Part shown: piece by piece, positions 1-64,000 of the stretch | Numbering within the stretch: position 1 is the first letter of the stretch | Layout: every line of letters begins with the position of its first letter | Source: Minisyncoccia bacterium | GTDB lineage: Bacteria; Patescibacteriota; Minisyncoccia; Phycocordibacterales; UBA918 | Length of the DNA stretch: 64,000 nucleotides | Direction of reading: 5' to 3' | NCBI GenBank assembly: GCA_046293175.1 | Contig: JBKBPM010000001.1 | Coordinates: 593,408 to 657,407 of the forward strand | Notes under the pieces: generated by a model | The model's database searches: none | What the model was told of the DNA's origin: nothing | What the model saw: the letters and a program-made list of their open reading frames with translations, nothing else | Made by a program: the position numbers and the translations under genes

Positions 1-2234
1 AGTTGTGTGAGCGCTGCCTCTACATTGTTCTCTTCAAGCAACATCAAAGCCAAGAGGTACCGAGCATTAGCAAACTGAGGATCTAGGGTGATGGCATCTT
101 GAAATGCAGCAACCGCAGCGGCCTTATCACCCTTGGCACGTGCGAGTACGCCAAGTTGGTAATAACGACCTGGATTGGTTGCTTCAATTGAGAGTAGTGA
201 TTTGGTCGTCTTAATTGCCTCATCAAGGTTCCCGGCAGCTACATCAAGCTCAGCGAGCGCACTGAGAGCTTCGGTATAATTTGGTTTTTTCTGAATTGCC
301 TGACCCAGTGCCGCACGTGCACCATCGGTGTTATTTTTACCCGCTTCAAGTAGAGCATTTTGGAAGTCATAATAGGGATTTTGTGGATCACGCTTTGACG
401 CTTCAATATAGTCTGCTTTGGCTCGGTCATAAGCACCTTCTACCTGAAGTCGGGCGAGGAATGCATAGATATCACCCCGGGCTGACCAGTTACGAGCATC
501 ACTACCACGATTATTGATTGCGGCACTAGCGGCTTCAAGTGCGGCAGTGGTAAGCGCATTAAACTGCTCGATATCAGCTGGTGACGGACTGCCCTTAGCG
601 GACAAAGCCACCAGAGCCTGGAGATGGTACTGGGAAAGATCGCGAACATACGCATCATTAGGATACAGATTGTAGGCAGCAACCACAGTACTGGTCACCG
701 CTGCGACCTGGTTATCGTCAGCTGGCATTTCAAGTGCAGAAGCAAATGTTTTGATACTGATGACCTGACGTATGACGTAGTACTCAATTGCTACTCCGAG
801 TACTATCACCATCATCACACCAGCAATAAGCACAAAGCCAGTTCGTGAATCACGTAGTAAGTTAAACGTCGCAGCTGACTTGTCTTGAAGAACTTCATAC
901 GCCACAGCGAAGAGGCCGGTGGCCGCCACACCCAATACCAAGATAACAACTCCAGGTACATAAATAAGTGCTGTTGTCCAAACAAAGGCGGCTACCGTAA
1001 AGCTCACAGTGGCAATAAAGTACCAAAAATGATTGGTTACCACTGGCCGTATGAGCGCTCGTACCCCTTGCCAAAACAAGAGTCCAACAAATACCAACCA
1101 AGCAACACCCCCCAGTACACCACTGGTGACAAACCAGGTTGGAATGTAGCCACTACCAGCATAAAACGGCGTGTTCCAGAATAATGTTGCATTGAGACTT
1201 TGATCTTTGTGCTGCAACCACGCCTCATGGAAATGATTCGGACCAACACCAGTCAACATCCGGTCACTGTATACCCCTTTCATAATGTCTAGCGTCGCGG
1301 AGATAGAAGGACGAACTTCAAGATACGAAACACCGGTCTTGCTACTTACGTAGCCACCCAGCGCCGTACCGCCAACCACAAACACAATCGCCGTCAAACA
1401 GGTAATCCCAAGCGCTGACACAATCAACAGTGAAGTTGGCTGGCTTGTACCAGAGGTAGTATCGATGCGACCTTTGGTGAGGGTGAACATAAAGAGGAGG
1501 AGACTGAAGAAGCCAACCACATACCAAGTCATTGAAAAATTAATCACGCCCAACATCACCAGCGAACACACAATCGCCATCAAAACAAACACCTCAATAA
1601 ATCGTGGCAACGCCAGTTGCAACAACGCAATAAGTCCAACGAGAATCACGATGGTAAAGAAGAGTGCGAGGTCATTAAAGCTCCCCAGGAGTGTTGCCAC
1701 CGGTGAATCAACGAGACCAAATGAGAACACATCGGCACCAAAGATCAGTCGAATGAGGTGAATGATTGCCAGAACAACGGCGGTTACACAGAGACTGCCG
1801 TAGAAAAGAATGACACCGGATTTTGCATCCTTAAATACACCCATCATCGCCATGAGAAGGAGGCTGCCGAGCAAAAAGCCAACGGTGTGTATTTCAATTT
1901 GACTGCCCATAAACGCCACATTTGCCTGTGGTGCCAAAAGACCAGCGACCACGCCGGTAAGTGCTACACCGGCCCAGGCAAGCACGAGGGTTGGTACCCG
2001 AAGAGCAATTGAACCCCGACGCAAGACCGCAAGACTGTAGGTCACCAGTGCTGCTACTACTACCGCGATGGCGAGATGACTTTTGACGGACTGGGTGAGC
2101 ATAGGAAACCCAGGAATAAAGAAGAGAGGTAACAAAGCAACACCTACTATCAAGAGTCCTTGCGTTAGACGACTAAAAAACGTATACATCCGATCAACAG
2201 CAACGGTTTGGGGCGCAAATTGAGTAAAATTCAT
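1..2234 (-). CDS. Polytopic membrane protein with C-terminal TPR-like repeats (O-antigen ligase/Wzy_C-like family, putative). C-terminus lies beyond the window start.
   Basis: Hand translation of the minus strand from the ATG at 2234 (MNFTQFAPQTV...) gives an uninterrupted frame to position 1 that is absent from the ORF track, presumably because no stop falls in the window. It has many hydrophobic helices followed by Ala/Leu-rich TPR-like repeats (…YYQLGVLARAKGDKAAAVAAFQDAITLDPQF…). Every ORF-track entry in 1-2230 is in a different frame. Confidence 0.55.
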   Translation of the reverse strand, partial: MNFTQFAPQTVAVDRMYTFFSRLTQGLLIVGVALLPLFFIPGFPMLTQSVKSHLAIAVVVAALVTYSLAVLRRGSIALRVPTLVLAWAGVALTGVVAGLLAPQANVAFMGSQIEIHTVGFLLGSLLLMAMMGVFKDAKSGVILFYGSLCVTAVVLAIIHLIRLIFGADVFSFGLVDSPVATLLGSFNDLALFFTIVILVGLIALLQLALPRFIEVFVLMAIVCSLVMLGVINFSMTWYVVGFFSLLLFMFTLTKGRIDTTSGTSQPTSLLIVSALGITCLTAIVFVVGGTALGGYVSSKTGVSYLEVRPSISATLDIMKGVYSDRMLTGVGPNHFHEAWLQHKDQSLNATLFWNTPFYAGSGYIPTWFVTSGVLGGVAWLVFVGLLFWQGVRALIRPVVTNHFWYFIATVSFTVAAFVWTTALIYVPGVVILVLGVAATGLFAVAYEVLQDKSAATFNLLRDSRTGFVLIAGVMMVIVLGVAIEYYVIRQVISIKTFASALEMPADDNQVAAVTSTVVAAYNLYPNDAYVRDLSQYHLQALVALSAKGSPSPADIEQFNALTTAALEAASAAINNRGSDARNWSARGDIYAFLARLQVEGAYDRAKADYIEASKRDPQNPYYDFQNALLEAGKNNTDGARAALGQAIQKKPNYTEALSALAELDVAAGNLDEAIKTTKSLLSIEATNPGRYYQLGVLARAKGDKAAAVAAFQDAITLDPQFANARYLLALMLLEENNVEAALTQ

Positions 2235-2287
2235 AACACAAAACTCCGGTTTTATTACCTCACTTTAATGGAAATATGATACCACAA

Positions 2288-2322
2288 AAAAATGCCCGGG
2301 CTTGTTTCCAAGTTGGGCATTT
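2288..2322 (-). terminator. Rho-independent (bidirectional) terminator hairpin downstream of rnpB
   Basis: Hairpin aaaaaaATGCCCgggcttgtttccaagttGGGCATttttttt flanked by an A-run and a T-run. Confidence 0.6.
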
Positions 2323-2325
2323 TTT

Positions 2326-2660
2326 TGCACATAAGCCGAATTCTGTCCGAGCCAAAGCTCGGGATGGTCATATACCTGGGATGATTGTTACCAATCACCT
2401 CTTGCGGCTCTTCCTGTATTCGTAAACGATTACGGGACACGGCCTTGCACACACGTAAGGATTTAACCGTTTCACCTCATAGCTTTCACTACAAACTATC
2501 CCCGGGGGGATCTTTTGCACTTTCGCGCAAAAGCGTCTCTGCTCGCACCTCTCGTATTGCTACGGACGGGTATTACCCGCTACGCGTCTCCAAACCTATG
2601 AAGGTTTTGGGTGTGTTCGGACTTTCCTCTGCCTCAATGAGACAGCGACCATCGTGCTTT
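2326..2660 (-). ncRNA. rnpB: RNase P RNA (bacterial type A)
   Basis: The minus-strand read carries the universal P4 strands GAGGAAAGUCCGAAC (reverse complement of 2606-2620) and ACAGAAUUCGGCUUAUG (reverse complement of 2330-2346), plus a GGUGAAACGGU P11/12-like motif. A P1 pairing GCAC/GUGC joins the ends, and a TATAAT -10 sits just upstream (reverse complement of about 2664-2669). The region has no ORF. Confidence 0.85.
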
Positions 2661-2674
2661 CATATTATAACACA

Positions 2675-3196
2675 TTAATTATTTTTTTCAATAATTGCCA
2701 TCATATCGAGGTTATCACCTCCCTCAAGACCGAGTTCTGCGAATAAACCTGGCACCGTCTCTATCACATAACGGCTTGGAGTCGGTGGTGTAAATGAATT
2801 CGGGTAAGTGTCTGGGGAAACATTAGTTTCGATATGAGCGATGGTGCCAGTGGCGGTAACCCATATTATATCAATAGGATACTCCATCCCCTTCATCCAA
2901 AATGGCCATCGTTCATCAGTTGCAAACACAAATATTTTGACAATGTCTTTGGGTAAAGCCGATGTATACGAAAGTCCCAGCGCACGCGTTTCATCAGTTG
3001 TAGCCATAGAGGCATAAACAGTCTGCCCACCAAGGGTCCAGGGCAGGAGTGGTTCATAGTAGCTGCGTGGCGTGGTCGTGATTGATTGTACAACCGGCTC
3101 TGCAACGGGAGTAGCTGCTGACTGGTATTGCCACAACAAAACAGCGAGACCTCCGGCAATCAAAATGACCAGTAGAAGTCTAAATGAAACGGGCAT
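2675..3196 (-). CDS. DUF192 (COG1430) domain protein with an N-terminal signal/TM segment
   Basis: ORF 2675..3232. The likely start is the internal M (MPVSFRLLLVILIAGG). The domain pattern DIIWV...G.I..I matches DUF192. Confidence 0.55.
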   Translation of the reverse strand: MPVSFRLLLVILIAGGLAVLLWQYQSAATPVAEPVVQSITTTPRSYYEPLLPWTLGGQTVYASMATTDETRALGLSYTSALPKDIVKIFVFATDERWPFWMKGMEYPIDIIWVTATGTIAHIETNVSPDTYPNSFTPPTPSRYVIETVPGLFAELGLEGGDNLDMMAIIEKNN

Positions 3197-3584
3197 ACAG
3201 TAGGTATGTGACCACCGATACTGACATGCCAAGTACCGTACCCCAGGCCATATCGACGAGCGTTATTGACAGTGGCCAATCACGTAAGGTAGCGAGATTC
3301 GTGAGATCATACGTTGCATAGGTAAAGAATCCGAAGAGGGCGCCGTAGATAAGTGCGTATTGCCACTCACCTTTTACTACCGCTGGGTAAATTGCAAACA
3401 TAACCAGACCAACAAGGAACACGAGATAAAAAATAATTGCTGCTGTCCAATTAATATCCCCCATGATGTAGCCGAGTTTTTCTTTGTAAAAATTACTCGC
3501 CACCAACCCAAGCCAGACCATATCAATCGTAAAAAAGATTGGGACCGATATAAGGTATAACGTCAAAAATTGGCTGATATTCAT
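3180..3584 (-). CDS. Small polytopic membrane protein (DUF2177-like)
   Basis: 134 aa with four predicted TM helices and clear coding periodicity. Confidence 0.45.
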   Translation of the reverse strand: MNISQFLTLYLISVPIFFTIDMVWLGLVASNFYKEKLGYIMGDINWTAAIIFYLVFLVGLVMFAIYPAVVKGEWQYALIYGALFGFFTYATYDLTNLATLRDWPLSITLVDMAWGTVLGMSVSVVTYLLYARFI

Positions 3585-3646
3585 ATACCTCTATCATATC
3601 ACAACTGACCGGCGAACTATGTTCGCCGGTCAGTTGTTGATTATTT

Positions 3647-4525
3647 TTATTTACCGCGATGTTGTACTGATTCAAGGAGTGCTGCCATACCTGCCAAATC
3701 TTTGTTGGCACCAGCATCAAGAATAATGGTGTTGCCATGAGCGGCTGCACTCGTAATCGTATCAAGGCGGTTGGTATCAGAGAGTAACTGAATCGATTGT
3801 TCAGTGGTAAGTCCAGCGTTTTGCATGGTACGCATTGCTTCCTCAAGGCCGCGGGCAATTGCTTCACGCATCTGGGCCATCCCCTCACCTTGGAGCTTCT
3901 TACTCTCCGCTTCAGCTTGGGCGGCACCGACGAGCTTGATACGCTGCGCTTCAGCTTCGTTACGAGCTGCTTCCATGAGGCGCTTACTTGCAATCACTTG
4001 ATTAAAGGCATCTCGAACTTCGGTACTCGGTTGTGGTTCATCAACGAGGACGTTTTCGATAATGTACCCAAAACGAGCAAACTGCGCCGACAGAGCTGAC
4101 TGCACCTCTTGCTCAACCGCATCACGATTGGCATAGAGGTCGGTCATCTCCATACCTGAGGCAGTCTGCCGTACATTGTTAAGGACGTAAGAAGCAATCT
4201 GCTTTTCTGGCGCCTCGAGTTCGTAGTGTGCCTTCACTGCACCAACTGCGTCATCACTCGCCCGGTACTGCACTTTAACGGGTAAGGTCATAAACGCATT
4301 GTCACTTGTCTTCACTGATACGTCGGCGTGAATTTCCTGAATCTGCAAGTTAACCCGCGCCACCACAACCGTAATCGGCCATGGCAGTTTCGCGTGGAGT
4401 CCTGGAAATACCGCCGCCTTGTGTGGTCGGCCAAAGGTTTCAAGAATGGCAGCGGTTTTTCCACGAACGATGAAGAGAATCGACGGTAAAAGGAGCAAGA
4501 GAACAATGAGCAAAATCCAGAACAT
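3647..4525 (-). CDS. SPFH/band-7 (stomatin/prohibitin/HflC-like) membrane protein
   Basis: N-terminal TM, a band-7 core, and a C-terminal coiled region rich in A/E/Q. Confidence 0.8.
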   Translation of the reverse strand: MFWILLIVLLLLLPSILFIVRGKTAAILETFGRPHKAAVFPGLHAKLPWPITVVVARVNLQIQEIHADVSVKTSDNAFMTLPVKVQYRASDDAVGAVKAHYELEAPEKQIASYVLNNVRQTASGMEMTDLYANRDAVEQEVQSALSAQFARFGYIIENVLVDEPQPSTEVRDAFNQVIASKRLMEAARNEAEAQRIKLVGAAQAEAESKKLQGEGMAQMREAIARGLEEAMRTMQNAGLTTEQSIQLLSDTNRLDTITSAAAHGNTIILDAGANKDLAGMAALLESVQHRGK

Positions 4526-4598
4526 ATAGTTTATGACTACTGCTAATACTGTCTAGCATAGCGGAAAACTACCCTGGTGACCAGAGTAGCTTTCATAG

Positions 4599-5429
4599 CT
4601 AATGTATCAATACAGCATCGTGATGCTCTTCCCCAAGCTCATCATGCTCACCCTCACCATGGACATGCTCCCCTTTGATGGCAAAAGCTACCAGCGACAT
4701 CACCGCAAGGCCCACAACAAGGACGAGGAGATGTTTCGCAAATCCAGCACTGTCGGCATGGTGGTGTGGTTTTGGAATCAGGTCATGGAATACCACATGA
4801 AGGAAAAAACCAGCCGCCAGAGCGAGTAAGAGCACTTCAAGATCATGATTTACGACAGCGAGGTAGCTGAGTCCAATACCAATGAAGATGGTGCTCGAAA
4901 CAAGGAAGTTTATGACAAGGGCTCGTTTTGTGCTATACCCTGCCTGCCGAAGCACAAAGAATTCTGAAACTTCTTGCAGTGCCTCATGAATGAGGATTGA
5001 TACGGTCACCGACATACCAAGCGCCGGTGACACAATAAAAGCCGGAACCATAATAATCCCATCAGCCACATTGTGTACTGCGTCACCGACAATCAATTTT
5101 CGAGCACTCTGTTTATTGCCGTGACGATGATCATGATCACAGTCTGGATCGTGGTGTTGATGGGTCTCGGGGATGAGGTACTCAAGTCCCCACGCCAAAA
5201 GATACCCAACCGCAATGAGGACTACCGCCATGAGGGCGGTATCAGCGAGTTCAAATACCTCAAGCGCGAGTGCACCCGATGTAACCAAAAATACCCCAGC
5301 CGAAAATGATACAAGATACGACAGTTTTTCCTCCAAAAACTTGGCAGCAACTTTATGAGTAAATAAAACCCCAGTTAGTGACGCGAGCATCACCATTCCT
5401 CCTGCGACGATAATTGATATAAATTCCAT
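4599..5429 (-). CDS. zupT: ZIP-family zinc transporter (ZupT-like)
   Basis: His-rich loops (HQHHDPDCDHDHRHG; HVHGEGEHDELGEEHHD) and an 8-TM ZIP architecture including HNVADG/HEALQE-type motifs. It is divergent from a Fur-family gene. Confidence 0.8.
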   Translation of the reverse strand: MEFISIIVAGGMVMLASLTGVLFTHKVAAKFLEEKLSYLVSFSAGVFLVTSGALALEVFELADTALMAVVLIAVGYLLAWGLEYLIPETHQHHDPDCDHDHRHGNKQSARKLIVGDAVHNVADGIIMVPAFIVSPALGMSVTVSILIHEALQEVSEFFVLRQAGYSTKRALVINFLVSSTIFIGIGLSYLAVVNHDLEVLLLALAAGFFLHVVFHDLIPKPHHHADSAGFAKHLLVLVVGLAVMSLVAFAIKGEHVHGEGEHDELGEEHHDAVLIH

Positions 5430-5505
5430 ATTAATGCAAATTACTTGTATTAACTAGAATAACAAAACATCGCTCATAATGCAATATATTTGCATTAATG
5501 ACATG
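5430..5505. promoter_or_regulatory. Two Fur-family (Zur-like) palindromic boxes in the zupT/zur divergent promoter region
   Basis: Box 1 is attaatgcaaattacttgtattaa (about 5432-5455). Box 2 is the near-perfect palindrome taatgcaatatatttgcatta (about 5476-5496). Box 2 overlaps a -35 TTGCAT (5490-5495) that pairs with a -10 TATACT (5514-5519), placing the transcription start at about the zur ATG (5526). Confidence 0.55.
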
Positions 5506-5525
5506 AGATGCGCTATACTTTACGT

Positions 5526-5891
5526 ATGCAAAAGCGATTTAGTCAAAAGCGTGAAGACATTCGTCAATACCTTAATGATACCCCCGGTGCGGTTTCGGCA
5601 GCCGCGATTCACCACGCCCTTCCCCATATCAATCTTACGACGATATACCGTAACCTTGATCTATTTGTTGCCGAAGGTGACGTCAAAAAAATCACTCTCG
5701 GGGGTGAAGCGCTTTATGAATACCAACCGCACCCGCACCATCACGCGGTTTGTGACGAGTGTCATAGCGTCATTCACTTCACTGCCCCCGATGAAAAAAT
5801 CAAACAATTGCTCGGCCTGCAAGATTTCACGATTAGCAATCTTGAGTTAACGGTACATGGTATTTGTAACCATAAGCTCGCCAAAAAATAA
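5526..5891 (+). CDS. zur: Fur-family metalloregulator, probably Zur
   Basis: The winged-helix region and the HHHAVCDECH...H metal-site motifs fit Fur/Zur. Its pairing with a ZIP transporter supports the Zur assignment. The ATG at 5526 sits right after the -10, so the mRNA appears leaderless. Confidence 0.75.
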   Translation: MQKRFSQKREDIRQYLNDTPGAVSAAAIHHALPHINLTTIYRNLDLFVAEGDVKKITLGGEALYEYQPHPHHHAVCDECHSVIHFTAPDEKIKQLLGLQDFTISNLELTVHGICNHKLAKK

Positions 5892-6130
5892 GTATGTGTT
5901 ACGCGTGCGGTCTTCCAACTACCCATATTAGTTTCTGGCAGACAGTCAGTCTCACGAGTCTTCTCATGTCTGGTGTACTGAGTTTTTTGTGGGTGTATAT
6001 AATACTCAGTCGAGCGTACTTAAAAAACAAAATCCGCTCCTTGCTTGATAAGATTTTTCCATCAAATAAGTAGCTTCAAAAGATACTAACCAAATTCGCC
6101 ATGTCGCACTACGCGCATCGGTGGCTCATT

Positions 6131-7381
6131 TCAGGTCAGAATCAATGTCCCCAACCCCAGGAGGCAGGCAAATCCTAGTACATCAGTAGCTGTCGATATA
6201 AACACCATTGAAGGAGTAGCGGGGTCATAGCCGAAGTGCTTGATGACAAGTGGTACCAAAGCACCAAAAAATCCGGCAACGAGATGAACCATTACCATAG
6301 AGAGACCAACCACGAGACCAAGCAGCCACGAACCATTCCACAAAAGTGACACCGCAGCAACAATAAGCCCAATGACCGCGCCACTATAGAAACTACCAAT
6401 TAATTCGCGTTTAACAGCTGGCCAGGCATTTTCGAGCGATATGATACCAAGTGTAATACCACGCATGGTCACAGCGAAGGTTTGACTTGAAGCATTGCCA
6501 CCCATCCCAGCGACAATCGGCATATACACAGCGAGTAATGCTAACTTATCTATCGTGTCATTAAAGGCTAACACGACACCGCCAGCCATGAAGGCTGTCA
6601 TGAGGTTCACAACCAGCCATGGAATACGGTTTTTGAACTTCATGACAGCAGTATCAAATGGCCGCTCACTACTGACGACTCCCGTAAAGGAATAGAGGGA
6701 TTCAGCCGGCATATGCCCAAAGAGATCAAGAGCATCATCGGCATAGATAATTCCGAGCACACTCTCATCATTATCAAGCACGACCACCTTTCGCTTGCCC
6801 GATCCAGTGAGTGCACTAATGATGTCGCCAACTTCAGCCTGGTAGGAAATAGTGGTAACCGGCAGGATAAATTTACTTAAGGTCAAATTACTTCGCTCTT
6901 TCACCAAAACTCCGAGTGGTACTTCACCTTTTAATATGCCGGCATCATGAACGAGAATTTCGGGGAATTTACCCGTTTCTTCATAATGCATTTCCATGAT
7001 ATCCCCCGCTTCAGCAATGGTGGTCGACTCTGGAACAAAGACGTAGTTGAAATGCACTAACGAAAACGAAGCCTTAGGATGAAAGCGCAAAAAGAATTCG
7101 ACTTTGTCTTTGATATCAGCCTTGAGTGCTCCGACAATTTTCTCACGACGTTTCTGATCTTTGATACGCATGACAAGACGCTGTGCCGCTTGTAAGTCCA
7201 TATGGTCGAGAATATCAACCACCTCACGATCAGTTAATTCTCGAAGTACCTGCTGCTGCACATACGCCGAAACCGATTGCAAAATAACACTTTGCTCACC
7301 GATTGAGAGACTTCGCAAAAGCGCTACACGCTCTTCTGGACGGTAGGTTACCTGTTTGGCGTATGTCGCTACCTCAGTCAT
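6131..7381 (-). CDS. mgtE: Magnesium transporter MgtE
   Basis: MgtE N-domain, tandem CBS domains, and the C-terminal MgtE TM domain (…GMGGNASSQTFAV…). Confidence 0.85.
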   Translation of the reverse strand: MTEVATYAKQVTYRPEERVALLRSLSIGEQSVILQSVSAYVQQQVLRELTDREVVDILDHMDLQAAQRLVMRIKDQKRREKIVGALKADIKDKVEFFLRFHPKASFSLVHFNYVFVPESTTIAEAGDIMEMHYEETGKFPEILVHDAGILKGEVPLGVLVKERSNLTLSKFILPVTTISYQAEVGDIISALTGSGKRKVVVLDNDESVLGIIYADDALDLFGHMPAESLYSFTGVVSSERPFDTAVMKFKNRIPWLVVNLMTAFMAGGVVLAFNDTIDKLALLAVYMPIVAGMGGNASSQTFAVTMRGITLGIISLENAWPAVKRELIGSFYSGAVIGLIVAAVSLLWNGSWLLGLVVGLSMVMVHLVAGFFGALVPLVIKHFGYDPATPSMVFISTATDVLGFACLLGLGTLILT

Positions 7382-7389
7382 GTGTGTGG

Positions 7390-8313
7390 TTAGATAAGCA
7401 CCTCAACTTCCGCATCTTTCTTGAGTGTATCAATGTACTCACTAATAAGCTCTTGTTGCTTACCGTAACGAATTTCTTGTTCTACTTGTGCTCGCACTTC
7501 TTCAAGTGGTGGTACTTGGACCTCTGGATTACTGGTAACACTCTTGTAAAAGGCATCAACCTCTTCTTTGGTTACCTCAATTTTAGACAGGTCAATCGTA
7601 GCATCAAGATGTGTCTGGATGAGTATTTCATCTTCGATATCTTGCATCAGACCATCTTTGGTGATGTTGAGTTCTGCCATACGGCTCGCGAGAGCTTCTT
7701 CCCCACCCTGTGCGTCAACAATACCTTGGTACCGTGAAGTGATTTGTTCATCAGTGACGACAATACCGGCATTGCGCGCCGCCTGCTTCAAAAGCGCACT
7801 GTTTACGAGCACATCAATGGTCTGCTTTTTGATTTGTTCAGTGGTAGCTGGATCGGTAACATTGGCCCCTTGTGAGGCTGCTTGCAACGAGAGTTGTTCG
7901 TAGTTTTTTTGATACAAAGACTGTGGGATTTTTTCTCCATTTACCTTTACCGCAGCTGGTTCTAGTCTCACCAATGAAGTGATTTTATCAAATACGCCAG
8001 TCTCCACTCGTCCTTGCTTTTCGAGCAGGTACCACAAGACACCACCCATAATCGCAACGATAAAAAAGGCAATACCGTACTGCTTTAACACAAGACTGCG
8101 GGTGACTGCTACAGCAGCGGTTGGAGCAGCTCCGGCAGCAGACATTACTGGTGGATTGGTGGACACACTGGTATCAGTAGACACAGTAACTGGAGTCGCT
8201 TCAGGTGAAGAAACAGTCTCAGTTGTCGCAACAGTGGTTTCTGTAGTAGAAATAGTCTTTGTAGAATCAGCCGATGTTGGCTGTGGCGTAGACGTGTTCG
8301 TAGGTTCTTGCAT
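7390..8313 (-). CDS. SurA N-terminal-domain chaperone-like protein with a Thr/Ser-rich N-terminus and a TM anchor
   Basis: Low-complexity T/S/P-rich N-terminus, one TM helix, and a SurA_N/PpiD-like helical domain. No obvious PPIase domain. Confidence 0.45.
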   Translation of the reverse strand: MQEPTNTSTPQPTSADSTKTISTTETTVATTETVSSPEATPVTVSTDTSVSTNPPVMSAAGAAPTAAVAVTRSLVLKQYGIAFFIVAIMGGVLWYLLEKQGRVETGVFDKITSLVRLEPAAVKVNGEKIPQSLYQKNYEQLSLQAASQGANVTDPATTEQIKKQTIDVLVNSALLKQAARNAGIVVTDEQITSRYQGIVDAQGGEEALASRMAELNITKDGLMQDIEDEILIQTHLDATIDLSKIEVTKEEVDAFYKSVTSNPEVQVPPLEEVRAQVEQEIRYGKQQELISEYIDTLKKDAEVEVLI

Positions 8314-8394
8314 AGTCTAATGTAACAAACAAATAAGCGTGATCACGGAAGGCGCTTCGCCTTTGTAATAACGCCGTTAGTATACCACAGGTTT

Positions 8395-9153
8395 TTATGA
8401 AGGTTGTAGTGCTCTCCCATGTTCTGAACTCCATGCATACATCACAATCGCTGCTGAGGCAGCCGCATTGAGGGATTCGCAACGGGGATGCATTGGAATA
8501 GACAAAAGCGTATCACAGGCCTCACGTGTCTTTTGGCGAAGACCGTACCCTTCATTGCCAAGCACAAATACCGACGGCTTCGTAAAACGTTCAGTTGGAA
8601 GTGGTACTGACCCGGCTTCTCCAGCTAGTCCATAGACCCAAGCGCCCCGTTTTTTGAGGTCAGTCAGTGTCGCATTTACATTACGGATTTCAACAATTGG
8701 GATACGAAAAGCCATACCCGCCGAAACCTTCACGACAGTACCTGTGAGCGGCGCTTGATTGTGTGGAGGAATCATGACCGCAGCAAAACCACACGCGGCA
8801 GCGGAGCGGATGACCGCACCCACATTATGAGGATCCTGCACTTCACCAAGCACGAGAATAGCGGTATCTGGAGTTAAAGTAATCGAGTCCATAAAACGCT
8901 TGTACTCCGTCAAAAGTCCCGCTACGTACACACCGGCAATCACCCCTTGGTGTACCGCATCATTGCGCAAGCCTCCTGGCAAACGTTTTTCATTAAGAAG
9001 CTTTGGCGCCACTTTTGCCCGATCAAATTTGGCGAGCAATTTGGCATCACGAAAATCTGCCGCCACATAGAGTTCAGAAACTAAATCAGGACGGAAACTG
9101 AGGGCCTCATCAATGGCGTGTTTTCCGTAGATATAAACGAGTTCTTTTTGCAT
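8395..9153 (-). CDS. rlmB: SpoU/TrmH-family 23S rRNA 2'-O-methyltransferase (RlmB-like)
   Basis: SpoU_sub_bind N-terminus plus SpoU methylase motifs (…VLGNEGYGLR…; …SLNAA…). Confidence 0.8.
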   Translation of the reverse strand: MQKELVYIYGKHAIDEALSFRPDLVSELYVAADFRDAKLLAKFDRAKVAPKLLNEKRLPGGLRNDAVHQGVIAGVYVAGLLTEYKRFMDSITLTPDTAILVLGEVQDPHNVGAVIRSAAACGFAAVMIPPHNQAPLTGTVVKVSAGMAFRIPIVEIRNVNATLTDLKKRGAWVYGLAGEAGSVPLPTERFTKPSVFVLGNEGYGLRQKTREACDTLLSIPMHPRCESLNAAASAAIVMYAWSSEHGRALQPS

Positions 9154-9336
9154 GAGATACCGTCACGATTAATGCTTTCATATTAACATCTTCCAAGATT
9201 TTGAGCGAAAAACATTTCTGGAGTTCGAGTCATATCGTAATATGACGAGAACGAAGCGATGTTTTGCAGCCAAAGGCTTGGATGATATGTGGAATGATTG
9301 ATCGTGACAGTATCGGCTAGCCTATCACAGTCGGGA

Positions 9337-9786
9337 CTATAGGCAAGTCATCGCTTTCATGCCTTCGACCACTGTTGGCGAGTCACCAGCTTTGATGGCA
9401 GCCACTCGCGTCTCGCCGATTGCCGTCACAAAACAAGCTTCTAGTTCGGGTGTGAGCGCTTCCGGTAGTTTTGCCTCATCGATACCAAGCATCGAAAGAG
9501 TGCGACGCTGTTCAGGCGACAACCAATCTTGCCTACTAGAGGCTGGCGCTGCGGCCGGCAACTCATTTGTTACTATTGATTCACCTCCATCAGGCACGAG
9601 CGAGCCCACTACATCAATACCCGCTTCTGTAGCAGAGTCAGTTATCTCACCAGCAAAATTAATTACTTCAGACCGTGACGGCATGGCCATGTATACCCGA
9701 ATCATGTTCACAATAACAAGCACAATTGCCCCTACTCCTAGAAACAAAATAACTCCTGCTAGTACAGAATGTTTTTTTGATGGCAT
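9337..9786 (-). CDS. Hypothetical membrane-anchored protein
   Basis: ORF 9337..9822. The likely start is an internal M before a single TM helix. No recognisable domain. Confidence 0.35.
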   Translation of the reverse strand: MPSKKHSVLAGVILFLGVGAIVLVIVNMIRVYMAMPSRSEVINFAGEITDSATEAGIDVVGSLVPDGGESIVTNELPAAAPASSRQDWLSPEQRRTLSMLGIDEAKLPEALTPELEACFVTAIGETRVAAIKAGDSPTVVEGMKAMTCL

Positions 9787-9852
9787 GTAATCCCTAGTAT
9801 ACCAGAAATAAGAATAACGCATCTGGTATTATATGTATGTAATTGCTGCCGT

Positions 9853-10896
9853 ATGCCTGTATTTGTACCGTCTACCACAAAACGCCGTCCTCGTAATTAT
9901 CTTCGTCTGTTTATTTGGACGAGCACCTTTCTTTGCACCCTCGCAGGCGTGGCTTTGATTGCGGTTTTGACGCAAAAGACTGCCACTCTAACGAACATCC
10001 AAACAAACGTCCCTATAAGCGACACCGCCCTGCCACCGCTGCCGGTTGGTGTTGACCCTGTAGCCAAAGTAATTGAAGAAAACCCTGCCGTCGATGCGTA
10101 CATGTCTGCGTTTGTGGCGAGCAACCACACAAAACCTACTATTGGGGATAGTTGGTTTGATCGTGTCTTAGCCAAACTCACTGAACATGACTGGTACCAA
10201 AACCTCGCTACCCCAGCGACACGCATTCTCATTATTCAATCAGGTGAGCGACATGAAGAAATTGCCAAAAACTTTGCACGTATTCTCCGGTGGACCCCCG
10301 AAGAAAAAAGTATTTTTACTGAACGACTGATGGATGAAGTACCGCCAGTAAAAGACGGCAAGCTCTATCCTGGCCGATACGTTGTTTCGAGTGATGCTGG
10401 ACCAGAAGAAGTAGCAGTAGCAGTGGCTGATCGTTTTAATGCAGAAGTTCGGACCCGTTACACTGATGAGGTAGCCAAAATCCTGCCGCTTAAAGAGGCA
10501 CTTATTATTGCTTCTTTGATTGAACGAGAAGCCTACGACTTTAATGACATGCGCTACATCTCCGGCGTGATTTGGAATCGTTTGTTTATTGATATGAAGC
10601 TGCAGATTGATGCCACGCTCCAGTACGTCCGCGGCGAGCAAAGTGCGGCCGCTGGTGGTCGCTGGTGGCCTGTCCCGAGGGCGCAAGATAAATTTATTAA
10701 ATCACCGTACAACACCTACCAAAATGTTGGCTTGCCCCCAGCACCGATTGCAAACCCGTCTATAGACGCTATTATCGCCGCCCTCAATCCCCGTGACACC
10801 GATTGTCTTTTCTACTATCACACTGATGATGGCACCTTCTACTGCAACGCCACCTACGAAGCACACGTAGCTGGTATCAAAGCGCATTTGAAATAA
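9853..10896 (+). CDS. mltG: Endolytic murein transglycosylase MltG (YceG family)
   Basis: N-terminal TM and a YceG-like domain (…LIIASLIEREA…; …SPYNTYQNVGLPPAPIANPS…). Confidence 0.8.
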   Translation: MPVFVPSTTKRRPRNYLRLFIWTSTFLCTLAGVALIAVLTQKTATLTNIQTNVPISDTALPPLPVGVDPVAKVIEENPAVDAYMSAFVASNHTKPTIGDSWFDRVLAKLTEHDWYQNLATPATRILIIQSGERHEEIAKNFARILRWTPEEKSIFTERLMDEVPPVKDGKLYPGRYVVSSDAGPEEVAVAVADRFNAEVRTRYTDEVAKILPLKEALIIASLIEREAYDFNDMRYISGVIWNRLFIDMKLQIDATLQYVRGEQSAAAGGRWWPVPRAQDKFIKSPYNTYQNVGLPPAPIANPSIDAIIAALNPRDTDCLFYYHTDDGTFYCNATYEAHVAGIKAHLK

Positions 10897-10921
10897 ACTT
10901 CAAAAAATAACTTTGACTATC

Positions 10922-11365
10922 TTATTTTGTGGCATCATTAACTAAATACTGCAGATCTATTTGACCAAGTTTGCCAGCCGTAAAATCAGACCAGACACCA
11001 ACCGGCCTCATGATCCGCGTATCATGCATATTTACCCAATTCACTGTGGCGAGTTCGTGTGCATGTGTTGGCGACTGTCCTCGATTTCGGAAATCAGCTG
11101 CATTATCAATCCAAAACAAAAACTCTACCACGTGTTTGCTATTGTCCTGCGTAAAATTATGAATATAGAGTAGTGCGCCAACAATAGGTGTTATACCTAG
11201 TTCTTCTTCCAGTTCACGGACTAGACCAGCCTTGATATCCTCACCCCATTCGAGATGCCCACCTGGCAATGCCAAAAACCCTTCTTTCCCTACATGCTCA
11301 ACTACCAATAGCTCACCTCTATCTATAATGATGCCCCGACAACGAATTTCAAATGTCTTGTCCAT
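10922..11365 (-). CDS. NUDIX hydrolase
   Basis: Nudix box GGHLEWGEDIKAGLVRELEEELGI. Confidence 0.8.
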   Translation of the reverse strand: MDKTFEIRCRGIIIDRGELLVVEHVGKEGFLALPGGHLEWGEDIKAGLVRELEEELGITPIVGALLYIHNFTQDNSKHVVEFLFWIDNAADFRNRGQSPTHAHELATVNWVNMHDTRIMRPVGVWSDFTAGKLGQIDLQYLVNDATK

Positions 11366-11380
11366 GTGTTTGATGATACC

Positions 11381-11743
11381 CTATTGCCATAACGCCAACC
11401 ACACCCCAATGTAATGCACCACCACATACAGGAAGAAGAGGTAACCAAGCACACCAACAATGAGTGTGAGCGCAAGGTAATTAATAATTTCATTACGCCG
11501 ACGTTTGGCTTCATCAATGGTACAGATACCTTTTTTGCGGGTTAGGTAATAATAAAGAGAACCAAGTAGCGCCAGTAGACCAACTCCACGAAATGCCCAC
11601 TTGTAATCTCCATAGAGAGTATCAGCGAGTGATGAGGCAAAACTAGCGCTCGCAATACCAAGGAGCACCAAAATAACCGGCGATAAACAACATAATGAGG
11701 CTAGTAGTACCGGGACACTTGAGATCTTAAAAATATCTTTCAT
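11381..11743 (-). CDS. Small membrane protein with a CC motif. It is the last gene of the trx-ccdA/msrAB operon.
   Basis: 120 aa with three or four TM helices and an SLCCLSPV motif in TM1. It is tightly spaced after the msrAB fusion gene. Confidence 0.4.
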   Translation of the reverse strand: MKDIFKISSVPVLLASLCCLSPVILVLLGIASASFASSLADTLYGDYKWAFRGVGLLALLGSLYYYLTRKKGICTIDEAKRRRNEIINYLALTLIVGVLGYLFFLYVVVHYIGVWLALWQ

Positions 11744-11752
11744 ATATAGTTA

Positions 11753-13603
11753 TTATACGGCAGACAGCCACAAACCGTAGCCAGCCGCTTCCATGTCAGC
11801 TAGTGGAATAAACCGGAGAGCAGCACCATTCATACAGTAGCGCATTCCTCCACGATCAGTCGGACCGTCCGGAAAGACGTGTCCGAGATGTGAATCCGCA
11901 AATCGTGACCGAACTTCTGTCCGAGTTGAAAAGAGCTTTTTATCTTCATGTAGGGTCACGGCAGTGTCATTGATAGGACGAACAAATGACGGCCACCCCG
12001 TGCCTGAATTATACTTGTCACGCGATAAGAATAATGGTTCACCAGAAACCACATCGACATAAATCCCCGGTTCATAATTTTTATCTAGTTCACTGGTACC
12101 TGCACGCTCAGTACTATCCTCCTGTGTCACCCGATACTCAATATCAGACAATTGCTGACGTAAGATATCGTCACTTGGCTTTACATAATTGTTCCAGCTA
12201 TCGGCAGTAAATGGTGTTGGCATAGTATTTGTAGTTACGGTTACTTCAGGGACGGTAGAATACTCAAACGTGTTTGCACTACTCCCCCAGACTCCTTCAT
12301 AAAACTTTGTCCGTCCTGATGCAGCTCGGTAGTAATTATACCGAACCGGATTCTTCTTGGCGTAATCTTGATGATATTCCTCGGCGACATAAAACATTGG
12401 TCGTGGCAGGATAGGTACAGTTATTGGTTTTGCTAATTTCCCCGACTTAGCTACGGCTTGTATAACAGCAGTGGCTATCTCCTTTTCTTCTTCTGTACCG
12501 TAATAGACTGCTGGAGCATAGGCCGCACCCCGATCATAAAACGAGCCTTCGCCATCGGTTGGGTCACCATGTTTGAGAATATGCTCAACCAGGTTTCCAT
12601 ACGACACTACCGTCGGATCATACGTCACCTCCACCACCTCACGATGACCACCTTGATAATAATCATCATATGTCGGATCAATCGTGTTCCCTCCCGCAAA
12701 ACCAGAGACAACAGCGATGACTCCAGGAACTTTTTCGAGATCGTGTTCAACACACCAAAAACAGCCGTTGGCCAATAACGCCGTTGCTGGAGTAACATCA
12801 ATTACTTTTGTATTGGTAGACACTGGCTGTGTATCAGCTGATTCCTGAAACGCTGAATCAGCGGGTACCGACGGTGCAAACTGCTCAAGCAATCCCTCTT
12901 CGAATTGAATGGTGGCTCCATAGCCGCCATCAAGAATCTTGGATTCAATCATTTTGTCAACACCTGAGATAATCGCTAAACCAACAAGAATTAAGAGGAT
13001 ACCCAACCCTTGCTTAATCATCGACGCGGTTGCAAAGTGACCGAGTATTCGATTGATGAGCTGTTGTCCGAAGTACGCTATAAGAAGCAATACCAAAACC
13101 AATCCTAGTACAAAGGCTCCTAGGTATAGTAATCCTATAGCCAGAGTAGCCGGCAGCACGGTGGCAATGATGTAAAGATAAGTTGGACTACAAGTCGAAA
13201 AAACGGGACCAAGCGCCAAGCCCATCATGACATCACCAGAGACGTTATTCTTCTGATACCCCTGGCCAACTGCTCGGTTACTCGTTCGCGAAAGTGTTGC
13301 CACTAATGGAATACGACCCCATGCTGTTGGGAATACTAATGTTAACCCAAGAAGCACTAACACCCCGCCTGAGAAACCTGTCCAAAAACTCGCTGGAATG
13401 GTGATAAGTAGCGTCGACACCTTGAGTAGTAAGGTAAAGACTATAACCGAAATTCCTAAGGTCCCAATCACGATGATTGACCGTCGTGAAAGCCCTCGCG
13501 CACCAGGCTCACTTGCACCAATTACCACTGGCAAGAGTGGTAAGATGCACGGTGCTAATACTGTAAGCACTCCAGCTAAGAATGAAATTAAAAGTAATGA
13601 CAT
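11753..13603 (-). CDS. msrAB: Tri-domain fusion: CcdA/DsbD-like membrane electron-transfer domain, MsrA, and MsrB (extracytoplasmic methionine sulfoxide reductase)
   Basis: N-terminal six-TM CcdA-like domain with Cys in TM1 (LAPCILP) and TM4 (FSTCSP). MsrA motif GCFWCVE. MsrB motif with GWPSF…RYCMNGAAL. Confidence 0.8.
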
Positions 13604-13606
13604 GAG

Positions 13607-14215
13607 TTATTGAACCTGGGCAACAATACTCGCAAGGGTTGAACCACCACTCCACTTCTTGATAAGTTTACCACTCGCATCCACTTGCACGAGTGTATGC
13701 TGCGTCGTGACACCATACTGCTGCTTCATAGCTGCCGAATTGTCATAATCTACTTCAAGAATCGTTAGTCCGGCTGGAATCGCTTCAAGATTGGCTTTGA
13801 TATTCCCATCAAGGGCACGACAACTTGGACACCATGATGCTTTAAAGAATAGGACGACGTCGCCAGTGTTTGCCATCGCTAGTTTACTCACTTCGTAGGG
13901 TGCATATTCACCCACCTTCTTCATAGCTTCGTCGCCTGACATAGCTTGATCTTCTTTTTTCATCATGACTTCTTCTCTGGACATTGCTTCGGCTTTATTC
14001 ATATCATCATTCATCATCTCGCCGTCTTTCTCCATCATCATCTTTTCATCCATAGCCTTTTGCTCCATCATCGCTTTCTCCTCCATCGTAGCCTTTTCCA
14101 TGGCCGCTTTTTCGGCCATCATGGCAGCATCATCAGTTTTACCCATCGACAGGACATACCAGCCACCAGTAAGTACCACTCCCGCAACAACAAATCCCAC
14201 TATTGCTTTTTGCAT
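13607..14215 (-). CDS. Membrane-anchored thioredoxin-like protein (WCPSC) with an extremely Met-rich low-complexity linker
   Basis: N-terminal TM, an M/E/K-rich stretch of about 75 aa (MMAEKAAMEKATMEEKAMMEQKAMDEKMMMEK…), and a Trx fold with a WCPSC active site. It sits immediately upstream of the ccdA-msrAB gene. Confidence 0.7.
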   Translation of the reverse strand: MQKAIVGFVVAGVVLTGGWYVLSMGKTDDAAMMAEKAAMEKATMEEKAMMEQKAMDEKMMMEKDGEMMNDDMNKAEAMSREEVMMKKEDQAMSGDEAMKKVGEYAPYEVSKLAMANTGDVVLFFKASWCPSCRALDGNIKANLEAIPAGLTILEVDYDNSAAMKQQYGVTTQHTLVQVDASGKLIKKWSGGSTLASIVAQVQ

Positions 14216-14246
14216 AAAATTACCAAAATAAACGGTTATGGGTATA

Positions 14247-14284
14247 GTATAGTCGACTTTACATTTATGTAAAGTCGACTATAC
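14247..14284. promoter_or_regulatory. Perfect 18-bp-arm palindrome, a candidate operator, upstream of the trx-msrAB operon
   Basis: TATAGTCGACTTTACATT / TATGTAAAGTCGACTATA at 14247-14284. This is 32-70 nt upstream of the trx start and just downstream of the stop of 14299..14658. Confidence 0.45.
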
Positions 14285-14298
14285 ATTCGCTTTGGGGA

Positions 14299-14658
14299 TT
14301 ACTGCCGATCTAGGTAGAGTCGAGCGAGGAGCTTTGTTGAGACCATCACGGCCAATACGACTGGTATCCACGGATCTATTTCGTGAGCAAGACCTTGCAA
14401 TACAAGTGCCAACATCAATACCAACATACCAGCCACATAGGCGACCCGCCCTGATTGGGATTTGATATTCACTTCCCGCTCATCACTCGCTGTCTCAGAA
14501 ACAATTAATCCTGCCCAAATAAGCAAGAGAACTGTCACCATCACAAGCGCCACCATCTCACCCATCATCGGCATCCAAAATGGTATGAAATCTGCCAATG
14601 CTAAAAGAAAGAATGTAATGACTAATGCGAGCGTGGTAAACAAAAATGATTTATGCAT
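14299..14658 (-). CDS. Small membrane protein that partners with the upstream XRE regulator
   Basis: 119 aa with four TM helices. Its start is 2 nt after the stop of the HTH gene. Confidence 0.4.
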   Translation of the reverse strand: MHKSFLFTTLALVITFFLLALADFIPFWMPMMGEMVALVMVTVLLLIWAGLIVSETASDEREVNIKSQSGRVAYVAGMLVLMLALVLQGLAHEIDPWIPVVLAVMVSTKLLARLYLDRQ

Positions 14659-14659
14659 A

Positions 14660-14860
14660 TTATTTTATGGTGAACATGTCCTCAACAGTCACGTTAAAGA
14701 CGCGAGCTATCTTAAGTGCGAGTAAGACTGATGGAGTATAGTTCCCTTTTTCGATTGATATGATGGTCTGTCTTGTCACACCAAGAGCCACTGCTAATTC
14801 TTCTTGGGTCATAGCAGACTTAGTGCGATATTCGTTGACTCGGTTGTGTACCGTCTCCAT
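14660..14860 (-). CDS. XRE-family helix-turn-helix transcriptional regulator
   Basis: MTQEELAVALGVTRQTIISIEKGNYTPSVLLALKIARVF is a classic Cro/C1 HTH. Confidence 0.8.
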   Translation of the reverse strand: METVHNRVNEYRTKSAMTQEELAVALGVTRQTIISIEKGNYTPSVLLALKIARVFNVTVEDMFTIK

Positions 14861-14924
14861 ATAGCAGGTATGCTAGCACGTTTTTCACAAACCGCGAGGA
14901 TTTTCAAATACTGCTTGGTATAAA

Positions 14925-15668
14925 TTATTCTAGACTAAACGTAGCACGAGTGGTTACCATCACCTCTTTATTAAGTGATCCAGTGTCGTATGAACCATAG
15001 TCACTAATGTCTACCCCGCCTTGCGGTAACACCTGAACCACGCCACCTACAGCATTGCGAAGCGTACCAACATTTCGTCCAGATTCAGAGGCAATTGCTT
15101 CAGCGCGAGCAGTGGCATCTTTAATAGCGAGAGACAAGAGTTTGACGCGCATCTCATCCAGCTTACTGTACGTTAGCTCAAAGCCGCCTGTGGTTACCAC
15201 ATACCCATCTCCATTAAGTGGACTGAGATCATTGGCAAGTGTGGTGAGCTTGCCTACATCACTACTGCGCACAATCACACTCCGGTAGATGGAGTACCCA
15301 GTCTGAACAGCCTCGGCATTTTGTGGGTAGTAGTAGGTGGCACTAATACTTCCAGCCGGTGTTTCAAAATCAGTATGGCCTTCTGACGTTAAATAGGCAG
15401 TTACCTTATCGACAGCTTGACCGAGTCGTTCAATCCCAGACTGTTGGTCATTGAGGCCAGTCTTCGCTTCAAGCATGATGGTAAGTCGTCCGGTGTCAGC
15501 CACCACCGACTCTTTGGCGGAACCAGTAACTTCAATCGTGTCACTCGCCAGTTTAATATCGTAGAGTACCTGTCCCCCATACCAAACCATCAGTCCAAGG
15601 GCGACCACAAAAATGGTAACCGCCGCCACTCGTGGTTCACTGTAATCAAATAATTTATTGAAATGCAT
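14925..15668 (-). CDS. SIMPL/DUF541 (YggE-like) periplasmic protein
   Basis: N-terminal TM and the SIMPL domain pattern (…GYSIYRSVIVRSSDVGKL…). Confidence 0.7.
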   Translation of the reverse strand: MHFNKLFDYSEPRVAAVTIFVVALGLMVWYGGQVLYDIKLASDTIEVTGSAKESVVADTGRLTIMLEAKTGLNDQQSGIERLGQAVDKVTAYLTSEGHTDFETPAGSISATYYYPQNAEAVQTGYSIYRSVIVRSSDVGKLTTLANDLSPLNGDGYVVTTGGFELTYSKLDEMRVKLLSLAIKDATARAEAIASESGRNVGTLRNAVGGVVQVLPQGGVDISDYGSYDTGSLNKEVMVTTRATFSLE

Positions 15669-15731
15669 AGGTATGAAATAGGGTAAATAATGTACTCATT
15701 ATATACCTCTCATTTCACTTCTGCACGATGT

Positions 15732-15977
15732 CTACAAACCGGGTTTGCGTGTGCCGTCTCGCTTAAAAAATGTCCACACGTAATACTGCTCAACCTTCTC
15801 TCGCGCCCAGGGAGTCTTGCGCAAAAAGGTGAGACTTGAGTTGATACTCGGCTTGTCGGTAAAACACTTAATCTTGATCTTTTGCCCAAGAGCTTCAAAG
15901 CCATAATGACTAACCAATTCTTCTACCTGTCGTTTGAGCGTAATGCCGTGGAGCGAATTATTTAGTTGGGTGGTCAT
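15732..15977 (-). CDS. DUF2132 (VF530-like) small protein
   Basis: ORF 15732..16052. Likely start is the internal M (MTTQLNNSLHGITLKRQVEELVSHYGFEALG…KTPWAREKVE). Confidence 0.5.
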   Translation of the reverse strand: MTTQLNNSLHGITLKRQVEELVSHYGFEALGQKIKIKCFTDKPSINSSLTFLRKTPWAREKVEQYYVWTFFKRDGTRKPGL

Positions 15978-15979
15978 AA

Positions 15980-16270
15980 TTATTTCTTCTTCACAGGTTT
16001 GAACCACTTGGCAGCACTTGGCCGACGGTGCGGACACCCCGGCCAACAGCACGGACGACGCTTCCCGCGTCCGAGGTCCTCGGTCAAACGGCGCAGGTGG
16101 TCGGCCCGGGTCTCAGCTTTTTTGACATAGGTTACCCAGCAAATCCACTCGTTACGTGCGAGCGGTGTAAGGCCATTCCAGATTTCTGGCATGCCTTTGA
16201 CACCGAGAAGTACCTTCCGCATATCAGCCGGTAACCGGTGATTCACCCCAGTGGCGAGGGTAGTTGTCAT
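15980..16270 (-). CDS. YdeI/OmpD-associated (OmdA) family protein
   Basis: C-terminal pattern …NEWICWVTYVKKAETRADHLRRLTEDLGRGKRRP… matches the OmdA family. Confidence 0.5.
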   Translation of the reverse strand: MTTTLATGVNHRLPADMRKVLLGVKGMPEIWNGLTPLARNEWICWVTYVKKAETRADHLRRLTEDLGRGKRRPCCWPGCPHRRPSAAKWFKPVKKK

Positions 16271-16344
16271 GGCACTATTCTATCCTACAAATCATCAATA
16301 TAGAAAAAGACCCTGGGCACACATGCACCCAGGGCCAGACCACT

Positions 16345-18114
16345 TCACTGCATGCTTCGTTCTTGGAGCTCGCGGATATAGGCTTGCAGCCGCTCCACGG
16401 CTTCTGTCCGTTCGAAGATGTACTGAAACAAATCAACGCGCACCGCTTCGATTTCGTCCTGAAGCTGTTTATCGGTGAGCACCTGCTCCCGTAGTGCTGC
16501 GATAGTTTCGTCGCGCTTTTGCACGAGTGTATTGAGACGGTTCACCTCCTTGGTTTTTTCCTCTACCAGCACAGACAGCGCGTCGATTTCTTTTTTCTTA
16601 TCGTCGAGAGCTTCCAAAAGTCCGGCAACAACATTGTCTGCGAGCATCGCTGCTTGCGAGACGATGGTGCGATTCGCCGCCTTAAGGTCTTTCAAGGTAG
16701 TCGCGAGCTTGCGTTCGAGGGTATCAATCCGTCGCTTGCGCAACGTACCAATACGACGAGCTTGTCTGAGCTCCCCTTTCATGTCCTCAGCCACAGGCCC
16801 GCCGCTATTTGATGGTCCCACCACAGTTTGCACTACCGGCGGGGCAATCATTTTTTCATGAAGCGCTGCGGCCAACAGTTGCCCTGTCGCAAAAAGCACA
16901 CCAACCAACTCACCAAGCTGCTTGATACGTTCGATCTGGTAAGTTTCCCGCTCGTACTGTTCGCGATCAATTTGCTGGCGACGGCGATTCGCAGCAGCAA
17001 CTTCATGGTCCTTTGTCGACAACTGGTTACGGAGAACCTGGTTTGTAGCTTCAACGTGTTGCAGTCGAGTCTCGAGATTCTCAACCCGAGCTGCTACCAC
17101 CACCAACGCCTTCTTTTCTCTTTCGAGCGTCGACAGCTTATGTCGTAGCAGTTGATTTTCGAGCCGCAAACCACTCTCATCAACGACCACCGGTTGCTGT
17201 GCGACCGGAGGTTCTACTCGCTTTACTGGTGGCGATACCACAGCGCGTCGCACTGGTTCCACCTTTGGTGGTGGCGCCACCACCACTGGTGGCGGTGATG
17301 GAGCCGGCGTCGGTGCTTGCGGAGTCATGGCCTTCGGCTGGGCCGGCGGTGGTACCGTCGGTTTGGCCGGAGGTATTAGTGGCGGCTTGACCACTTCTTT
17401 AACCACCGGCGTCACTGGTGGCTTTGGTGCAGGTGGCGCTTTTGGCGCCACCGGCATTTTGACCACCGATTTGGCCGCTGGTGCCGGTTGCGGCAGAGCT
17501 CTTACCGCACGCGGTTTCGGCAGTTTGACCATCATCATAGCATCTTCGAGTGGTGTGGGCGGCTTTACTTGCTTACCTCGACTCTTAGCCACATAGATTG
17601 ACGGTCTAGCATCTTCTTCACGAAACAACAATCCACTCGCCTCAGACATCTGCTTGAGAATAATAGAGGCATCGCTCGCTTCAGTTGTTTCAAGGAGCTG
17701 CACCAACTGGTACAAGCCAGTCCGATAGAGTTGGACCAATTCGGTGCCAAGCGGCTTGTCTCCTGGATGAAGATCCCGCACTAGGGTGGCAAGCAAAGAT
17801 GGATCACTTGTCCCGAGGGACGAAGCGTACTTCTTCTCAGTATGAAGCCAATTCGGCGGCTTTGCCTTGGCAGGACGACTGAGAATCGCCAACACTTCTG
17901 CAAGATGTGAGACTGCCGAAACGGGCACCAGAAGTGACTTCGCCTTCGCCTCAGGTACCTTGATAATGTTGCCAGTACCAAGATGAAGGGTAACCATGCG
18001 GATATTTTCACCAAACACCTTCTCGGTCTTAGTCTCTCCGACCGTGCAGATGCCATGGCTACCGTACGTGACTTTTGCCCCTTGCGAAAAGGAGACATTA
18101 GCTGATTCATTCAT
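16345..18114 (-). CDS. CarD/CdnL-type RNAP-interacting N-domain fused to a Pro/Ala/Lys-rich linker and a long coiled-coil C-terminus
   Basis: Likely start is MNESANVSFSQGAKVTYGSHGICTVGE… (CarD_TRCF-like). It then carries about 90 aa of PxxP/APK repeats and about 270 aa of heptad-rich Q/E/R/L sequence. Confidence 0.65.
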   Translation of the reverse strand: MNESANVSFSQGAKVTYGSHGICTVGETKTEKVFGENIRMVTLHLGTGNIIKVPEAKAKSLLVPVSAVSHLAEVLAILSRPAKAKPPNWLHTEKKYASSLGTSDPSLLATLVRDLHPGDKPLGTELVQLYRTGLYQLVQLLETTEASDASIILKQMSEASGLLFREEDARPSIYVAKSRGKQVKPPTPLEDAMMMVKLPKPRAVRALPQPAPAAKSVVKMPVAPKAPPAPKPPVTPVVKEVVKPPLIPPAKPTVPPPAQPKAMTPQAPTPAPSPPPVVVAPPPKVEPVRRAVVSPPVKRVEPPVAQQPVVVDESGLRLENQLLRHKLSTLEREKKALVVVAARVENLETRLQHVEATNQVLRNQLSTKDHEVAAANRRRQQIDREQYERETYQIERIKQLGELVGVLFATGQLLAAALHEKMIAPPVVQTVVGPSNSGGPVAEDMKGELRQARRIGTLRKRRIDTLERKLATTLKDLKAANRTIVSQAAMLADNVVAGLLEALDDKKKEIDALSVLVEEKTKEVNRLNTLVQKRDETIAALREQVLTDKQLQDEIEAVRVDLFQYIFERTEAVERLQAYIRELQERSMQ

Positions 18115-18224
18115 GATCGTGCCTCCTTGCAACGATGTTTGTAGATGGGCTTCTAATCGCCAAGTATGCCAAAGTACTCCTTGTAAAGCAAGGCAGTAAA
18201 CAACCATCGGACTTAGTTCACCCT

Positions 18225-18835
18225 ATCGGGATGAACGATTTCCCGGCTTAAGCCGGCGTATGGGTGATGATTAAGATATTAATTTGTTAAATAGTGATGG
18301 TTGGTCAATCTGATTATGGTGATGTTGATACTTAACGTATCGACGTATAATCATTTCATCTAGACCGATCGTTGATACAAAATAAACCCTGGCCCAGAGA
18401 GATTCTTTCTCGTATAGACCATGGGCTCGTTTTATTCTCTTCTTCATCCAAGCCGAGCTCTTCCCTTTAATTTTTTGCATTATGTATGAGACCGAGTCTC
18501 GTGGTGAAACAGATAGAATTAAGTGGATATGATCTTCTTGTATATTGAGTTCAATAATTTCCCAGTATTTGTATTTAGTTATTAATTCGAAAGTACGTCT
18601 TAACTCGTCTGTAACCTTTTGTGCCCCCAAGACCTTGCCTCGATATTTTGGAGTCCAGACCAGGTGGTATTTCATTTCGTAGTAACAGTGTGATAGTGTT
18701 TGGATGGTACGTTTGCGCATACGTATTTGAATTTATTACTAAAGCCGGGCTGCCGCCCGGCTTTAGTATATGCGTTGCCTTCAAACGGACACTCCGGCTA
18801 AAGCCGGAGGTTTTTAGAGATAAAAACACCACGAT
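18225..18835. mobile_element. IS200/IS605-family insertion sequence (TnpA only) with subterminal hairpins
   Basis: Carries the tnpA ORF. Hairpins are CCGGCTTAAGCCGG (about 18243-18256), AAAGCCGGGCtgccGCCCGGCTTT (18741-18764), CTCCGGCtaaaGCCGGAG (18793-18810), and aacaccacg…cgtggtgtt followed by a T-tract. The element boundaries are approximate. Confidence 0.7.
18271..18720 (-). CDS. tnpA: IS200/IS605 family Y1 (HUH) transposase TnpA
   Basis: HIHLIL HuH motif and a Y1_Tnp fold pattern (MKYHLVWTPKYR…). Confidence 0.85.
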   Translation of the reverse strand: MRKRTIQTLSHCYYEMKYHLVWTPKYRGKVLGAQKVTDELRRTFELITKYKYWEIIELNIQEDHIHLILSVSPRDSVSYIMQKIKGKSSAWMKKRIKRAHGLYEKESLWARVYFVSTIGLDEMIIRRYVKYQHHHNQIDQPSLFNKLIS

Positions 18836-18872
18836 CAACCCGACCGTGGTGTTTTTGATAGTGAGACGAGGA

Positions 18873-19190
18873 TTATTTAGTCTCTTGTTCGTCAGGTTTT
18901 ATCGCTGCTTCAGTCGTTGAAACAGTTTTACTCATGAGGAAAATTTTGATAACGCCAAGTGCAATAATCCAGTAGACAAACATCGCGAGAAGAGTTGTCC
19001 ATTCAAAGACACTGCCAGCTACATACGTCTTACTAAATACGTTCAAAAACGGCGATGCAAAGATATAAGTTACGGTGTAAATAAATGAGGTGAAGCCAAT
19101 TTCAACATTAGCACCAAGCAGCTTTAGTACAAATCGAAATACGAGCAACACTCCAATAAACCCTAAGATATACCAAAGGAGGTGCCCCAT
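18873..19190 (-). CDS. yggT: YggT-family membrane protein
   Basis: 105 aa with two TM helices and the YGGT pattern. Confidence 0.6.
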   Translation of the reverse strand: MGHLLWYILGFIGVLLVFRFVLKLLGANVEIGFTSFIYTVTYIFASPFLNVFSKTYVAGSVFEWTTLLAMFVYWIIALGVIKIFLMSKTVSTTEAAIKPDEQETK

Positions 19191-19537
19191 GGACTATCAC
19201 CAATTGCGCCCTCTACTTCTCCGCCTGAAGACAAAGCAGTAAAAATTCTTTCGGCTTCTTCTTTGCTGTCAGCCGCTACCATAATTTTGCTCCGGTTCTC
19301 GTTTTCGTTTACCTTACCCATGAATTCTGGCACATCATTACTAATGAGCATGTTGCCCCCAATCGGAAGCACAATCTGCATAATTTTCTCTGCCTCATTT
19401 GGATCAGGCTGGAAGTGGTCTGAGGCCAAATTCTTCAAGCGAATGATTTTTGTAAACTCTCCACCAAACGCTGACTTATAACAGTTAAATGCCTCTTCAG
19501 CATTGCCGTTGAAGTTGATCCATGGATTAATAGTCAT
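19163..19537 (-). CDS. VOC/glyoxalase-like (PhnB-like) family protein
   Basis: ORF 19163..19579. Likely start is MTINPWINFNGNAEEAFNCYKSAFGGE… (PhnB/3-demethylubiquinone-9 3-methyltransferase-like). Confidence 0.5.
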   Translation of the reverse strand: MTINPWINFNGNAEEAFNCYKSAFGGEFTKIIRLKNLASDHFQPDPNEAEKIMQIVLPIGGNMLISNDVPEFMGKVNENENRSKIMVAADSKEEAERIFTALSSGGEVEGAIGDSPWGTSFGIS

Positions 19538-19588
19538 TTCTGCTATTGCACTCCTTTTGAAACTATCGCAAAAGCACAAAAGAGTACT

Positions 19589-20371
19589 CTACTTTGCTAT
19601 TAGAGTCAGTGTAATTGGCATCCCTGTTGTATCGTACGCTAGCGCATCTTCTTGAGGAAGGAACATGCCATCACCATTGTCATAATAGAGGGTGGCCGTA
19701 TAGGTTTCACCGCGGCTGGCAGTCCGTCCGATTGGCAACACAAAATTGGTACGTTCGCCAGGTGGAATGAGGCCCGTGACCAACTCTCCGCCGCGCGCAC
19801 CCGTAATCTGCACAAACGCTGGTGCACTCACAGAGATAGAAGAAAATCGGATAGCCTTGCGGTCAGGGGTAAAGACTGCGGTAAAGGAGTCATTAGTACC
19901 AGCTGGAGCTTGATACATTCGCGCATCTTCGGCAAAACTAGCTGATGTCGCCGCATCATCCACAGTCTCTCCGCCGCGCTTACTCGCACCCATATCCATA
20001 TCTGTAGGTATCATCGCTGGCGCTACGTCAGTAGGAGCAGAGTAAATCTCAGTGTTGGTGCTTGTAGGAATAGGAGCAGATGGCGGCAGCACCTTCTGTG
20101 GCGGCTGTACAACCAAGAGTAATATCGCCGTCACCCCCACCGGCAAGGTATAGATAAGCCACCACGGGAGCGCAAGACGCTTTTCTTTAACTACTGGAGC
20201 ACGGCGGGTGAGCTCCGCCCGCAGGCGAGCGCGGAAGGCTGGATCCACACTGACCGTTGGCTGACCCGCCAGCATATCGGCAACGAGCACACGCAAAACA
20301 CCCGCCTCAATCTCCAAATCCGGATTTTGAGCCAACAGATCTTTGACGATGATGTCGATATCAGGCTTCAT
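19589..20371 (-). CDS. Putative anti-sigma factor (single-pass membrane protein)
   Basis: It lies immediately downstream of, and overlapping, the ECF sigma gene. One TM helix is followed by a Pro-rich linker. Confidence 0.45.
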   Translation of the reverse strand: MKPDIDIIVKDLLAQNPDLEIEAGVLRVLVADMLAGQPTVSVDPAFRARLRAELTRRAPVVKEKRLALPWWLIYTLPVGVTAILLLVVQPPQKVLPPSAPIPTSTNTEIYSAPTDVAPAMIPTDMDMGASKRGGETVDDAATSASFAEDARMYQAPAGTNDSFTAVFTPDRKAIRFSSISVSAPAFVQITGARGGELVTGLIPPGERTNFVLPIGRTASRGETYTATLYYDNGDGMFLPQEDALAYDTTGMPITLTLIAK

Positions 20372-20970
20372 ATATGTGTATAGTACGAATAGACCGAAAA
20401 AGGTAACGTCGCAGCAAGGAGTAATAGGAGCGGGGCCGAGTCCCCACACACCTCCCGCAGCTGTCTGATACTGCGTGAAAAGGCCATTTTTACACTACCC
20501 TCCGTCCCTCCGAGAATAGTAGCAATCTCCTCAAAACTCTTCCCTTCCCAGATCCGTAGCGTAATGATTTCCCGCTGCCGGGCTGGTAACGACTTCAGGT
20601 ACTCCTCGACTTTGGCGAGACCGGCCACCGCATCAAGCTGGTCCGGGGTGCGCTCATCGTGACCAAGGTCAAAAATGTCATCAATCGGGACACTCTCCTT
20701 TTTGGTCCGGTAGTGGTCGATGACAGTATTGCGCGCAATCTGATAGAGCCAAGAGTTAAAACGACCACGACTACTGTTGTATGACTGGAGTTGCTTGAGC
20801 GCCTTAAAGAAGGTATCGCTCACGAGGTCCTCGGCCACCTCACGACTAAACACCTTGTAGTATATGAACCGGTAGATAGCATCAAGGTAGTGGTCGTAGA
20901 TGAGACCAAAAGCCTCACTGTCTCCAGCTTGCGCTCGCTCTAGAATATCCGCTTCGTTCTCCATGCCCAT
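20368..20970 (-). CDS. ECF (sigma-70 family) RNA polymerase sigma factor
   Basis: Region 2 (…FGLIYDHYLDAIYRFIYYKV…) and region 4 (…SFEEIATILGGTEGSVKMAFSRSIRQLRE). Confidence 0.85.
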   Translation of the reverse strand: MGMENEADILERAQAGDSEAFGLIYDHYLDAIYRFIYYKVFSREVAEDLVSDTFFKALKQLQSYNSSRGRFNSWLYQIARNTVIDHYRTKKESVPIDDIFDLGHDERTPDQLDAVAGLAKVEEYLKSLPARQREIITLRIWEGKSFEEIATILGGTEGSVKMAFSRSIRQLREVCGDSAPLLLLLAATLPFSVYSYYTHI

Positions 20971-21143
20971 AAGTATGGCAGTTTATTGTATAAAAACAAT
21001 GGTGTGGGCGGGATGGCCACAAATTTCATCTCCATTTCTGCATAAATTGCCGGATCAACCCATGACATGGTCATGTGACCACAAACACCTTCGGGAGCCC
21101 ATCACTGGGCTCCCTTCTTTATTAGGGAAAGAGTCTGATGTTA

Positions 21144-21539
21144 CTAATCATTCAAACTAAAAAGCGGCTGATTCTCAAATTCTGTCTGGTGAACATAACC
21201 ACCCACGGTTGCACTGACCGGAAATGAAACTTCGTCTGTAGCAGTGTCTACCACCAACTGCCCCACCGTACAGGGGTGACCGTCGAGATTGATATCCTCA
21301 TTGCCACGGTAGGTGGCATCACGAAATAGTCGCGCCAATACCTCCAGTCGGCAGGTTTCCGCTAGACTAATCGATTCGAGATGCTGCTGACTAGCGAGAC
21401 TCCGGTCTTGAGCCCGGCGTACCTCACGTGAAATCACCCCAATACTTACTAAAAAAGAAAACCCAATGATAGTCACAAGTAGCAGCGTTGTGTAGCCACC
21501 AGTCTTATTTCGAGTTTGATTATAGTGGTACATATACAT
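21144..21539 (-). CDS. Pseudopilin-like small protein with an N-terminal hydrophobic segment
   Basis: N-terminus after the internal start is …KTGGYTTLLLVTIIGFSFLV…. Last gene of pilus-like cluster 1. Confidence 0.35.
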   Translation of the reverse strand: MYMYHYNQTRNKTGGYTTLLLVTIIGFSFLVSIGVISREVRRAQDRSLASQQHLESISLAETCRLEVLARLFRDATYRGNEDINLDGHPCTVGQLVVDTATDEVSFPVSATVGGYVHQTEFENQPLFSLND

Positions 21540-21960
21540 GATGTGAGATGGTTTTATTATCAATGATATACGAGACCCCCACCTGTTTATCACTATCTAC
21601 CGTTTCTTCAGTAGCAGTAAAATCTTCAATTGCCATATAAGCAGGAGATATTAGCTCTGGTCCTCGATGTAAAGATAGAATAAACAGCTGTCCGTCCGTA
21701 AGTACTAATCGTAATGTCTCAGACCCATAATCTAGTTCAAGAGTAGATGAGTCAACAACACTAACAGTATTGGCGGTATTAAGTAGCCACTCAATTTTAT
21801 CAAAAATAAACTGTTGATCTCGAAGTGCTATAAAATCTCTTTCTCTCTCGACTAGTCGATAGTTGAGATTACCCAGCACCACAATAAGTCCAGACATAAA
21901 CACACCAAAAATAGCCAGGTATATCAAACATTCAATCAATGTAAAACCGAAGTGCTTCAT
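21520..21960 (-). CDS. Prepilin-type N-terminal cleavage/methylation domain protein (minor pilin)
   Basis: KHFGFTLIECLIYLAIFG carries the class III signal (G|FTLIE). Confidence 0.7.
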   Translation of the reverse strand: MKHFGFTLIECLIYLAIFGVFMSGLIVVLGNLNYRLVERERDFIALRDQQFIFDKIEWLLNTANTVSVVDSSTLELDYGSETLRLVLTDGQLFILSLHRGPELISPAYMAIEDFTATEETVDSDKQVGVSYIIDNKTISHHVYVPL

Positions 21961-23462
21961 GGTGTATGCAAATTAATGATTGATTCTTCGCCGGCAGTGC
22001 GTTGTAACAAAACTACTCCAGTATCAGTTCGGTCACTAGCATACGATAGAAGTCCTGGATACGAAGTCCGATTGAGTCTCGCATTGTTCGTCTGCCACAA
22101 GAGTGCGTCAGTGCTATAGCGGTCAATATCACTTGGGGAACGACTCGTAGTAACCACCAGCTCACCACCAACACCAGCTATATTGCTTACTCCTGCCCCC
22201 ACTTCATACGTAGCACGTGGCGTAGTACTGCCTGCCAACAAATCCGTCAGTGCAAATTGGTATAACTCTGGGCCGCCTGATACTGATTGTCGACCGAGGT
22301 AGACCGTACCAGTCGTGAGATAGAGAGCCTCAACATTACTGGTACCTGGCAAATTGATGGCAAGAATCTCCGTCGGCACCCCAGATGTAACATCAAAAAT
22401 GGCAAACTCTTTAAGTGCTGCACTGGCACCTAAGAATAGGTACTCTTTGTATTCTCCGTCTTCGGTAATGCCAAGCACATCCATATCATTAACCGTTCTC
22501 GACAATTCTGTCCGACTTGAAATCAGTTCAATTGGAGCTGTTGGGTCAACAAGCGAAAATATATGGAGTTCGCTACCAGCCGTCTCACGTGTAAGGACAA
22601 ACAATCGTTCACCATACACCACTACCCGCCAGCCTTGCGGGAACGAACCACCAGCTATGGCTCCGCCGAGCGTCCTTGTAGTCAAAAGTATTGGTTCACG
22701 ATTATCAATAAATAGTTCAAACACCCCTAGCTGATTAGTGCGGTCGTGAAATACAACGTAAGCAAATAGCCTCCCGGATGATTCATGTCGTATCACGTCA
22801 ACAGCATTAATTCGCCGCCCATCACCTACTGCCGACGTTTTTAGTTCGTAAGTGTACGAAATCGATTCCGCTGCTTCATACACACGAAGCTGCGGACTCG
22901 AAGATCCCACTACCACCACTTTTTTATCAAAGACATCAATACCTAGACTATCGATACTAGCGCCGAGGGACGACACATCCGTTACAGGTATACCAAAAGA
23001 ACTTTGGTATACCCATGGACAATCACCACCCCGCTTTATTAAATCGTCGCTATTAAGCTCAAAGTTGGGGACGCGAAAGAAACGTACGGTGTCATTTGGC
23101 TGTTGCTTAAAAGCGGTAGACAATGTTCGTTTCTGTCCACAAGAAGTATCACTGACAATTTGTTCCGTATATGTGAGGCAACTTTGTGTCGAACAAATAG
23201 TTGGGTCAACAACCTCTCCATGTTGGATGTATTGAGTGACGTTAACAGCTGTCGAAAAAGGATGCTCACGGTGCAACAACTTTAATTCCTGAACAAGAAA
23301 CTGATAGGCTTCCAGCCGCCACGTAGTCCAAAGGAGTCCATCATCAATCTGTCGCACAGACTCATACATAGAAGCAAGGAGCATAGTACCAATGGCTAGC
23401 GCCAAGATTATTTCAACCAATGATAGGCCTGACTCTTTATTCGATAGTGCCTTCATAACCAA
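21957..23462 (-). CDS. Large minor pilin/pseudopilin with a repetitive beta-rich body (PilX/PilY-like role)
   Basis: GLSLVEIILALAIG N-terminus followed by about 470 aa of beta-rich repeats. Confidence 0.55.
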   Translation of the reverse strand: MVMKALSNKESGLSLVEIILALAIGTMLLASMYESVRQIDDGLLWTTWRLEAYQFLVQELKLLHREHPFSTAVNVTQYIQHGEVVDPTICSTQSCLTYTEQIVSDTSCGQKRTLSTAFKQQPNDTVRFFRVPNFELNSDDLIKRGGDCPWVYQSSFGIPVTDVSSLGASIDSLGIDVFDKKVVVVGSSSPQLRVYEAAESISYTYELKTSAVGDGRRINAVDVIRHESSGRLFAYVVFHDRTNQLGVFELFIDNREPILLTTRTLGGAIAGGSFPQGWRVVVYGERLFVLTRETAGSELHIFSLVDPTAPIELISSRTELSRTVNDMDVLGITEDGEYKEYLFLGASAALKEFAIFDVTSGVPTEILAINLPGTSNVEALYLTTGTVYLGRQSVSGGPELYQFALTDLLAGSTTPRATYEVGAGVSNIAGVGGELVVTTSRSPSDIDRYSTDALLWQTNNARLNRTSYPGLLSYASDRTDTGVVLLQRTAGEESIINLHTP

Positions 23463-23886
23463 TAGTTATACTTGTCGATGCCTGCGACCAAACATCATGG
23501 AATGTAATTTCACCCGGACTACTCACCCGCCCGCTATATGGATAAAACCAGACCTCAATTTTGTTTGGATTAGTTGTGATATGAGTTAGTGTTTTCGGAT
23601 CAGTCTCTAGAACCTGTACGGATGAGGTCGTAGCGGTCGGCAGCGCTGATACCAATGAGATATTCCCAGTCTCAATTGACACCCCAACCATACGCCCTTC
23701 TCGACCATACATTGCTTCTCCTCGAGCGACTGCAAGAAGACTTTTTATCTCAGACCGAGCCTCGCGGATTACCCGAGACTGTGTTTGAAATAGTAGCCCT
23801 GCCGATAGGCCTAAAATAATTGTCAGAAGTGCCAAAACAAGCAACACTTCAATCAACGTAAATCCATGTCTATTGTGAGAGTACAT
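23437..23886 (-). CDS. GspH/FimT-like pseudopilin
   Basis: HGFTLIEVLLVLALL prepilin signal. Confidence 0.7.
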   Translation of the reverse strand: MYSHNRHGFTLIEVLLVLALLTIILGLSAGLLFQTQSRVIREARSEIKSLLAVARGEAMYGREGRMVGVSIETGNISLVSALPTATTSSVQVLETDPKTLTHITTNPNKIEVWFYPYSGRVSSPGEITFHDVWSQASTSITIGYEGTIE

Positions 23887-25066
23887 TGGTGAGGCCATAG
23901 AGTGGCGTGATTATAGAGACAGCAATAAACCCAATCGTGAGTCCCATAATAATCATGAGGATTGGCTCGACGAGCGTCGTGAGTTTTTTGTGATAGGCAT
24001 CAAGATCATGGGTATATAACTCTGCAACCATTGCACAGGTTTTAGGGAGTGATCCGGACTGTTCCGCAACCTGTACCAACCCGACCATATCAGGTGGAAA
24101 TATTTTTTTGTGATGAACAAATAAATCGGACATCTTTCGACCTAAGACTAACTCACTACTTATTTCCTCTAAAGCACTTTTATACAAAGGATTATGGATA
24201 TGATGCGACACCAATGCAACGGCATCACTGCTACGAATACCACTCTCTAGGAGTACAGCTAGCATACGAGCGATTTGAATAATGTTCCAAGTGCAGATGA
24301 TATACCGCACAACTGGCAGAGACATTAAAGTCGCTGCAACACGACAAGCAAGCCAGCGCGACCGGTGTACATATATCCAAAACAAAACACTTGCTACTAC
24401 TACCAAAAGAAGTAACCACAGACCATAGTTCTCCAACCAATTACTAGTGCTCATAAGTATTTGGGTTGAAAGTGGTAGCTCGGCACGCAAGGTACTAAAT
24501 ACTGGGGTAATTTTTGGGAAGACACCAACCAAAAGAAACAGCGTGATGCTTATTGTTAGAAGAAGCAGGATCGCGGGATATAAAAGTGAGGTAATAATCT
24601 GCTGTTTTGATTGTCTTAATGCTTGTAACTCTCCTACGGCAGTAGTCATTTGCTTGGGTAGTGTTCCAGTTTGTTCACCGAGTGAGATGAGTGTTTTAAA
24701 GGCTAATGGGACTGCAGACTGATCAGCTAACACCTTTGACAGTAAGCGACCATTAGTGATTTCTGTGTAGAGGTGCTTGAGATAGAGTTTTTGTTGTCCG
24801 TTAGTTGTTTGGTCGTAGAGTATCGATATGGCAGTACTCTGTGGCACTCCTGCCGTAAGTAGCATGGAAAGCCGTTGAAAGATATGCAGAAAATCTCTCT
24901 GGCTGATATTCCATACAGACCTTTTATTTGATTGTATTATCGTACACCTTGAAATTATATGAAGTATGCCGGATATCGACCTCACTCCATAAAGCATTAG
25001 TCCAATTAACCGATCAAATTGGTAGAAAAGATTATTCATAGACTGCAGCAAGTACTTCACCGACAC
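23870..25066 (-). CDS. pilC: Type II secretion system F / PilC-family inner-membrane platform protein (copy 1)
   Basis: Two T2SSF repeats, for example …LSMLLTAGVPQSTAISILYDQ…. Confidence 0.8.
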   Translation of the reverse strand: MSVKYLLQSMNNLFYQFDRLIGLMLYGVRSISGILHIISRCTIIQSNKRSVWNISQRDFLHIFQRLSMLLTAGVPQSTAISILYDQTTNGQQKLYLKHLYTEITNGRLLSKVLADQSAVPLAFKTLISLGEQTGTLPKQMTTAVGELQALRQSKQQIITSLLYPAILLLLTISITLFLLVGVFPKITPVFSTLRAELPLSTQILMSTSNWLENYGLWLLLLVVVASVLFWIYVHRSRWLACRVAATLMSLPVVRYIICTWNIIQIARMLAVLLESGIRSSDAVALVSHHIHNPLYKSALEEISSELVLGRKMSDLFVHHKKIFPPDMVGLVQVAEQSGSLPKTCAMVAELYTHDLDAYHKKLTTLVEPILMIIMGLTIGFIAVSIITPLYGLTNVLSQ

Positions 25067-26264
25067 TCGTCTCTCCTTCTGTCACTAGCTTCATGCCCGA
25101 AGCAAGAAGACTACCCATCCCACTTTTTTCTGCAGATTGGCGGAGTGTAAATGCCGACTGCCGACTAAGGAGCATATCTCGTAGTTCACTTGTAACCGAG
25201 CAGACTTCATAAATTGCGACTCTTCCTCTATAGCCAATACCCCGACACAAAGGACAACCGCTAGCTATAAACACATTGGTTGGTAACGCCAGATTGGAAG
25301 ACAATATGTGCAAGCGATTGCATTCAGCTTCGCTTAGCGTTGCCATAACTTTGCAAGCAGGACACAGCCGGCGCACCAACCGTTGTGCAATAATCACGCT
25401 CACCGTTGATGCAACCAAATACGGTTCAACTCCCATTTCTACCAATCGCGTTAAGGCACTAGGAGCGTCATTAGTATGGAGTGTCGTCAGTACAACATGT
25501 CCCGTAAGCGCTGCGGTCGTAGCGAGTTTTGCAGTTTCACCGTCACGCACCTCACCCACCATAATAACGTCAGGATCTTGCCGTACAATGCTGCGTAATC
25601 CATTAGCAAAATTGAGCCCAACTTGATTATTAACAGCAATTTGGTTGGCCCCATAAAGCACATACTCGATAGGATCTTCAATGGTGATGACTGTGCGAGT
25701 AGGAGTATTGATCTCTTTTAGGAGTCCATAGAGTGTTGTTGTCTTTCCGCTACCTGTTGGGCCAGTAGCAATGATTAATCCATACGGATTTTGAATCGCT
25801 CGCTCTACCTGCAGGAGATCGGTTTTGGGTAAACCAAGTGATGCCAGTTCAATTGCAGCATCACTACGCAAGATACGAAGGACACAGTTTGGACCAAGGC
25901 GGATTGGCACAATCGAAACTCGCACCTCAACAGTTTCTTTATTTTTTGATTGAAATGAAAAACGCCCATCTTGGGCGATAAAATGTTCATCGGTGCGGAG
26001 CTCGGCCAATACTTTGATACGAGCGATGAGCTCATCTTGATACATGCGGTTGACTGTAGTCACTGTCTCCATCACACCATCGACCCGGAATCGCACCACA
26101 AGCCCATCTCTCTGGGTACTGAGGTGGACATCTGAGACCTGTTCCGTGAGTGCCGTCTCAAGTATCGCATCGAGGACCGACACGACCGAAAAGGGTTCGG
26201 TCGTCATGACTGTTTCTAAGTGAGCTCTTTTTGACTCCGGCACAGCCGTCGGTCCGCTCGTCAT
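25032..26264 (-). CDS. GspE/PilB-family secretion ATPase lacking the N-terminal GSPII domain
   Basis: Walker A GPTGSGKTTT, Asp/His boxes, and a C-terminal tetracysteine zinc motif (CPACKV…CPLCRGIGYRGR). Confidence 0.85.
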   Translation of the reverse strand: MTSGPTAVPESKRAHLETVMTTEPFSVVSVLDAILETALTEQVSDVHLSTQRDGLVVRFRVDGVMETVTTVNRMYQDELIARIKVLAELRTDEHFIAQDGRFSFQSKNKETVEVRVSIVPIRLGPNCVLRILRSDAAIELASLGLPKTDLLQVERAIQNPYGLIIATGPTGSGKTTTLYGLLKEINTPTRTVITIEDPIEYVLYGANQIAVNNQVGLNFANGLRSIVRQDPDVIMVGEVRDGETAKLATTAALTGHVVLTTLHTNDAPSALTRLVEMGVEPYLVASTVSVIIAQRLVRRLCPACKVMATLSEAECNRLHILSSNLALPTNVFIASGCPLCRGIGYRGRVAIYEVCSVTSELRDMLLSRQSAFTLRQSAEKSGMGSLLASGMKLVTEGETSVGEVLAAVYE

Positions 26265-26562
26265 GCAATAATCATGACACCTCCCTACCTGCCCGGCAAT
26301 AGGCTGTGGTGCACACTGATTTTACTGTCTACAACTGTACGCCAGCACCGAGGTTCATATCAGCCTACGTTGAATTCGGACTGATGAGACCAAGAGATAT
26401 ATGCCCATAGCGTATACATGCCGAGCAATAAAACAGTGATACCGAAAAGTATCAGAAGCGTCTTAAAAAAATCTTGAATGGCTTGCTCATGTATTCCATA
26501 ATTTTAACTTAAATAAAGCCATCTATATAGTAGGACAAAAAAGTGACCGAGTAATCGGTGAC

Positions 26563-26616
26563 TTTTTTGTCTGGTTACTGCTCTCAGCAGGTATGCAATT
26601 TCTCGGAATAGTACCT
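26563..26616. repeat. Left copy of a roughly 51-54 bp direct repeat that brackets the accessory island
   Basis: ttttttgtctggttactgctctcagcaggtatgcaatttctcggaatagtacct versus 42666-42716 tttttgttctggctactgctctcagcaggtatgccttttcagaatagacct (about 85% identity). In each copy it begins in the T-tract of a different terminator hairpin. A shared 13-mer gacgcgtctcgtg lies at 26819-26831 and 42730-42742. Confidence 0.6.
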
Positions 26617-26888
26617 ATGATTTCTACCGAAACTTAAGGAGTCTAGGACACCCCCTTTAGAGAGTTCGTGCCCATGACTCGTTCTTAAAATGCTTTGGAA
26701 AATATAACGATTTTAAGAGTCTCGATAGCTCTCACTTGATTGCTGGCCGTCTCGTGTTAGAACCGTGGCCGGTCAAGCCCTGCTTACTCCGTTTGGCTTC
26801 GTTTTAGGTCCTTGGAACGACGCGTCTCGTGTGCTTCAAAAAGTGACAAAAGTGACACAGGGAGGCACCTGAAAGTTACACGCTACTG

Positions 26889-27296
26889 TCACCTTCTCCT
26901 GTAGTGCGTTCGTACTCCCGTGGTTAACAAAATGAACCCAACGATCGAAAAAGAGACTATATAAACAATCGTTGCAATGATTGGAAAGTAATCGTTTGCA
27001 TATAGTTCAGGCCCTCCGATCAGGCCAATGACGAATAGGATCCCGAAATAGAAATAGTTGTAGAGAACGCTTCCTAGTACTCGCCACCTGCCTGTGATTA
27101 AGTACCTTGCTATGGCGTATATCAAAATAGCAATCAGGGCACCTAGTGTTGCTAACCAGTGCTGCACTAAGAACGAAAGAAGTATCTCCCAGAAAACACG
27201 GTAGGTATGGATAGTCGCTTCCGCAACACCGTTCATGAGTGTCTCCAAGGATTCCTTTACGAAGTCAGGACCAAGCGGTGTGGAAGTTGAGTTCAT
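26889..27296 (-). CDS. Small polytopic membrane protein; third gene of the CBASS-like operon
   Basis: 135 aa with three or four TM helices. Its start is 3 nt after the SLATT-like stop. Confidence 0.5.
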   Translation of the reverse strand: MNSTSTPLGPDFVKESLETLMNGVAEATIHTYRVFWEILLSFLVQHWLATLGALIAILIYAIARYLITGRWRVLGSVLYNYFYFGILFVIGLIGGPELYANDYFPIIATIVYIVSFSIVGFILLTTGVRTHYRRR

Positions 27297-27298
27297 TT

Positions 27299-27793
27299 CT
27301 ATGCAATCGTTTCTTCTCGCTTAGCGAGCTTCTTCACTGCCTTTTGGTAAGCCCATTCCTCTGTTGGAGGAGTAAGTAGGATGAGCTGGTTATATGCCTC
27401 AGAAAGCTTGCACACTTCCTTATACAATTCCTGCTCCGAGTGGAAGGACGCGAATGACTCATGTAGCGCACGCGCCCTATGCTTCACAACTGTAAAGCTT
27501 TTGGCCGAGTTCAAGTTCTCGTAGTACGACTTATGCGGACTTACAATACTGCTGGTCGCCGTAACAACGGCAGAGACAACGGTGAGCCAGCCCCACCATG
27601 CGGGTATCGCCTGCCCTACAACGAGCAAGCCAGAGAGTGAAGCGATGATCGCGGGAACGACCTCAAACCAGAAAGCCATTGTCTTGCTCCTCGACGCGAG
27701 TATGTGGTGCGCTTCAGCAGTGTGTCGCGCATTGTCCTCGATCGTCTGACATTCCTTTTTTAAGTTATCAATATTATTCATAAGTTGATCCAA
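27299..27793 (-). CDS. SLATT-like 2TM effector protein
   Basis: 164 aa with an N-terminal helix, two adjacent TM helices (AFWFEVVPAIIASLSGLLVVG / WWGWLTVVSAVVTATSSIV), and a C-terminal helical region. It overlaps the nucleotidyltransferase stop by 20 nt, which suggests translational coupling. Confidence 0.55.
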   Translation of the reverse strand: MDQLMNNIDNLKKECQTIEDNARHTAEAHHILASRSKTMAFWFEVVPAIIASLSGLLVVGQAIPAWWGWLTVVSAVVTATSSIVSPHKSYYENLNSAKSFTVVKHRARALHESFASFHSEQELYKEVCKLSEAYNQLILLTPPTEEWAYQKAVKKLAKREETIA

Positions 27794-29126
27794 TTGGTAC
27801 TAATACTTTGCCGATAGCAACGCATACATTGTCCTTCACGACGTAACACTCGACGTAGTGTTCGCCATGGTAGAGCGTGCTCTCTGTCTTCTCCTGTGAT
27901 CCCGCATCGGGAGTAATCTCACCACGCAAGCCGTCGGCTTTCTTGGCTTCTTCTCCGAAATTGCGGACTTTCCAAAAAATGCGGTACGGACCAGGCACAT
28001 TTATCTTCTGCACGCGGAACTTCAGCTTCTTTCCTTTCAGCAAAGGAAAACGCTTCTGAAGGAAGTCGGTGAGCCAGCCCGTCCGAAAGCCGTTTTGGGT
28101 AACTTCTGCGTCTATGGATACTTCGTACCCAGAAAATAACCTGGTCGGTATGCCATATTTGCTCTCAAGGAATTCTTCTTTCGCAGATGGATACTCGCGC
28201 GTTAGCTGTGCGATCTTGTCTGGAATCGGATCCACCGCAATCGCACGATCAGCCACCGTCGGGAAGTCTGCACCAAATATCTTCTGCCACTCGAGAGATG
28301 CGTCACGCAACTTATCCGCAGCTTCGTACTCGATTGCCTTCTCAGCACGAGAAACAGCCGAATCGACCCGCGAAGCCCATGCGTCTCCGAGGCTGATCGA
28401 CTGGCTAGAGCCGAGCGAGTGGACTAAACCATGACGCTTTGACCGAAGATACTCGAAGAATCCGAGCACGAGTTGTGGGTACCGCTCGTTCACTTGGTTG
28501 TTGTATCTGTCGCGCAGGTAATCAATGACGAGAATCTCAAGAATGTATGACTTGAGCGGAACGCCACAATTCCTCACCCACGCCTTAAGCATACGAACGA
28601 GCGACTTCGTGTGCTTCGTCTGCGTACTTGAATCATGAATCGCCTTGATCTCTGCGCTCGGGTTCCATATGTCCCACGATCCGCCCTTCTCGGTATTTGG
28701 AATGCGATATTCGCCTGAGGGCAGTCGCCATGCGGGAAGAAGCTCGACAGTATGCGTGCTTTCCGCGAAGCTAATGAGGATCACCTTGCCCCACGCCTTT
28801 ATGCCTTCTGTCGTACTGAATCGGTCTTTCAAAATACCTCGCACTTCCTGAAGTAGTTGGGACTGCTTGTTTCCGCTGAGAGCGTCGAACCGCGCAAACT
28901 CAGAGTCTGGCATCTTGAAGAGCAGATCAATGTCTTTCGGGGGACGAATATTCGTGTGCTTACCATACGAACCGATGAGGAGCTTCGTGCTTCCATCGTA
29001 GGTAGTCGTCGGGTAGTACTTGCCATGCAAAGTTTCAGAGACGTTCTTGATCTTCGTCTCAGCGTCCGCCTTTTGTGGGTCGGTTAGCTTGATGTTCTCT
29101 AAAAATTTGCGAAAGGCGGAATCCAT
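27774..29126 (-). CDS. cGAS/DncV-like (SMODS/CD-NTase) nucleotidyltransferase with a C-terminal extension of about 150 aa
   Basis: Pol-beta NTase motif GSYGKHTNIRPPKDIDLLF (GS…DxD) with the third acidic residue near …HTVELLP…. A helical domain follows, then an unassigned C-terminal domain. Confidence 0.7.
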   Translation of the reverse strand: MDSAFRKFLENIKLTDPQKADAETKIKNVSETLHGKYYPTTTYDGSTKLLIGSYGKHTNIRPPKDIDLLFKMPDSEFARFDALSGNKQSQLLQEVRGILKDRFSTTEGIKAWGKVILISFAESTHTVELLPAWRLPSGEYRIPNTEKGGSWDIWNPSAEIKAIHDSSTQTKHTKSLVRMLKAWVRNCGVPLKSYILEILVIDYLRDRYNNQVNERYPQLVLGFFEYLRSKRHGLVHSLGSSQSISLGDAWASRVDSAVSRAEKAIEYEAADKLRDASLEWQKIFGADFPTVADRAIAVDPIPDKIAQLTREYPSAKEEFLESKYGIPTRLFSGYEVSIDAEVTQNGFRTGWLTDFLQKRFPLLKGKKLKFRVQKINVPGPYRIFWKVRNFGEEAKKADGLRGEITPDAGSQEKTESTLYHGEHYVECYVVKDNVCVAIGKVLVPIGSTYE

Positions 29127-29192
29127 AATGTAATTCCTCTATTTTATTACATTTGACGAGGAGGAGCGAATGTCCTGAAAAAAGTCTATAAT

Positions 29193-29603
29193 ATGGGCAT
29201 GGAGTATCGACTCGAAGCAAAACCTACGGTCCTCGAGAAGGGGCAAAAGTATCGAATAATTCAGATCACTGATGTCGCGCATCACACAGCAAAGAAAACT
29301 CCTACCCCTTCCGTAGGCAAGAAAATAGAGAAAACGCCTGACGCAACGCCTGGACGAATCTACAGGCCTACGGATTTAGGTGTAGTACTTGATCCTAAAG
29401 CGTATATCCTCAAAATGCTCGGGGAGGACCCAGATTTCCAAAAGCTTGTGCGGGACGAGGCAGCAAAAGGGGTAAAGGTTGTCCTTGCCTTTCCCAAGGA
29501 CGGTGTCCCGGCAGAGTACGGAAAAGACACGATTGAGTTTCTGAAAAGTAAGAACGGCAAGCGTGTGCTTCGAGGGCTTGCCAAGGAAAAGCGTGAGGAA
29601 TAA
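29193..29603 (+). CDS. Hypothetical Lys-rich protein, divergent from the CBASS-like operon
   Basis: 136 aa with no recognisable domain. Candidate regulator or phage protein. Confidence 0.35.
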   Translation: MGMEYRLEAKPTVLEKGQKYRIIQITDVAHHTAKKTPTPSVGKKIEKTPDATPGRIYRPTDLGVVLDPKAYILKMLGEDPDFQKLVRDEAAKGVKVVLAFPKDGVPAEYGKDTIEFLKSKNGKRVLRGLAKEKREE

Positions 29604-29771
29604 AATAGTGACATAGCGTAGTAAAAAGTAGAGTAGCGTATCGCCTTCTGGCCATGCCTATTCCGCGCAAGAAGTGAGTTGAGGTTATCGAGCCTCTTCC
29701 TCGTTTCGTGTGTGGAATAGGCCTTTTCTATATCCATACATCCTTACAAATCGTAACGGTTTTAAAGGAGT

Positions 29772-31055
29772 ATGAAAAAACTCTCATGGACGACGGTCCA
29801 AAAACGTGTAAACGATCTCATTCCCCAGGAGATCAATCCCCGCAAGATCAGCGACAAGCAGATGTCCGATCTCAAGCGGAGCCTTAAGAAGTTCAATCTG
29901 GTGGAGATCCCTGCCGTGGATTATGACGGCACCATTCTCGCAGGACACCAGCGCATCAAGGCGCTCCAGCTTCTTGAGCGCGGAGACGAGACAATCGACA
30001 TCCGTGTGCCGAATCGCAAGCTTACGGAAAAGGAAGCCAAGGAATACCTGATCGGCTCTAACAAGCTCGGCGGAGACTGGGACTTCGACATCCTGAAGTC
30101 CTTTGAACTCGACACGCTCTCATTCGCTGGATTCGATGATATGGAGCTTGCGAAGTTCTGGGACAACGATAACGAGACCAAAGAGGATTCGTTCGATATC
30201 GAGAAGGAGCTGAAGAAGATAACCGATCCCAAGACAAAGCTCGGCGACATCATCCATCTCGGCAAGCATAAGATCCTCTGCGGGGACTCGACTGACCCAA
30301 AGAACCTTGCGCGCCTCCTCGGTGAGGAGCGAGCCAGCATGATTTACTCAGATCCCGTCTACAACATCTCTATCGACTACGACGGAGGCATCGGCGGAAA
30401 GAAGGACTACGGAGGAAACGTGAACGACACGCGTACCTACGAGGAGTACAAGGGGTTCATCAGAGATAGTCTCACAGCCGCACTCGCGGTTTCCTCTCCC
30501 AATACTCACGTCTTCTACTACTGCGATCAGGTCTACATCGGCTTGATTCAAGAAATCTACCGCTCGCTTGGCATCGCGAACAAGCGCGTATGCCTGTGGC
30601 TCAAGAACTCGCAGAATCCCGTACCGAAGGTGTACTGCAACAAGGCATACGAACCTGCCGTATACGGCACGCGCGGAAAGCCATACCTTGCCGAAGCTGT
30701 AAGCGATCTCAACGAAGTGATGAATAAGGAGTTCACCACCGGCAACGAGCTGGTGACGCAGGTCGATGACTTCCTTGAAATCTGGACGGCAAAGCGACTT
30801 GCCGCGAAAGACTACAAGCACGCTACGTCAAAGCCGATCACGCTCCACGAGAAAGCGATCAAGCGTTGCACGAAGCCGAATGACATTATTCTCGACAGTT
30901 TCCTCGGTTCGGGCAGCACCCTCTTGGCCGGAGAACAGCTCGGACGACGCGTATACGGTTGTGAGCTTGAGCCAAGGTTCTGCGACCTGATCGCGGCTCG
31001 CTTCGAGGCGCTTACTGGAATTAAGCCGGTCATCGAACGCCATGAAGAAAAATAA
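29772..31055 (+). CDS. ParB-like N-terminal domain fused to an N6/N4 DNA methyltransferase (phage-type orphan MTase)
   Basis: ParB_N region (…EIPAVDYDGTILAGHQRIKALQL…). MTase motif IV-like IYSDPVY. Motif I region TSKPITLHEKAIKRCTKPNDIILDSFLGSGSTLLAG. Confidence 0.8.
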   Translation: MKKLSWTTVQKRVNDLIPQEINPRKISDKQMSDLKRSLKKFNLVEIPAVDYDGTILAGHQRIKALQLLERGDETIDIRVPNRKLTEKEAKEYLIGSNKLGGDWDFDILKSFELDTLSFAGFDDMELAKFWDNDNETKEDSFDIEKELKKITDPKTKLGDIIHLGKHKILCGDSTDPKNLARLLGEERASMIYSDPVYNISIDYDGGIGGKKDYGGNVNDTRTYEEYKGFIRDSLTAALAVSSPNTHVFYYCDQVYIGLIQEIYRSLGIANKRVCLWLKNSQNPVPKVYCNKAYEPAVYGTRGKPYLAEAVSDLNEVMNKEFTTGNELVTQVDDFLEIWTAKRLAAKDYKHATSKPITLHEKAIKRCTKPNDIILDSFLGSGSTLLAGEQLGRRVYGCELEPRFCDLIAARFEALTGIKPVIERHEEK

Positions 31056-31515
31056 ATTCCAGAAGCAGTTTTTAGACGAACTGCGGAAAGTCCCGATTGT
31101 ACAGGTCGCGTGCGAGAAGACAGGACTTTCCCGCAACAGCGTATACCGTTGGCGAAACGAAGATGCTGAGTTCCGCAAGGCAATGGAAGAGGCCATCGCC
31201 GAGGGCGAGGAGCTCGTTAACGACATGAGCGAAGGACAGCTCCTCACGCTTATCAAGGAGAAGAATTGGTCAGCGATCAGCTTCTGGCTCCGCAAGCGTA
31301 ATCCGAAGTTTAAGGACCGCATTGAGGTGGAAGTCGCGCCGAAACAGGAAGAACTTACGCCCGAACAGGAAGAGACGGTGCGCGAGGCTCTTCGCCTTGC
31401 CTCTATGGATCCCATTACCAATCTAAAAGAAGCCAATCATGGAACACAGCCCGCTACCGCCTCATCTGATGGAAACGATGATGAAGGATCGGAAAGTACG
31501 AACGGCAATCACTAA
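31042..31515 (+). CDS. Phage terminase small subunit-like HTH protein
   Basis: HTH (…ACEKTGLSRNSVYRWRNEDAEFRKA…) with an acidic C-terminus. It lies directly upstream of, and overlaps, the TerL gene. Confidence 0.5.
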   Translation: MKKNKFQKQFLDELRKVPIVQVACEKTGLSRNSVYRWRNEDAEFRKAMEEAIAEGEELVNDMSEGQLLTLIKEKNWSAISFWLRKRNPKFKDRIEVEVAPKQEELTPEQEETVREALRLASMDPITNLKEANHGTQPATASSDGNDDEGSESTNGNH

Positions 31516-32911
31516 GGAAAGCCACTGGTACTTCTTCCACTTCTACTTTGCCCACTATGTGAAGTATCCGACAGCCCCGTTCCAGAAGGAACTTATGGGA
31601 CTTTCGGAACGTGAGGATGTGAAGAATCTCGTCGTGGTTGCCTTTCGTGGATCGGCAAAGTCCACGATCTTCACCATGTCCTATCCGATCTGGGCAATCC
31701 TTGGAAAGCAACAAAAGAAGTTCATCGTCATCCTCTCACAGACTCAGGCTCAGGCTAAGCAGCACATGATGAACCTGCGACGCGAGCTTGAAAATAATAC
31801 GCTTCTCAAAAGTGACCTAGGATCGTTCCAAGAAGAGCGAAACGAATGGGGCGCGACATCCCTTGTGTTCGGAAGACATGGTGCGCGCATCACAGCTGTT
31901 TCGACCGAACAGAGCGTTCGCGGTCTGCGCCATAACCAGCACCGCCCCGATCTGATCATCGGAGACGACCTAGAAGACATCGCTTCGACCAAAACACGCG
32001 AGGGTCGCAACAAGACGTATGAGTGGCTCACGGGAGAAGTGATTCCTGCTGGAGACCGAAACACGAGGCTCATTGTGATTGGAAACCTCCTGCATGAGGA
32101 CTCGCTCATCATGCGGCTCAAGGAAGACATTACTGACAAGCGCATTGATGGAATGTTCCGAGCGTACCCACTTATGGAGGGGCAGAGCATCCTGTGGCCG
32201 GGAAAGTACCCAACCATGGAGGATATCGAAGAGGAACAGAGAAAAGCGGCGAACGACTATGCGTGGCAGCGAGAATATCTCCTCAATATTGTTCCAGCCG
32301 AAGACCAGGTTATTGATCCCGCATGGATTCAGTACTACGACGAAATTCCGCCTCGTGTAAGGGTCTTCAAAAACGACACCTACATGACGAATCTGGAAGT
32401 ACGTATCGGTGTCGATCTTGCGATCTCAAAGAGGGACACCGCCGACTATACCGCGATGATCCCAGCTCTCCTTTACGAGGCGAAAAAAGGATACGACATC
32501 TATATTCTTCCGAAGATCATCAACAAGCGACTTTCCTTCCCTGAGACGGTTGAGACATGCAAGATCATACACAACTCGTATAAGGATGTTCCGCACTGGA
32601 ATGGTCCTGTGTTCGTGATCGAGGACGTGGCGTATCAGAGTGCGCTACCTCAACAGCTCAAGGCGGAAGGGCTTAGGCAGATACACACCGTAAAGCCAGG
32701 AAATACCGATAAGCGTGCGCGCCTCATGCTTACCGCGAACTTGATTAAGACTGGTGTCGTGAAGTTTCCGCGACAAGGAGCGGAGCAGCTAATCCAGCAG
32801 ATCGTACACTTCGGTGTCGAGAAGCATGATGACCTCGCGGATGCTTTCTCTGCCCTTGTCTTGGACGCACTTGCCGACCCGCCAAGTACGTTTCGTATTT
32901 TCTTTATTTAA
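31469..32911 (+). CDS. Phage terminase large subunit
   Basis: ATPase Walker A-like AFRGSAKST and Walker B LIIGDDLED. C-terminal RNaseH-like nuclease motifs (…VDLAISKRDTADYTAM…; …HDDLADA…). The start is uncertain between 31439 and 31481. Confidence 0.8.
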   Translation: METMMKDRKVRTAITKESHWYFFHFYFAHYVKYPTAPFQKELMGLSEREDVKNLVVVAFRGSAKSTIFTMSYPIWAILGKQQKKFIVILSQTQAQAKQHMMNLRRELENNTLLKSDLGSFQEERNEWGATSLVFGRHGARITAVSTEQSVRGLRHNQHRPDLIIGDDLEDIASTKTREGRNKTYEWLTGEVIPAGDRNTRLIVIGNLLHEDSLIMRLKEDITDKRIDGMFRAYPLMEGQSILWPGKYPTMEDIEEEQRKAANDYAWQREYLLNIVPAEDQVIDPAWIQYYDEIPPRVRVFKNDTYMTNLEVRIGVDLAISKRDTADYTAMIPALLYEAKKGYDIYILPKIINKRLSFPETVETCKIIHNSYKDVPHWNGPVFVIEDVAYQSALPQQLKAEGLRQIHTVKPGNTDKRARLMLTANLIKTGVVKFPRQGAEQLIQQIVHFGVEKHDDLADAFSALVLDALADPPSTFRIFFI

Positions 32912-33005
32912 GAGAATATGTGCAAACTACTTAAAGCGACCATGCGACGTTTTCTTAGTTCTGCATAGTCTATGCACCACCAACTGGTCTGGCATCAATA
33001 TACAT

Positions 33006-34325
33006 ATGCGAACGGATCAAATTTCAGCCCTTATTGGGCAGGCACCTGTCATACCTACAACAAAGGTTAAATACGTCCTGTATGCCCGAAAATCGACCGA
33101 GCAGGACGAGAAGCAGGCACTATCTATCGAATCCCAAGTAAAGGAAATGTTGGCGATAGCGGAACGAGAAAATCTTGAAATTGTAGATATACGCAGAGAA
33201 GCACATTCGGCCAAAGATTCAGGACAGCGACCAGTGTTCAAAGAAATTCTTGAGGATGTACGAAGAGAACGATTTAATGGAATTCTAGTATGGCATCCAG
33301 ACCGTCTAAGTAGAAATGCTGGCGATCTTGGATCTGTTGTAGATCTAATGGATCAGAAGCTCTTAGTACAGATACGCACTTACGGACAAACGTTCACAAA
33401 CACACCAAGCGAGAAGTTTCTTTTGATGATTCTCTGTTCTCAAGCAAAGCTAGAGAATGATAATAAAAGTATTAACGTAAAGAGAGGTCTCAAGACTAGA
33501 GTTGAAATGGGACTATGGCCTGCCCCTGCCCCAACAGGCTATCTCAAAGAAAAACGAATAGATCGAAAGTGCGAGACCCTAATAGATCCAGACCGAGGAC
33601 CAATCATCAGAAAAGTATTTGAGAAGGTCGCTTATGAAAAGTGGTCAGGACGAAAGGTATACAACTGGCTAAAGTTTGATCTCAACTTCAAGACCGCTGC
33701 TGGAAATAAAAATCTAACGGTGAGCAACATTTACTGCATTCTAGAGAATCACTTTTACTACGGTGTATTTGAATATCCCAAGAACTCTGGAAATTGGTAT
33801 CAGGGAAAGCATGAGCCTCTAATCACTAAAGAGCTATTTGAGCAGGTTCAAGAGCAAGTAAAAAGCCAATTCGTCAGGTCTGAAGGTAAGGAGTTTGCTT
33901 TTACTAAACTTATGACCTGTGGCTTATGCGGGTCAGGCATTACAGCCGACGAAAAGTTCAAGAAGCAGAAGAACGGCAATATACACCGGCACGTTTACTA
34001 CGGCTGCACCAAACGGAGAGATCCGAACTGCAAATGTGGCTATATCAACGAAATAGATCTCATTAAGCAATTTGAGGACTTAATGGATGTCATTGATATC
34101 GACGAAATCGGCATTAAAGAAAAGATGAAGAATGAGATTGAACGATTCAAGAAATTCCAGAGAATATTTTTAGGAAAATCTATTCAGGTAACAGTGGCAG
34201 ATGTAGATATACGCAATTACTCTAAATATTTGTTGAGGGAGGGTAAAGATATAGAGAAACGCGAACTACTCGGTTGTCTTAAAGGTCAAATTTTACTCCA
34301 ACACAAAACGATTTCGCTTAAATAA
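33006..34325 (+). CDS. Large serine recombinase (resolvase/invertase-type catalytic domain, recombinase domain, zinc ribbon)
   Basis: Catalytic region KYVLYARKSTEQDE…LSIESQ, a recombinase domain, and a Cys cluster CGLCGS…YYGCTKRRDPNCKCG. The start was chosen at MRTDQ. Confidence 0.85.
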   Translation: MRTDQISALIGQAPVIPTTKVKYVLYARKSTEQDEKQALSIESQVKEMLAIAERENLEIVDIRREAHSAKDSGQRPVFKEILEDVRRERFNGILVWHPDRLSRNAGDLGSVVDLMDQKLLVQIRTYGQTFTNTPSEKFLLMILCSQAKLENDNKSINVKRGLKTRVEMGLWPAPAPTGYLKEKRIDRKCETLIDPDRGPIIRKVFEKVAYEKWSGRKVYNWLKFDLNFKTAAGNKNLTVSNIYCILENHFYYGVFEYPKNSGNWYQGKHEPLITKELFEQVQEQVKSQFVRSEGKEFAFTKLMTCGLCGSGITADEKFKKQKNGNIHRHVYYGCTKRRDPNCKCGYINEIDLIKQFEDLMDVIDIDEIGIKEKMKNEIERFKKFQRIFLGKSIQVTVADVDIRNYSKYLLREGKDIEKRELLGCLKGQILLQHKTISLK

Positions 34326-34326
34326 G

Positions 34327-36354
34327 CTAAAGCACGTTTTTTCGAAGCAAAGACGCGTTAATTGCTACAATAACGGTTGAGAGTGACATAAAAACGGCAG
34401 CTACCGCTGGTTGGAGCATGATGCCGTACATCACAAGCGCACCTGCCGCAATCGGCAAGGCGATGATGTTGTACCCAGTGGCCCAGAAAAGATTCTCGAT
34501 CATTTTGCGGTACGTGAGTCGAGAAAGGTGGATAATCTTTGGTATGTCGCGCGGGTCGTTCTTTACAAGAATAATGCCCGCTGATTCAATCGCCACGTTC
34601 GTGCCTGCCCCGATAGCAATACCGAGATCTGCTTGTGTGAGCGCTGGCGCATCATTGACTCCATCACCCACCATAGCAACACGTTCACCACGCGCTTGTA
34701 GTTTCTTCACAGTATCCGCTTTCTCTTCAGGAAGTACATGGGCAAAGTATTCATCGATGCCAAGTTCTTTAGAAACCCATGCGGCCACATCTTCAGCGTC
34801 GCCCGTAATCATAGCAATGCGTACACCCATATCTTTGAGTTTGGAAATTGCTTCTCGTGATTCCTCACGAATGACGTCAGCAAGTGCAATGCTTCCAACC
34901 CAGCTGCCGCCTTCGACCACGTGGATAACCGTCTTTCCCTCAAGTTCGTGATTTTGTATAACCTTCTGTTGATCAGGAGGGATGACAATACCACTCTCCG
35001 CAACAAACGAAGATGACCCTACAAAGACTCGTTTGCCATTAATGTCTGCTTGAACACCCTTTCCACGAATGTTCGTGAAGGCTGAAGTTTGAGGAAGGAT
35101 TGTTTCCTCCGCATACGCATGAGCGACAATCGCACGGCCAATGGGATGTTCAGAAGTTTTGTTTGCACCCCCCGCAAGTGACAGTGTTTTGTTTACGTCA
35201 CCCATGATTGCCATAACACCAAATGATCCTTTGGTGAGGGTACCTGTTTTATCAAACAGCACCGTGGTGACATTCCGAGCCGCTTCAAGAGCCAATCGTC
35301 TCTTTACGAAGAAGCCGTTTCTCGAAGCCATTGTGGTTGAAATAGAAGCAACAAGTGGAATCGCGAGACCAAGCGCATGAGGACAGGCAATCACCAAGAC
35401 CGCCACGAGCCGCTCAACTGCAAATCCAAACGGTTGTCCAACAGCAATCCACGAAGCAAACGTAATGAATCCAGCAATTACTGCAAGGAGTGTAAGGTAA
35501 AACGCTGCACGGTCTGAAAGAAGCTGCAGCTTTGACTTTGAAGATTCTGCCTCAGCCACCAACCGCATGATTCCCGCAAGAAAGGTGTGTTCACCTAGTT
35601 TATCGAGACGAATTTCCAGACTTCCATCGCCATTAATGGAACCCGCGATAATCTCCACACCCTCTTGTTTTAGTACAGGGCGTGACTCTCCGGTAATGAG
35701 TGATTCGTCCACTTCCGATTCACCCTTAAGAACAACTCCATCAGCTGGAACTCTTCCGCCAGGGCGTACGAGCACCACATCACCTTCTTGTAGTTCGGAA
35801 AGAGAGACGGTAACGGGAGTGCCATTCCGCATCACTTCGGCAGTATCAGGGAGTAGTTTTGCCAACTCACGAAGTGCTCCTTGTGCTCCTTTGACTGCCT
35901 TCATTTCTATCCAGTGGCCAATGAGCATGACACCCACGAGGGTAGAGAGTTCCCAAAAAAGTGTCATGCCTTCGCCCACCAAAACAACCCCAATACTGTA
36001 GAGGTAGGCGGCACTGATAGCGATTGCAATCAGTGTCATCATGCCCGGCATCCGCATCTTAAGTTCGTCCCAAGCTCCTTTGAGAAATACAAAGCCACCA
36101 TAGAAGAACACGATACTCCCGAGTACAGCTTGTACATAATGAGAGCCAGGAAAAGCCGGAGCGGACCAACCAAGGAAGGCTCCGGGTAAATCCGAGTAGA
36201 GAATGATGGGGATTGTTAACACGAGTACTACCCAAAACTTCTTGAGGAAGTCCTCCGTATGATGACCTGCATGTTTATCATGAGTACCCCCGTGATCGTG
36301 GTGATGTCCGTGATTATGATTCATGTTTTTCTTTTTCGTTATGGTCGTGGCCAT
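34327..36354 (-). CDS. copA: Copper-translocating P1B-type ATPase (CopA-like) with a His-rich N-terminus
   Basis: CPH motif (…VIACPHALGLA…), DKTGTLT, GDGVNDAPAL, and an N-terminal MNHNHGHHHDHGGTHDKHAGHH. The exact start is uncertain. Confidence 0.85.
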   Translation of the reverse strand: MATTITKKKNMNHNHGHHHDHGGTHDKHAGHHTEDFLKKFWVVLVLTIPIILYSDLPGAFLGWSAPAFPGSHYVQAVLGSIVFFYGGFVFLKGAWDELKMRMPGMMTLIAIAISAAYLYSIGVVLVGEGMTLFWELSTLVGVMLIGHWIEMKAVKGAQGALRELAKLLPDTAEVMRNGTPVTVSLSELQEGDVVLVRPGGRVPADGVVLKGESEVDESLITGESRPVLKQEGVEIIAGSINGDGSLEIRLDKLGEHTFLAGIMRLVAEAESSKSKLQLLSDRAAFYLTLLAVIAGFITFASWIAVGQPFGFAVERLVAVLVIACPHALGLAIPLVASISTTMASRNGFFVKRRLALEAARNVTTVLFDKTGTLTKGSFGVMAIMGDVNKTLSLAGGANKTSEHPIGRAIVAHAYAEETILPQTSAFTNIRGKGVQADINGKRVFVGSSSFVAESGIVIPPDQQKVIQNHELEGKTVIHVVEGGSWVGSIALADVIREESREAISKLKDMGVRIAMITGDAEDVAAWVSKELGIDEYFAHVLPEEKADTVKKLQARGERVAMVGDGVNDAPALTQADLGIAIGAGTNVAIESAGIILVKNDPRDIPKIIHLSRLTYRKMIENLFWATGYNIIALPIAAGALVMYGIMLQPAVAAVFMSLSTVIVAINASLLRKNVL

Positions 36355-36511
36355 GGTGTCCATGATGCATAAACAGATGCATAAAGAGACACCCCAAGAG
36401 GAACGCAAATGGCAGATACGGCGCAAGGTGTTCTTGGTGGTTGGTTACTGCATACACACCTGCCACGATGACCAGTACTATAAGTGTATACCGAATATAT
36501 TTTGAATTCAT
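36314..36511 (-). CDS. Small His-rich membrane protein (DUF2933-like) upstream of copA
   Basis: 65 aa with one TM helix and a C-terminal HLFMHHGHHGHDH. Confidence 0.4.
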   Translation of the reverse strand: MNSKYIRYTLIVLVIVAGVYAVTNHQEHLAPYLPFAFLLGCLFMHLFMHHGHHGHDHNEKEKHES

Positions 36512-36531
36512 ATTTTTACTTTTACTTGTAA

Positions 36532-37287
36532 TTACTCCACAATGACAACCCCTTCGGCAGCGGGATTAAGATGATCGTGGTAATTCCATGTGCCTGGTTT
36601 GTCGAACGTATACATGTATTGATCTCCAGTCTTGAACTGATCAAATGTAGGAAGAATGCTGTGTTCCGGATGTTCATTTGACGCCACCCACATTTCTTTT
36701 GTACTTTCATTCACGAAGTGCACCATTGTACCGAGTGGTACTGAAACTTCTTTCGGTTCAAAGCCACTGTCGGTATAGCGAATAGTTGCCATAGCGGAAT
36801 TTCCCATCATGTGTATAGCGTCGGCATTTCCCGTATTTGTGGTGATTGAAGTAGGTACGGGAGCACCTGTTGCGACATACACGGATAGAGGCATTCCATC
36901 AACCTCGAGAGGTTGATCAAGGTCATTAAAGACCTTGTCATCACCCGCATCTTCGTACGCCATCACTATTAGTTCCTCACCGCCCTCGTAGAAGTCACCG
37001 AGGGGGATTGCAATACCATTATGAGTTCCTGTCGTAAGGTATTGGCTAATCTCAACGATTTGACCGAGACGACCATTATCAATGGAGCGGACCGCGAGGA
37101 ACCCTGGCTTTAGGAGTGTGACCGAATCAACAGTTACTACAGTGGTAGCGTTCTGCGCTGAAACCACTAGTTCTCCCTCTGCATTAGTTGCCATTTTTGG
37201 TGCTTCGCTGTGGGGTTGCTTAGTCGTGAGGAAAAAGACGATTCCTATACCGACTACCACCACGACTCCACTAATAATCGCTCTCAT
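36532..37287 (-). CDS. Secreted/membrane-anchored cupredoxin-like domain protein
   Basis: N-terminal TM with a C-terminal plastocyanin/EfeO-like cupredoxin fold signature (…GTWNYHDHLNPAAEGVVIV). Confidence 0.45.
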   Translation of the reverse strand: MRAIISGVVVVVGIGIVFFLTTKQPHSEAPKMATNAEGELVVSAQNATTVVTVDSVTLLKPGFLAVRSIDNGRLGQIVEISQYLTTGTHNGIAIPLGDFYEGGEELIVMAYEDAGDDKVFNDLDQPLEVDGMPLSVYVATGAPVPTSITTNTGNADAIHMMGNSAMATIRYTDSGFEPKEVSVPLGTMVHFVNESTKEMWVASNEHPEHSILPTFDQFKTGDQYMYTFDKPGTWNYHDHLNPAAEGVVIVE

Positions 37288-37292
37288 ATCAA

Positions 37293-38861
37293 TTATTCTG
37301 TTACAGCAAACTCAAACATCATTCCTGCTTCGAGATGTTCAGCAATGTGACAATGCGCCATCCATTCGCCGGGGTTTGTGGTGTCGAGTAGGATATCGAC
37401 ATACTGTCCAGCTGGTACCATCACCGTGTCTTTCCAAACCAAGTTGTCGTTTGTTGTTCCATTTTCATTGACTACCAAGAATCGCTGACCGTGGAAGTGA
37501 ATTGGGTGTTGCATTGGATGAGCAGAATTTGCGTCATTAGTGATACGGACCTTCACCTTGTCACCAGATTTGAAGCTCCACGCAATATCCATATTCGTCT
37601 GCCCGGTTGCCTTGTCGGTGATCTTCCACTTTGTCATATCCTTGGTCGCCATCTGGTTCATCATGGCCATGTCAGTATCCTCCCATTCAATGCCATCTTT
37701 ACTCACCGTATTAGCCATCATTCCTCCCATCATTGATCCATCGGGCATCCTGTGTCCACCCATGCCTCCACTCATACCGCCCATCATGTCGATGGTGAGA
37801 TTGAGTTCTTTATCGACTGGTTTGGCGAGGTATTCCCGATACGGGTCAATGCTTGCTTTCGCAACTTCGTTGGTGCGAAGCGTGCCAAAGATATCTCCGT
37901 AGTATGGAGACGCAACCCCTCCCGAGACAGTAACTTTGCCAAGTTCATACGTTTTTTCAGGCGTGCTATGGAGAAGTGCATACGTTCCTTCGTTAGCAAA
38001 TAGCACTTCCACAACTACTCGCTCAGATGGTCCGAGAATCACTGAGTCTTTCCATTCTTCTCGCTCCGTCGCCCCAGCATCTCCGCCGACTAATTTCAGC
38101 TTCGCACCCTTAATACTGAAGTTGAATGGTCGCGCGTTTGCGGCGTTTGTGAGATAGAAGCGAATCACTTCACCCTCTGTTGCTGTGAGCTCGTAATCAG
38201 TCTCACCATTTACGAGCATCACGTTTCCGTAACGACCCATGAGGGTACGATCTGCTTCCTTTTTGCTCAGATTTATCTTTCCGTTCTCAATGAGAATGTC
38301 GTCCAGAATAAGTGGTACCTCGCGGTTTACTTCATTCCAATACTTCTCATCGGTAGCTACCACAAGATAGTTCCCGTATAAGCCGAGCTCCTGTTCCAAG
38401 TCTTCACGAACATGCGGGTGGTACCAGTACATTCCGGCGTCAGGGAATTTCAGTTTGTACGAGAACGTCTCACCCGGTTTCATCTCCTCTTGAGTCGACT
38501 GTGAACCATCAAACTCATTGTCCATGCGCACGCCGTGCGAGTGGAGAAGTGTGTTCATGTCGGTACCATTCTTGAAGTTGATGGTCACCTCTGCACCTTG
38601 CGGTACTTTGATTAATGGTCCGGGTATTGAGCCGTTGTATGCGAGCATTTTGTATGACACGCCATTGATGTTTTTTTCGACGTAGCTGGCAGTGAGGTCA
38701 TAGGTGTCACCATTTTTAAGTTCAACAGTCTCTGATGCTTTTGCAGGTTCAGCTTTTGTAAGGGCAGTGCTCGCACCAGGTATAGTTCCTCCTTTTGATA
38801 GCAGAATGCCACCAACGACAAGAACTACGCCGAGCACTACCGCAATAAGTGTTTTATTCAT
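37293..38861 (-). CDS. Multicopper oxidase (CueO/laccase-like) with a Met/Gly-rich insert
   Basis: Copper ligand motifs WYHPH, HPIHFHG, and HCHIAEHLEAGMM. Met-rich segment MMGGMSGGMGGHRMPDGSMMGGMM. Confidence 0.85.
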   Translation of the reverse strand: MNKTLIAVVLGVVLVVGGILLSKGGTIPGASTALTKAEPAKASETVELKNGDTYDLTASYVEKNINGVSYKMLAYNGSIPGPLIKVPQGAEVTINFKNGTDMNTLLHSHGVRMDNEFDGSQSTQEEMKPGETFSYKLKFPDAGMYWYHPHVREDLEQELGLYGNYLVVATDEKYWNEVNREVPLILDDILIENGKINLSKKEADRTLMGRYGNVMLVNGETDYELTATEGEVIRFYLTNAANARPFNFSIKGAKLKLVGGDAGATEREEWKDSVILGPSERVVVEVLFANEGTYALLHSTPEKTYELGKVTVSGGVASPYYGDIFGTLRTNEVAKASIDPYREYLAKPVDKELNLTIDMMGGMSGGMGGHRMPDGSMMGGMMANTVSKDGIEWEDTDMAMMNQMATKDMTKWKITDKATGQTNMDIAWSFKSGDKVKVRITNDANSAHPMQHPIHFHGQRFLVVNENGTTNDNLVWKDTVMVPAGQYVDILLDTTNPGEWMAHCHIAEHLEAGMMFEFAVTE

Positions 38862-38876
38862 ACATAGTTGATAACG

Positions 38877-40019
38877 CTAATTAATAATTTTACTTCCCCC
38901 ACTCCAGATACTGATACCATTCGGCATATCGCCAACAGGGATCCTAGAAATTTCTCTGTTAGTATCCGTATCAATAATTGTTACGTCATCGCCGAGCAAA
39001 TTAGTAACATACGCGCGAGCTCCGTCTTCCGATACGACAATTCCGTGTGGCGCAGAACCGGCAGTAATAGTTTTGTCGACTATTTTTCGTCCGATATCTA
39101 TCCGATACACAAGATTTCCTGTCGGTTGATCGAAGTAGTAGCCTTGGTCAGCCACGTACAGGTATCGTGAGTCTGGGGTCGGGTAGATTTGCACAGGTCC
39201 ACGAGATCCTTCGGGAAGGGTTATGACCCCTTGTTCATTATTTTTCCGGTTGAGCCATACGATTTGTTTGGTGTCATACACTGACGAAAATGCGTATATA
39301 CCATCTTGGGTGACGGCTGTTTGGACACCAGCTCCAGGCAATGTGATGTTTCGTACGATATTGGTCTCTGTATCGAGGACAGCCATCCCTTTTCCATCAA
39401 TAAGCGCGATGAATACTTCCGTGCCATCCGGTGTCACTCGAAGTCCGTGTGGCCCACTTGCTTCACCGAGCGCAATTTCGCGTATAATTCTGCGACCCTC
39501 AACGTCTATCACGTAGACCTTGCCCTTTTCTTGTGAGGTCACGTATGCGGTTTTTGCGTCAGGAGAGGTGACGACGTGTGCAAGGTGGCTGTCGGTAGCG
39601 ACGGGAATTGAGTAAACAATTGTGTCAGTTACTGGGTCGATGATAAACAGCTTGTCGGAATTCTGTCCATGACCCATATCCGGCATTGCATCATCTTCCA
39701 TGTCCATGCCTTCCTCGACGTTTGCCGTCACCAGCACCTTCTTCCCGTCCGGAGCTACCTGCACATTATGTGCCATGTAGCGGACTGTTTCTCCGTCAAC
39801 CTTTTCAGACAAGTCGATGGTTGCAATAACTTTTGTACTCTTAGAATCAATTACAGAGACCTTTCCTTCGCCCTCGAGCGCAACGTACACTTTTTCACTC
39901 TGACTACTGACAGAAGTAGTTATTTCTTGAGGCGTATTTATATCCCTAGCTGACAGAGTCCAAAAAGCACCTCCAATAAGAACAATTGCTGCAATTGTGC
40001 CTAATACGTATTTATTCAT
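38877..40019 (-). CDS. YVTN-family beta-propeller repeat protein
   Basis: Repeated …AYVT…G.V.VID… units of about 40 residues (YVALEGEGKVSVID; AYVTSQEKGKVYVID; AYVTNLLGDDVTIID). Confidence 0.7.
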   Translation of the reverse strand: MNKYVLGTIAAIVLIGGAFWTLSARDINTPQEITTSVSSQSEKVYVALEGEGKVSVIDSKSTKVIATIDLSEKVDGETVRYMAHNVQVAPDGKKVLVTANVEEGMDMEDDAMPDMGHGQNSDKLFIIDPVTDTIVYSIPVATDSHLAHVVTSPDAKTAYVTSQEKGKVYVIDVEGRRIIREIALGEASGPHGLRVTPDGTEVFIALIDGKGMAVLDTETNIVRNITLPGAGVQTAVTQDGIYAFSSVYDTKQIVWLNRKNNEQGVITLPEGSRGPVQIYPTPDSRYLYVADQGYYFDQPTGNLVYRIDIGRKIVDKTITAGSAPHGIVVSEDGARAYVTNLLGDDVTIIDTDTNREISRIPVGDMPNGISIWSGGSKIIN

Positions 40020-40449
40020 AATGTAATTCGATCTTATCTCCATCCTTCATCTCATAATTTTCATACTCTGTGTTTGGTTCGCCATTCACCGTCATAGTCA
40101 CATTCTGTCCGAACTCTCGAAAGTCCTTACCCCATACCGCAAAGAATTTTCCAAGACGAGTATCTTCGCGGGTCACTCTGGCTGGGTATTCGAGATGTAT
40201 GATCGGAGCATCATCGTGGGTATGCATTGGCTGATGGACGGCACCAATGCCGACGTTTTGAGGTATCTCAATCTGTTCACCTTTTACGAATATCTTGAGT
40301 TCAGGATGGGTATGGATTCCACGCATGGAAAGAATATTTGAGTCTCCTGATGCTACTTGTTTTGTCTGATTTGCTTTTGCCCACCATATGAGTCCTATTG
40401 CCAACACAAGGATGGCAATAATGACAATAGTGAACGAATGTTTTTTCAT
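40012..40449 (-). CDS. Membrane-anchored His-rich hypothetical protein (putative periplasmic metal-binding)
   Basis: N-terminal TM with HTHPE / HQPMHTHDD motifs. Confidence 0.4.
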   Translation of the reverse strand: MKKHSFTIVIIAILVLAIGLIWWAKANQTKQVASGDSNILSMRGIHTHPELKIFVKGEQIEIPQNVGIGAVHQPMHTHDDAPIIHLEYPARVTREDTRLGKFFAVWGKDFREFGQNVTMTVNGEPNTEYENYEMKDGDKIELHYE

Positions 40450-40976
40450 AATATGTCACAGGTTAGTGGTTTGGTAATAGTGCGTACGAGAAGAAACGTG
40501 GTGTATCCGAGAATGAGTACGCCAAGGATGCCAATCTCTTGCCCTCGAAGTGGTAAATATGTGAGCGCGCCAATGCCACCCACAACTCCTAGGAATGAGG
40601 TGAGGATGATCGATCCACAGGCTGCACAGCCAACACTGAACATCCCAAAGAGTGCACCAACGGATGTGGTAGCAACGCTTCCACGTGTCAGGAAGTATTT
40701 TTGACGTCGATAGAGGTAGAACATCAGTGCGATATTTATTCCAACGAGGATCGAGATTGTTACCGTGGTCAGGGCTGAAAGTAGTGAGAAATTTGTTACA
40801 AGTGAACCAAGAAGGCTTAGTGTCACCGAGAGTTTCCCAAGTACCGATACACCCTCACTTGCCCACAGAAGCGTGAGAAGTGTGCTGTTTGGTAACAGGA
40901 TTGCAACAGCTAGCATGAGCGCACTCACGGCTAGCGCGAGAATGATGTATCCAATGTTTCTGCGTACGAACGTCAT
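40446..40976 (-). CDS. Polytopic membrane protein with an intramembrane CAAC motif. Possible thiol-disulfide oxidoreductase partner of the adjacent DsbA-like protein.
   Basis: 176 aa with about five TM helices and SVGCAACGS inside a TM segment. Translationally coupled to neighbouring genes. Confidence 0.4.
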   Translation of the reverse strand: MTFVRRNIGYIILALAVSALMLAVAILLPNSTLLTLLWASEGVSVLGKLSVTLSLLGSLVTNFSLLSALTTVTISILVGINIALMFYLYRRQKYFLTRGSVATTSVGALFGMFSVGCAACGSIILTSFLGVVGGIGALTYLPLRGQEIGILGVLILGYTTFLLVRTITKPLTCDIL

Positions 40977-40979
40977 GAG

Positions 40980-41747
40980 TTAAGAACTTTTAAGGGCGTT
41001 TTCGATGAGCTGTTTGACTGCTTCATATGGCTGAGCCCCATTGATTGGGAACTTGGTGCCGTCCGGCGCAACAAAGATGCTCCACGGTGTACCACGACCG
41101 CCGGTTGCTACCGCATTCTCAAGGTCGTTCGCCACATGCTCAGCATAGGTGCCACTACTCAAGCATTCATTGAACTTCGACACATCAATGCCAATATACT
41201 GTGCAATTTTCGGAAGTTCTGCTGGGTCAAGGCGGTCGTTTGATGGGGTGATTTCGTAGAGGCGATCTGCATATTTCCAGAACGTATCATTACCACCCTG
41301 TGCACCGGCGCATTCGAGTGCTTCGGCTTCTTTCCGGGCTTTTGGGTGCAGTTGATCAAGCGGAAAGTGACGATAGACCCAGGCAACTTTTCCGGTATCT
41401 CCATACTCGTCTATGACCTGCTTCATAGTCTCGTGGAAGCGTTTACAAAACGGGCATTCAGTATCCGAATACTCGACTATCTTAATAGGTGCATCAGGAT
41501 TACCGCGAATATGATCATCTGAAGCAACTGGTTTCATATTCTCAAGCGCTTTACCTGCATCTTGCTCGGCAACTTGCTGTGCTTGAGGTGCCACAGCAGT
41601 TGGTGACGGTGTAGGATTGCCTTTGAGACCGAAGAATACTGCTCCGGCGATAAGTCCTCCCGCTATAACAATTGCTAACGGTATCCCAAGTGCTTGTTTT
41701 TGGTTTTTTACTATTGGTTGTGATGGTTCTTGTGTAGTTTCATTCAT
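40980..41747 (-). CDS. DsbA-family thioredoxin-like protein (CPFC)
   Basis: N-terminal TM and a Trx fold with a CPFC active site (…VEYSDTECPFCKRFH…). Confidence 0.75.
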   Translation of the reverse strand: MNETTQEPSQPIVKNQKQALGIPLAIVIAGGLIAGAVFFGLKGNPTPSPTAVAPQAQQVAEQDAGKALENMKPVASDDHIRGNPDAPIKIVEYSDTECPFCKRFHETMKQVIDEYGDTGKVAWVYRHFPLDQLHPKARKEAEALECAGAQGGNDTFWKYADRLYEITPSNDRLDPAELPKIAQYIGIDVSKFNECLSSGTYAEHVANDLENAVATGGRGTPWSIFVAPDGTKFPINGAQPYEAVKQLIENALKSS

Positions 41748-41823
41748 GTGAATAGAAGTTAGTAGGTAATGCCATAACGGCAAAAAAGCAGAGTGCAGAA
41801 CACTCGCTCACATGAATGAGACG

Positions 41824-42267
41824 TTAGAACGTCTTTGGGTGGAGAATGCCTCGTGCGAACGCTAAACGAAGCGGATCGTATGTGCGTATGTCTGGATGTT
41901 CTCGGGCGTATTGCCTGAAGCGTATTGAAAGAAGATTTGTGTCGAGACGAGGTGCTGCCAGGAATCCTGCAAGAGCAAAAGAAGATGCAACCGCAAGTAC
42001 GATGAGTAGAACGAGGTCTTGGAAACCTTGTGGAATACCCACAAGGGTACTCTTCCAAAGCTCCATATGGTCACTTACCCCAGCATCGCAACAGTTCTTA
42101 AGCGAAACCTCGTGTGACGTATGCGCAATATGACCAGACCCATTTCCCGCATGAACAGGAGTCGCATGGATAAAGCTGATACAGAGAAAGCCGACGATCA
42201 ATGAGATCAGAACAGACCCGCCGAGGACGGTCTTGAGTCGATTTGCTTGTGGGAAGGCGAGCTTCAT
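41824..42267 (-). CDS. Membrane protein with His/Cys-rich loops (putative copper-binding)
   Basis: Two TM helices with HATPVHAGNGSGHIAHTSHE and NCCD motifs. Confidence 0.4.
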   Translation of the reverse strand: MKLAFPQANRLKTVLGGSVLISLIVGFLCISFIHATPVHAGNGSGHIAHTSHEVSLKNCCDAGVSDHMELWKSTLVGIPQGFQDLVLLIVLAVASSFALAGFLAAPRLDTNLLSIRFRQYAREHPDIRTYDPLRLAFARGILHPKTF

Positions 42268-42376
42268 GACAAGTCCATTTTAACAGAAAATTGAACTCCT
42301 GCACACAACATTATCAGCCTACAAGCAAGGGGGCATTATAATATACTCAGATGTTTATTAGCTTTTAAAAATAAAT

Positions 42377-42637
42377 ATGAATACTCTTTCGCCAGCAAGA
42401 TCTGGGATCGCACTATCAGGAACACTTATTGTCGCCTTCGTCCTGTGCGCTATCGCACAGGCAATCTTACCAAGCGCACAATTTTCCCATATGTGGCTCT
42501 CTTTGTTTACAGCTGCACCTTTGGGATCTTTAATTGCTTGGATAGAGGGAATAATAGCAAGTGTGGTGGTCGGCTTTATTTTAGGCTACTGTTTCGCTCA
42601 TTGTTATAACTGGAGCGCAAAACACGGAATCAAATAG
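42377..42637 (+). CDS. Small two-TM membrane protein
   Basis: 86 aa. Followed by terminator hairpin aaaaatcgccccatgaggggcgattttt. Confidence 0.4.
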   Translation: MNTLSPARSGIALSGTLIVAFVLCAIAQAILPSAQFSHMWLSLFTAAPLGSLIAWIEGIIASVVVGFILGYCFAHCYNWSAKHGIK

Positions 42638-42644
42638 TCAACAA

Positions 42645-42672
42645 AAATCGCCCCATGAGGGGCGATTTTTGT
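42645..42672. terminator. Bidirectional rho-independent terminator
   Basis: AAAAATCGCCCC-atga-GGGGCGATTTTT. Confidence 0.7.
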
Positions 42673-42716
42673 TCTGGCTACTGCTCTCAGCAGGTATGCC
42701 TTTTCAGAATAGACCT
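42666..42716. repeat. Right copy of the direct repeat that brackets the island (pairs with 26563-26616)
   Basis: See the left-copy entry. It lies 47-97 nt 3' of tRNA-Gln. Confidence 0.6.
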
Positions 42717-42762
42717 CTGACGGACTATCGACGCGTCTCGTGCGCGATAACCTATCACGAGT

Positions 42763-42836
42763 TGGCTGCCCGACAAGGACTCGAACCTCGATACCTTGGA
42801 CCAAAACCAAGTGTCCTACCATTAGACGATCGGGCA
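42763..42836 (-). tRNA. tRNA-Gln (anticodon UUG), CCA encoded
   Basis: Manual fold of TGCCCGA-TC-GTCT-AATGGTA-GGAC-A-CTTGG-TTTTGGT-CCAAG-GTATC-CGAGG-TTCGAGT-CCTTG-TCGGGCA-G-CCA. Confidence 0.8.
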
Positions 42837-43112
42837 AGTGGCTCCATTTATACCATATATCGTGCCAGAAATCATCCTTAATATTGAGGAAGATTTTCTC
42901 ACCGTAATTCGAAGCGTTCTGTGGTAATTATCTGCAATATTTTGTGCGGTTTGTTTTAATATTATGCTTTTTGTAGTAAATAAACTGGGGCTGAAAATCA
43001 TTTTTTTCTAGGATGTTGCTCCAGAATTTAATATCCTTAACTACATCTTTTTTATGGTTTTCATGGATATATAAACTATAGACAAGTCTATCAAGATTGC
43101 TGTTTAAGGATT

Positions 43113-43340
43113 CTAGGAGAAACCGTTTGAAAATTTAATCATATTTGGGTCAGTGTTTCCAAAAGTGACCGATTGACCATGTCGACTTCTTTCCTTTGAT
43201 CCTTCACCCCAATATAGAGCGACACCTACAAGAAACAATTCTCGTTTACTCAATATCCCAACTTGCTGGATTGCTTTTTCGTATATGTCCTTCGTCACAG
43301 CAATACGATGAGCACGACGAGCATCACCACCGCGCTGTTG
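43113..43340 (-). pseudogene. LAGLIDADG homing-endonuclease remnant (C-terminal fragment with no proper start)
   Basis: Frame …RRAHRIAVTKDIYEKAIQQVGILSKRELFLVGVALYWGEGSKERS… has a stop immediately upstream and no N-terminal half. It sits inside an AT-rich 730-bp non-coding stretch. Confidence 0.4.
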
Positions 43341-43570
43341 GGCTGCCAGCTTTTTAGAAGATGGCTTTTGCGTTTGCTCCCTGGTAAGTTTAGTTTCTCA
43401 AAGCCGTTAAGGAAAAAGTCGACTTAGCAATTGGAACAACAGCTAGAATGTCGCTGTATGTTTTCCCTTCTCGACGGAGGTTTATAGCTTTGATTTTCAA
43501 ATTATTTTTTATTGTACAGATGTACGCCTCACTTATTTTCCTTGACTGCCTCGTACTACATGCAAAATCT

Positions 43571-45253
43571 CTATTTATTGAGCATTGCAGCCTTTATGAA
43601 AGCCGTAAAAACAGGATGTGGAGCAAGTGGTCGTGCTGTAAGTTCTGGATGGAACTGAGTTCCAAGGAAAAATGGGTGGACGGACTTCGGCAACTCAACC
43701 ATTTCCATCAGACGACCATCCGGTGAAGTGGCACCAAAGACGAGTCCAGCCGCTTCGAGGTCATCCACATACTCAGGATTCACCTCATAGCGGTGGCGGT
43801 GCCGTTCGGTCACGGTACCACTCTTGTATGCCGTGTAAGCCTGTGTCCCTTTCTTCACCACCGCATCATATGAGCCGAGGCGCATCGTGCCACCCATGTC
43901 GCTCTTCGCGAGCTTTTCGCGTTGTTCTGGCATAATACCAATGACAAGATGTTCGGCCTTAGGATCAATCTCTTCGGTTGATACACTATCGAGCTTCAGC
44001 ACATTGCGGGCATATTCGAGCACCGCCAGCTGCATACCATAACAGATACCGAAGTACGGGATTTTCTTGGTGCGTGCATATTCGATAACCTTGAGCTTGC
44101 CTTCGATACCAGTCTTGCCAAAGCCGCCCGGGACAAGGATGCCATCAAAAGCGTCGAGGTCCTTAAGTGACTTCTTGCCCGTTTCAAAATCAAGAGACGA
44201 GAGGTAGGTGATTTCCGCTTTGGTGCCAAGCTTGTACGCTGAGTACTTAAGCGCTTCAAGGACTGAGATATACACGTCTGAGAGGACAAAATCCCCCGAA
44301 CTAAAGTACTTGCCTACGACCGCGATCTTGGTTACGGACTTGGTGCTCTTTGAGCGGTTCACGAATTGCTTCCAGGCTTTGAGGTCACTCGGTTTTGGTT
44401 TGAGGCCAAGGATATCGCAGAGGGCTCCCGATACACCCTCCTTTTCGAAGTGGAGGGGAATATCGTAGATACTGCGTACATCAGGCGCTGATATGACATG
44501 TTCGGGTCGCACATTACAAAAGCGAGAAAGCTTCTCCTTACGCTTTTGATCAATTGGTTCGGTACTACGAGCGACAATCAAATCGGCAAAGACGCCAGCA
44601 CTGTTCAGCGCTCGAACAGCGGTCTGTGTTGGCTTCGTTTTCATTTCACCAATACTACCGGGTACCGGGAGGTAAGACACCATCACCACTGCCACATCCT
44701 CAGGCGCTTCGCTCTTCATCATACGGACCGCTTCAAGGAACAGGACGTTTTGGTATTCGCCGACCGTGCCACCAATTTCGGTAATGACTACATCTGCCTT
44801 GGCGGCTACTCCGGCTTTTTTGATTCGGTCAATCACCTCCAGTGGAATATCTGGCACCACCTCGACATTGCGCCCCCCGTATTCGAGATTGCGCTCCTTT
44901 TTGATGACCGAGAGATAAACACTACCTGTGGTCATGTAGTTGATGGCCGGTAGGTCGATATTGAGGAATCGTTCGTAGTTTCCCATGTCTTGGTCTGTCT
45001 CCAGACCGTCCTTAAGTACAAAACACTCACCGTGCTCGGTGGGGTTCATGGTACCAGCGTCAACATTGATGTACGGATCGATTTTGAGTGCGGTTACATT
45101 AAGACCACGACCCTGGAGTGTGAGCGCGATTGAGGATGAAGAGATCCCCTTCCCGACGCCACTCATAACCCCGCCGACGATAAAGATGTACTTGGGACGT
45201 TTCTGCTGCTTTTTGGTCGTGCCTGTCATCTTCTTGGTCGTGCGGGTGGTCAT
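43571..45253 (-). CDS. pyrG: CTP synthase
   Basis: …GGVMSGVGKGISSSSIALTLQ…, a GATase C-domain …GICYGMQLAVLEYARN…, and …GTQFHPE…. Confidence 0.9.
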   Translation of the reverse strand: MTTRTTKKMTGTTKKQQKRPKYIFIVGGVMSGVGKGISSSSIALTLQGRGLNVTALKIDPYINVDAGTMNPTEHGECFVLKDGLETDQDMGNYERFLNIDLPAINYMTTGSVYLSVIKKERNLEYGGRNVEVVPDIPLEVIDRIKKAGVAAKADVVITEIGGTVGEYQNVLFLEAVRMMKSEAPEDVAVVMVSYLPVPGSIGEMKTKPTQTAVRALNSAGVFADLIVARSTEPIDQKRKEKLSRFCNVRPEHVISAPDVRSIYDIPLHFEKEGVSGALCDILGLKPKPSDLKAWKQFVNRSKSTKSVTKIAVVGKYFSSGDFVLSDVYISVLEALKYSAYKLGTKAEITYLSSLDFETGKKSLKDLDAFDGILVPGGFGKTGIEGKLKVIEYARTKKIPYFGICYGMQLAVLEYARNVLKLDSVSTEEIDPKAEHLVIGIMPEQREKLAKSDMGGTMRLGSYDAVVKKGTQAYTAYKSGTVTERHRHRYEVNPEYVDDLEAAGLVFGATSPDGRLMEMVELPKSVHPFFLGTQFHPELTARPLAPHPVFTAFIKAAMLNK

Positions 45254-45275
45254 AGTGATTATTTTATTTAGTGGA

Positions 45276-46196
45276 TTAAACGCGCAAGTAGCGGGTGATG
45301 GCCAGGATACTTGAAATAAGTCCAAGCGCCACACCGATACCGACGATGGTCAAAAAGAGGGTGCCGAAGTTGTTGACAAAGTAGACATAAAGATCGAATT
45401 CAAAGAATTCTGCGGTAGCAGGACCAATCCAAATCATAATTGGATAAAGGATGGCGAGCGCGAGGATACCCGAGATAACTCCGTACATAACACCTTGAAG
45501 CATAAACGGGCCACGAATGAAGGCGTTGCTTGCACCCACGAGACGCATCACAGAAATTTCTTCACGAGCAGTATAAATGGCGAGGCGAATGGTATTAAAG
45601 GTAATAAGAATAGCGGCAATGATGAGGACCACCATCGTGATAGTAGTTGCTCGCTCCACCGCGTTCACAATCTTGGTCAATGTTTCGATTGATTCTTTGT
45701 TGTTGGCGTAGTTTACCTCATCTATGAGGGCAGTCTCGGTGGTCTCCATCGCTTTTTGCTCATCGAGGAACCTCGCAATACTTTCGTACTGGGAGGTGTT
45801 TTTCGCCCGGATGGCAATGGTGGCACCAAGTGGGTTATCACCAAGTTCTTCGAGTGCCTGCATCGCAACACTATCGTTTTGGTTCTTGAGGCGATATTCC
45901 GTCAGAGCATCTTCGCGGGAGGTGTAGCGAACTTCGGCGACGTCAGGCAAGGCCTCGATTTTGGTCTTGAGCGCATTAATCGCGGTCTCATCGGCAGTAG
46001 TCACAAAGTACACATTGATATCAACTTTGGACTGGATATTGTTCAAAGAAACGGTGAGGAGCTGATCGAGGAGCATGGTTGTACCAATGACAAACAGCGC
46101 TACGGTAATCACAAAAATAGACGCCAGAGACACGTAGGCACTACGCCAAAAACCAATAAACCCAGACCGCACGATTCGTCGAAGACTTGTGATCAT
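45276..46196 (-). CDS. ftsX: FtsX-family permease
   Basis: Four-TM FtsX architecture with a periplasmic domain, adjacent to ftsE. Confidence 0.8.
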   Translation of the reverse strand: MITSLRRIVRSGFIGFWRSAYVSLASIFVITVALFVIGTTMLLDQLLTVSLNNIQSKVDINVYFVTTADETAINALKTKIEALPDVAEVRYTSREDALTEYRLKNQNDSVAMQALEELGDNPLGATIAIRAKNTSQYESIARFLDEQKAMETTETALIDEVNYANNKESIETLTKIVNAVERATTITMVVLIIAAILITFNTIRLAIYTAREEISVMRLVGASNAFIRGPFMLQGVMYGVISGILALAILYPIMIWIGPATAEFFEFDLYVYFVNNFGTLFLTIVGIGVALGLISSILAITRYLRV

Positions 46197-46204
46197 ACAC
46201 CAAT

Positions 46205-46888
46205 TTATAGCACGTACTTACCACTTTCGTCGTCCCGAATTATCCGACCACCATCCATAGTGATAACGCGGCGACCGAGTTCATCAATCACTCCCTTGTT
46301 GTGGGTGGTCATCACGACCGTTGTTCCAAGGTCGTTAATCTTTTTGAGAATCTGGACTACTTCGTAGGTAGCAATCGGGTCGAGATTCCCGGTTGGTTCA
46401 TCCGCAATGATGATGTCTGGCTGATTTACAATCGCCCGAGCAATCGCGACACGCTGCTTCTCTCCGCCGGAGAGTTCTCCTGGGAAATTCCACGCCTTAT
46501 CAGCGAGGTCGACAAGCGAGAGGGCCTGGGGGACATTCTCGGCTATTTCTTCGTCACTGCGCCCATTGGCCTCCATTGCAAACGCAATATTCTCGTAGGC
46601 AGTCTTGTTAGGGAGAAGCTTAAAATCCTGGAACACGGTACCAATCTTGCGACGGTAGTGAGGGAGCTTTGATCTCGGGATACGATGGATATCAAGTGAT
46701 TCAAAAAAAACGTTGCCGTGAGTTGGCTTATCTTCAGCAATAATCATCTTGAGGAGGGTAGTCTTACCGGCACCCGAGTGACCGACAATTGAGACAAATT
46801 CTTTTGGATCTATCTGGAAGGTGATTTCTTCAAGCGCTGCTTGCCGTCCATCATTGTAGAGCTTTGAGACTTTATCAAAATAAATCAT
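46205..46888 (-). CDS. ftsE: Cell-division ABC ATPase FtsE
   Basis: Walker A GHSGAGKTT, ABC signature LSGGEKQRVAIARA, Walker B IIIADEPTGNLD. Confidence 0.9.
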   Translation of the reverse strand: MIYFDKVSKLYNDGRQAALEEITFQIDPKEFVSIVGHSGAGKTTLLKMIIAEDKPTHGNVFFESLDIHRIPRSKLPHYRRKIGTVFQDFKLLPNKTAYENIAFAMEANGRSDEEIAENVPQALSLVDLADKAWNFPGELSGGEKQRVAIARAIVNQPDIIIADEPTGNLDPIATYEVVQILKKINDLGTTVVMTTHNKGVIDELGRRVITMDGGRIIRDDESGKYVL

Positions 46889-46903
46889 ATAACGAATTCT
46901 ATT

Positions 46904-47776
46904 TTACGTTACTTCGCCCTTCGCGTCGAGGAAAACCTGTATATCGCCTGCTAATACTTGGTCAATTTGGCGTACTTCCACACCCGTACGGTGGTCTTTG
47001 ACTAGTTGGTAGGGGTGGAGGACATAGGAGCGAATCTGACTCCCCCATTCAATCTTGACGGTCTTCTCGACCGAAAGACCCTGCAGTTCGCGTTTGTGCT
47101 GGGCTTCGCGGAAGGCATAGAGCTTACCAGCAATAAGCGAGAGGGCGCGTTCGCGGTTCTGCTGCTGACTGCGCTCGGTGGAGACATGTACCGAGATGTT
47201 CGTCGGGATATGCGTGATACGGACGGCGGTCTCACGCTTGTTTACATTTTGACCACCAGCCCCGCCCGAACGGGCAAATGTGATCTCGAGTTCATCCTCC
47301 GGAATCGCAACAGCAGACAAATCTTCAATTGCCGGAGACACTTCCACGAGCGTAAACGAGGTCTGGCGCTTGCCATTACTATTAAACGGTGAGATGCGGA
47401 CGAGACGATGGACGCCGGATTCGTTTGCGAGCGTGCCATAGGCATTTTTGCCCGTGACTTCAATTACGACATTACGGTAGCCGCCATGGTCGTTTTCGTT
47501 ACTATCGAGTTCAGTAACATGCCAGCCGCGACTTTCGGCGTACCGCCAGTACATCTCACGGAGCATCCGAGCGAAGTCTTCGGCATCGTCCCCACCAGCT
47601 CCAGCCACAATGGTGATGATCGCTGGATTGCGGTCATACTTCCCCTCACCCGAGGCTTCGGCTTTGAGGTCTTGGAGTTCTTTGATCATCGCTTGCGCTT
47701 TCTGGCTATCCTGCCAAAAGTCTGGTTGGAGCATCGCGGCTTCAATCTCAGCGATTCGGGTAGTCGGGTCAGTCAT
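46904..47776 (-). CDS. prfB: Peptide chain release factor 2, N-terminally short, with no programmed-frameshift site
   Basis: SPF tripeptide (…[15 protein letters not shown]…), GGQ (…[11 protein letters not shown]…), and the RF-1 domain. It has 290 aa versus about 365 aa in classical RF2. Confidence 0.85.
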
Positions 47777-47859
47777 AATATGAAGAGTATAGCAAATTAA
47801 CGCGCAAGACGGAAAAGAGTGCGGGCCAGCCGCGCTCTTTTCACGATTATTCTAACTTG

Positions 47860-47932
47860 AGCCAATGCCCAGGCTTGAACTGGGGACCTGACGCTTACGA
47901 TGCGCCTGCTCTACCAACTGAGCTACATTGGC
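47860..47932 (-). tRNA. tRNA-Thr (anticodon CGU), no encoded CCA
   Basis: GCCAATG-TA-GCTC-AGTTGGTA-GAGC-A-GGCGC-ATCGTAA-GCGTC-AGGTC-CCCAG-TTCAAGC-CTGGG-CATTGGC-T. Confidence 0.8.
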
Positions 47933-48085
47933 AGTGAATACTGCGTCCCCTATAGTAGTACACCTCACATTTGATTTCAAATGGTTTTTTGGTATGATAC
48001 GTGGGCTTCGAATACCACATGCTGTGTGTACAGACAAGCAACCGGCCAAGGTGACGACGTCACACGTCGCCCTTAGTCTCCCAAA

Positions 48086-48158
48086 GCCAATGTAGCTCAG
48101 TTGGTAGAGCACATCCATGGTAAGGATGAGGTCTCCAGTTCAATCCTGGACATTGGCT
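48086..48158 (+). tRNA. tRNA-Thr (anticodon GGU), no encoded CCA
   Basis: Acceptor and D-arm are identical to the divergent tRNA-Thr(CGU). Anticodon loop is ATGGTAA. Confidence 0.8.
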
Positions 48159-48160
48159 CA

Positions 48161-48205
48161 TAAATCAAAAAACGTCCGTCAGGGCGTTTTTTGATTTATG
48201 AGCCA
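48161..48205. terminator. Long perfect palindromic terminator that includes the tRNA-Thr 3' end
   Basis: ctcataaatcaaaaaacg-tccgtcagg-cgttttttgatttatgag with 18-nt arms. Confidence 0.65.
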
Positions 48206-48370
48206 ATGTAGCAAGCCAACTGCTTGGCTTGTGTCCAAGATTGAAAGCCGCAGCTATGTTTTTTGCTTAGGTAAAGCAAAAAACTGCGAGGCGGGGTCGA
48301 GAACACTTAGTAGATTAGGAACGTAGTGAACTAATATACTTAGTGATTCGTGACCGATCCTTTCACCACT
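48206..48370. repeat. tRNA-linked repeat R1: inverted partial copy of the tRNA-Thr 3' half with a 22-nt hairpin insert, followed by a conserved core of about 85 nt
   Basis: Reverse complement of 48181-48250 reads ggctTTCAATCtTGGACA[caagccaagcagttggcttgct]ACATTGGCTCATAAATCAAAAAA, against the tRNA's CCAGTTCAATCCTGGACATTGGCTCATAAATCAAAAAA. The core gcgaggcggggtcgagaacacttagtagattaggaacgtagtgaactaatatacttagtgattcgtgacc recurs at 50758-50830. Confidence 0.55.
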
Positions 48371-48377
48371 ACTCTTT

Positions 48378-48968
48378 TTACTTCCGCTTCCAAAACACCA
48401 TCACGAGTACACCCACTACTGCCCCACTGAGATTAAAGATGAGGTCGAGCATGGCGTTGGCGTAACCACCTACCCCATTACGCTCGACAGTGACCGCAAT
48501 CAAGAACTCCATGATTTCATTAAGACCACTGATACCAAGTGAAATCATTGTAGCAACGAGCGCAACAAGAAACGTATGTCCTTTGATACCAAGTGGGGCT
48601 CGTAGTGTGTAGTACGCCATCATAGCAACGAGCCCGTAGAGATAGGTATGAACTACCTGGTCGTACTTAAGGATGTAGAAATCACCACCAAGATCGAGGA
48701 ACGGATAAATCTTGTAGGCAAAGAGCACTCCATCAACCGTCTGCACTGCCCCACCCGCCACATGCATCAGTCCCCAGATAGATAGAAGCCAGAGCATCCA
48801 GATTGGAAATTGGGTCAAGCGCAGGGTGGCAAACACCCCAGTAAAAATTGCTATAATGACTGCGACATAAATGACGAACTCAAGGTTGAGGTCACGAGCG
48901 AAGTAAATCCCACCGAGAATAAGATAGAGGGCTGAAAATGAAACGACAGGGATGAGTGATTTGGTCAT
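48378..48968 (-). CDS. Polytopic membrane protein (DUF2238/YjdF-like, tentative)
   Basis: 196 aa with about six TM helices. Confidence 0.4.
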   Translation of the reverse strand: MTKSLIPVVSFSALYLILGGIYFARDLNLEFVIYVAVIIAIFTGVFATLRLTQFPIWMLWLLSIWGLMHVAGGAVQTVDGVLFAYKIYPFLDLGGDFYILKYDQVVHTYLYGLVAMMAYYTLRAPLGIKGHTFLVALVATMISLGISGLNEIMEFLIAVTVERNGVGGYANAMLDLIFNLSGAVVGVLVMVFWKRK

Positions 48969-49108
48969 ATAAAATTATAACACCAGAAAGGACTTAAACA
49001 TTACATGTTCAGTACCCCAATTGGCTTGATTGATGCGCTTCGCTTTCAATCCAGCTCAATCGGGCTTCGAGTCCCGCCCATATGTGTCCCACACATATGG
49101 GCATCGAT

Positions 49109-49140
49109 CGCTCACGAAAAAAGCCAGCTTTGGGCTGACT
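49109..49140. terminator. Hairpin terminator 3' of tRNA-Asp
   Basis: aaaaaagccagc-tttgg-gctgactttttt with 12-nt arms and one mismatch. Confidence 0.55.
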
Positions 49141-49150
49141 TTTTTCTTTG

Positions 49151-49224
49151 CGCGGTCGAAGGGACTCGAACCCTCGGCCTCTTCCGTGACAGGGAAGCGC
49201 TCTAACCAGCTGAGCTACGACCGC
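49151..49224 (-). tRNA. tRNA-Asp (anticodon GUC)
   Basis: GCGGTCG-TA-GCTC-AGCTGGTTA-GAGC-G-CTTCC-CTGTCAC-GGAAG-AGGCC-GAGGG-TTCGAGT-CCCTT-CGACCGC-G. A promoter TTGCCA-N17-TATAAG sits immediately upstream (reverse complement of about 49233-49262). Confidence 0.8.
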
Positions 49225-49304
49225 AGATATGCCTTATACTGCCACAAAGTAACAGTGGCAAGAGTATATACACTTTTCGTAAAAAGGGCAATATCTTGCG
49301 TGAT

Positions 49305-49632
49305 GTCGATGAGAGAGAACGATCCTGACTGGATCTGTAGACCTTTTCTGTCGTTCATTTCGCGTTGCTCACAAACGTCTAGAAAAGGTCATCCTTCCCT
49401 CACAAGCAGTCCCCCGGACTGCTTTCTATCAACAGCCGAACACTGCCATCACTGGCAATGTTCTTTGTGTCGATGGGAGGGAACGAATCTTACAGATTCA
49501 GTACACCTTTTCTGTCATTTGTTTCGCGTTGCTCACAAACGTCTAGAAAAGGTCATCGTTCCCTCACAAGCAGTCCCCCGGACTGCTTTCCATCAACAGC
49601 CGAACACTGCCATCACTGGCAATGTTCTTTGT
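49305..49632. repeat. Two tandem 164-bp repeat units, each starting with a copy of the 3' end of the adjacent tRNA(CAT)
   Basis: Units 49305-49468 and 49469-49632 are about 90% identical. Each begins gtcgatgRgagRgaacgatcct, which is the reverse complement of the tRNA T-arm plus acceptor 3' strand. They contain internal hairpins (ACCTTTTCT…AGAAAAGGT; GCAGTCCcccGGACTGC). ORF-track entries 49030..49686 and 49458..49664 are artefacts of this repeat. Confidence 0.7.
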
Positions 49633-49705
49633 GTCGATGGGAGGGAACGATCCTCCGACCTTAGCTTTATGAGTGCTACGCTCTAACCAACTGAGCTACA
49701 TCGAC
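49632..49705 (-). tRNA. tRNA-Met or tRNA-Ile2 (anticodon CAU) with an unusual T-loop (ATCGTTC)
   Basis: GTCGATG-TA-GCTC-AGTTGGTTA-GAGC-G-TAGCA-CTCATAA-AGCTA-AGGTC-GGAGG-ATCGTTC-CCTCC-CATCGAC-A, with G1:C72 paired. Confidence 0.65.
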
Positions 49706-49772
49706 ATGACTCCTTGCGAAGTGCTTGGAGTATACCAGAAGATTAAAATTATTCTAGTCCTTACTTCCCCGC

Positions 49773-50477
49773 TTATACCAGGCCGTGCATGAGGTTTTTC
49801 TCCCGGCTTTCAAGGATGGTCTCAGCCCGGGTGATGTCCTCAGGGTAACCGACCGGGATCCAGAGCTCTTGCTCTACCACTGCCATCGGGTACTTTTCGG
49901 CATACTCAACAACGACATCGGTGAGATAGTACTCCCCGTTTGTCTCCTTCTTCATCTCAAATTCAAAGATATGGGTATCAAGCACCATCGGACCAGTTGA
50001 AGCGAGATTGGAAGGCGGATGGGCCGGCTTTTCGACAAAATCTGCGACTGTACCGTCTGGATGACGTACCACAATCCCAAAGCGCTCTGGGGTCTTTGTA
50101 GGCATAGCGAGTAGTCCGCGACTGTAAGAAGTCAGTCGTGCCAAATCGTTAGCGCCATGAATATCGTCAGCAAACATAAACAAGAAGCGGCCTTTGAGTA
50201 AATCTTTGCAGAGCCAGAGAGCATGGGCAGTGCCCTTTTGCTCCACTTGTTCAACGTACGTCACTTTGCGGCCATGATACTCATTTCCAAAATGCGCACG
50301 TAATTGGTCGCCAAGATAGCCAACAACTAAAATCAACTCATCAATTGCACTTGGGAGCGCATCAATAGTGTGGTCGATAAGCGGCTTACCCGCCACTGTC
50401 ACCAGTGGCTTAGGTGTATTGTCTGTTAATGGGCGTAGACGAGTCCCCTTTCCGGCGGCGAGAATGACGCATTGCAT
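49773..50477 (-). CDS. Sugar-phosphate nucleotidyltransferase (RmlA/GalU-like fold)
   Basis: N-terminal ILAAGKGTRLRPLT…KPL NTP-transferase motif. Confidence 0.7.
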   Translation of the reverse strand: MQCVILAAGKGTRLRPLTDNTPKPLVTVAGKPLIDHTIDALPSAIDELILVVGYLGDQLRAHFGNEYHGRKVTYVEQVEQKGTAHALWLCKDLLKGRFLFMFADDIHGANDLARLTSYSRGLLAMPTKTPERFGIVVRHPDGTVADFVEKPAHPPSNLASTGPMVLDTHIFEFEMKKETNGEYYLTDVVVEYAEKYPMAVVEQELWIPVGYPEDITRAETILESREKNLMHGLV

Positions 50478-50572
50478 AGGTTTTTAGTATATCACCAAAC
50501 AAAATGGGGTGAAAATAATTTGCATTATTTTTATAAACATTGTATAGTCTCCGCACCTCTTCATAGAGATAT

Positions 50573-50643
50573 AGCGGGTTAGAGGAGAGGTACCTCGGGA
50601 GGCTCATAACCTCCAGACCCCGGTTCGATTCCGGGACCCGCAA
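50573..50643 (+). tRNA. tRNA-Met (anticodon CAU), possibly the initiator
   Basis: The best fold uses A1 with a 1:72 mismatch, U8, D-stem GAGG/CCTC, anticodon stem GGAGG/CCTCC, loop CTCATAA, T-arm CCCGG-TTCGATT-CCGGG, and discriminator A. The mismatch at 1:72 and A73 are initiator-like. Confidence 0.6.
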
Positions 50644-50690
50644 CAATAACAAAAACCACCCAGATGGGTGGTTTTTGTTATTGTTGCGGG
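50643..50690. terminator. Long perfect palindromic terminator that includes the tRNA-Met 3' end
   Basis: caacaataacaaaaaccaccca-tct-gggtggtttttgttattgttg with 22-nt arms. Confidence 0.65.
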
Positions 50691-50838
50691 TCAGGAAGCA
50701 AATTATTTTGCTTCCGTCCGGAATCGAACAGCCGCAGCGATGTGAGGCGACTCCGCAGGAGCCGAACCAGCGAGGCGGGGTCGCGAGTACTTACTAGAAT
50801 TGGAATGAAATGAACAATTATAGTTAGTAACTCGTGAC
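50691..50838. repeat. tRNA-linked repeat R2: inverted partial copy of the tRNA-Met 3' half with a 22-nt hairpin insert, plus a conserved core shared with R1
   Basis: The reverse complement reads gctgTTCGATTCCGGac[ggaagcaaaataatttgcttcc]tgACCCGCAACAATAAC, against the tRNA's GGTTCGATTCCGGGACCCGCAACAATAAC. The core gcgaggcggggtcgcgagtacttactagaattggaatgaaatgaacaattatagttagtaactcgtgac aligns with 48283-48360. Confidence 0.55.
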
Positions 50839-51002
50839 TCGATGGAGGGACCTGTTTTTTAAAGAAGTTAAAATTTGTATCCTCTTATTTTACGATAGTC
50901 TTTTATTTACTAACTTTAATAAAATTAAAGTTATAAGACTGTATATTGCCATTAGTAATATGACACCAAAAACACCGGGGAAGACCGGCACTGAGACGAG
51001 AG

Positions 51003-51248
51003 TCACCAGAACAGCATAGCTATACAAAGCACTGAATATGACTGAACAAAAGATGGTTTTAAGTTGATATTTAAGAAATAACTAATCACCAAAAATATAC
51101 CTGAGGCAACTCCTGAGAACAGTAACGCTAAAATAATCCAATCATTATATTTAACTATAATGTCAGAGCTGTAGATCTCTTTTTGATTAAGCGACAAGAC
51201 GCCGGCGACAGTAAAAATTGATAAAAATGTTGCGATGAAGATTTTCAT
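51003..51248 (-). CDS. Small two-TM membrane protein
   Basis: 81 aa, hydrophobic. Confidence 0.3.
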   Translation of the reverse strand: MKIFIATFLSIFTVAGVLSLNQKEIYSSDIIVKYNDWIILALLFSGVASGIFLVISYFLNINLKPSFVQSYSVLCIAMLFW

Positions 51249-51273
51249 GAATGGTCACTGACCCTCCCATCTC

Positions 51274-51936
51274 CTAATGATGCCCATGGCCTCCCCCTCC
51301 ATGACCATTATCAAGCAACCCAAGTTCACCAAACACTCGTTCGTAACGGACGATAGTCTCACGCGCCAGTTTGTGGGTAAGCACGAAGTCAACTCCACTG
51401 TGCGCGATTTCATTACGGATCTTATGCGCTTCCCAGGCGTCATCAAGTGTCTGCATCGAGGCGGGAGAAATACTACGGAGTCGCTCACCAAGTGAGGTAC
51501 CGGCATATCCTTGTCGCTTTAAGGCTTCATCAAGGATGATATCGGCTTCGATAATTGCCAACTTCCAATCGTTTGGATTTTCGGAGTTGATATGATTTTT
51601 TATATCATTAAAGCGATTTGGGGTAGCACCGCCCACCATTTTGCGGCGGTAGGCTTCTTCTTCCGCTCGGGTGTGATGATCTTCTTCTTCGTAGAGTTCT
51701 TCAACACTCACCGAAGCATAGATGTACAAAAACAGAAAGATAGCTGAAACAATGTAGGAGATGATGGCAAAAACTGTCCAAATCGCACCCAGTACCCCCA
51801 GTGTTTCATCAAGCGTCAAGCCAGCAAAAAGACCATCGGAGCCAAAGATGAATCGGAGTAGCGGAGTGAGTGCATCATAACCCACTACCTGAAGCGGGGT
51901 ATTACTGGCGGCAACTATAATTTCTTCATCAGGCAT
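51274..51936 (-). CDS. Membrane-anchored protein with a DUF4145-like C-terminal domain
   Basis: One TM helix plus a C-terminal …IIEADIILDEALKRQ…LDDAWEAHKIRNEIAHSG (R-N-x-x-A-H motif). A Gly/His tail GHGGGGHGHH follows. Confidence 0.4.
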   Translation of the reverse strand: MPDEEIIVAASNTPLQVVGYDALTPLLRFIFGSDGLFAGLTLDETLGVLGAIWTVFAIISYIVSAIFLFLYIYASVSVEELYEEEDHHTRAEEEAYRRKMVGGATPNRFNDIKNHINSENPNDWKLAIIEADIILDEALKRQGYAGTSLGERLRSISPASMQTLDDAWEAHKIRNEIAHSGVDFVLTHKLARETIVRYERVFGELGLLDNGHGGGGHGHH

Positions 51937-51942
51937 ATAGAA

Positions 51943-53367
51943 TTATTTGACCTGGTTGGCATCGTAGACTCGTTCGCCAATATCAAAGAGTCTCGCTTCG
52001 CCACCATGTGGTGCAATATATTGTACCCCAACCGGTAGCGCTTTGCCGTCTCGCTCCACAGTTCCCATCGGAAACGAAAGCGCTGGCACACCAGTGAGAT
52101 TGACTGGAACCGTAAAGATATCCTGGCGATACATTGAGAGCGGATCCTCTTGCGCGCCAATCGTAAAGGCTGGGGTTGGTGCCGTTGGGGTAATGATGAA
52201 ATCAACAGACTCAAAATGAGTACGGAGTTCTTCTCGCATTGCTTCTCGTACCGCTTCGGCTTTTCCATAGTAGGCATCGTAGTAACCCGACGATAGTACA
52301 TACGTACCAAGGAGGATGCGTCGCTTTACCTCTGCCCCAAAGCCTGCCCCGCGCGTCTGTTCGTAGACTGCCAATAAGTCTTTGCCATCTACCGACAACC
52401 CATACCGAATACCGTCGTAGCGAGCGGTATTGGACGAGACTTCGGCTGGCATCACGATATAGTACGCCGCGAGTCCCTGTTCAAATAGTGGCAAGTCGAT
52501 ATCAACCACCTCGTGCCCTGCCGCTGTCAGTGCCTCTATATGGGTTTCAAACGCAGCAAGCACATCAGCATCAATACCACTTTGTAAAAAGGTGCGCGGG
52601 ACACCAAAGCGGTAGGTATTTTTGACCGGTACGTCGCCATAAGCACCTACAGGGAGAGTAGTTGCGTCCATTCTATCCTGCCCTGCAATCATTGAATGTA
52701 TAAGCGCTGCGTCTCTAACACTAGTAGTGAGCGGACCAGCCTGATCAAGAGATGAACCCATAGCAATGATTCCATAGCGTGATACTGCACCGTAAGTAGG
52801 CTTTAAGCCCACGAGTCCACAGTAGCTCGCTGGCTGACGAATTGATCCGCCAGTGTCAGTACCAAGTGCCGCCGGCACCGCTCCCATAGCGACAGCCGCG
52901 GCAGATCCGCCTGATGAACCTCCAGGCACACGACTCTCATCGTGTGGGTTACGGGTAATACCAAAAGCAGAGTTTTCGGTTGAACCACCCATCGCAAACT
53001 CGTCCATGTTCGTGGCACCAACAATAATAGCTCCCGCTGCTTTGAGACGTGTGATGATAGTTGCATCATACGAGGCGACATAGTTCTCAAGAATCTTTGA
53101 CGCGGCCGTCGCTTTTTTGCCGGCTACCAGAATATTATTCTTGACCGCCACAGGCACACCCAAGAGTGGTGGTAGGTCGGTTTCACCGGACGCATAACGA
53201 TCGGTAGCAGCAGCAGCGGCAACAAGAGCCTCAGCTTCGTACGTTTCAAGAAAGGCATGGATACTGGCGTCTTTGGCTTTGATAGTCGCAAACACCCGCT
53301 CAACTTCAGTTGTTGGGGTTGTTGTCTTGGCACGGTAAGCGTCAGTCAGTGTAGCAATGGTAAACAT
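51943..53367 (-). CDS. gatA: Glu/Asp-tRNA amidotransferase subunit A
   Basis: Amidase signature …GGSSGGSAAAVA…. Confidence 0.9.
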   Translation of the reverse strand: MFTIATLTDAYRAKTTTPTTEVERVFATIKAKDASIHAFLETYEAEALVAAAAATDRYASGETDLPPLLGVPVAVKNNILVAGKKATAASKILENYVASYDATIITRLKAAGAIIVGATNMDEFAMGGSTENSAFGITRNPHDESRVPGGSSGGSAAAVAMGAVPAALGTDTGGSIRQPASYCGLVGLKPTYGAVSRYGIIAMGSSLDQAGPLTTSVRDAALIHSMIAGQDRMDATTLPVGAYGDVPVKNTYRFGVPRTFLQSGIDADVLAAFETHIEALTAAGHEVVDIDLPLFEQGLAAYYIVMPAEVSSNTARYDGIRYGLSVDGKDLLAVYEQTRGAGFGAEVKRRILLGTYVLSSGYYDAYYGKAEAVREAMREELRTHFESVDFIITPTAPTPAFTIGAQEDPLSMYRQDIFTVPVNLTGVPALSFPMGTVERDGKALPVGVQYIAPHGGEARLFDIGERVYDANQVK

Positions 53368-53372
53368 AAAAG

Positions 53373-53666
53373 CTATTCGCCTTGATCAATAATCTTCTTC
53401 ACACGGACAAAGGCACCAACCCGATCTGGTGCGGCAGCGAGCAGAGTTTCGGTATAGCTGCCTGGAGTCACTGTCACCTCATCTGGTCTAAAGACATTGT
53501 GTACAACGCCAATTTTCTTTGGGAGTGCCCCATCGCCAGCAATCGCTGACACAGTACTCACATACGCCAAAATAGCGTCGATTTCCTGACTAAACGCTGC
53601 TGCCTCAGCATCAGTGAGCGCCAGACGGGATAGATTCCCGAGATGTTTGATTTCTTCAACTGTCAT
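53373..53666 (-). CDS. gatC: Glu/Asp-tRNA amidotransferase subunit C
   Basis: 97 aa with the GatC pattern, upstream of gatA. Confidence 0.8.
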   Translation of the reverse strand: MTVEEIKHLGNLSRLALTDAEAAAFSQEIDAILAYVSTVSAIAGDGALPKKIGVVHNVFRPDEVTVTPGSYTETLLAAAPDRVGAFVRVKKIIDQGE

Positions 53667-53678
53667 AGGGTCATAATA

Positions 53679-56285
<2,607 letters not shown>

Positions 56286-56299
<14 letters not shown>

Positions 56300-56894
56300 A
56301 GACGTTTGTGAGATAGGTGACTAACTCGACTTTTTGACCAGCAATGAGGCTCCCGGTACGCCACGTCACCGTTGAGGTGGCGACTGCACCTTGAATACGC
56401 CCGTTCGAGGCAGTAATCATACCGATTCTAATAGTGCGCGTGTATGGCGTCTCAGTATTACCGGCTGCTGTATGGGTGTAGCGGGCCCGATTGGTCGGCG
56501 TGCTGGTATTGAGATACAATCGACAGTTTGTGAGTGTGGCGCAGTTTGTTACCGCATACGTTGGATCGGCATTAGTCGTCGTTAAACCGCAGGTACCTGA
56601 AATACAGTTAGCAAAAACTGATTGGAACTGTGCCCATGGTGGTTGCTCAATAGCTTGACCATTAATGATGTCTTTGAAGTCACGAAGCACCAAATTATCT
56701 CGACCAAGCTGTACCAACTCTAATCCTTCTTGAGCTAAGAAGTAGGCCACTATCTGTTCGCTACTGTAGGTTGTACTGTTGGTTGAACTTGTAAGTACAC
56801 GCATCGGACCAGCCATCACCAAAAGCAGTATCGTGATAGCAACAAGTACTTCGACTAAACTAAAACCTTGATTGTGTACGTGTTGATATTTCAT
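56286..56894 (-). CDS. Minor pilin (prepilin-type N-terminus)
   Basis: NQGFSLVEVLVAITILLLV. Confidence 0.65.
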
Positions 56895-57493
56895 AGATCA
56901 AGAGAACGTTGTGTAACCGTACTTTGGAGCGTAAATGTCTTGCCACTATCGGTGGTACTTGATTGGGCTTCAAGTAGAATTGAGACGGTTGGTTGAACTA
57001 CATCAGTACTGGTACCAAGTGGACTTGCCCCAGTGACCACAAAACGAGCGTTCGTAATACGGACATCGTTCGTCACGATTGGTTCAGCGGGATTGGCGCC
57101 AACTTTACGCCAGAGCGTGTTGCCGCTAAAGTAATAGGCAATACGCTTTGCGCCCACACCTCCCGTGATACTCTCACCCGCTTCACGGAAGGAGAAACCA
57201 CTATCTCCGGTAATACAGTTGCGCACAGCTGTGAGGCTGTTGTATACCGCACTACTACTCACCTGAGTAGGTGTATCGCAGTAGTACTCACTACCGGTGC
57301 GAATTTCACGGGTGATACTATCAAGCGCAAAGGAGAGTGTGGTAAGCGACGTCTGCTCACCAACTACTCGCGAGTTACCTGAAATGAGCACCAAGAGTGT
57401 TCCTACTGACATTGTTGCCACAATCGTAAAGAGCGCAAGCGATACAAGCATCTCAACGAGTGTAAAACCGTGTGTCGTGCGAGAGAGGTACAT
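56891..57493 (-). CDS. Minor pilin (prepilin-type N-terminus)
   Basis: THGFTLVEMLVSLALFTIV. Confidence 0.65.
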   Translation of the reverse strand: MYLSRTTHGFTLVEMLVSLALFTIVATMSVGTLLVLISGNSRVVGEQTSLTTLSFALDSITREIRTGSEYYCDTPTQVSSSAVYNSLTAVRNCITGDSGFSFREAGESITGGVGAKRIAYYFSGNTLWRKVGANPAEPIVTNDVRITNARFVVTGASPLGTSTDVVQPTVSILLEAQSSTTDSGKTFTLQSTVTQRSLDL

Positions 57494-57497
57494 ACGA

Positions 57498-58076
57498 TTA
57501 ATAGGTTACCACACTTATTTGGCCAGTATTGCTCACTTCGACTCGGCGTACCGTACCAACGTCAGTCCCAGTAATATTAGTACGAGCAATGTCGACGTAG
57601 GCTACATTATCAACTTGCTCCACGCCACTACTGTTATAGTACTTAGCATCAAAGTTTGGTCGCTCAAACAAAATAACCATCTCGCTGTGTGGGGTCGTAT
57701 CAACAAATGTCTCACGAATCTCAAACCGAGTATCGAGCTTCCCGGTGAGACCAATTTGCTCACCATTGTCATAACGACCGTCATTGTCACTATCACGAAA
57801 CAGAATATACTGATGTTGGGTAGCTCCACCGGTATTAAAATAAATACCGTAGCGCCGCACCGACTCATCACCACCACTCACCGCAAGCAGTTGCGCTTCA
57901 CGTAACGCAAAAGCCACTTCGTAGGCTTGGTTACGGAGCAAAACCGCTCCGTTAAATGATGATTGCCGAGTAATGATGACCGCCGAGACAAGCGCCATAA
58001 TACTAATCGAGACCATGAGCTCAACCAGTCCAAAACCACGACTTTGCGCTGCCAAACATTTAGACTGGTAATACAT
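57498..58076 (-). CDS. GspH/FimT-like pseudopilin
   Basis: SRGFGLVELMVSISIMALV. An internal start was chosen. Confidence 0.6.
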   Translation of the reverse strand: MYYQSKCLAAQSRGFGLVELMVSISIMALVSAVIITRQSSFNGAVLLRNQAYEVAFALREAQLLAVSGGDESVRRYGIYFNTGGATQHQYILFRDSDNDGRYDNGEQIGLTGKLDTRFEIRETFVDTTPHSEMVILFERPNFDAKYYNSSGVEQVDNVAYVDIARTNITGTDVGTVRRVEVSNTGQISVVTY

Positions 58077-58902
58077 ATGAGATAAGACGGAGCACATCAA
58101 CACCAAAGAGGTATACCAAGAGGAAGGCAATGATCAGAAAAGGTGCAAATGGGACTTCGCTTTTAATTGTAAGTGGTGGAGCCAAAAAACGTAAGCTAGA
58201 TTGTCCCCGTTTCTGGCGTATCTTCCCGACGAGAATAAGTAAAAGGCTGATGACTGTCCCAATCCAAAACGAAAGCACAATCATTGAAAATGCACCAACT
58301 AACCCAAGCAGATAGCCAAGTGGTAGTGCGAGCTTCGCATCTCCATAGCCTATCCACCGACCTTTTGAAAGGTACCAGAGTGAAGCAAAAAAACCATAAC
58401 TGAGCGCTCCAGCCACTAATTGCCACACAATACGCATTAGGTCGGGTAGTAACCAATAGTCGAGAAGTGTGATGAAAAATGCCAGCAAGGCGAGGAGCCA
58501 CACAAAAAAGTTTGGTATCACCATGTGGTAAAGGTCATACACTGCGACAACCACCAAGATTGATACAATCATGGCGCCAAAGAGCCAATACCAAGGGGAG
58601 AGCAAAGTTGCCACAAACACAAACAAAAGTCCCGTGGCCAGTTCTACCCAAAAATAGCAACTCGGAATACTGGCACTGCAGGTCCGGCAGCGACCTCGTA
58701 AGGTGAGATACGAAACCAAAGGAAATAATTCGTACCACGATAAATCAGTTTGGCAGGACAAACAGTGCGATGAACCACTCAGTGACTTCCCTGTGTGGAA
58801 ACGATAAATAACGACATTAAGAAAACTGCCGATGATAACCCCAAAGCCAAAAGCCGTTAGTGCTGTGTACCAAAGTGGTAGTGTCATAAGTGCATCAAGC
58901 AT
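58060..58902 (-). CDS. pilD: Prepilin peptidase (A24 family) PilD
   Basis: Tetracysteine motif CLSCQT…CRTCSASIP and the A24 catalytic region …VAVYDLYHMVIPN…. ORF 58060..59172 with an internal start chosen. Confidence 0.8.
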   Translation of the reverse strand: MLDALMTLPLWYTALTAFGFGVIIGSFLNVVIYRFHTGKSLSGSSHCLSCQTDLSWYELFPLVSYLTLRGRCRTCSASIPSCYFWVELATGLLFVFVATLLSPWYWLFGAMIVSILVVVAVYDLYHMVIPNFFVWLLALLAFFITLLDYWLLPDLMRIVWQLVAGALSYGFFASLWYLSKGRWIGYGDAKLALPLGYLLGLVGAFSMIVLSFWIGTVISLLLILVGKIRQKRGQSSLRFLAPPLTIKSEVPFAPFLIIAFLLVYLFGVDVLRLISYVLPV

Positions 58903-58993
58903 ACTCGTATAGTATACAGGAGGTAGCCGTGGCAGAGAGTACCCCTCTACACAAAAAGCGCTCCCAAGGAGCGCTTTTGTTGCCATATAACAT

Positions 58994-59452
58994 CTATGGA
59001 AGACAAGTGATGTCGTTAGCCCCCAGCACAGCGGTTTGTTCACCACTATAACCTGTACTATCAGCACAGAAGTAACGACCACCGGTGTTGAGCGGTGCAG
59101 ACACTGCCCAACCAGCGGTACCGTTTTCATGGCAGATAACTGTCGAAGCAGTACCGGCGGTAGAAAGTACACTTACTACAGAAGTAGCAGGAGATGAGTT
59201 AGCATCCACCGCCGCAAGTAAACGAGCGAAGTCTGCGTTAGCACACAAGCCACTGTACGTTGACGTAGCAGTGTAGTAGATTTCACCCTGCGCCTTCATA
59301 CTGTTCATACTACCCTTGATTGAAGCGTCGTTTCCTGATGAACGAGCGTTACCAAGTGAAGCAAGAACGGTAGCAGCGAGGATACCGATAATTGCGATCA
59401 CAACGAGGAGCTCGATGAGCGTAAAGCCTCGGTGTGCCATTTTCTTAAACAT
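58994..59452 (-). CDS. pilA: Type IV major pilin PilA
   Basis: [23 protein letters not shown] is the canonical type IVa prepilin N-terminus. A C-terminal Cys pair (C…C) is present. Confidence 0.8.
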
Positions 59453-59796
59453 AGTTGTTTAAAACATTAGGTGATTAAAATCGTGAGTATTCAGACATCA
59501 GCTGAATGTCTTAATATCGCACAACTAGGCACGTTGTACGTGACCTACCCCTATTATACGAGTATTGTTTACTATTCGGTCCCACTCAGTGTGGACAAAA
59601 CCAATTTGTCTTCTCGTAAATAACACTCTAAGTTTAGAAGAAATTTTCTCGGCGAGCGTATGCGCCAGATCGCATCTAAACGCAATAAATTGGCTTAGAT
59701 GCTAGATGCGGTAGTAAAATTTTATAAGTCGTACTGGTTGTACGGTGAGTAAAATTTTACGCACCGCTACAACGCAGATAAGTTAATTTCTTGAGT

Positions 59797-61005
59797 TTAG
59801 ACCCCGGCGGTGATGTTATAGATTGGCATCAATACCGAAGCAAGCAACAAGCCCACCCCAAGACCAAGCATTACAATCATCACTGGCTCAATGAGACCAA
59901 TCAGAGTATCAATTGCATTGTTCACTTCCCGACGATAAAAGACTGCCAGCGTACCAAGAATTTCGGAGAGGCTACCAGTTTCTTCACCAACACGAATCAT
60001 CTGTGAAAGTACCGTTGGAATTTCTGGATATTCTGAGATAGCGTCGGCAAATGAACGCCCGGCCTTTACATCTGCAAGAGTGGCTGTAAGGATTTCAAGA
60101 TACACAGCGTTTTCAACCACTTCACTGGTTACCTCAAGAGCTGGCACAATTGAGATACCATTACTAAGCATAGTCGACATATTGTCACAAAGACGGGTCA
60201 AAATAAGTTTACGTTTGAGATCACCAACATACGGCACACTAAGAACAAATTCATCAATTGCCCGAGCGCCGACTGGCGACTTAATAAACTGCCACATACC
60301 AATGATAGCAACACTAATGAAAATGAAGATAACTCCAACCCAGTCCACCAAAAAGTTAGAGAAGCCAATCACAATTTTGGTATAGATTGGTAGTTCACTT
60401 CCGGAATCAACCAAAATTTGAGCTACTTTTGGAATGACAAGAGTAAGCATTAAAATCATCACAACACAAAAGACCGTGATAACAAAAGCTGGGTAGATAA
60501 GCGCATTTCGAGCCTTTGTGGCAATTTCGTATGATCGGTCAAGGTAGTCGGCTAGGTAACTAAAAGACTTATCAAGTGACCCAGACTCTTCCCCGGCGCG
60601 CACGAGGTTGACGTAAAAGTTTGAGAAGACGCCTGGATGGGCAGCTAGCGCTCGAGAGATCGAACTACCACCCTGCAGGTCATCCACAATACGGTTGAGG
60701 ACATTCTGCAGCATTGGGTTTTCAACTTCGGCTGAAAGAAGACGGAAGATTCGTAGCGGTGATACATGCGCTTGAAATAGGGTGGAAATCTGACGGGAAA
60801 GAATCACCACTTCTTTGGCCTTGATGGTCTTAAAGAGACTGAGTTCTATATCAAAGAGACTCTTTTTGTCCTCTACCGGATCAATAGTGATGATTGTATA
60901 CCCTCGCTTTTGGACAACGGTAATTGCCGCATCAATATTTGATGCTTCGACCTTACCCTCACGCTGGGTATTACTACTATCAATGGCTTTGTATGCAAAT
61001 AACAT
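59797..61005 (-). CDS. pilC: PilC/GspF-family platform protein (copy 2)
   Basis: Two T2SSF domains across 402 aa. Confidence 0.85.
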   Translation of the reverse strand: MLFAYKAIDSSNTQREGKVEASNIDAAITVVQKRGYTIITIDPVEDKKSLFDIELSLFKTIKAKEVVILSRQISTLFQAHVSPLRIFRLLSAEVENPMLQNVLNRIVDDLQGGSSISRALAAHPGVFSNFYVNLVRAGEESGSLDKSFSYLADYLDRSYEIATKARNALIYPAFVITVFCVVMILMLTLVIPKVAQILVDSGSELPIYTKIVIGFSNFLVDWVGVIFIFISVAIIGMWQFIKSPVGARAIDEFVLSVPYVGDLKRKLILTRLCDNMSTMLSNGISIVPALEVTSEVVENAVYLEILTATLADVKAGRSFADAISEYPEIPTVLSQMIRVGEETGSLSEILGTLAVFYRREVNNAIDTLIGLIEPVMIVMLGLGVGLLLASVLMPIYNITAGV

Positions 61006-61007
61006 AA

Positions 61008-62099
61008 TTAGATAAGCCGCTCAAGGCCTTTTGGATTAGATGAGTGGAGAAAAGCATTTTCGACCGTAATCTCCCCTTTTTGTACCAGCTGAGCAAGCAC
61101 TCGATTCATGTCAATCATACCGTGCTCCAGGCCCGTTTCAATCACCGAGTAGATTTCGTGGACGCGACGTTCACGAATCAAGTTCGAGACGGCCGTGTTG
61201 TTCACCATCAGCTCGTAGGCCGGCACAAGTCCACCAGCAATGCGCGGGATGAGTCGTTGTGAGAACACCCCAATAAGCGATGAAGCGAGCTGGGTACGAA
61301 TCTGATCTTGCTGAGCCCCCGGGAAGGAGTCAATGATACGGTTAATAGTCTGCGCAGCATCGTTCGTGTGAAGCGTAGCATATACTAAGTGACCAGTTTC
61401 AGCAGCAGTGACCGCAGTCGCAATCGTATCAGGACTACGCATTTCACCAATAAGAATCACGTCGACGTCCTGTCGAAAGACGGCGTGTAAGGCAGTTTCA
61501 AAACTATCAGTATCAATCCCCACTTCACGTTGATCGATTATCGCCTTCTGCGGTGTGTAGATGTATTCAATTGGGTCTTCGATAGTAACAATGTGATCAG
61601 CACGCTTTTGGTTGATACGATTCACCATCGCCGCAAGCGTCGTAGACTTACCTTGACCAACCGGACCAACACACAAGAAGAAGCCTTGGGTTCGCTCGGT
61701 AAAACTATCAAGAATTGGCGGTAGATTGAGTTCTTCGAGACTCAAGATGACATTAGGAATGAGACGAAGCACAATTGATGGACTACCCTTTTGGTGGAAA
61801 GCATTACCACGAAAACGCACTTTGCCAGCTGCTTCATATGAGAAGTCAACTTCTTGGTGGTTTTGTAACCGTTCTAAAAAATCTGGTCGCATCAAAACTT
61901 TAGCAAAAGCGAACACATCGACGTCGGTGAGAATGGGTTTACGCAAAAGTGGAATCAAAGAACCGCTCACTCGAATAGTTGGATGATTACCTACCGACAG
62001 GTGTAAATCGGATCCGTGTTCATTGACCACCGACGCGATTAGGAGTTCGAGCTCTTTTTTATAATCTACTGCCATATATACACTAGCCACCAGTAACAA
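61008..62099 (-). CDS. pilT: Type IV pilus retraction ATPase PilT
   Basis: Walker A GPVGQGKST and PilT-type motifs (…AHLVYATLHTNDAAQTINRI…). Confidence 0.85.
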   Translation of the reverse strand: MLLVASVYMAVDYKKELELLIASVVNEHGSDLHLSVGNHPTIRVSGSLIPLLRKPILTDVDVFAFAKVLMRPDFLERLQNHQEVDFSYEAAGKVRFRGNAFHQKGSPSIVLRLIPNVILSLEELNLPPILDSFTERTQGFFLCVGPVGQGKSTTLAAMVNRINQKRADHIVTIEDPIEYIYTPQKAIIDQREVGIDTDSFETALHAVFRQDVDVILIGEMRSPDTIATAVTAAETGHLVYATLHTNDAAQTINRIIDSFPGAQQDQIRTQLASSLIGVFSQRLIPRIAGGLVPAYELMVNNTAVSNLIRERRVHEIYSVIETGLEHGMIDMNRVLAQLVQKGEITVENAFLHSSNPKGLERLI

Positions 62100-62454
62100 T
62101 TTCTTCTACCCGCTTTACCACCTCACTTGGAATTGACTGAGCTTTGATAATATAGCCAATTGCTCCAGCCGCCTTGGCTTCTTCAATATCTTGATCCTGT
62201 CCTTGGTTTGAGAGCACAATAAACTTGTACTTGCGGTCAGGGTGGATTTTGCCAAGTTCTATCATCATCTCGATACCCGTCATACCCGGCATAATCATAT
62301 CGACAATAACCAAATCAAACGAATCACCTTGTTCAATAATACGAAGTCCGTCCGCTGCGTGAACAGCCGTAGTTACCTCGTGTCCACACTCAACAAACTT
62401 GGTGGCATACATGTCACGCAAAAACGTGTCATCATCGACGAGTAGTATTTTCAT
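62083..62454 (-). CDS. Single-domain response regulator (CheY/PilH-like)
   Basis: MKILLVDDD…, phospho-acceptor Asp in LVIVDMIMPGMTG, and a conserved Lys …YIIKA. Confidence 0.8.
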   Translation of the reverse strand: MKILLVDDDTFLRDMYATKFVECGHEVTTAVHAADGLRIIEQGDSFDLVIVDMIMPGMTGIEMMIELGKIHPDRKYKFIVLSNQGQDQDIEEAKAAGAIGYIIKAQSIPSEVVKRVEEIVTGG

Positions 62455-62457
62455 TAC

Positions 62458-64000
62458 TTATAGTATAGCCTCTCCGGTGGCAGCAGGACTTGGGTTATCG
62501 ACATCTCCGATTGAAGTCGCGTTGATATCCTCAATCCCCACTTTCGTACCGAAGTTATTCATTTCTTCAAACGGAATCTTGTGATTAAGGGCTTTGATCA
62601 TGGCATCTTCTTGCATAGACATAAAGCCATGCTGGCGCGCTTCGTTATATATCTGTTCCTCAGACGCCCCCTTCAATATCATTCTCTGAATAGCTTCATT
62701 AACTTCCAGTACCTCCATAATCGCCACTCGACCCTTCAGTCCTGAAGTACTCCCTGGACTCGCAACCGGATGGAGCATTGTACGGTTTTGCGGGATACGA
62801 TTACGGTATTTTTCAGGCAATGTTTTGAAAGTGTCCTCAATGCGATATTTCATACTCTCATCGAGTGCTTCTTCACGACCAGTACCTGCTTTGATGCGGC
62901 GGGCAAGTCGCTGCGCAATGGCAAGCTTTAAGGTTGGTGCAATAAGGTAAGGGTCAACACCCATATCGATTAGACGTGGTACCACACCGATCGCGTTATT
63001 CGTGTGAATGGTTGATAGTACGAGGTGACCAGTAAGTGCTGCTTGAATGGCGAGTTGTGCTGTCTCTTTATCGCGGATTTCCCCCACCATGATAATGTCT
63101 GGGTCCTGACGGAGAGCCGCACGTAGACCGGTAGCAAATGTATACCCGATTTCTGGTCGTACTTGTGACTGACTTACCCCTTCGATGTCGTATTCAACCG
63201 GATCTTCCAGCGAAAGAACATTTTGCGTCGCCTTATCAAGCTCAGCAAGCATCGCGTAGAGCGTGGTCGATTTACCCGAACCAGTTGGACCAGAAATCAA
63301 GATGATACCGTATGGTTCTTTGAGCATTCGCTTAATAACATCAAGATGGTGTCCATCGACCCCGACATCCTCCAAGGTACGAATACCTTTTTCGTTATCG
63401 AGAATACGCATTACCACCTTTTCACCATGACTCGTTGGCAGTATCGACACACGAAAGTCAATCTTGCGACCATCAAAGGTAGCTGAGAAGCGACCGTCTT
63501 GCGGTTTACGCCGTTCATCGAGACGCATCGATGAGAGAATCTTGATACGGGCTGATACTGCTAGCTGTACATTCTTCGGAAGTTCAAGGCTCGTTTGAAG
63601 CACACCGTCCACCCGAAAACGCACCACTACTTTTTTATCAGTTGGTTCGATATGTATATCTGAGGCATTTCCATCAATTGCGTAGCGCAGGATAGTGGCT
63701 ACAATTTTAGTGACTGGTGCATCCTCCTTCATGTGTTCCATCACATCAGCTGGCTCATCAACATCACCGCCTACAGATTTTTTATCAATAGTGACATCTA
63801 GTTCACCCTCAAGTGAATCAAGAGCGTCATTTACATCAGCTTTAATATTCGCATAAAATGCCTGGGCCTTTTTGATTTCTTCAGGCATCAAGTAGACAAG
63901 CTTGTACGGTAGGTTGTGCTTGGTGCTAATGAAGTTCAAAACCTCACGGAGCTGTAAATCGTCTGGATTATGTACACCAACTAACAGAACACCATTTTCG
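62458..64000 (-). CDS. pilB: Type IV pilus assembly ATPase PilB (full-length type). N-terminus lies beyond the window end.
   Basis: Walker A GPTGSGKSTT and the GspE fold. The reading frame stays open upstream of the TTG at 63939 through to position 64000 (…ENGVLLVGVHNPDDLQLREVLNFISTKH…). Confidence 0.85.
   Translation of the reverse strand, partial: ENGVLLVGVHNPDDLQLREVLNFISTKHNLPYKLVYLMPEEIKKAQAFYANIKADVNDALDSLEGELDVTIDKKSVGGDVDEPADVMEHMKEDAPVTKIVATILRYAIDGNASDIHIEPTDKKVVVRFRVDGVLQTSLELPKNVQLAVSARIKILSSMRLDERRKPQDGRFSATFDGRKIDFRVSILPTSHGEKVVMRILDNEKGIRTLEDVGVDGHHLDVIKRMLKEPYGIILISGPTGSGKSTTLYAMLAELDKATQNVLSLEDPVEYDIEGVSQSQVRPEIGYTFATGLRAALRQDPDIIMVGEIRDKETAQLAIQAALTGHLVLSTIHTNNAIGVVPRLIDMGVDPYLIAPTLKLAIAQRLARRIKAGTGREEALDESMKYRIEDTFKTLPEKYRNRIPQNRTMLHPVASPGSTSGLKGRVAIMEVLEVNEAIQRMILKGASEEQIYNEARQHGFMSMQEDAMIKALNHKIPFEEMNNFGTKVGIEDINATSIGDVDNPSPAATGEAIL

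Follow-up and report, generated by a model that had tools for sequence, protein, structure and literature searches.

In Streptococcus pneumoniae, the CcdA1/2, Etrx1/2 and MsrAB2 proteins provide an electron conduit, a surface thioredoxin and a membrane-anchored MsrAB, respectively (PMC3914529, PMC7034828, PMC9239216), and Trx/CcdA/MsrAB loci are likewise present in S. gordonii and F. nucleatum (table in PMC13488963). A different solution is found in Azospira suillum, where the Met-rich protein MrpX (approximately 20% Met and 44% charged residues) is oxidized by HOCl and re-reduced. CPR bacteria, or Patescibacteria, are tiny and mostly uncultured episymbionts with minimal genomes that are supposedly anaerobic and fermentative. 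Because these genomes are minimal, the functions that they retain and elaborate indicate what matters for the CPR lifestyle.

The window analyzed here is a 64-kb stretch of DNA, and the assignment of its locus to CPR/Patescibacteria held up. It contains a gene cluster that we interpret, with a probability of roughly 70%, as a cell-surface methionine-sulfoxide repair module of Patescibacteria, comprising an electron path, a Met-rich tether acting as oxidant sink, and regulation by a pair of XRE and 4-TM proteins. All three genes named in the original prediction are present in the ORF list where they had been placed on the minus strand: a thioredoxin gene, trx (13607-14215, 202 aa), a CcdA-MsrA-MsrB fusion gene (11753-13603, 616 aa), and a gene for a CC-motif membrane protein that resembles MerT (11381-11743, 120 aa). 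Only 3 nt separate trx from the fusion gene, and 9 nt separate the fusion gene from the MerT-like gene. On the same strand lie the gene for an unclassified 4-TM membrane protein (14299-14658, 119 aa) and the XRE-family HTH regulator gene that opens the conserved cassette (14660-14860, 66 aa), with a stop/start gap of 1 nt between them. The conserved unit is the XRE regulator, the 4-TM protein, Trx and CcdA(-X), and trx is found directly 5' of ccdA in essentially all of the approximately 90 loci examined. The regulator, the 4-TM protein and a conserved operator had been overlooked at first, yet they define the unit. More than 20 loci encode the conduit, surface Trx and Msr gene set, with Msr either fused or adjacent.

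The regulator (Pfam HTH_3, E = 5e-15) is encoded directly 5' of the 4-TM gene and trx in loci whose fusions are 47-85% identical, as well as in about 60 of 80 metagenome loci, and the 4-TM gene is always paired with it. No significant Pfam or NCBIfam match was obtained for the 4-TM protein. In a 60-sequence alignment, its W28-M29 never varies and P30 hardly does; these residues lie where TM1 is predicted to end on the outer side, and a DERE motif is conserved after TM2; we consider it a candidate membrane sensor or regulator partner. The operator is a double palindrome at 14246-14285, with no strand assigned, that reads TGTATAG-TCGA-CTTTACA, taaa, TGTAAAG-TCGA-CTATACt on the minus strand and forms a perfect 18+18 nt inverted repeat. 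It overlaps a promoter-like arrangement (-35 TTTACA, 16 nt, -10 TATACT) 30 nt 5' of the trx ATG, and it is the sole match to TGTAAAG-N4-CTTTACA within the 64-kb window; the HTH gene itself has no operator 5' of it in the window.

Of 63 related loci, 58 have this operator at the equivalent position. Across 394 kb, 84 operator-like sites with at most 1 mismatch were observed against 0.06 expected, 67 of them 5' of trx and about 11 5' of the HTH gene, and perfect operators stand directly 5' of 2 separate, unlinked msrA genes (L119 and L151). From this co-occurrence we infer that the XRE protein is a repressor binding the operator. It would repress by occupying the double site over the -35 and -10 elements of the trx promoter, and its 4-TM partner, with the W-M-P motif facing outward, would relieve repression upon oxidative stress in the envelope.

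The 616-aa protein was originally described as CcdA fused directly to MsrA-MsrB, and this is borne out: the 3 domains are joined in frame, and every catalytic and conduit cysteine is conserved. The CcdA domain, with 6 TM helices, spans aa 1-235 (12899-13603, minus strand). When the window sequence is searched singly, Pfam DsbD_TM (PF02683) matches aa 4-213 with E = 4e-3, below the gathering score. Judged by profile comparison, the CcdA identity is secured at family level, as a profile from 18 homologs matches the solved CcdA structure 5vkv (E = 2.7e-6, residues 5-224) and many homologs of the fusion carry a precomputed PF02683 assignment. The conduit cysteines C19 (APCILP, TM1) and C138 (TCSPTY, TM4) are invariant in 82 sequences, as are the other 3 cysteines of the fusion, C281, C284 and C590, and all 4 motifs are retained in 107 of 110 full-length homologs. 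In the AlphaFold2 model, helix breaks fall at residues 15-20 and 138-139, i.e., at both conduit cysteines.

A flexible linker with low pLDDT (aa 244-269) precedes the MsrA domain (aa 273-425; 12329-12787, minus strand), which is recognized by Pfam PMSR (PF01625, aa 274-423, E = 3e-47) and by TIGR00401 above its cut-off (8e-40), and which structurally matches known MsrA chains. Its active site GCFWC is found in all 110 full-length homologs, and by analogy with CFWC-type MsrA, C281 would be the catalytic and C284 the resolving cysteine. The MsrB domain (aa 475-612; 11768-12181, minus strand) is likewise recognized by Pfam SelR (PF01641, aa 485-600, E = 1e-42) and TIGR00357 (7e-54, above cut-off), with the catalytic C590 in RYCMN. 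Zn-binding CxxC pairs are absent from this domain. The resolving cysteine is missing as well, since GCGWPSF occurs in 0 of the 110 homologs and G[TS]GWPSF in 109 (GTGWPSF in the window). Thr or Ser at the resolving position implies a one-Cys MsrB, whose sulfenate is to be reduced directly. Lack of a resolving cysteine is a trait of an MsrB subclass and leaves family membership unaffected.

Separate CcdA and MsrAB proteins exist in related loci (e.g., L096 and L097), and together with the weak DsbD_TM match of the window sequence alone this could suggest that assembly or gene calling had merged ccdA and msrAB into one ORF. The reading frame is uninterrupted, however, and the 110 full-length homologs are independent and share a conserved junction (DKK.E..ILDSGYGATIQ.E), by which such an artefact is effectively refuted and can be regarded as next to impossible. 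These homologs (580-670 aa) make up 110 of the best 120 matches to the fusion in the database search; they come from NCBI, JGI, ENA and Logan assemblies, range down to 46% identity, and belong to Patescibacteria in every match with a source-given name. In public data the fusion sequences are annotated simply as MsrA/MsrB. The suggestion that the fusion had not been described is consistent with our literature search, in which no paper describing a CcdA-MsrA-MsrB fusion was found, but the architecture is common in public data. We regard the gene cluster as a known pathway in a form that is widespread but, it seems, undescribed.

The positive-inside rule predicts where the MsrAB domains reside. 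Mean K+R counts are 3.1, 5.2 and 3.0 in loops 1, 3 and 5 (11.3 on average over the three combined) and 0 in the N-terminus and loops 2 and 4, and the segment after TM6 is net acidic. The CcdA domain is thus predicted to have 6 TM helices with both termini out and MsrAB outside the cell, in agreement with the extracytoplasmic location proposed at the outset, and the conduit cysteine pair is conserved. In a sister genome, a 90%-identical MsrAB with a plain N-in signal anchor occupies the same syntenic position. The closest match of the MsrB domain is the exported MsrB of Neisseria PilB (62% identity, TM-score 0.98), which was also counted for an outside location.

The slot taken by the fusion can be filled in other ways. 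Several C-terminal fusions exist in this CcdA subfamily, the DipZ-like CcdA-Redoxin being the commonest, and 43 of 56 long representatives carry a Redoxin/Trx-like partner. At the same position in the cassette we found stand-alone CcdA with a separate MsrAB (L096 and L097, mentioned above), CcdA-Redoxin(-Thioredoxin_10) with separate MsrB/MsrA, and CcdA-DUF3179 with MsrAB. In close relatives MsrAB is anchored by a single TM helix or by a TM-DM13 module, and DipZ-like loci also keep a separate Trx gene.

Electron flow through the module could proceed as follows. A cytoplasmic thioredoxin, which the window does not encode, would reduce the C19/C138 pair of the CcdA domain. This pair would hand electrons on to WCPSC in the membrane-anchored thioredoxin on the outer side, which in turn would regenerate MsrA (C281/C284) and the C590 sulfenate of the one-Cys MsrB. 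Both Msr domains would be suspended outside the cell, tethered by a flexible stretch of approximately 35 residues that follows TM6. Fusion to CcdA may serve mainly as a membrane anchor for MsrAB, and it may also keep the conduit close to its acceptor in cells lacking a periplasm.

Alternatively, the CcdA domain could directly reduce the GCFWC site of the attached MsrA, with the separate thioredoxin serving other clients. Precedents are DsbD, in which the beta domain reduces the attached gamma domain, and DipZ, which does so with its Trx-like domain. The commonest fusion partner in this CcdA subfamily is a direct acceptor-type domain, and the Trx gene is present regardless of whether an Msr gene is nearby. 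MsrA, on the other hand, does not have a Trx fold, and all CcdA/DsbD acceptors characterized to our knowledge are Trx-like. The one-Cys MsrB would still require a thiol reductant, and since DipZ-like loci retain their separate Trx, a missing acceptor does not explain its presence. Direct reduction of MsrA is thus improbable. The flexible linker between the CcdA and MsrA domains is neutral on this point.

The thioredoxin expected to relay these electrons has an N-in signal-anchor TM helix (aa 5-24), a Met-rich linker (aa 26-99; 13919-14140 on the minus strand), and a Trx fold that matches Pfam Thioredoxin (PF00085, aa 116-201, E = 1e-10), contains WCPSC at aa 128-132, and is modeled by AlphaFold2 with pLDDT >95 (aa 100-202). 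We found 672 thioredoxin homologs with WCP[ST]C, and W-C-P-x-C is invariant. The Met enrichment of the linker is real, although Met accounts for about every fourth residue (18 of 74, 24%) and not every third as first estimated; for comparison, Met makes up 1.9% of the Trx domain and 2.5% of the long ORFs of the window. K, E and D make up another 43% of the linker, His and Cys are absent, and 'AMMEK'-like repeats recur at roughly heptad spacing. The segment is present in orthologs, which excludes a strain-specific expansion: it is kept by composition, in sequences that are not alignable, with Met spacings of 1 (MM doublets) and 5-7.

This tether would act as a spacer and, most plausibly, also as a sacrificial oxidant sink that the adjacent Msr recycles. 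Its composition makes an MrpX-like role plausible by analogy, as far as a sink was originally proposed, but the idea that the fused Msr in particular recycles it found no specific link. The median Met fraction of linkers was 0.19-0.20 at loci with Msr and 0.23 at loci without (p = 0.18) in a locus sample that was ranked by similarity to the Met-rich query and is biased accordingly. Met-rich linkers are equally frequent where CcdA stands alone and no Msr gene is close by. The linker at one fusion locus (L164) is poor in Met, and Met-poor linkers occur in 35 of 97 members of the thioredoxin family (36%). With Met-poor members and no association with Msr, the role of a sink, if the linker does have it, is not obligatory and does not depend on the fusion.

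The same observations would fit a linker that is chemically inert, a charged low-complexity spacer that projects the Trx domain and became enriched in Met by compositional drift. AlphaFold2 models aa 28-68 as a single helix of approximately 40 residues (pLDDT 73-81) followed by disorder (aa 69-100), only composition is kept, the Met-poor replacements are N/Q/T/E-rich linkers of similar length, and the presence of Msr in the locus makes no difference. Met nevertheless reaches 22% in the Met-rich linkers of the family, whose Trx domains are only 60-84% identical to the query, in genomes that are otherwise A/T-neutral, well over the background of 2.5%. The regular periodicity of MM doublets (189 doublets and 208 spacings of 5-7 in 53 Met-rich linkers) indicates that Met itself is under selection, the experimentally validated MrpX has a coinciding composition, and Msr genes fall under the same regulation as the entire cassette. 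An inert spacer is unlikely on balance, if still a serious contender.

The third predicted member of the operon, the CC-motif protein, is, on the evidence of HMM matches, a distant homolog of the MerT superfamily, with 3 TM helices, C18-C19 in TM1 and C74 in a positive loop. Both matches are below threshold (Pfam MerT, PF02411, E = 4e-6, 27.2 bits versus 32.9; NCBIfam MerT, 1e-7, 32 bits versus a cut-off of 150). There are 1588 homologs, the best 120 of which are 76-96% identical with all 3 cysteines invariant. The gene is probably co-transcribed with the fusion here, but its membership in the operon does not generalize, as the linkage is lineage specific. It follows the fusion only in the window and in L081, L085, L092 and L102, and in L083 it lies 3' of a TM-anchored MsrAB; it is missing from most cassette loci and stands alone, adjoining EF-G, in a complete Kaiserbacteria genome (CP060228.1). 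No merP, merA or merR was found in the window locus or the related loci examined.

This neighbor raises the question of whether the linker binds Cu(I)/Ag(I) or another metal, in which case the Trx, linker and MerT-like cluster would function in metal detoxification or delivery. Periplasmic Cu(I) is classically bound by Met-rich segments, as in CueO, CusF, PcoC and Ctr1, the MerT-superfamily neighbor has invariant cysteines, and ScsB of the DsbD family was identified as a suppressor of copper sensitivity. Moreover, among the remaining ORFs of the window only one is Met-dense, and it encodes a multicopper oxidase whose insert is rich in Met. That insert has a Gly/His/Met composition unlike the thioredoxin linker, however, and the 53 Met-rich linkers contain no His, no Cys, 0 MxxM and 3 MxM, which is not the geometry of a Cu(I) 'Mets motif'. 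The enzymes of the operon are MsrA and MsrB, the operator also precedes msrA, and the MerT-like linkage is confined to a lineage. A role in metal handling consequently has little probability.

A broader possibility, which we put forward tentatively and regard as less than an even bet, is a self-contained regulon for redox defense at the surface, spanning the phylum Patescibacteria, in which an XRE/4-TM pair would detect envelope oxidants by way of Met oxidation. Derepression at the operator would then switch on Trx-CcdA(-X), with the thioredoxin tether as a renewable sink and the conduit covalently joined to the acceptor that each lineage requires (MsrAB, DipZ-type redoxin or DUF3179). If this holds, the regulon would represent a thiol-based version of the MrpX/MsrP scavenging cycle, the first of its kind, and its sensor would define a new class of membrane redox sensors that work through Met. 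The repair module by itself suggests that CPR bacteria invest in a dedicated and regulated delivery of reducing power to the surface for Met repair and perhaps sacrificial scavenging, and it bears on their tolerance of oxygen and host-derived oxidants. Almost no transcriptional regulation is known in Patescibacteria, and the operator offers a testable regulon marker. The Met-rich tether similarly allows the MrpX principle to be tested in a second case, and CcdA-MsrAB and its sister architectures (TM-only, DM13 and DipZ-like) constitute a natural experiment on why conduit and acceptor fuse.

Compared with MerT, the CC-motif protein has the same 3 TM helices, the vicinal cysteine pair in TM1, a cysteine in the positive TM2-TM3 loop and a weak but consistent full-length HMM similarity, but it carries a single loop cysteine (C74) instead of a pair, lacks a MerP/MerA/MerR context, and is extremely conserved across CPR while usually unlinked to the Msr operon. 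The linker resembles MrpX in composition, as an exported, charged, Met-rich segment whose operon also encodes an extracytoplasmic MetSO reductase. MrpX, however, is a free periplasmic peptide recycled by the molybdoenzyme YedY(MsrP) under SigF/NrsF control, whereas here the Met segment is a thioredoxin tether, the reductase is the thiol-based MsrAB, and the regulator is XRE-type.

Neisseria PilB is also an extracytoplasmic three-domain Msr fusion with a DsbD-family electron source, and its MsrB also lacks Zn-binding cysteines. PilB is a Trx-MsrA-MsrB protein with a separate conduit, while in the window it is the conduit that is joined to MsrAB and the thioredoxin that stands apart; the resolving cysteine of PilB MsrB (GCGWPSF) is replaced by Thr. 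DipZ of Mycobacterium, DsbD and ScsB share the CcdA-type TM core with a C-terminal extracytoplasmic redox domain, and DipZ-like CcdA-Redoxin-Thioredoxin_10 proteins are paralogous occupants of the identical cassette slot in sister lineages. The window protein contains PMSR and SelR in place of Redoxin and Thioredoxin_10, which are absent from it. Those systems fuse a Trx-fold relay domain, whereas the window fuses the terminal enzyme MsrA-MsrB, and CcdA-MsrAB thereby adds an enzyme of this kind to the relay domains found so far in fusions of the DsbD superfamily. The S. pneumoniae pathway shares with the locus a CcdA conduit, a surface Trx and an extracytoplasmic MsrA-MsrB, the last by prediction here, and in both cases the genes are clustered in one locus. 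The window differs from it in joining CcdA and MsrAB in one polypeptide, in anchoring Trx by a TM helix and Met-rich tether instead of a lipid, in having an XRE/4-TM pair with a palindromic operator in place of a two-component system, and in belonging to a CPR bacterium.

Three open reading frames lie on the minus strand exactly where the original prediction placed them, separated by intergenic gaps of 3 and 9 nt: a 202-amino acid membrane-anchored thioredoxin (Trx, 13607-14215), a 616-amino acid CcdA-MsrA-MsrB fusion (11753-13603), and a 120-amino acid CC-motif membrane protein (11381-11743) with sub-threshold matches to MerT. Pfam and NCBIfam assign a thioredoxin domain with the WCPSC motif to residues 116-201 of the Trx, and the fusion carries PMSR (residues 274-423, 3e-47) and SelR (residues 485-600, 1e-42) domains. 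Over its N-terminal 213 residues, the single sequence gives a sub-threshold Pfam match to DsbD_TM (E = 4e-3), while a profile built from 18 homologs matches the solved CcdA structure from Thermus (5vkv) with E = 2.7e-6 across residues 5-224, as well as MsrAB crystal structures. The full-length query returned 2274 database matches, and 110 of the best 120 are 580-670 amino acids long and align along the entire query, with 46-85% identity. Most of these best 120 have precomputed PF02683, PF01625 and PF01641 assignments, and the names given for them are Patescibacteria, Parcubacteria, Paceibacterota or plain "bacterium" throughout. They are annotated as "MsrA" or "MsrB" only. A profile search of contigs with a generic GCFWC pattern yielded, among the matches listed, mainly conventional MsrAB proteins of Proteobacteria and further phyla, with a single full-length fusion at one locus (L001).

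All five cysteines of the fusion are invariant in an alignment of 82 sequences: the conduit pair C19 (APCILP, in TM1) and C138 (TCSPTY, in TM4), C281 and C284 of MsrA (GCFWC), and C590 of MsrB (RYCMN). Where a canonical MsrB has its resolving residue, 109/110 homologs have Thr or Ser, and the MsrB domain is therefore of the one-Cys type. In the AlphaFold2 model (mean pLDDT 83) the helices break exactly at C19 and C138, and flexible segments at residues 244-269 and 452-461 divide the protein into three domains, of which MsrB shares 62% identity and a TM-score of 0.98 with the MsrB of exported Neisseria PilB. An assembly or gene-calling artifact is ruled out by the full-length homologs together with the match to 5vkv, the invariant cysteines, the structural model and the likeness to PilB.

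The CcdA orientation is known from structural papers to be N-out/C-out, and the fusion is predicted to share it because of the distribution of positive charge in its CcdA domain. Averaged over the 82 sequences, the Lys+Arg counts are 3.1, 5.2 and 3.0 in loops 1, 3 and 5 and zero in loops 2 and 4 and at the N-terminus, and the segment following TM6 is net acidic. This orientation would place MsrA-MsrB outside the membrane, as originally proposed. Independent support comes from a locus in a sister genome (L083), where an MsrAB 90% identical to the corresponding part of the fusion occupies the same syntenic position (5001-6185) behind a plain N-in signal-anchor helix, and the whole cassette of HTH, 4-TM, Trx and CcdA genes is absent from that slot. 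Other close relatives anchor MsrAB by a TM-DM13 ("electron transfer DM13") module, and five homologous proteins (P0021, P0022, P0024, P0043 and P0093) carry it on either a single TM anchor or TM plus DM13, without CcdA. The Trx likewise has a Lys-flanked N-in anchor.

Neighborhoods around homologs 47-85% identical in the fusion protein, plus 80 metagenome loci retrieved with the Trx as query and sorted by custom-built HMMs, reveal a constant gene order: an XRE-type HTH protein (66-97 amino acids), an unclassified 4-TM protein (approximately 117-128 amino acids), the TM-anchored Trx, and CcdA. The part fused to CcdA or encoded after it varies. The CcdA-MsrA-MsrB fusion occurs in approximately 18 loci; elsewhere we find an unfused CcdA with MsrAB encoded separately behind it, a CcdA-Redoxin-Thioredoxin_10 protein with the architecture of DipZ (in many cases ahead of separate MsrB/MsrA/MsrB genes), CcdA-Redoxin with MsrAB, CcdA-DUF3179 with MsrAB, or a CcdA that lacks any Msr gene within 1.5 kb. 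When 1.84 billion cluster representatives were searched exhaustively with the CcdA domain, a compact subfamily of 999 matches emerged, 191 of them at E<=1e-30, and the top 150 include 85 stand-alone proteins, 43 CcdA-Redoxin (34 DipZ-like), 6 CcdA-DUF3179 and 4 CcdA-Msr representatives. These mixed architectures thus indicate that CcdA-MsrAB is one outcome of a recurrent joining of this CcdA lineage to extracytoplasmic partners, and the reduction of the fusion to few clusters at 50% identity suggests that it arose once or a few times.

DUF3179 is a domain of unknown function, and the CcdA-DUF3179 protein takes the same slot in the cassette (1502-3157 in locus L100; representative P0361 and 5 others). 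In another locus, L089, a separate DUF3179 gene lies upstream of a Trx and CcdA pair, and together with the fusions this arrangement hints that the reducing pathway may serve DUF3179 as an extracytoplasmic client. The CcdA and Msr genes are also often followed by a VTT/DedA membrane protein and a 480-amino acid class-I pyridine-nucleotide disulfide oxidoreductase (Pyr_redox_2 plus Pyr_redox_dim), a pair that replaces the MerT-like gene in several loci (L084 at 5839-7924, L086 at 5934-8031, L094, L096, L112, L119 and L151) and could either supply electrons on the cytoplasmic side or be a module unrelated to the system.

The upstream part of this unit, along with its apparent regulation, was missed by the original prediction, which described an operon of three genes. 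The 83 bp that separate the 4-TM gene from trx contain a perfect 18+18-nt inverted repeat (14247-14284, 38 bp) consisting of two adjoining sites of the type TGTAAAG-N4-CTTTACA. The double site (14246-14285) overlaps a promoter-like sequence (-35 TTTACA, 16 nt, -10 TATACT) 30 nt upstream of the trx ATG, and no second site of this type occurs within the 64-kb window. The motif is found at the matching position in 58/63 related loci, spanning distant Patescibacteria; allowing <=1 mismatch, a total of 394 kb holds 84 sites versus 0.06 expected, with 67 upstream of trx and approximately 11 upstream of the HTH gene. Two perfect sites stand directly upstream of msrA in loci where other genes lie between msrA and trx-ccdA (L119 and L151). 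The comparison argues strongly that the operator is conserved and that the Trx-CcdA module is co-regulated with Msr genes. We infer that the adjacent XRE protein binds this operator; as a repressor seated on the double site over the promoter, it would block transcription until released by stress.

The 4-TM protein (14299-14658, minus strand, 119 amino acids) is always paired with the XRE gene. It has a conserved DERE loop and, at the predicted outer end of TM1, a WMP motif in which the W and M are invariant and the Pro nearly so. No significant match to a Pfam or NCBIfam family was found. An assignment to DUF2178, a weak precomputed tag on one homolog, was not reproduced, and the literature searched contained no mention of DUF2178. 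We speculate that the 4-TM protein could be a sensor of envelope stress, possibly of Met oxidation.

The CC-motif protein, originally proposed as the third member of the operon, does not hold this place outside a restricted set of relatives. It has 3 TM helices and invariant C18, C19 and C74, and resembles the MerT superfamily. Compared with MerT itself, it scores below the cut-off, has one loop Cys rather than a pair and lacks mer context, and so falls outside the family. It is 76-96% identical over the top 120 of 1588 matches, far above neighboring genes, and its homologs are named only "hypothetical protein" (Kaiserbacteria, Nomurabacteria, Paceibacterota); a further MerT-like protein is located at 4001-4375 of locus L170. 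The gene is missing from most cassette loci and usually unlinked to Msr, and the complete Kaiserbacteria genome CP060228.1 carries it as a stand-alone gene next to EF-G. Its adjacency to the cassette or MsrAB is lineage-specific, confined to the window and loci L081, L083, L085, L092 and L102, and we reject it as a conserved member of the system. Locus L083 has MsrAB and the MerT-like gene but neither CcdA nor Trx, and for this reason we considered the MerT-like protein as an alternative thiol conduit; no evidence supports this role, and CcdA and Trx may sit elsewhere in that genome.

Downstream of the MerT-like gene, at a distance of 15 nt, lies a NUDIX hydrolase gene (10922-11365, minus strand), which is followed by a convergent YceG/MltG gene (9853-10896, plus strand). 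The synteny of these two genes is kept in L081, L083 and L084 with or without the MerT-like gene or the cassette, and they are therefore probably unrelated to the Msr system. Elsewhere in the window, a 620-amino acid ORF (16345-18207, minus strand) lies in a locally GC-rich stretch (55% versus approximately 46%) and encodes a CarD/TRCF RID-like domain at the N-terminus, then a long region rich in Pro, Ala and Val, and finally a C-terminus that resembles a coiled coil. Five tRNA genes are spread over 8 kb (42766-50643), and no rRNA is present within the window.

The electron path through this system can be drawn by analogy with the characterized streptococcal, Neisseria and Fusobacterium systems and with DsbD-family principles. 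A cytoplasmic thioredoxin would reduce C19/C138 of CcdA (a motif search found neither a cytoplasmic Trx nor TrxB within the window), CcdA would pass the electrons to the WCPSC of the anchored Trx, and the Trx would then reduce the C281-C284 disulfide of MsrA and the C590 sulfenate of MsrB. The two reductases would in turn act on Met-S-SO and Met-R-SO of surface proteins, plausibly including the Trx tether. The CcdA fusion is best read as a means of anchoring and co-localization in a cell without a periplasm.

The original suggestion that the fusion was undescribed is borne out by the literature searched for CcdA/DsbD-Msr fusions and CPR Msr, where no description of CcdA-MsrAB was found, and by a 2026 review table of MsrAB fusions from which it is absent. 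Nor did the literature searched describe the Met-rich thioredoxin tether or the TGTAAAG-N4-CTTTACA operator. Mechanistically, the system rearranges a well-known pathway, and the fusion is abundant though unremarked in public data. We consider the CPR-wide regulon with its operator, and a possible thiol-based, MrpX-like scavenging cycle, to be leads of more value.

Such a cycle would center on the Trx linker (residues 26-99), which connects the N-terminal TM helix to the Trx fold. Of its 74 residues, 18 are Met (24%, versus 1.9% in the Trx domain and 2.5% in the window's long ORFs) and 43% are Lys, Glu or Asp, while His and Cys are absent. In the AlphaFold2 prediction a single long helix spans residues 28-68 (pLDDT 73-81) and residues 69-100 are disordered. 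The segment recurs in every orthologous locus examined, with its composition kept although the sequence is not alignable. Among 97 TM-anchored homologs of the Trx domain, linker Met is >=15% in 53, 8-15% in 9 and <8% in 35, the last being N/Q/T/E-rich instead. Pooled Met-rich linkers contain 22% Met, 18% Glu, 13% Lys, 9% Asp, 9% Ala and 0% His or Cys. Their Met residues form MM doublets with a spacing of 5-7 residues; MxM occurs 3 times and MxxM never, and the known geometry of Cu(I) "Mets motifs" is therefore absent. The window also encodes a TM-anchored multicopper oxidase (37293-38861, minus strand, 522 amino acids; Cu-oxidase_3/Cu-oxidase/Cu-oxidase_2) with a CueO-like Gly/His/Met-rich insert at approximately residues 355-400, which differs in composition from the Trx linker.

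The proposal that this linker is a sacrificial oxidant sink recycled by Msr has evidence on both sides. No association was found between a Met-rich linker and Msr in the locus (p = 0.18), in a sample biased towards Met-rich linkers and from genomes in which Msr may sit elsewhere. The median linker Met fraction is 0.195 with fused Msr, 0.19 with separate Msr and 0.23 with no Msr nearby; the Trx beside the stand-alone CcdA of L089 is Met-free, but a Met-poor linker also occurs in one fusion locus (L164). Given the sample bias and the possible presence of Msr elsewhere, this lack of association weakens the idea of a sink without refuting it. In its favor stands MrpX of Azospira suillum, in which 20% of residues are Met and 44% are charged; this exported peptide is co-transcribed with a periplasmic MetSO reductase and has been shown to be oxidized by hypochlorite and re-reduced (PMC4436054). 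The Trx linker is almost identical to MrpX in composition, which makes a role as a sink credible, and MrpX is its closest known analog.

What the first reader, a model, noticed from the sequence alone, without database searches (positions are those of the whole stretch)
26265..42850. A roughly 16.4 kb accessory island 3' of tRNA-Gln, flanked by direct repeats
Between the pilus cluster (ends 26264) and tRNA-Gln/pyrG lies a block whose content is entirely accessory. On the left, a 625-bp gene-free gap (26265-26888) lies between the pilus cluster and the island's first gene, and on the right tRNA-Gln sits at 42763-42836. Roughly 51-54 bp direct repeats at 26563-26616 and 42666-42716, plus a shared 13-mer gacgcgtctcgtg further in, bracket it. 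The left copy appears split by a roughly 200-bp insertion. This looks like attL/attR of an integrated element, or a composite of two elements, in what is otherwise a compact genome.
Basis: partly seen in the sequence, partly recalled or inferred. Interest (0 to 1): 0.65.

Follow-up and report, generated by a model that had tools for sequence, protein, structure and literature searches.

The report
Mobile island at tRNA-Gln in CPR bacterium

Summary
The repeats are real and the block is a genuine mobile element, but the repeats are not its att sites. The window comes from a Patescibacteria (CPR) genome.

**The element** spans 26742-42764 (16,023 bp). It carries:
- a large serine recombinase (LSR);
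- a capsid-less ParB-methylase/TerS/TerL module;
- a type I CBASS;
- a copper-resistance cluster;
- at its tRNA-proximal end, a structured RNA gene ending in the conserved motif.

**Mobility.** The same element (96.7-99.8% identical) sits at tRNA-Gln genes of other hosts whose housekeeping genes are only 65-73% identical. In one host (L242) the left flank is entirely different.

**Junctions**, mapped to the nucleotide:
- Right: the 3' end of tRNA-Gln (...CAGC|CAA...).
- Left: the end of a conserved 36-nt tRNA-mimicking arm (...GGCCAGC|AA...). This arm occurs in six further contigs, each joined to different DNA.
- Contig L177 joins tRNA-Gln directly to the long-form RNA that lies 16 kb away in the window. 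This is an unoccupied configuration.

**The left repeat** belongs to a relic of an earlier occupant: an RNA, a terminator and a truncated gene.

**The motif** marks more than 120 metagenome contigs and is absent from Rfam. LSR genes lie downstream of it in 30 of 32 cases.

The parts
42763..42836 (-). Host tRNA-Gln(UUG). Its 3' end (...GGGCAGC|CAA) is the right junction of the element (attL: host B arm + element P' arm).
   Evidence: ARAGORN; Rfam tRNA 58.1 bits. In an alignment of 11 contigs, identity starts at TTGGCTG (42762-42768) and each host's own tRNA sequence follows.
26742..42764 (.). The integrated element proper, 16,023 bp: LSR-driven, capsid-less, with two cargo slots.
   Evidence: A single blastn HSP to L242 (win 26660-42837, 96.7%) with unrelated left flank genes. 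It is 99.0-99.8% identical to the visible right-hand parts in L229, L230, L231, L236 and L237, whose available host flanks are 65-73% identical. Tetranucleotide distance to the flanks is 0.189, against 0.068 +/- 0.006 for flank windows.
42640..42761 (-). Element-borne 'short-form' RNA unit (P' arm).
   Evidence: Nearly identical in all 11 contigs carrying the element. Hairpin fold z = -2.0 with 9 closing pairs. Motif statistics. No Rfam family.
42377..42637 (+). DUF5676 2TM protein, the first cargo gene.
   Evidence: Pfam PF18926. The exact protein occurs in 45 blocks of public contigs in different host contexts.
34327..42267 (-). Cargo slot 2, the copper/redox cluster: unknown 147 aa, DsbA-like thioredoxin, two unknowns, beta-propeller, multicopper oxidase, DUF7282-cupredoxin and P-type ATPase.
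   Evidence: Pfam. Syntenic, 94-99.8% identical copies in L229-L237. Mosaic replacement in L228 and in L232/L234/L235.
33006..34325 (+). Large serine recombinase (439 aa), the presumed integrase.
   Evidence: Pfam Resolvase + Recombinase + Zn_ribbon_recom. PHROG_95 integrase, 1.7e-62. Best NCBIfam hit is CcrB, 118.6 bits against a cutoff of 900. At least 8000 homologues at E<=1e-50.
29199..32911 (+). Conserved core module: unknown 134 aa, ParB-N6/N4 DNA methylase, TerS-like and TerL.
   Evidence: Pfam. PHROG_498 and PHROG_620, PHROG_4044, and PHROG_38 at 6.6e-82. The same order occurs in L157, L205, L206, L219, L240-L243 and L246.
26889..29126 (-). Cargo slot 1: type I CBASS (CD-NTase 27774-29126, 2TM effector 27299-27781) plus an unknown 135 aa.
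   Evidence: Pfam SMODS + AGS_C. PADLOC cyclase 4.6e-118 and 2TM effector 1.6e-17. Replaced by ThsB-TIR/S24 genes in L243 and by TIR genes in L241.
26742..26888 (-). Left terminal region of the element (P arm).
   Evidence: The 36-mer is found in L098, L143, L175, L196, L198 and L241 (twice), each followed by different sequence directly after CCAGC. win 26742-26880 is 90.6% identical to the left end of L243. Partly conserved in L241.
26534..26741 (-). Relic RNA unit of an earlier occupant, lying outside the present element.
   Evidence: Aligns with long forms that follow a full tRNA-Gln in L117, L126, L177 and L183. Covariation: 93% of cells paired against 39-55% in slid controls, and 19 compensatory pairs. 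L177 joins the tRNA directly to this RNA.
26367..26500 (-). Frameshifted and truncated 5' remnant of a membrane-protein gene that follows this RNA unit intact in L095.
   Evidence: Alignment of window, L095 and L131; tblastx.
25032..26264 (-). PilB-like T2SSE ATPase, the first host gene to the left.
   Evidence: Pfam T2SSE 1.1e-114. Tetranucleotide composition of the pilus block 19589-26264 matches the flanks, but that block is part of the reference set. Absent from the left flank of the same element in L242.

Best explanation
Region 26742-42764 is one integrative mobile element of a large, apparently undescribed family in Patescibacteria.

**Inferred mechanism.** Its large serine recombinase recombines two sites:
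- an element site (attP), made of a 36-nt arm that mimics the T-arm/acceptor end of tRNA-Gln, the core ...CAGC|, and the start of an element-borne RNA gene;
- the 3' end of the chromosomal tRNA-Gln gene (attB).

**Consequences of integration.**
- The tRNA stays intact.
- The element's own structured RNA, with its conserved motif and terminator, ends up directly behind the tRNA. There it can be transcribed from the tRNA promoter.
- Whatever previously followed the tRNA is pushed 16 kb away. Here that is the RNA unit and first gene of an older element, now mostly deleted.

**Element layout.** A conserved core (unknown 134 aa, ParB-methylase, TerS, TerL, LSR) sits between two exchangeable cargo slots. 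In the window these hold a type I CBASS on the left and a copper-resistance cluster on the right. No capsid, portal or tail genes are present. Transfer therefore most likely uses capsids of a helper phage, in the manner of a satellite.

**Status of each step.**
- Shown by sequence comparison: the element boundaries, its presence in different hosts and flanks, cargo swapping, RNA structure conservation, and the association of the LSR with the RNA motif.
- Inferred: catalysis by the LSR, the exact crossover dinucleotide, co-transcription of the RNA with the tRNA, and packaging by a helper phage.
For: **Host.** pyrG and its neighbours match Patescibacteria MAGs.

**The same element in other hosts.**
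- L242 carries every gene from the 135-aa unknown to DUF5676 at 96.7% identity over 16.2 kb. Its left flank is RNR/cobalamin genes instead of the pilus operon.
- L229, L230, L231, L236 and L237 are 99.0-99.8% identical over the part visible, which ranges from 8.6 kb (win 34210-42837, L230) to 10.5 kb (win 32377-42837, L231). Where host flanks are available (L228, L229, L231), pyrG/FtsX/RF1 are 65-73% identical.
- The exact DUF5676 protein occurs in 45 blocks of contigs, in at least four different right-hand contexts.

**Right junction.** Eleven contigs are identical through terminator, motif and hairpin up to CACGAG|TTGGCTG. They then diverge inside each host's own tRNA-Gln, which has a CTG or a TTG anticodon.

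**Left junction.**
- High identity to L242 begins exactly at GCTGGCC, position 26742.
- The 36-mer arm recurs in 6 other contigs (8 copies in all, counting the window). Each copy is joined to different sequence right after CCAGC.

**Unoccupied configuration.** L177 has tRNA-Gln (90% to win 42765-42837) abutting the long-form RNA (91% to win 26554-26749), with an 8-nt overlap of the two matches. The same arrangement is seen in L117, L126 and L183.

**LSR.**
- It has the complete domain set.
- In loci fetched by the RNA motif alone, LSR homologues lie downstream of the motif in 30 of 32 cases, and 29 of those are convergent.
- 15 of 34 loci with at least 5 kb of downstream sequence have one within 5 kb. 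None of 39 has one within 3 kb upstream.

**Cargo exchange.** Seen in L243, L241, L240, L228, L157, L206 and L212.

**RNA.**
- The long-range helix has 5 of 9 pairs compensatory.
- 0 of 500 shuffles reach the observed covariation.
- 94% of 36 distinct short forms fold into a closed hairpin, mean z -3.1.
- The motif stem shows U-A in 104 cases, C-G in 12, and no mismatched combination.

**Composition.** The island deviates from the flanks.
Against: - No excised circle or empty site from the same strain was available. The only other contig of this strain (L001) shows the integrated state.
- No recombination directionality factor, replication gene or repressor was recognised in the window element.
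- The P arm and the tRNA end share only about 17 of 29 positions, by my own count from the sequences. Recognition of both by one protein is therefore inferred.
- Some pairs of contigs share their right flank from the motif onward but differ in the RNA body. Recombination therefore also happens at the motif. I attribute this to homologous exchange between motif copies in tandem arrays, but did not test that.
- The tetranucleotide null windows are part of the reference set, so the contrast is somewhat inflated.
- The helper-phage idea rests only on the absence of structural genes.
Confidence: 0.85

Rival explanations
1. One reading: the two ~50-bp motif copies are attL and attR. Integration happened by crossover inside the conserved motif, so the element runs from motif to motif (about 26585-42690).
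For: - The copies are in direct orientation and bracket the block.
- The motif is a ~45-50-bp conserved block, symmetric about a small dyad, which is the size of a serine-recombinase site.
- About ten contig pairs share their right flank starting at -32 to 0 of the motif but have different RNA bodies. Other pairs share the left side and diverge 0-10 nt after the motif.
Against: - The same element in 11 contigs stays identical well beyond the motif, through the whole RNA hairpin, up to the tRNA 3' end.
- Against L242, high identity continues 145 nt beyond the left motif, to 26742. It stops at the end of the 36-mer arm.
- That arm is joined to unrelated sequences at one fixed nucleotide in 8 copies.
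- L177 joins the tRNA to the long-form RNA, not one motif half to the other.
Confidence: 0.05
2. The two repeats are paralogous native small-RNA genes of the host. The DNA between them is a variable chromosomal region filled piecemeal, not one mobile unit.
For: - The RNA is structured and conserved.
- It follows tRNA-Gln in syntenic relatives L117 and L183, together with DsbA/ATPase genes.
- The sub-blocks differ in composition: GC is 0.52 for methylase-TerL, 0.40 for the LSR and 0.47 for the copper cluster.
Against: - The whole 16 kb moves as one block at 96.7% identity into a genome with a different left flank.
- The RNA unit travels with the cargo at about 99-100% identity across hosts whose core genes are 65-73% identical.
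- The closest genome, L002, has tRNA-Gln without the RNA.
- Only about 5 of 35 pyrG-linked tRNA-Gln genes have the RNA.
- The same kind of unit, with copper cargo and an LSR, also sits behind a tRNA-Ser.
Confidence: 0.04
3. The element is a decaying prophage remnant that lost its structural genes and is no longer mobile. It is not a functional capsid-less, satellite-like island.
For: Only TerS/TerL of the virion module are present. No replication or lysis genes were recognised. Relics and truncated LSRs occur at this hotspot (L100, L197, L230).
Against: - The same capsid-less architecture, with intact ORFs, recurs in more than 10 relatives with LSRs 48-92% identical. These include IMG/VR contigs where the space next to TerL/LSR holds defence cargo rather than structural genes.
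- Copies 96.7-99.8% identical in hosts 65-73% identical imply recent successful transfer.
Confidence: 0.12

Closest known systems
Staphylococcal/enterococcal cassette chromosome elements (SCCmec and relatives) moved by Ccr large serine recombinases
   Same: - An LSR-driven island inserts at the 3' end of a conserved housekeeping gene without inactivating it.
- It carries exchangeable resistance cargo.
- Elements accumulate in tandem arrays, with relics of earlier occupants at the same site.
- CcrB is the best NCBIfam match of the LSR.
   Different: - The target is a tRNA-Gln gene, not rlmH.
- The match to CcrB is 118.6 bits against an equivalog cutoff of 900, so the LSR is not a Ccr.
- There is one recombinase gene, not a ccrAB pair.
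- The element also carries a TerS/TerL module and a terminal structured RNA gene.
- The host is a CPR bacterium.
tRNA/tmRNA-targeting genomic islands and prophages with tyrosine integrases
   Same: Insertion at the 3' end of a tRNA gene, an element site that resembles the tRNA 3' part, restoration of an intact tRNA, and tandem accretion at a hotspot.
   Different: - No tyrosine integrase domain is present in the element.
- The tRNA-like arm is only about 60% like the tRNA, rather than an exact duplicate of tens of bases.
- No true direct repeat is generated.
Serine-integrase temperate phages (phiC31, Bxb1, A118, TP901-1 type)
   Same: The same three-domain recombinase architecture, with the recombinase gene close to one element end in many relatives. 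In L082, L090, L123 and L201 the stop codon lies 45-55 nt from the RNA motif.
   Different: No capsid, portal, tail, lysis or replication genes. These phages are generally described as targeting protein-coding genes, whereas this family sits next to tRNA-Gln, Asp, Glu and Ser genes.
Phage satellites (PICI-type islands)
   Same: Size of about 16 kb, an integrase, packaging genes without structural genes, and accessory defence cargo.
   Different: - It carries a large terminase subunit as well as a small one.
- No primase/replication module or master repressor was recognised in the window copy. S24 repressor-like genes occur in L206, L243 and L246.
- No helper phage is known.

Membership tests
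Large-serine-recombinase integrative element | Recombinase with Resolvase catalytic domain, Recombinase domain and zinc-ribbon domain | tested here: met
   Pfam PF00239, PF07508 and PF13408; PHROG_95 integrase, 1.7e-62.
Large-serine-recombinase integrative element | Defined junctions with only a short shared core, no long target duplication | tested here: met
   Right junction ...GGGCAGC|CAACTCG, left junction ...GGCCAGC|AATCAAG. The shared core is about CAGC plus one or two A.
Large-serine-recombinase integrative element | Same element at the same kind of site in independent genomes; unoccupied site exists | tested here: met
   L242, L229-L237 and L243. Unoccupied configuration in L177, L117, L126 and L183.
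Large-serine-recombinase integrative element | Recombinase-dependent integration/excision; directionality factor | not testable with these tools
   No reads or assays were available. No RDF candidate was recognised.
SCC-type cassette chromosome element | Ccr recombinase (NCBIfam equivalog) and insertion in rlmH | tested here: not met
   CcrB scores 118.6 bits against a cutoff of 900. The target is tRNA-Gln.
Classical tRNA-targeting island (tyrosine integrase) | Tyrosine recombinase gene next to the tRNA and exact duplication of the tRNA 3' end | tested here: not met
   No Phage_integrase domain in any ORF of 26.9-42.6 kb. The left arm matches the tRNA end at about 17 of 29 positions, counted from the sequences.
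Prophage | Virion structural genes (portal, capsid, tail) and lysis genes | tested here: not met
   Only TerS and TerL hit head-and-packaging PHROGs among the left-hand ORFs scanned (26889-34325). The remaining ORFs were scanned against Pfam only and gave no virion domain; they are defence, copper or unknown genes.
Phage satellite (PICI-like) | Integrase + packaging-redirecting gene(s), no structural genes, size 10-20 kb | tested here: met
   LSR, TerS/TerL, 16.0 kb.
Phage satellite (PICI-like) | Helper-phage-dependent induction and packaging; replication module | not testable with these tools
   No helper phage is known. No primase or replication domain was found.
Type I CBASS | CD-NTase plus a transmembrane effector in one operon | tested here: met
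   PADLOC cyclase PDLC00796 at 4.6e-118 and 2TM effector PDLC00712 at 1.6e-17. Pfam SMODS + AGS_C.
Any Rfam RNA family (for the RNA unit) | Match at or near gathering score | tested here: not met
   Only tRNA hits in the window and in L126, L153 and L177. Other matches lie far below gathering score and fall on the terminators.

The most novel reading that the evidence does not exclude
These elements are the first recognised satellite-like, capsid-less TerS/TerL/serine-recombinase islands of CPR bacteria. Their terminal structured RNA would be an integration-state device. It lacks its own upstream tRNA in the free form, and it becomes fused behind the host tRNA-Gln promoter only after integration. 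It could then act as a signal or regulator, for example of excision, packaging or exclusion of rival elements at the same site. Alternatively it could act as a replacement 3' maturation and termination module for the tRNA.
Probability: 0.3. Interest if true: 0.8.

Novelty: new variant of a known kind. Interest (0 to 1): 0.62.

Why it matters
- **Gene flow in CPR bacteria.** Patescibacteria have very small genomes, and little is known about how they exchange genes. Here a 16-kb element carrying anti-phage defence and copper resistance is found 96.7-99.8% identical in hosts whose core genes are only 65-73% identical. That is direct evidence for recent transfer across deep lineages.
- **Scale.** The family is large. 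There are at least 8000 recombinase homologues at E<=1e-50, and more than 120 contigs carry the RNA motif.
- **Practical use.** The insertion site and the element arm are defined to the nucleotide. This gives testable attB/attP pairs for a new clade of serine integrases, potentially useful as genetic tools for organisms that currently have almost none.
- **A new RNA.** The conserved structured RNA at the element end is absent from Rfam, and its function is open.

Tried and rejected
1. **Crossover inside the conserved motif.** Nucleotide-level junctions later placed the crossover at the tRNA end and the 36-mer arm.
2. **The RNA as a native host tRNA-Gln trailer.** Rejected because it travels with the cargo at about 99-100% identity. 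It is also missing from the closest genome, L002.
3. **L002 as an empty site.** Uninformative. It has different genes after tRNA-Gln, and synteny resumes only at window ~16.4 kb.
4. **The left tRNA-like stretch as a decayed host tRNA fragment.** Rejected because the same 'degenerate' 36-mer is conserved in unrelated contigs.
5. **Searching viral contigs for a free attP.** One contig has the motif next to tRNA-Gln. The 25 contigs with LSR relatives have none.
6. **Exact-protein look-ups.** The 135-aa unknown, the methylase and TerL returned only the window's own strain; the 439-aa LSR was not on record at all.
7. **MAFFT/RNAalifold on 36 short forms.** It recovers only the motif hairpin. A per-sequence folding test was used instead.
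8. **Rfam.** Nothing beyond tRNA.
9. **Literature searches.** They found no description of the family.
10. **Relatives with several kb between TerL and the LSR.** I suspected these gaps held capsid genes. The one checked (L212) holds a diversity-generating retroelement and a type III restriction system.

Full report
**1. The observation.**
- ARAGORN places tRNA-Gln(UUG) at 42763-42836 on the minus strand.
- No ORF of 80 aa or more lies in 26265-26888.
- The repeat finder returns a 40-nt pair at 88% identity, 26563-26602 against 42666-42705.
- The 27-mer TCTGGYTACTGCTCTCAGCAGGTATGC occurs exactly twice in the window, with none expected in shuffles.
- An exact 14-mer, CGACGCGTCTCGTG, lies at 26818 and at 42729.
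- Each repeat copy is preceded by a different A-tract/hairpin/T-tract terminator.

**2. Gene content and host.** pyrG and its neighbours match Patescibacteria/Paceibacteria MAGs, the best at 94% amino-acid identity.

From left to right, the block encodes:
- an unknown 135-aa protein;
- a 2TM effector and a CD-NTase, which together form a type I CBASS (PADLOC 1.6e-17 and 4.6e-118);
- an unknown 134-aa protein;
- a ParB-N6/N4 methylase;
- TerS;
- TerL (PHROG_38, 6.6e-82);
- a large serine recombinase;
- a minus-strand copper cluster: P-type ATPase, DUF7282-cupredoxin, multicopper oxidase, beta-propeller, two unknowns, a DsbA-like protein and an unknown 147-aa protein;
- a small DUF5676 membrane protein.

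No capsid, portal, tail, lysis or tyrosine-integrase gene is present.

**3. The repeat is part of a widespread conserved unit.**
- The core of the repeat, read on the minus strand as GCATACCTGCTGAGAGCAGTA, turned up in distant Patescibacteria genomes downstream of tRNA-Gln.
One viral contig also matched.
- Of the instances, 72 have a tRNA within 260 nt upstream on the same strand: 35 tRNA-Gln(CUG), 35 tRNA-Gln(UUG) and 2 tRNA-Ser.
- Between the tRNA and the conserved 3' block lies a variable body. In the 'short form', which includes the window's right copy, it is one 37-51-nt hairpin. In the 'long form', which includes the window's left copy, it is a ~145-nt multi-helix domain.

**4. The unit is a structured RNA.**
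- On 12 long forms, RNAalifold predicts a long-range helix whose two strands lie about 90 nt apart and enclose two hairpin domains.
- 93% of cells pair, against 39-55% when the partners are slid.
- 19 pairs show changes on both sides, against 1-6 in the slid controls.
- No shuffle of 500 reaches the observed values. Five of the nine pairs of the long-range helix are compensatory.
- Of 36 distinct short forms of very different sequence, 94% fold into a hairpin closed at both ends. Mean z is -3.1, with 6.9 closing pairs against 2.3 in shuffles.
- In the motif stem, U-A occurs 104 times and C-G 12 times. There is no mismatched combination, although the search pattern allowed them.
- Rfam has no family for it.

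**5. Association with the recombinase.**
- tblastn of the window's proteins against all fetched loci found LSR homologues (32-100% identical) in 39 loci, about 34 of which had been fetched by the RNA motif alone.
- Among the 32 matches of 90 aa or more in motif-fetched loci, the LSR gene lies downstream of the motif in 30, and 29 of those are convergent. In four (L082, L090, L123, L201) the stop codon is 45-55 nt from the motif.
- Elsewhere, 0.15-12 kb of cargo lies between them. In the loci whose cargo was inspected (window, L153, L157), it is transcribed in the tRNA's direction.
- 15 of 34 loci with at least 5 kb of downstream sequence have an LSR within 5 kb. None of 39 has one within 3 kb upstream.
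- IMG/VR holds 25 contigs with LSR relatives and the same methylase/TerS/TerL/LSR module. None has the Gln-type motif. Several have tRNA-Asp, tRNA-Glu or tRNA-Ser genes convergent on the LSR.
- The family as a whole therefore sits next to tRNA genes. It is large, with at least 8000 proteins at E<=1e-50.

**6. A wrong turn.** Three things led me at first to place the crossover inside the motif. The motif is a ~45-50-bp conserved block around a small dyad. Some contig pairs share only what lies to the right of it. Others share only what lies to the left. The junction mapping below overturned this. I now attribute the motif-edge breakpoints to exchange between motif copies in tandem arrays, but did not test that.

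**7. The right junction.**
- The exact 86-aa DUF5676 protein is on record in 45 blocks of public contigs.
- Ten retrieved loci carry the same DUF5676/copper block; an LSR is visible in seven. The right-hand contexts differ:
  - pyrG/FtsX/RF1 in L228, L229 and L231;
  - TspO/ECF sigma/peptidase M3 in L230;
  - a HEPN gene in L232;
  - CYTH/RNR/thymidylate kinase in L233.
- All eleven sequences, window included, are virtually identical from DUF5676 through the terminator, the motif and the whole RNA hairpin, up to ...CACGAG|TTGGCTG. They then diverge inside the acceptor stem of each host's own tRNA-Gln. Three contigs have only tRNA-like fragments there.
- The element part is 99.0-99.8% identical to L229, L230, L231, L236 and L237. 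The host flanks are 65-73% identical.
- The RNA unit is therefore element DNA, and the right junction is the 3' end of the tRNA.

**8. The left junction.**
- A cluster member of the LSR gave access to contig L242.
- L242 contains every gene of the window element, from the 135-aa unknown to DUF5676. It lies between class II RNR/cobalamin genes on the left and a tRNA-Gln/pyrG context on the right (L231 is the same contig).
- blastn gives one HSP, window 26660-42837 against L242 3654-19832, at 96.7%. High identity begins exactly at GCTGGCC, window 26742. To the left of that point the two genomes carry different relic RNA units.
- The 36 nt ending there, read on the minus strand as CTTGACCGGCCACGGTTCTAACACGAGACGGCCAGC, resemble a tRNA T-arm and acceptor end. 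They recur in L098, L143, L175, L196, L198 and twice in L241. Each copy is followed, directly after CCAGC, by a different sequence.
- L243 has the same left terminal 139 nt, then ThsB-TIR and S24 genes instead of CBASS, then 99.2% identity from window 29467 onward. L241 likewise has TIR cargo to the left of the core module.
- The left slot is therefore a cargo slot, and the element ends at 26742.

**9. The unoccupied configuration.**
- In contig L177, a tRNA-Gln 90% identical to the window's is followed without interruption by a long-form RNA 91% identical to window 26554-26749. The two matches overlap by 8 nt at GGCAGCAG.
- L117, L126 and L183 show the same arrangement. L117 and L183 are also syntenic with the window on the pyrG side.
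- This is what the window locus would look like without the 16-kb element.
- The long-form RNA at 26534-26741 and the frameshifted start of a membrane-protein gene at about 26367-26500 are the remains of an earlier occupant of the site. That gene is intact in L095.
- Tandem arrangements of this kind are seen elsewhere. In L118, an ATPase 3' end is followed by an arm and RNA unit and then another copper cluster. Contig Ga0172380_10000125 has two units 44 kb apart.

**10. Mechanism, and which steps are shown or inferred.**

Shown by comparison:
- the boundaries;
- mobility between hosts;
- the cargo slots;
- the conserved terminal arm;
- the terminal RNA.

Inferred:
- The LSR, the only recombinase in the element, recombines attP with attB. 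Here attP is the 36-mer arm, the core CAGC and the start of the RNA gene, and attB is the tRNA-Gln 3' end.
- After integration the RNA is transcribed from the tRNA promoter.
- The TerS/TerL module packages the element into capsids of a helper phage.

On the last point, relatives consistently lack structural genes. The DNA next to TerL or the LSR holds OLD nuclease, ATPases, type III restriction systems, Hsp70/AAA genes, a diversity-generating retroelement or metal-resistance genes.

**11. Composition.**
- The island's tetranucleotide distance to the flanks is 0.189, against 0.068 +/- 0.006 for flank windows of the same size.
- The methylase-TerL part has GC 0.52, the LSR 0.40, and the copper cluster 0.47 with a smaller but still outlying distance.
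- The pilus cluster is indistinguishable from the flanks, but it is itself part of the reference set.
- The null windows are also part of the reference, so the contrast is somewhat overstated.

**12. Comparison with known systems.**
- The closest analogue in logic is the SCC family. There, LSR-driven cassettes insert at the 3' end of a conserved gene, carry resistance cargo and pile up in tandem.
- CcrB is the best NCBIfam hit of the LSR, but at 118.6 bits against a cutoff of 900. The target also differs, so this is not a member.
- It resembles tRNA-targeting islands in site choice but has no tyrosine integrase and no exact tRNA duplication.
- It resembles serine-integrase phages in its enzyme but has no virion genes.
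- It resembles phage satellites in size and content, but helper dependence cannot be tested here.
- Two full-text searches and one paper found no description of this family or of the RNA.

**13. Verdict.**
- The finding is real and is more specific than proposed.
- It is a precisely delimited, recently transferred LSR element of a large Patescibacteria family, inserted at the tRNA-Gln 3' end next to a relic of an earlier one.
- The repeats are the conserved 3' ends of the elements' own structured RNA, not the att scars.
- I rate it a new variant of a known kind of system, of moderate to high interest.

Noticed in passing
window 26748-26756, 26823-26831, 42734-42742 (all minus strand): The 9-mer CACGAGACG occurs four times in 64 kb against 0.45 expected. 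Three copies lie at the element's ends. In the reconstructed attP they would sit about 80 and 6 nt before the crossover and about 21 nt after it. They may be protein-binding boxes.
   Followed up: partly
window 43188-43506 (minus strand), between pyrG and tRNA-Gln: A degenerate remnant of a gene that is intact at the same position in relatives: the 245-aa ORF at L002 5974-6711, and genes of 265-310 aa in L228 and L231. No ORF of 80 aa or more survives on that strand in the window.
   Followed up: partly
L153 12342-12545 and L161 10-213: The same kind of RNA unit (hairpin, CUAUUC box, motif, terminator), followed by a copper/DsbA cargo of 11-12 kb and a convergent LSR, sits behind a tRNA-Ser instead of tRNA-Gln. 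A partial duplicate of the tRNA-Ser 5' part lies upstream.
   Followed up: partly
L110, L124, L131 (upstream of their long-form RNA units): A second family of tRNA-like arms, AGTCAAGGGCGACYGAGACGGTTCGAATCCnnTTGCGGCAGCA. It is distinct from the 36-mer of the window element and is presumably the attP arm of another recombinase clade.
   Followed up: no
L032 12800-13110: A small GIY-YIG-type ORF lies just upstream of tRNA-Gln and is flanked by a duplicated copy of the tRNA's 5' part. It looks like a separate homing-type insertion.
   Followed up: no
L021 12890-13030; also L007, L010, L011, L018: Partial duplicates of the tRNA-Gln 3' half lie downstream of the intact gene in several distant Patescibacteria. 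This suggests that other element families also use this tRNA as a hotspot.
   Followed up: no
L212 3613-9667: In an IMG/VR relative, the space between TerL and the LSR holds a diversity-generating retroelement (bAvd + reverse transcriptase) and a type III restriction-modification pair.
   Followed up: partly
L234-L237, L243 (contig ends): Several assemblies break within or just beyond the tRNA/RNA unit or the 36-mer arm. This is expected if the element sits in more than one context in the sampled populations.
   Followed up: no
window 15000-18000: A local GC rise to 0.51-0.55 against a window mean of 0.47. Its tetranucleotide composition is not unusual. Synteny with L002 resumes here, at window ~15.7-16.4 kb.
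   Followed up: no
window 34327-36426: The P-type ATPase ORF reads as 699 aa from a TTG start. In near-identical copies, gene callers give a 665-aa ATPase plus an overlapping 65-aa DUF2933 protein, so the window ORF probably includes that small upstream gene's region.
   Followed up: no

What the first reader, a model, noticed from the sequence alone, without database searches (positions are those of the whole stretch)
26889..29126. CBASS-like three-gene operon: cGAS/DncV-like nucleotidyltransferase, SLATT-like 2TM effector, and an extra small membrane protein, carried on a phage-like island
The three genes form a translationally coupled minus-strand operon. The first (27774-29126) has the Pol-beta NTase GS…DID signature of SMODS/CD-NTase enzymes and an unassigned C-terminal domain of about 150 aa that could be a sensor. 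The second (27299-27793) has the SLATT-type architecture. The third (26889-27296) is a polytopic membrane protein not expected in canonical two-gene type I CBASS. The architecture with a third TM partner may be unusual. The phage-like context (ParB-MTase, terminase, serine recombinase next door) suggests element-borne defence or superinfection exclusion.
Basis: partly seen in the sequence, partly recalled or inferred. Interest (0 to 1): 0.8.

Follow-up and report, generated by a model that had tools for sequence, protein, structure and literature searches.

The report
Ordinary two-gene CBASS plus unrelated rider gene
The first two genes are a standard two-gene anti-phage alarm system (type I CBASS) carried in the swappable defence slot of a small mobile element of Patescibacteria. 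The third small membrane gene is not part of it, but an optional rider that follows dozens of unrelated defence systems in related elements.

Summary
The three overlapping or abutting minus-strand ORFs are real. Gene 1 (27774-29126) is a CD-NTase: a SMODS core with catalytic GS...DxD...E, plus a C-terminal Ig-like AGS-C domain. Gene 2 (27299-27781) is a SLATT_4 2TM effector. Together they form a mainstream type I CBASS. About 40% of type I cyclases carry AGS-C, and an NTase/AGS-C + SLATT pair has been shown to be antiphage in Lactococcus.

Gene 3 (26889-27296, a 3-TM protein with no family or fold match) is not a CBASS component. Its homologs, found almost entirely in Patescibacteria, sit as the last, tightly coupled gene behind at least 30 different upstream protein families. 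These include another CBASS (Cap15), Thoeris, type I RM, KAP, NACHT and STAND NTPases, PDC-S06, E1/E2 systems, a HEPN protein, or CapH/CapP alone. Conversely, NTase+SLATT orthologs (63-83% identity) occur without it, twice on the same ParB-MTase/terminase/serine-recombinase backbone.

The island (about 26741-34325) is therefore a satellite-like integrative element with a variable defence slot, and gene 3 is an optional terminal module of unknown function. The CBASS itself is ordinary. The slot and the gene 3 family are modestly interesting.

The parts
27774..29126 (-). CD-NTase (CBASS cyclase), 450 aa: SMODS/CD-NTase core (res 2-290) plus C-terminal AGS-C domain; catalytic G52-S53, D65, D67, E128
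   Evidence: Pfam SMODS 5.4e-27 and AGS_C 1.7e-40. PADLOC Cyclase PDLC00796 4.6e-118 over the full length. Aligns to PDB 6P8U/6P82/6P8J over res 2-289. Catalytic columns are conserved in 121 homologs, with E128 in 118 of 121.
27792..28181 (-). AGS-C domain (res 316-445) of the cyclase: immunoglobulin-like beta-sandwich, putative phage-sensing or specificity module
27299..27781 (-). SLATT_4-type 2TM effector, 160 aa from the ATG at 27781 (the longest ORF starts at TTG 27793); overlaps the cyclase stop by 8 nt
   Evidence: NCBIfam SLATT_4 7e-18, 64.9 bits against a cutoff of 55. PADLOC 2TM effector 1.6e-17 and RTasSLATT 2.7e-22. Pfam SLATT_4 is only 0.0058. Hydrophobic hairpin at about res 37-82. 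Orthologs at 73-83% identity follow NTase orthologs with the same 8-nt overlap.
26889..27296 (-). Gene 3 ('g3'): 135-aa, 3-TM protein (predicted N-out/C-in, basic C-tail). An optional terminal module of the defence slot, not a CBASS component
   Evidence: No hit in Pfam, PADLOC, NCBIfam or PHROGs. 110 representatives among 1.84 billion proteins; nearly all are stand-alone and about 120-135 aa long, a few up to 210 aa, with no separate fused domain seen. Model pLDDT 83, all helical, no PDB fold match. Topology. Context survey.
26740..26861 (-). Conserved non-coding terminal block of the element, core TGTCACTTTTGTCAC at 26843-26857. Homology to other elements ends at about 26741, the probable element end or a protein-binding region
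   Evidence: blastn to many loci, alignment A2. The block follows SLATT directly in the g3-less elements L069 and L072. No Rfam family and no covariation. The core is unique in the window.
29127..29192 (.). 66-bp divergent intergenic region between the cyclase and u136; presumed promoter region of the CBASS-g3 operon
   Evidence: Sequence read directly. Inference only; the consensus scan placed no promoter here.
29193..29603 (+). u136: conserved backbone gene of unknown function that flanks the cargo slot on the other side
   Evidence: No family hits. Homologs sit divergently upstream of different cargo in L018, L056, L060, L063, L067, L068, L069 and L076.
29772..31055 (+). ParB-like N-terminal domain fused to an N6/N4 DNA methyltransferase (element backbone)
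   Evidence: Pfam N6_N4_Mtase 4.5e-30. PHROG 498 at 7e-82 and ParB-like PHROGs. Recurs in 19 g3 loci.
31042..31515 (+). Terminase small subunit (backbone)
   Evidence: PHROG 4044 at 1.5e-12.
31439..32911 (+). Terminase large subunit (backbone)
   Evidence: PHROG 38 at 6.6e-82.
32814..34325 (+). Large serine recombinase (integrase) at the other end of the island. The true start is probably downstream of the GTG at 32814
   Evidence: Pfam Resolvase, Recombinase and Zn_ribbon_recom. PHROG 95 integrase at 1.7e-62.

Best explanation
Genes 1 and 2 form a canonical two-gene type I CBASS. By inference from the families, phage infection activates the CD-NTase, probably with its Ig-like AGS-C domain shaping which phage cue is sensed. 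The enzyme (GS...DxD...E active site) makes a cyclic oligonucleotide from NTPs. That signal triggers the SLATT_4 two-helix membrane effector to damage the inner membrane, killing or arresting the cell before the phage matures.

This pair occupies the variable defence-cargo slot of a satellite-like integrative element about 7.6 kb long (roughly 26741-34325). The element carries a serine recombinase, TerL, TerS, ParB-MTase and u136, and is found in Paceibacteria and other Patescibacteria.

Gene 3 is a separate, optional module. It is a small 3-TM protein that rides as the last, co-translated gene behind whatever defence operon fills the slot, just inside the element's conserved terminal block. 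It is dispensable for both the CBASS and the backbone. Its own function is not shown. My best guess, at low confidence (about 0.3), is a self-contained membrane-acting protective or exclusion factor, or a toxic effector, expressed together with the cargo.
For: CBASS identity: family matches, catalytic alignment, AGS-C fold. A lactococcal NTase/AGS-C + SLATT (PF18186) pair is antiphage (PMC11381338). About 40% of type I cyclases carry AGS-C, and 2TM/4TM effectors predominate (bioRxiv 10.1101/2023.05.21.541620).

g3 without this CBASS: about 60 loci show g3 after at least 30 different upstream protein clusters. These include CD_NTase_C+Cap15, S24+TIR, ThsA-Macro+TIR, CapH+CapP alone, HEPN, E2 and HsdR+YgjP, KAP NTPases, RelA/SpoT, PDC-S06, type I REase and ThiF/E1, a 1366-aa STAND-like protein and a 1632-aa NACHT protein on the same backbone.

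This CBASS without g3: L069, L070/L071, L072 and L074 have NTase at 63-83% and SLATT at 73-83% identity but no g3 at hmmsearch E<=10. In L069 and L072 the terminal block follows SLATT directly.

Junctions and context: DNA homology to elements with other cargo resumes at or just inside g3 (in L067 2 nt before the ATG) and ends at about 26741. The cargo-g3 junction has a median gap of 2.5 nt, and 68% are 15 nt or less against 45% for control same-strand pairs (p=0.006). Downstream of g3 the median gap is 139 nt. Backbone genes occur in 16 of 27 loci with at least 5 kb of upstream flank.
Against: No experiment here shows nucleotide synthesis, effector activation or phage defence. The cyclase scores below the cutoffs of the two NCBIfam CBASS-cyclase equivalog models (112.7 and 57.2 against 200), and Pfam SLATT_4 is below its gathering score.

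g3 is translationally coupled to SLATT, and the trio is kept in relatives at 86-96% identity, so a local functional interaction cannot be excluded. g3 divergence does not track ParB-MTase divergence (rho 0.15, Mantel p 0.14), and 11 of 27 well-flanked loci show no backbone gene within 8 kb, so g3 is not simply a backbone gene. The functional guess for g3 rests on context only.
Confidence: 0.8

Rival explanations
1. One reading: g3 is a true third component of a novel three-gene CBASS, for example a membrane partner or modulator of the SLATT effector.
For: Two-nt spacing and probable translational coupling. The trio is conserved in L076 and in the 96%-identical relatives.
Against: Double dissociation. 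In all six NTase-ortholog loci sampled at 63-83% identity, g3 is absent; five of them keep SLATT, and two share the ParB-MTase/u136/serine-recombinase backbone. In about 60 g3 loci from the genome and metagenome scans, none carries an ortholog of this NTase, and only L021 has a distant (25%) NTase relative several genes upstream.
Confidence: 0.05
2. g3 is a generic accessory that functionally serves many different defence systems in Patescibacteria. It would be analogous to how CapH/CapP regulators attach to diverse systems, but act at the membrane, for example as a shared executioner or amplifier, or as a sensor of envelope or pilus perturbation.
For: g3 is almost always the last gene of a defence operon and is more tightly coupled than control gene pairs. 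It is associated with at least 30 cargo types. Its divergence is uncoupled from the backbone's.
Against: Many of the cargos are systems known to be self-sufficient elsewhere: type I RM, Thoeris, and CBASS with their own effectors. The same cargo works architecturally without g3. L063 has CapH-CapP-g3 with no other cargo.
Confidence: 0.15
3. g3 is a holin-like or lysis- or transfer-related membrane protein of the satellite-like element, unrelated to defence.
For: Small size, three TM helices, predicted N-out/C-in topology and a highly basic C-terminus. It lies on an element that carries terminase genes.
Against: No endolysin or spanin is adjacent in any locus examined. g3 is optional for the backbone (L069, L072). 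It is transcribed with defence cargo, not with the terminase genes. The holin-like features are generic.
Confidence: 0.1

Closest known systems
Type I CBASS with a CD-NTase-AGS-C fusion and a SLATT/2TM effector (for example the lactococcal pUCCL631_167/168 pair, PMC11381338, and EcCdnF04-SLATT6, bioRxiv 10.1101/2023.05.21.541620)
   Same: Two-gene operon. The cyclase has a GS...DxD...acidic active site plus a C-terminal Ig-like AGS-C domain. The effector is a SLATT-family two-helix membrane protein. There are no Cap2/Cap3 or HORMA/TRIP13 genes.
   Different: The host is a Patescibacteria (CPR) bacterium. The third catalytic acid is Glu rather than Asp throughout this subfamily (118 of 121). 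The cyclase scores below the NCBIfam equivalog cutoffs, so it belongs to a divergent subfamily. The nucleotide product is unknown.
Hotspots of antiviral systems in P2-like phages and P4-like satellites (Rousset et al. 2022, PMC9122126), and immune cargo in PICI-type satellites
   Same: A small integrative, phage-related element with conserved flanks and one locus where unrelated defence systems replace each other.
   Different: The backbone is different (large serine recombinase, TerS+TerL, ParB-MTase, no capsid genes), and so is the host phylum. The slot is capped by an optional conserved small membrane gene (g3) and a conserved terminal DNA block. Helper dependence is untested.
CapH/CapP regulator pair attached to diverse immune operons (bioRxiv 10.1101/2022.04.27.489752)
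   Same: Like g3, this is a small module that recurs next to many unrelated defence systems. CapH/CapP homologs head some of the g3-terminated operons (L001, L024, L056/L060/L063).
   Different: CapH/CapP are cytoplasmic transcription regulators at the 5' end of the operon. g3 is a membrane protein at the 3' end with no known biochemical role.
EcPycC AGS-C domain (PDB 9ARD)
   Different: It is fused to a Pycsar cytidylate cyclase rather than a CD-NTase. No ligand or function is established for either.

Membership tests
CD-NTase / SMODS (CBASS cyclase) | Significant match to SMODS/CD-NTase profiles over the whole catalytic core | tested here: met
   Pfam SMODS 95.5 bits (cutoff 26.5), PADLOC cyclase 4.6e-118, alignment to PDB CD-NTases over res 2-289.
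CD-NTase / SMODS (CBASS cyclase) | Pol-beta NTase catalytic motif G[G/S] ... [D/E]h[D/E] ... [D/E] | tested here: met
   G52-S53, D65-I-D67, E128. The DxD aligns with the D-to-N mutated positions of 6P8J. The columns are invariant or near-invariant in 121 homologs.
CD-NTase / SMODS (CBASS cyclase) | NCBIfam equivalog models CBASS_cyclase_a and CBASS_cyclase_b score above cutoff | tested here: not met
   112.7 and 57.2 bits against a cutoff of 200. The protein is a family member by Pfam and PADLOC but lies outside these two narrow equivalog groups.
CD-NTase / SMODS (CBASS cyclase) | Synthesis of a cyclic di- or tri-nucleotide | not testable with these tools
   Needs enzymology with LC-MS.
AGS-C domain | Pfam PF18134 match and an Ig-like beta-sandwich fold | tested here: met
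   138.4 bits. Model pLDDT 92.9 with top PDB hit 9ARD.
SLATT (family 4) 2TM effector | Profile match above the curated threshold | tested here: inconclusive
   NCBIfam SLATT_4 scores 64.9 bits, above its cutoff of 55, and PADLOC 2TM effector models reach 1.6e-17. Pfam PF18186 scores only 16.8 bits against a cutoff of 27. On balance I count it a member.
SLATT (family 4) 2TM effector | Two adjacent TM helices flanked by helical N- and C-terminal regions, encoded next to a SMODS gene | tested here: met
   One strong hydrophobic window at res 41-59, plus a second, less hydrophobic stretch read from the sequence at about res 62-82 that falls below the scan threshold. It overlaps the cyclase gene, and the pairing is conserved in orthologs.
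Type I CBASS (two-gene) | Cyclase plus effector only, with no Cap2/Cap3 (E1/E2/JAB) or HORMA/TRIP13 genes in the operon | tested here: met
   The operon holds only the cyclase, SLATT and g3. The neighbours are u136, ParB-MTase and terminases. u136 is a backbone gene that also occurs with non-CBASS cargo.
Type I CBASS (two-gene) | Protection against phage | not testable with these tools
   Needs heterologous expression and phage challenge. The hosts are uncultivated.
CBASS accessory (Cap) gene, applied to g3 | Co-occurrence with CD-NTase genes across relatives | tested here: not met
   Among about 60 surveyed g3 loci, none carries an ortholog of the window's NTase+SLATT. One locus (L001) carries an unrelated CBASS, and L021 has only a distant (25% identity) NTase relative several genes upstream. 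The trio itself was seen only in the window and L076. All six NTase-ortholog loci at 63-83% identity lack g3.
Holin, applied to g3 | Small TM protein with a charged C-terminus, encoded next to an endolysin in a lysis cassette | tested here: not met
   The size, 3 TM helices and basic C-tail fit, but no lysin is adjacent in any locus, and there is no PHROG hit.
Defence hotspot of a phage-related integrative element | Conserved flanks with mutually exclusive, mostly defence-related cargo between them | tested here: met
   The u136/ParB-MTase side and the g3/terminal-block side are conserved, and the cargo varies.
Phage satellite (PICI/P4-like in the broad sense) | Integrase plus packaging-hijack genes, no virion structural genes, mobilised by a helper phage | tested here: inconclusive
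   A serine recombinase, TerS and TerL are present, and no capsid or tail genes lie within 26741-34325. Helper dependence cannot be tested, and no g3 relatives were found in IMG/VR.

The most novel reading that the evidence does not exclude
g3 defines a new, Patescibacteria-restricted family of small 3-TM proteins. It would be either a stand-alone membrane defence or exclusion factor, or a shared membrane module used by many defence systems. Together with the conserved terminal block, it marks a previously undescribed defence-cargo slot in minimal terminase-bearing integrative elements. The unannotated cargo proteins in that slot would then be candidate new defence systems of CPR bacteria: the roughly 369-aa 'cluster 6' protein, and the 347-aa, 1104-aa and 1192-aa proteins.
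Probability: 0.3. Interest if true: 0.65.

Novelty: new member of a known kind. Interest (0 to 1): 0.4.

Why it matters
The CBASS itself adds little. It is another AGS-C/SLATT type I system, notable only for sitting in an uncultivated CPR lineage and for a subfamily-wide Asp-to-Glu change at the third catalytic position.

The context is more useful. It shows that a tight, translationally coupled gene can be a positional passenger and not a component of the system, which is a caution for defence-system annotation by operon structure. It also exposes a family of small serine-recombinase/terminase/ParB-MTase elements in Patescibacteria whose single slot cycles through many known and unknown defence systems. 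That slot, flagged by g3 and the TGTCAC-repeat block, could be mined for new immune genes in a phylum whose phage defence is poorly charted.

Tried and rejected
1. RNA gene in the conserved block downstream of g3: no Rfam match, and RNAalifold gave 8 pairs, no compensatory change and -2.5 kcal/mol. Rejected as a structured RNA on that strand.

2. tRNA or tmRNA target at the element end: none found in the window near 26.7 kb or in 10 related loci.

3. Terminal direct or inverted repeats bounding the island: only short matches at chance level. The TGTCAC core is unique in the window.

4. g3 as a strict backbone gene: the test of congruence with ParB-MTase was negative (rho 0.15, p 0.14), so I describe g3 as an optional module instead.

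5. Remote homology or fold for g3: there were no family hits in four libraries. The profile search found only small proteins of the same family, nearly all stand-alone. No PDB fold match. The afdb50 library was unavailable.

6. g3 relatives in viral contigs: none. The NTase gave only one distant (35% identity) viral hit.

7. The SLATT protein against solved structures: only a spurious low-complexity hit.

8. The published version of the type I CBASS screen (PMC11239291) was not held, so I used the preprint.
Full report
**Observation.**
- The cyclase ORF (27774-29126) ends at TAA 27776-27774.
- The next ORF can start at TTG 27793 or ATG 27781. The ATG gives an 8-nt overlap, identical to the overlap called in orthologous loci, so I take 27299-27781 (160 aa) as the gene.
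- Gene 3 (g3, 26889-27296) starts 2 nt after the stop of gene 2.
- Upstream, a 66-bp divergent spacer separates the cyclase from a plus-strand gene, u136.
- Downstream of g3 there are about 620 nt without a gene before pilB, including a bidirectional terminator hairpin at 26534-26571.

**Genes 1 and 2.**
- *Cyclase family match.* The 450-aa protein matches Pfam SMODS (res 2-165, 5e-27) and AGS_C (res 316-445, 1.7e-40). It also matches a PADLOC CBASS cyclase model end to end (4.6e-118). It falls below the cutoffs of the two NCBIfam CBASS-cyclase equivalog models, so it is a divergent subfamily.
- *Catalytic residues.* Against solved structures it aligns over res 2-289 with 6P8U, 6P82 and 6P8J. 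The 6P8J chain carries N-I-N where the query has D65-I-D67, which marks the catalytic pair. The third acidic position (D in 'SVDAVPAF') aligns with E128 in 'TVELLPAW'. From memory, not checked here, these entries are a Pseudomonas CdnD. Across 121 homologs G52, D65 and D67 are invariant, S53 is near-invariant (120 of 121), and position 128 is E in 118 and D in 3. The Glu is a subfamily trait, not a lesion.
- *SLATT effector.* The 160-aa protein passes NCBIfam SLATT_4 (64.9 bits, cutoff 55) and several PADLOC 2TM-effector models. It misses the Pfam SLATT_4 threshold. It has a central hydrophobic hairpin.
- *Literature.* About 40% of type I CBASS operons encode a CD-NTase-AGS-C fusion. 2TM and 4TM effectors are the commonest partners, AGS-C correlates with phage-family specificity, and a CdnF-SLATT6 operon is strongly protective (bioRxiv 10.1101/2023.05.21.541620). 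A lactococcal plasmid pair, an NTase/AGS-C protein of 408 aa with a PF18186 SLATT protein of 190 aa, was confirmed as antiphage (PMC11381338).
- *Conclusion.* Genes 1 and 2 are a mainstream type I CBASS.

**Gene 3 as a protein.** g3 has no hit in Pfam, PADLOC, NCBIfam or PHROGs.
- A word-indexed search found 28 relatives, the named ones from Paceibacterota/Parcubacteria MAGs.
- An exhaustive profile search found 110 representatives among 1.84 billion proteins. Nearly all are stand-alone proteins of about 120-135 aa; a few run to 210 aa, but the match is always the same ~130-residue unit and no separate fused domain shows up.
- The family has a near-invariant GRWxxLGSVLYNYFYFG core.
- The AlphaFold model (pLDDT 83) is all-helical, with an N-terminal amphipathic helix and three TM helices. 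It has no PDB fold relative.
- Charge distribution predicts N-out/C-in topology with a basic C-tail.

**Gene 3 in context: the decisive evidence.** I fetched about 60 loci encoding g3 relatives from genome and metagenome collections. They come from Paceibacterota, Saccharibacteria, Wolfebacteria, Staskawiczbacteria, Adlerbacteria, Moraniibacteriota and others, plus one bin labelled Gammaproteobacteria. I also used targeted look-ups. In these loci g3 is the last same-strand gene behind at least 30 different upstream protein clusters:

| Cargo upstream of g3 |
|---|
| A different CD-NTase + Cap15 |
| S24 repressor + ThsB-TIR clusters |
| ThsA-Macro + TIR |
| Type I REase + YgjP |
| KAP NTPases (PifA/QatA-like) |
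| 996-aa RelA/SpoT-domain protein |
| PDC-S06 (3.9e-129) |
| ThiF/E1 and E2-like proteins |
| HEPN protein |
| 1632-aa NACHT protein |
| 1366-aa STAND-like protein |
| Several proteins with no annotation (369, 347, 1104 and 1192 aa) |

- In L063 the operon is just CapH-CapP-g3.
- The cargo-g3 junction is tight: the median gap is 2.5 nt, and 68% are 15 nt or less, against 45% of control same-strand pairs in the same loci (Fisher p=0.006). The junction after g3 is loose, with a median gap of 139 nt.
- ParB-MTase, TerS, TerL or a serine recombinase appear in 16 of 27 loci with at least 5 kb of upstream flank. They are usually on the opposite strand just beyond the cargo, which is the window's own architecture.

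**The reciprocal test.** NTase orthologs at 63-83% identity were examined in L069, L070/L071, L072, L073 and L074.
- L069, L070/L071, L072 and L074 carry the SLATT ortholog (73-83% identity). L073 retains only a 40-aa SLATT remnant.
- None has g3, with no hit to the g3 profile even at E<=10.
- L072 has the same SerRec-TerL-TerS-ParB-MTase-u136 backbone as the window, and L069 shares the serine recombinase, TerS, ParB-MTase and u136 (no TerL gene is called there). In both, the conserved terminal block follows SLATT after about 65-80 nt. In the window and in L076 (86% identity) g3 sits between SLATT and that block.
- At the DNA level, homology between the window and elements with other cargo (L067, L068, L001, L004) resumes at or just inside g3; in L067 it starts at 27298, 2 nt before the g3 ATG. 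It runs to about 26741.
- g3 is therefore a discrete, optional module, separable from both this CBASS and the backbone.
- Its divergence does not track that of ParB-MTase (rho 0.15, Mantel p 0.14). I therefore do not call it a backbone gene in the strict sense.

**The island.** From the homology end at about 26741 to the serine recombinase stop at 34325, the window holds only g3, SLATT, the cyclase, u136, ParB-MTase, TerS, TerL and the recombinase. It is flanked by pilB/pilC on one side and a P-type ATPase with copper-oxidase genes on the other.
- There are no capsid, portal or tail genes, so the element looks satellite-like. Helper dependence is untested, and no relative was found in IMG/VR.
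- Related elements sit next to copper-ATPase or pilus genes too.
- The closest described concept is the antiviral hotspot of P2 phages and P4 satellites (PMC9122126).

**Mechanism.**
- *Shown:* domain composition, intact catalytic residues, the effector's membrane hairpin, operon coupling and the comparative dissociation.
- *Inferred from family knowledge:* phage infection activates the cyclase, with the Ig-like AGS-C domain plausibly tuning which phage cue is sensed. A cyclic oligonucleotide is made and activates the SLATT effector, which permeabilises the membrane (abortive infection).
- *For g3:* I commit only to 'an independent, optional membrane module co-expressed with whatever cargo fills the slot'. 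Its recurrent position in defence operons, and the CapH-CapP-g3 operon, suggest a self-contained protective or toxic membrane function (about 0.3).
- *Rivals:* a generic accessory shared by many systems (0.15), a holin-like element function (0.1), or a true CBASS partner (0.05).

**Verdict.** The CBASS is a new member of a known kind. The g3 family, the terminal block and the CPR element slot are undescribed as far as my searches show and deserve moderate interest.

Noticed in passing
window 26740-26861 (minus strand); also L067:9449-9567, L068:6299-6425 and 7117-7208, L069:8863-8888, L072:8074-8192: A conserved non-coding block of about 120 nt at the element end. It has an invariant direct-repeat core (TGTCACTTTTGTCAC) and two CACGAGACG repeats, and homology to other elements stops sharply at about 26741. 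In some loci (L059, L054, L040, L053, L058) extra genes lie between g3 and the block, suggesting a second variable slot. L068 has two copies. There is no Rfam hit and no covariation. It may be an att-proximal site or a binding site for the recombinase, ParB or TerS.
   Followed up: partly
window 29547-29780: The 3' end of u136 plus the u136/ParB-MTase intergenic region is 85-87% identical to L067 and L068, while the surrounding backbone coding DNA is only about 72-75% identical. This non-coding stretch is unusually conserved and may be a regulatory, pac or ori site.
   Followed up: no
window 26741-34325: The island encodes TerS, TerL, a ParB-MTase fusion and a large serine recombinase but no capsid, portal or tail genes. 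It is a minimal, satellite-like element that recurs across Patescibacteria, often next to copper-ATPase or type IV pilus genes.
   Followed up: partly
L003:4895-6004 (also L011, L054, L058, L031, L032, L042, L061): A protein of about 369 aa ('cluster 6') with no Pfam or PADLOC hit is the most frequent neighbour of g3 (9 loci). It sometimes lies upstream and sometimes downstream of g3. It is a candidate unknown defence gene.
   Followed up: partly
L063:6212-7435 (CapH 6212-6556, CapP 6540-7046, g3 7043-7435): A stand-alone CapH-CapP-g3 operon with overlapping genes and no other cargo. This suggests that g3 can itself be the payload regulated by CapH/CapP.
   Followed up: partly
window 29185-29195: The u136 ATG is immediately preceded by TATAAT, which may indicate a leaderless transcript from the 66-bp divergent promoter region shared with the CBASS operon.
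   Followed up: no
window 28743-28745 (codon for E128 of the cyclase): The third catalytic acidic residue is Glu rather than the usual Asp in 118 of 121 members of this AGS-C-bearing cyclase subfamily.
   Followed up: yes
L073:7001-9177: An NTase ortholog (67% identity) retains only a 40-aa SLATT remnant and faces convergent E2-CBASS and JAB-like genes. This looks like an example of effector or accessory turnover around the same cyclase.
   Followed up: no
L074:8898-9242 and L072:8334-8738: In two g3-less loci, unrelated small multi-TM proteins (114 and 134 aa) lie downstream of SLATT. They are not homologous to g3, and it is unknown whether they are host genes or analogous riders.
   Followed up: partly
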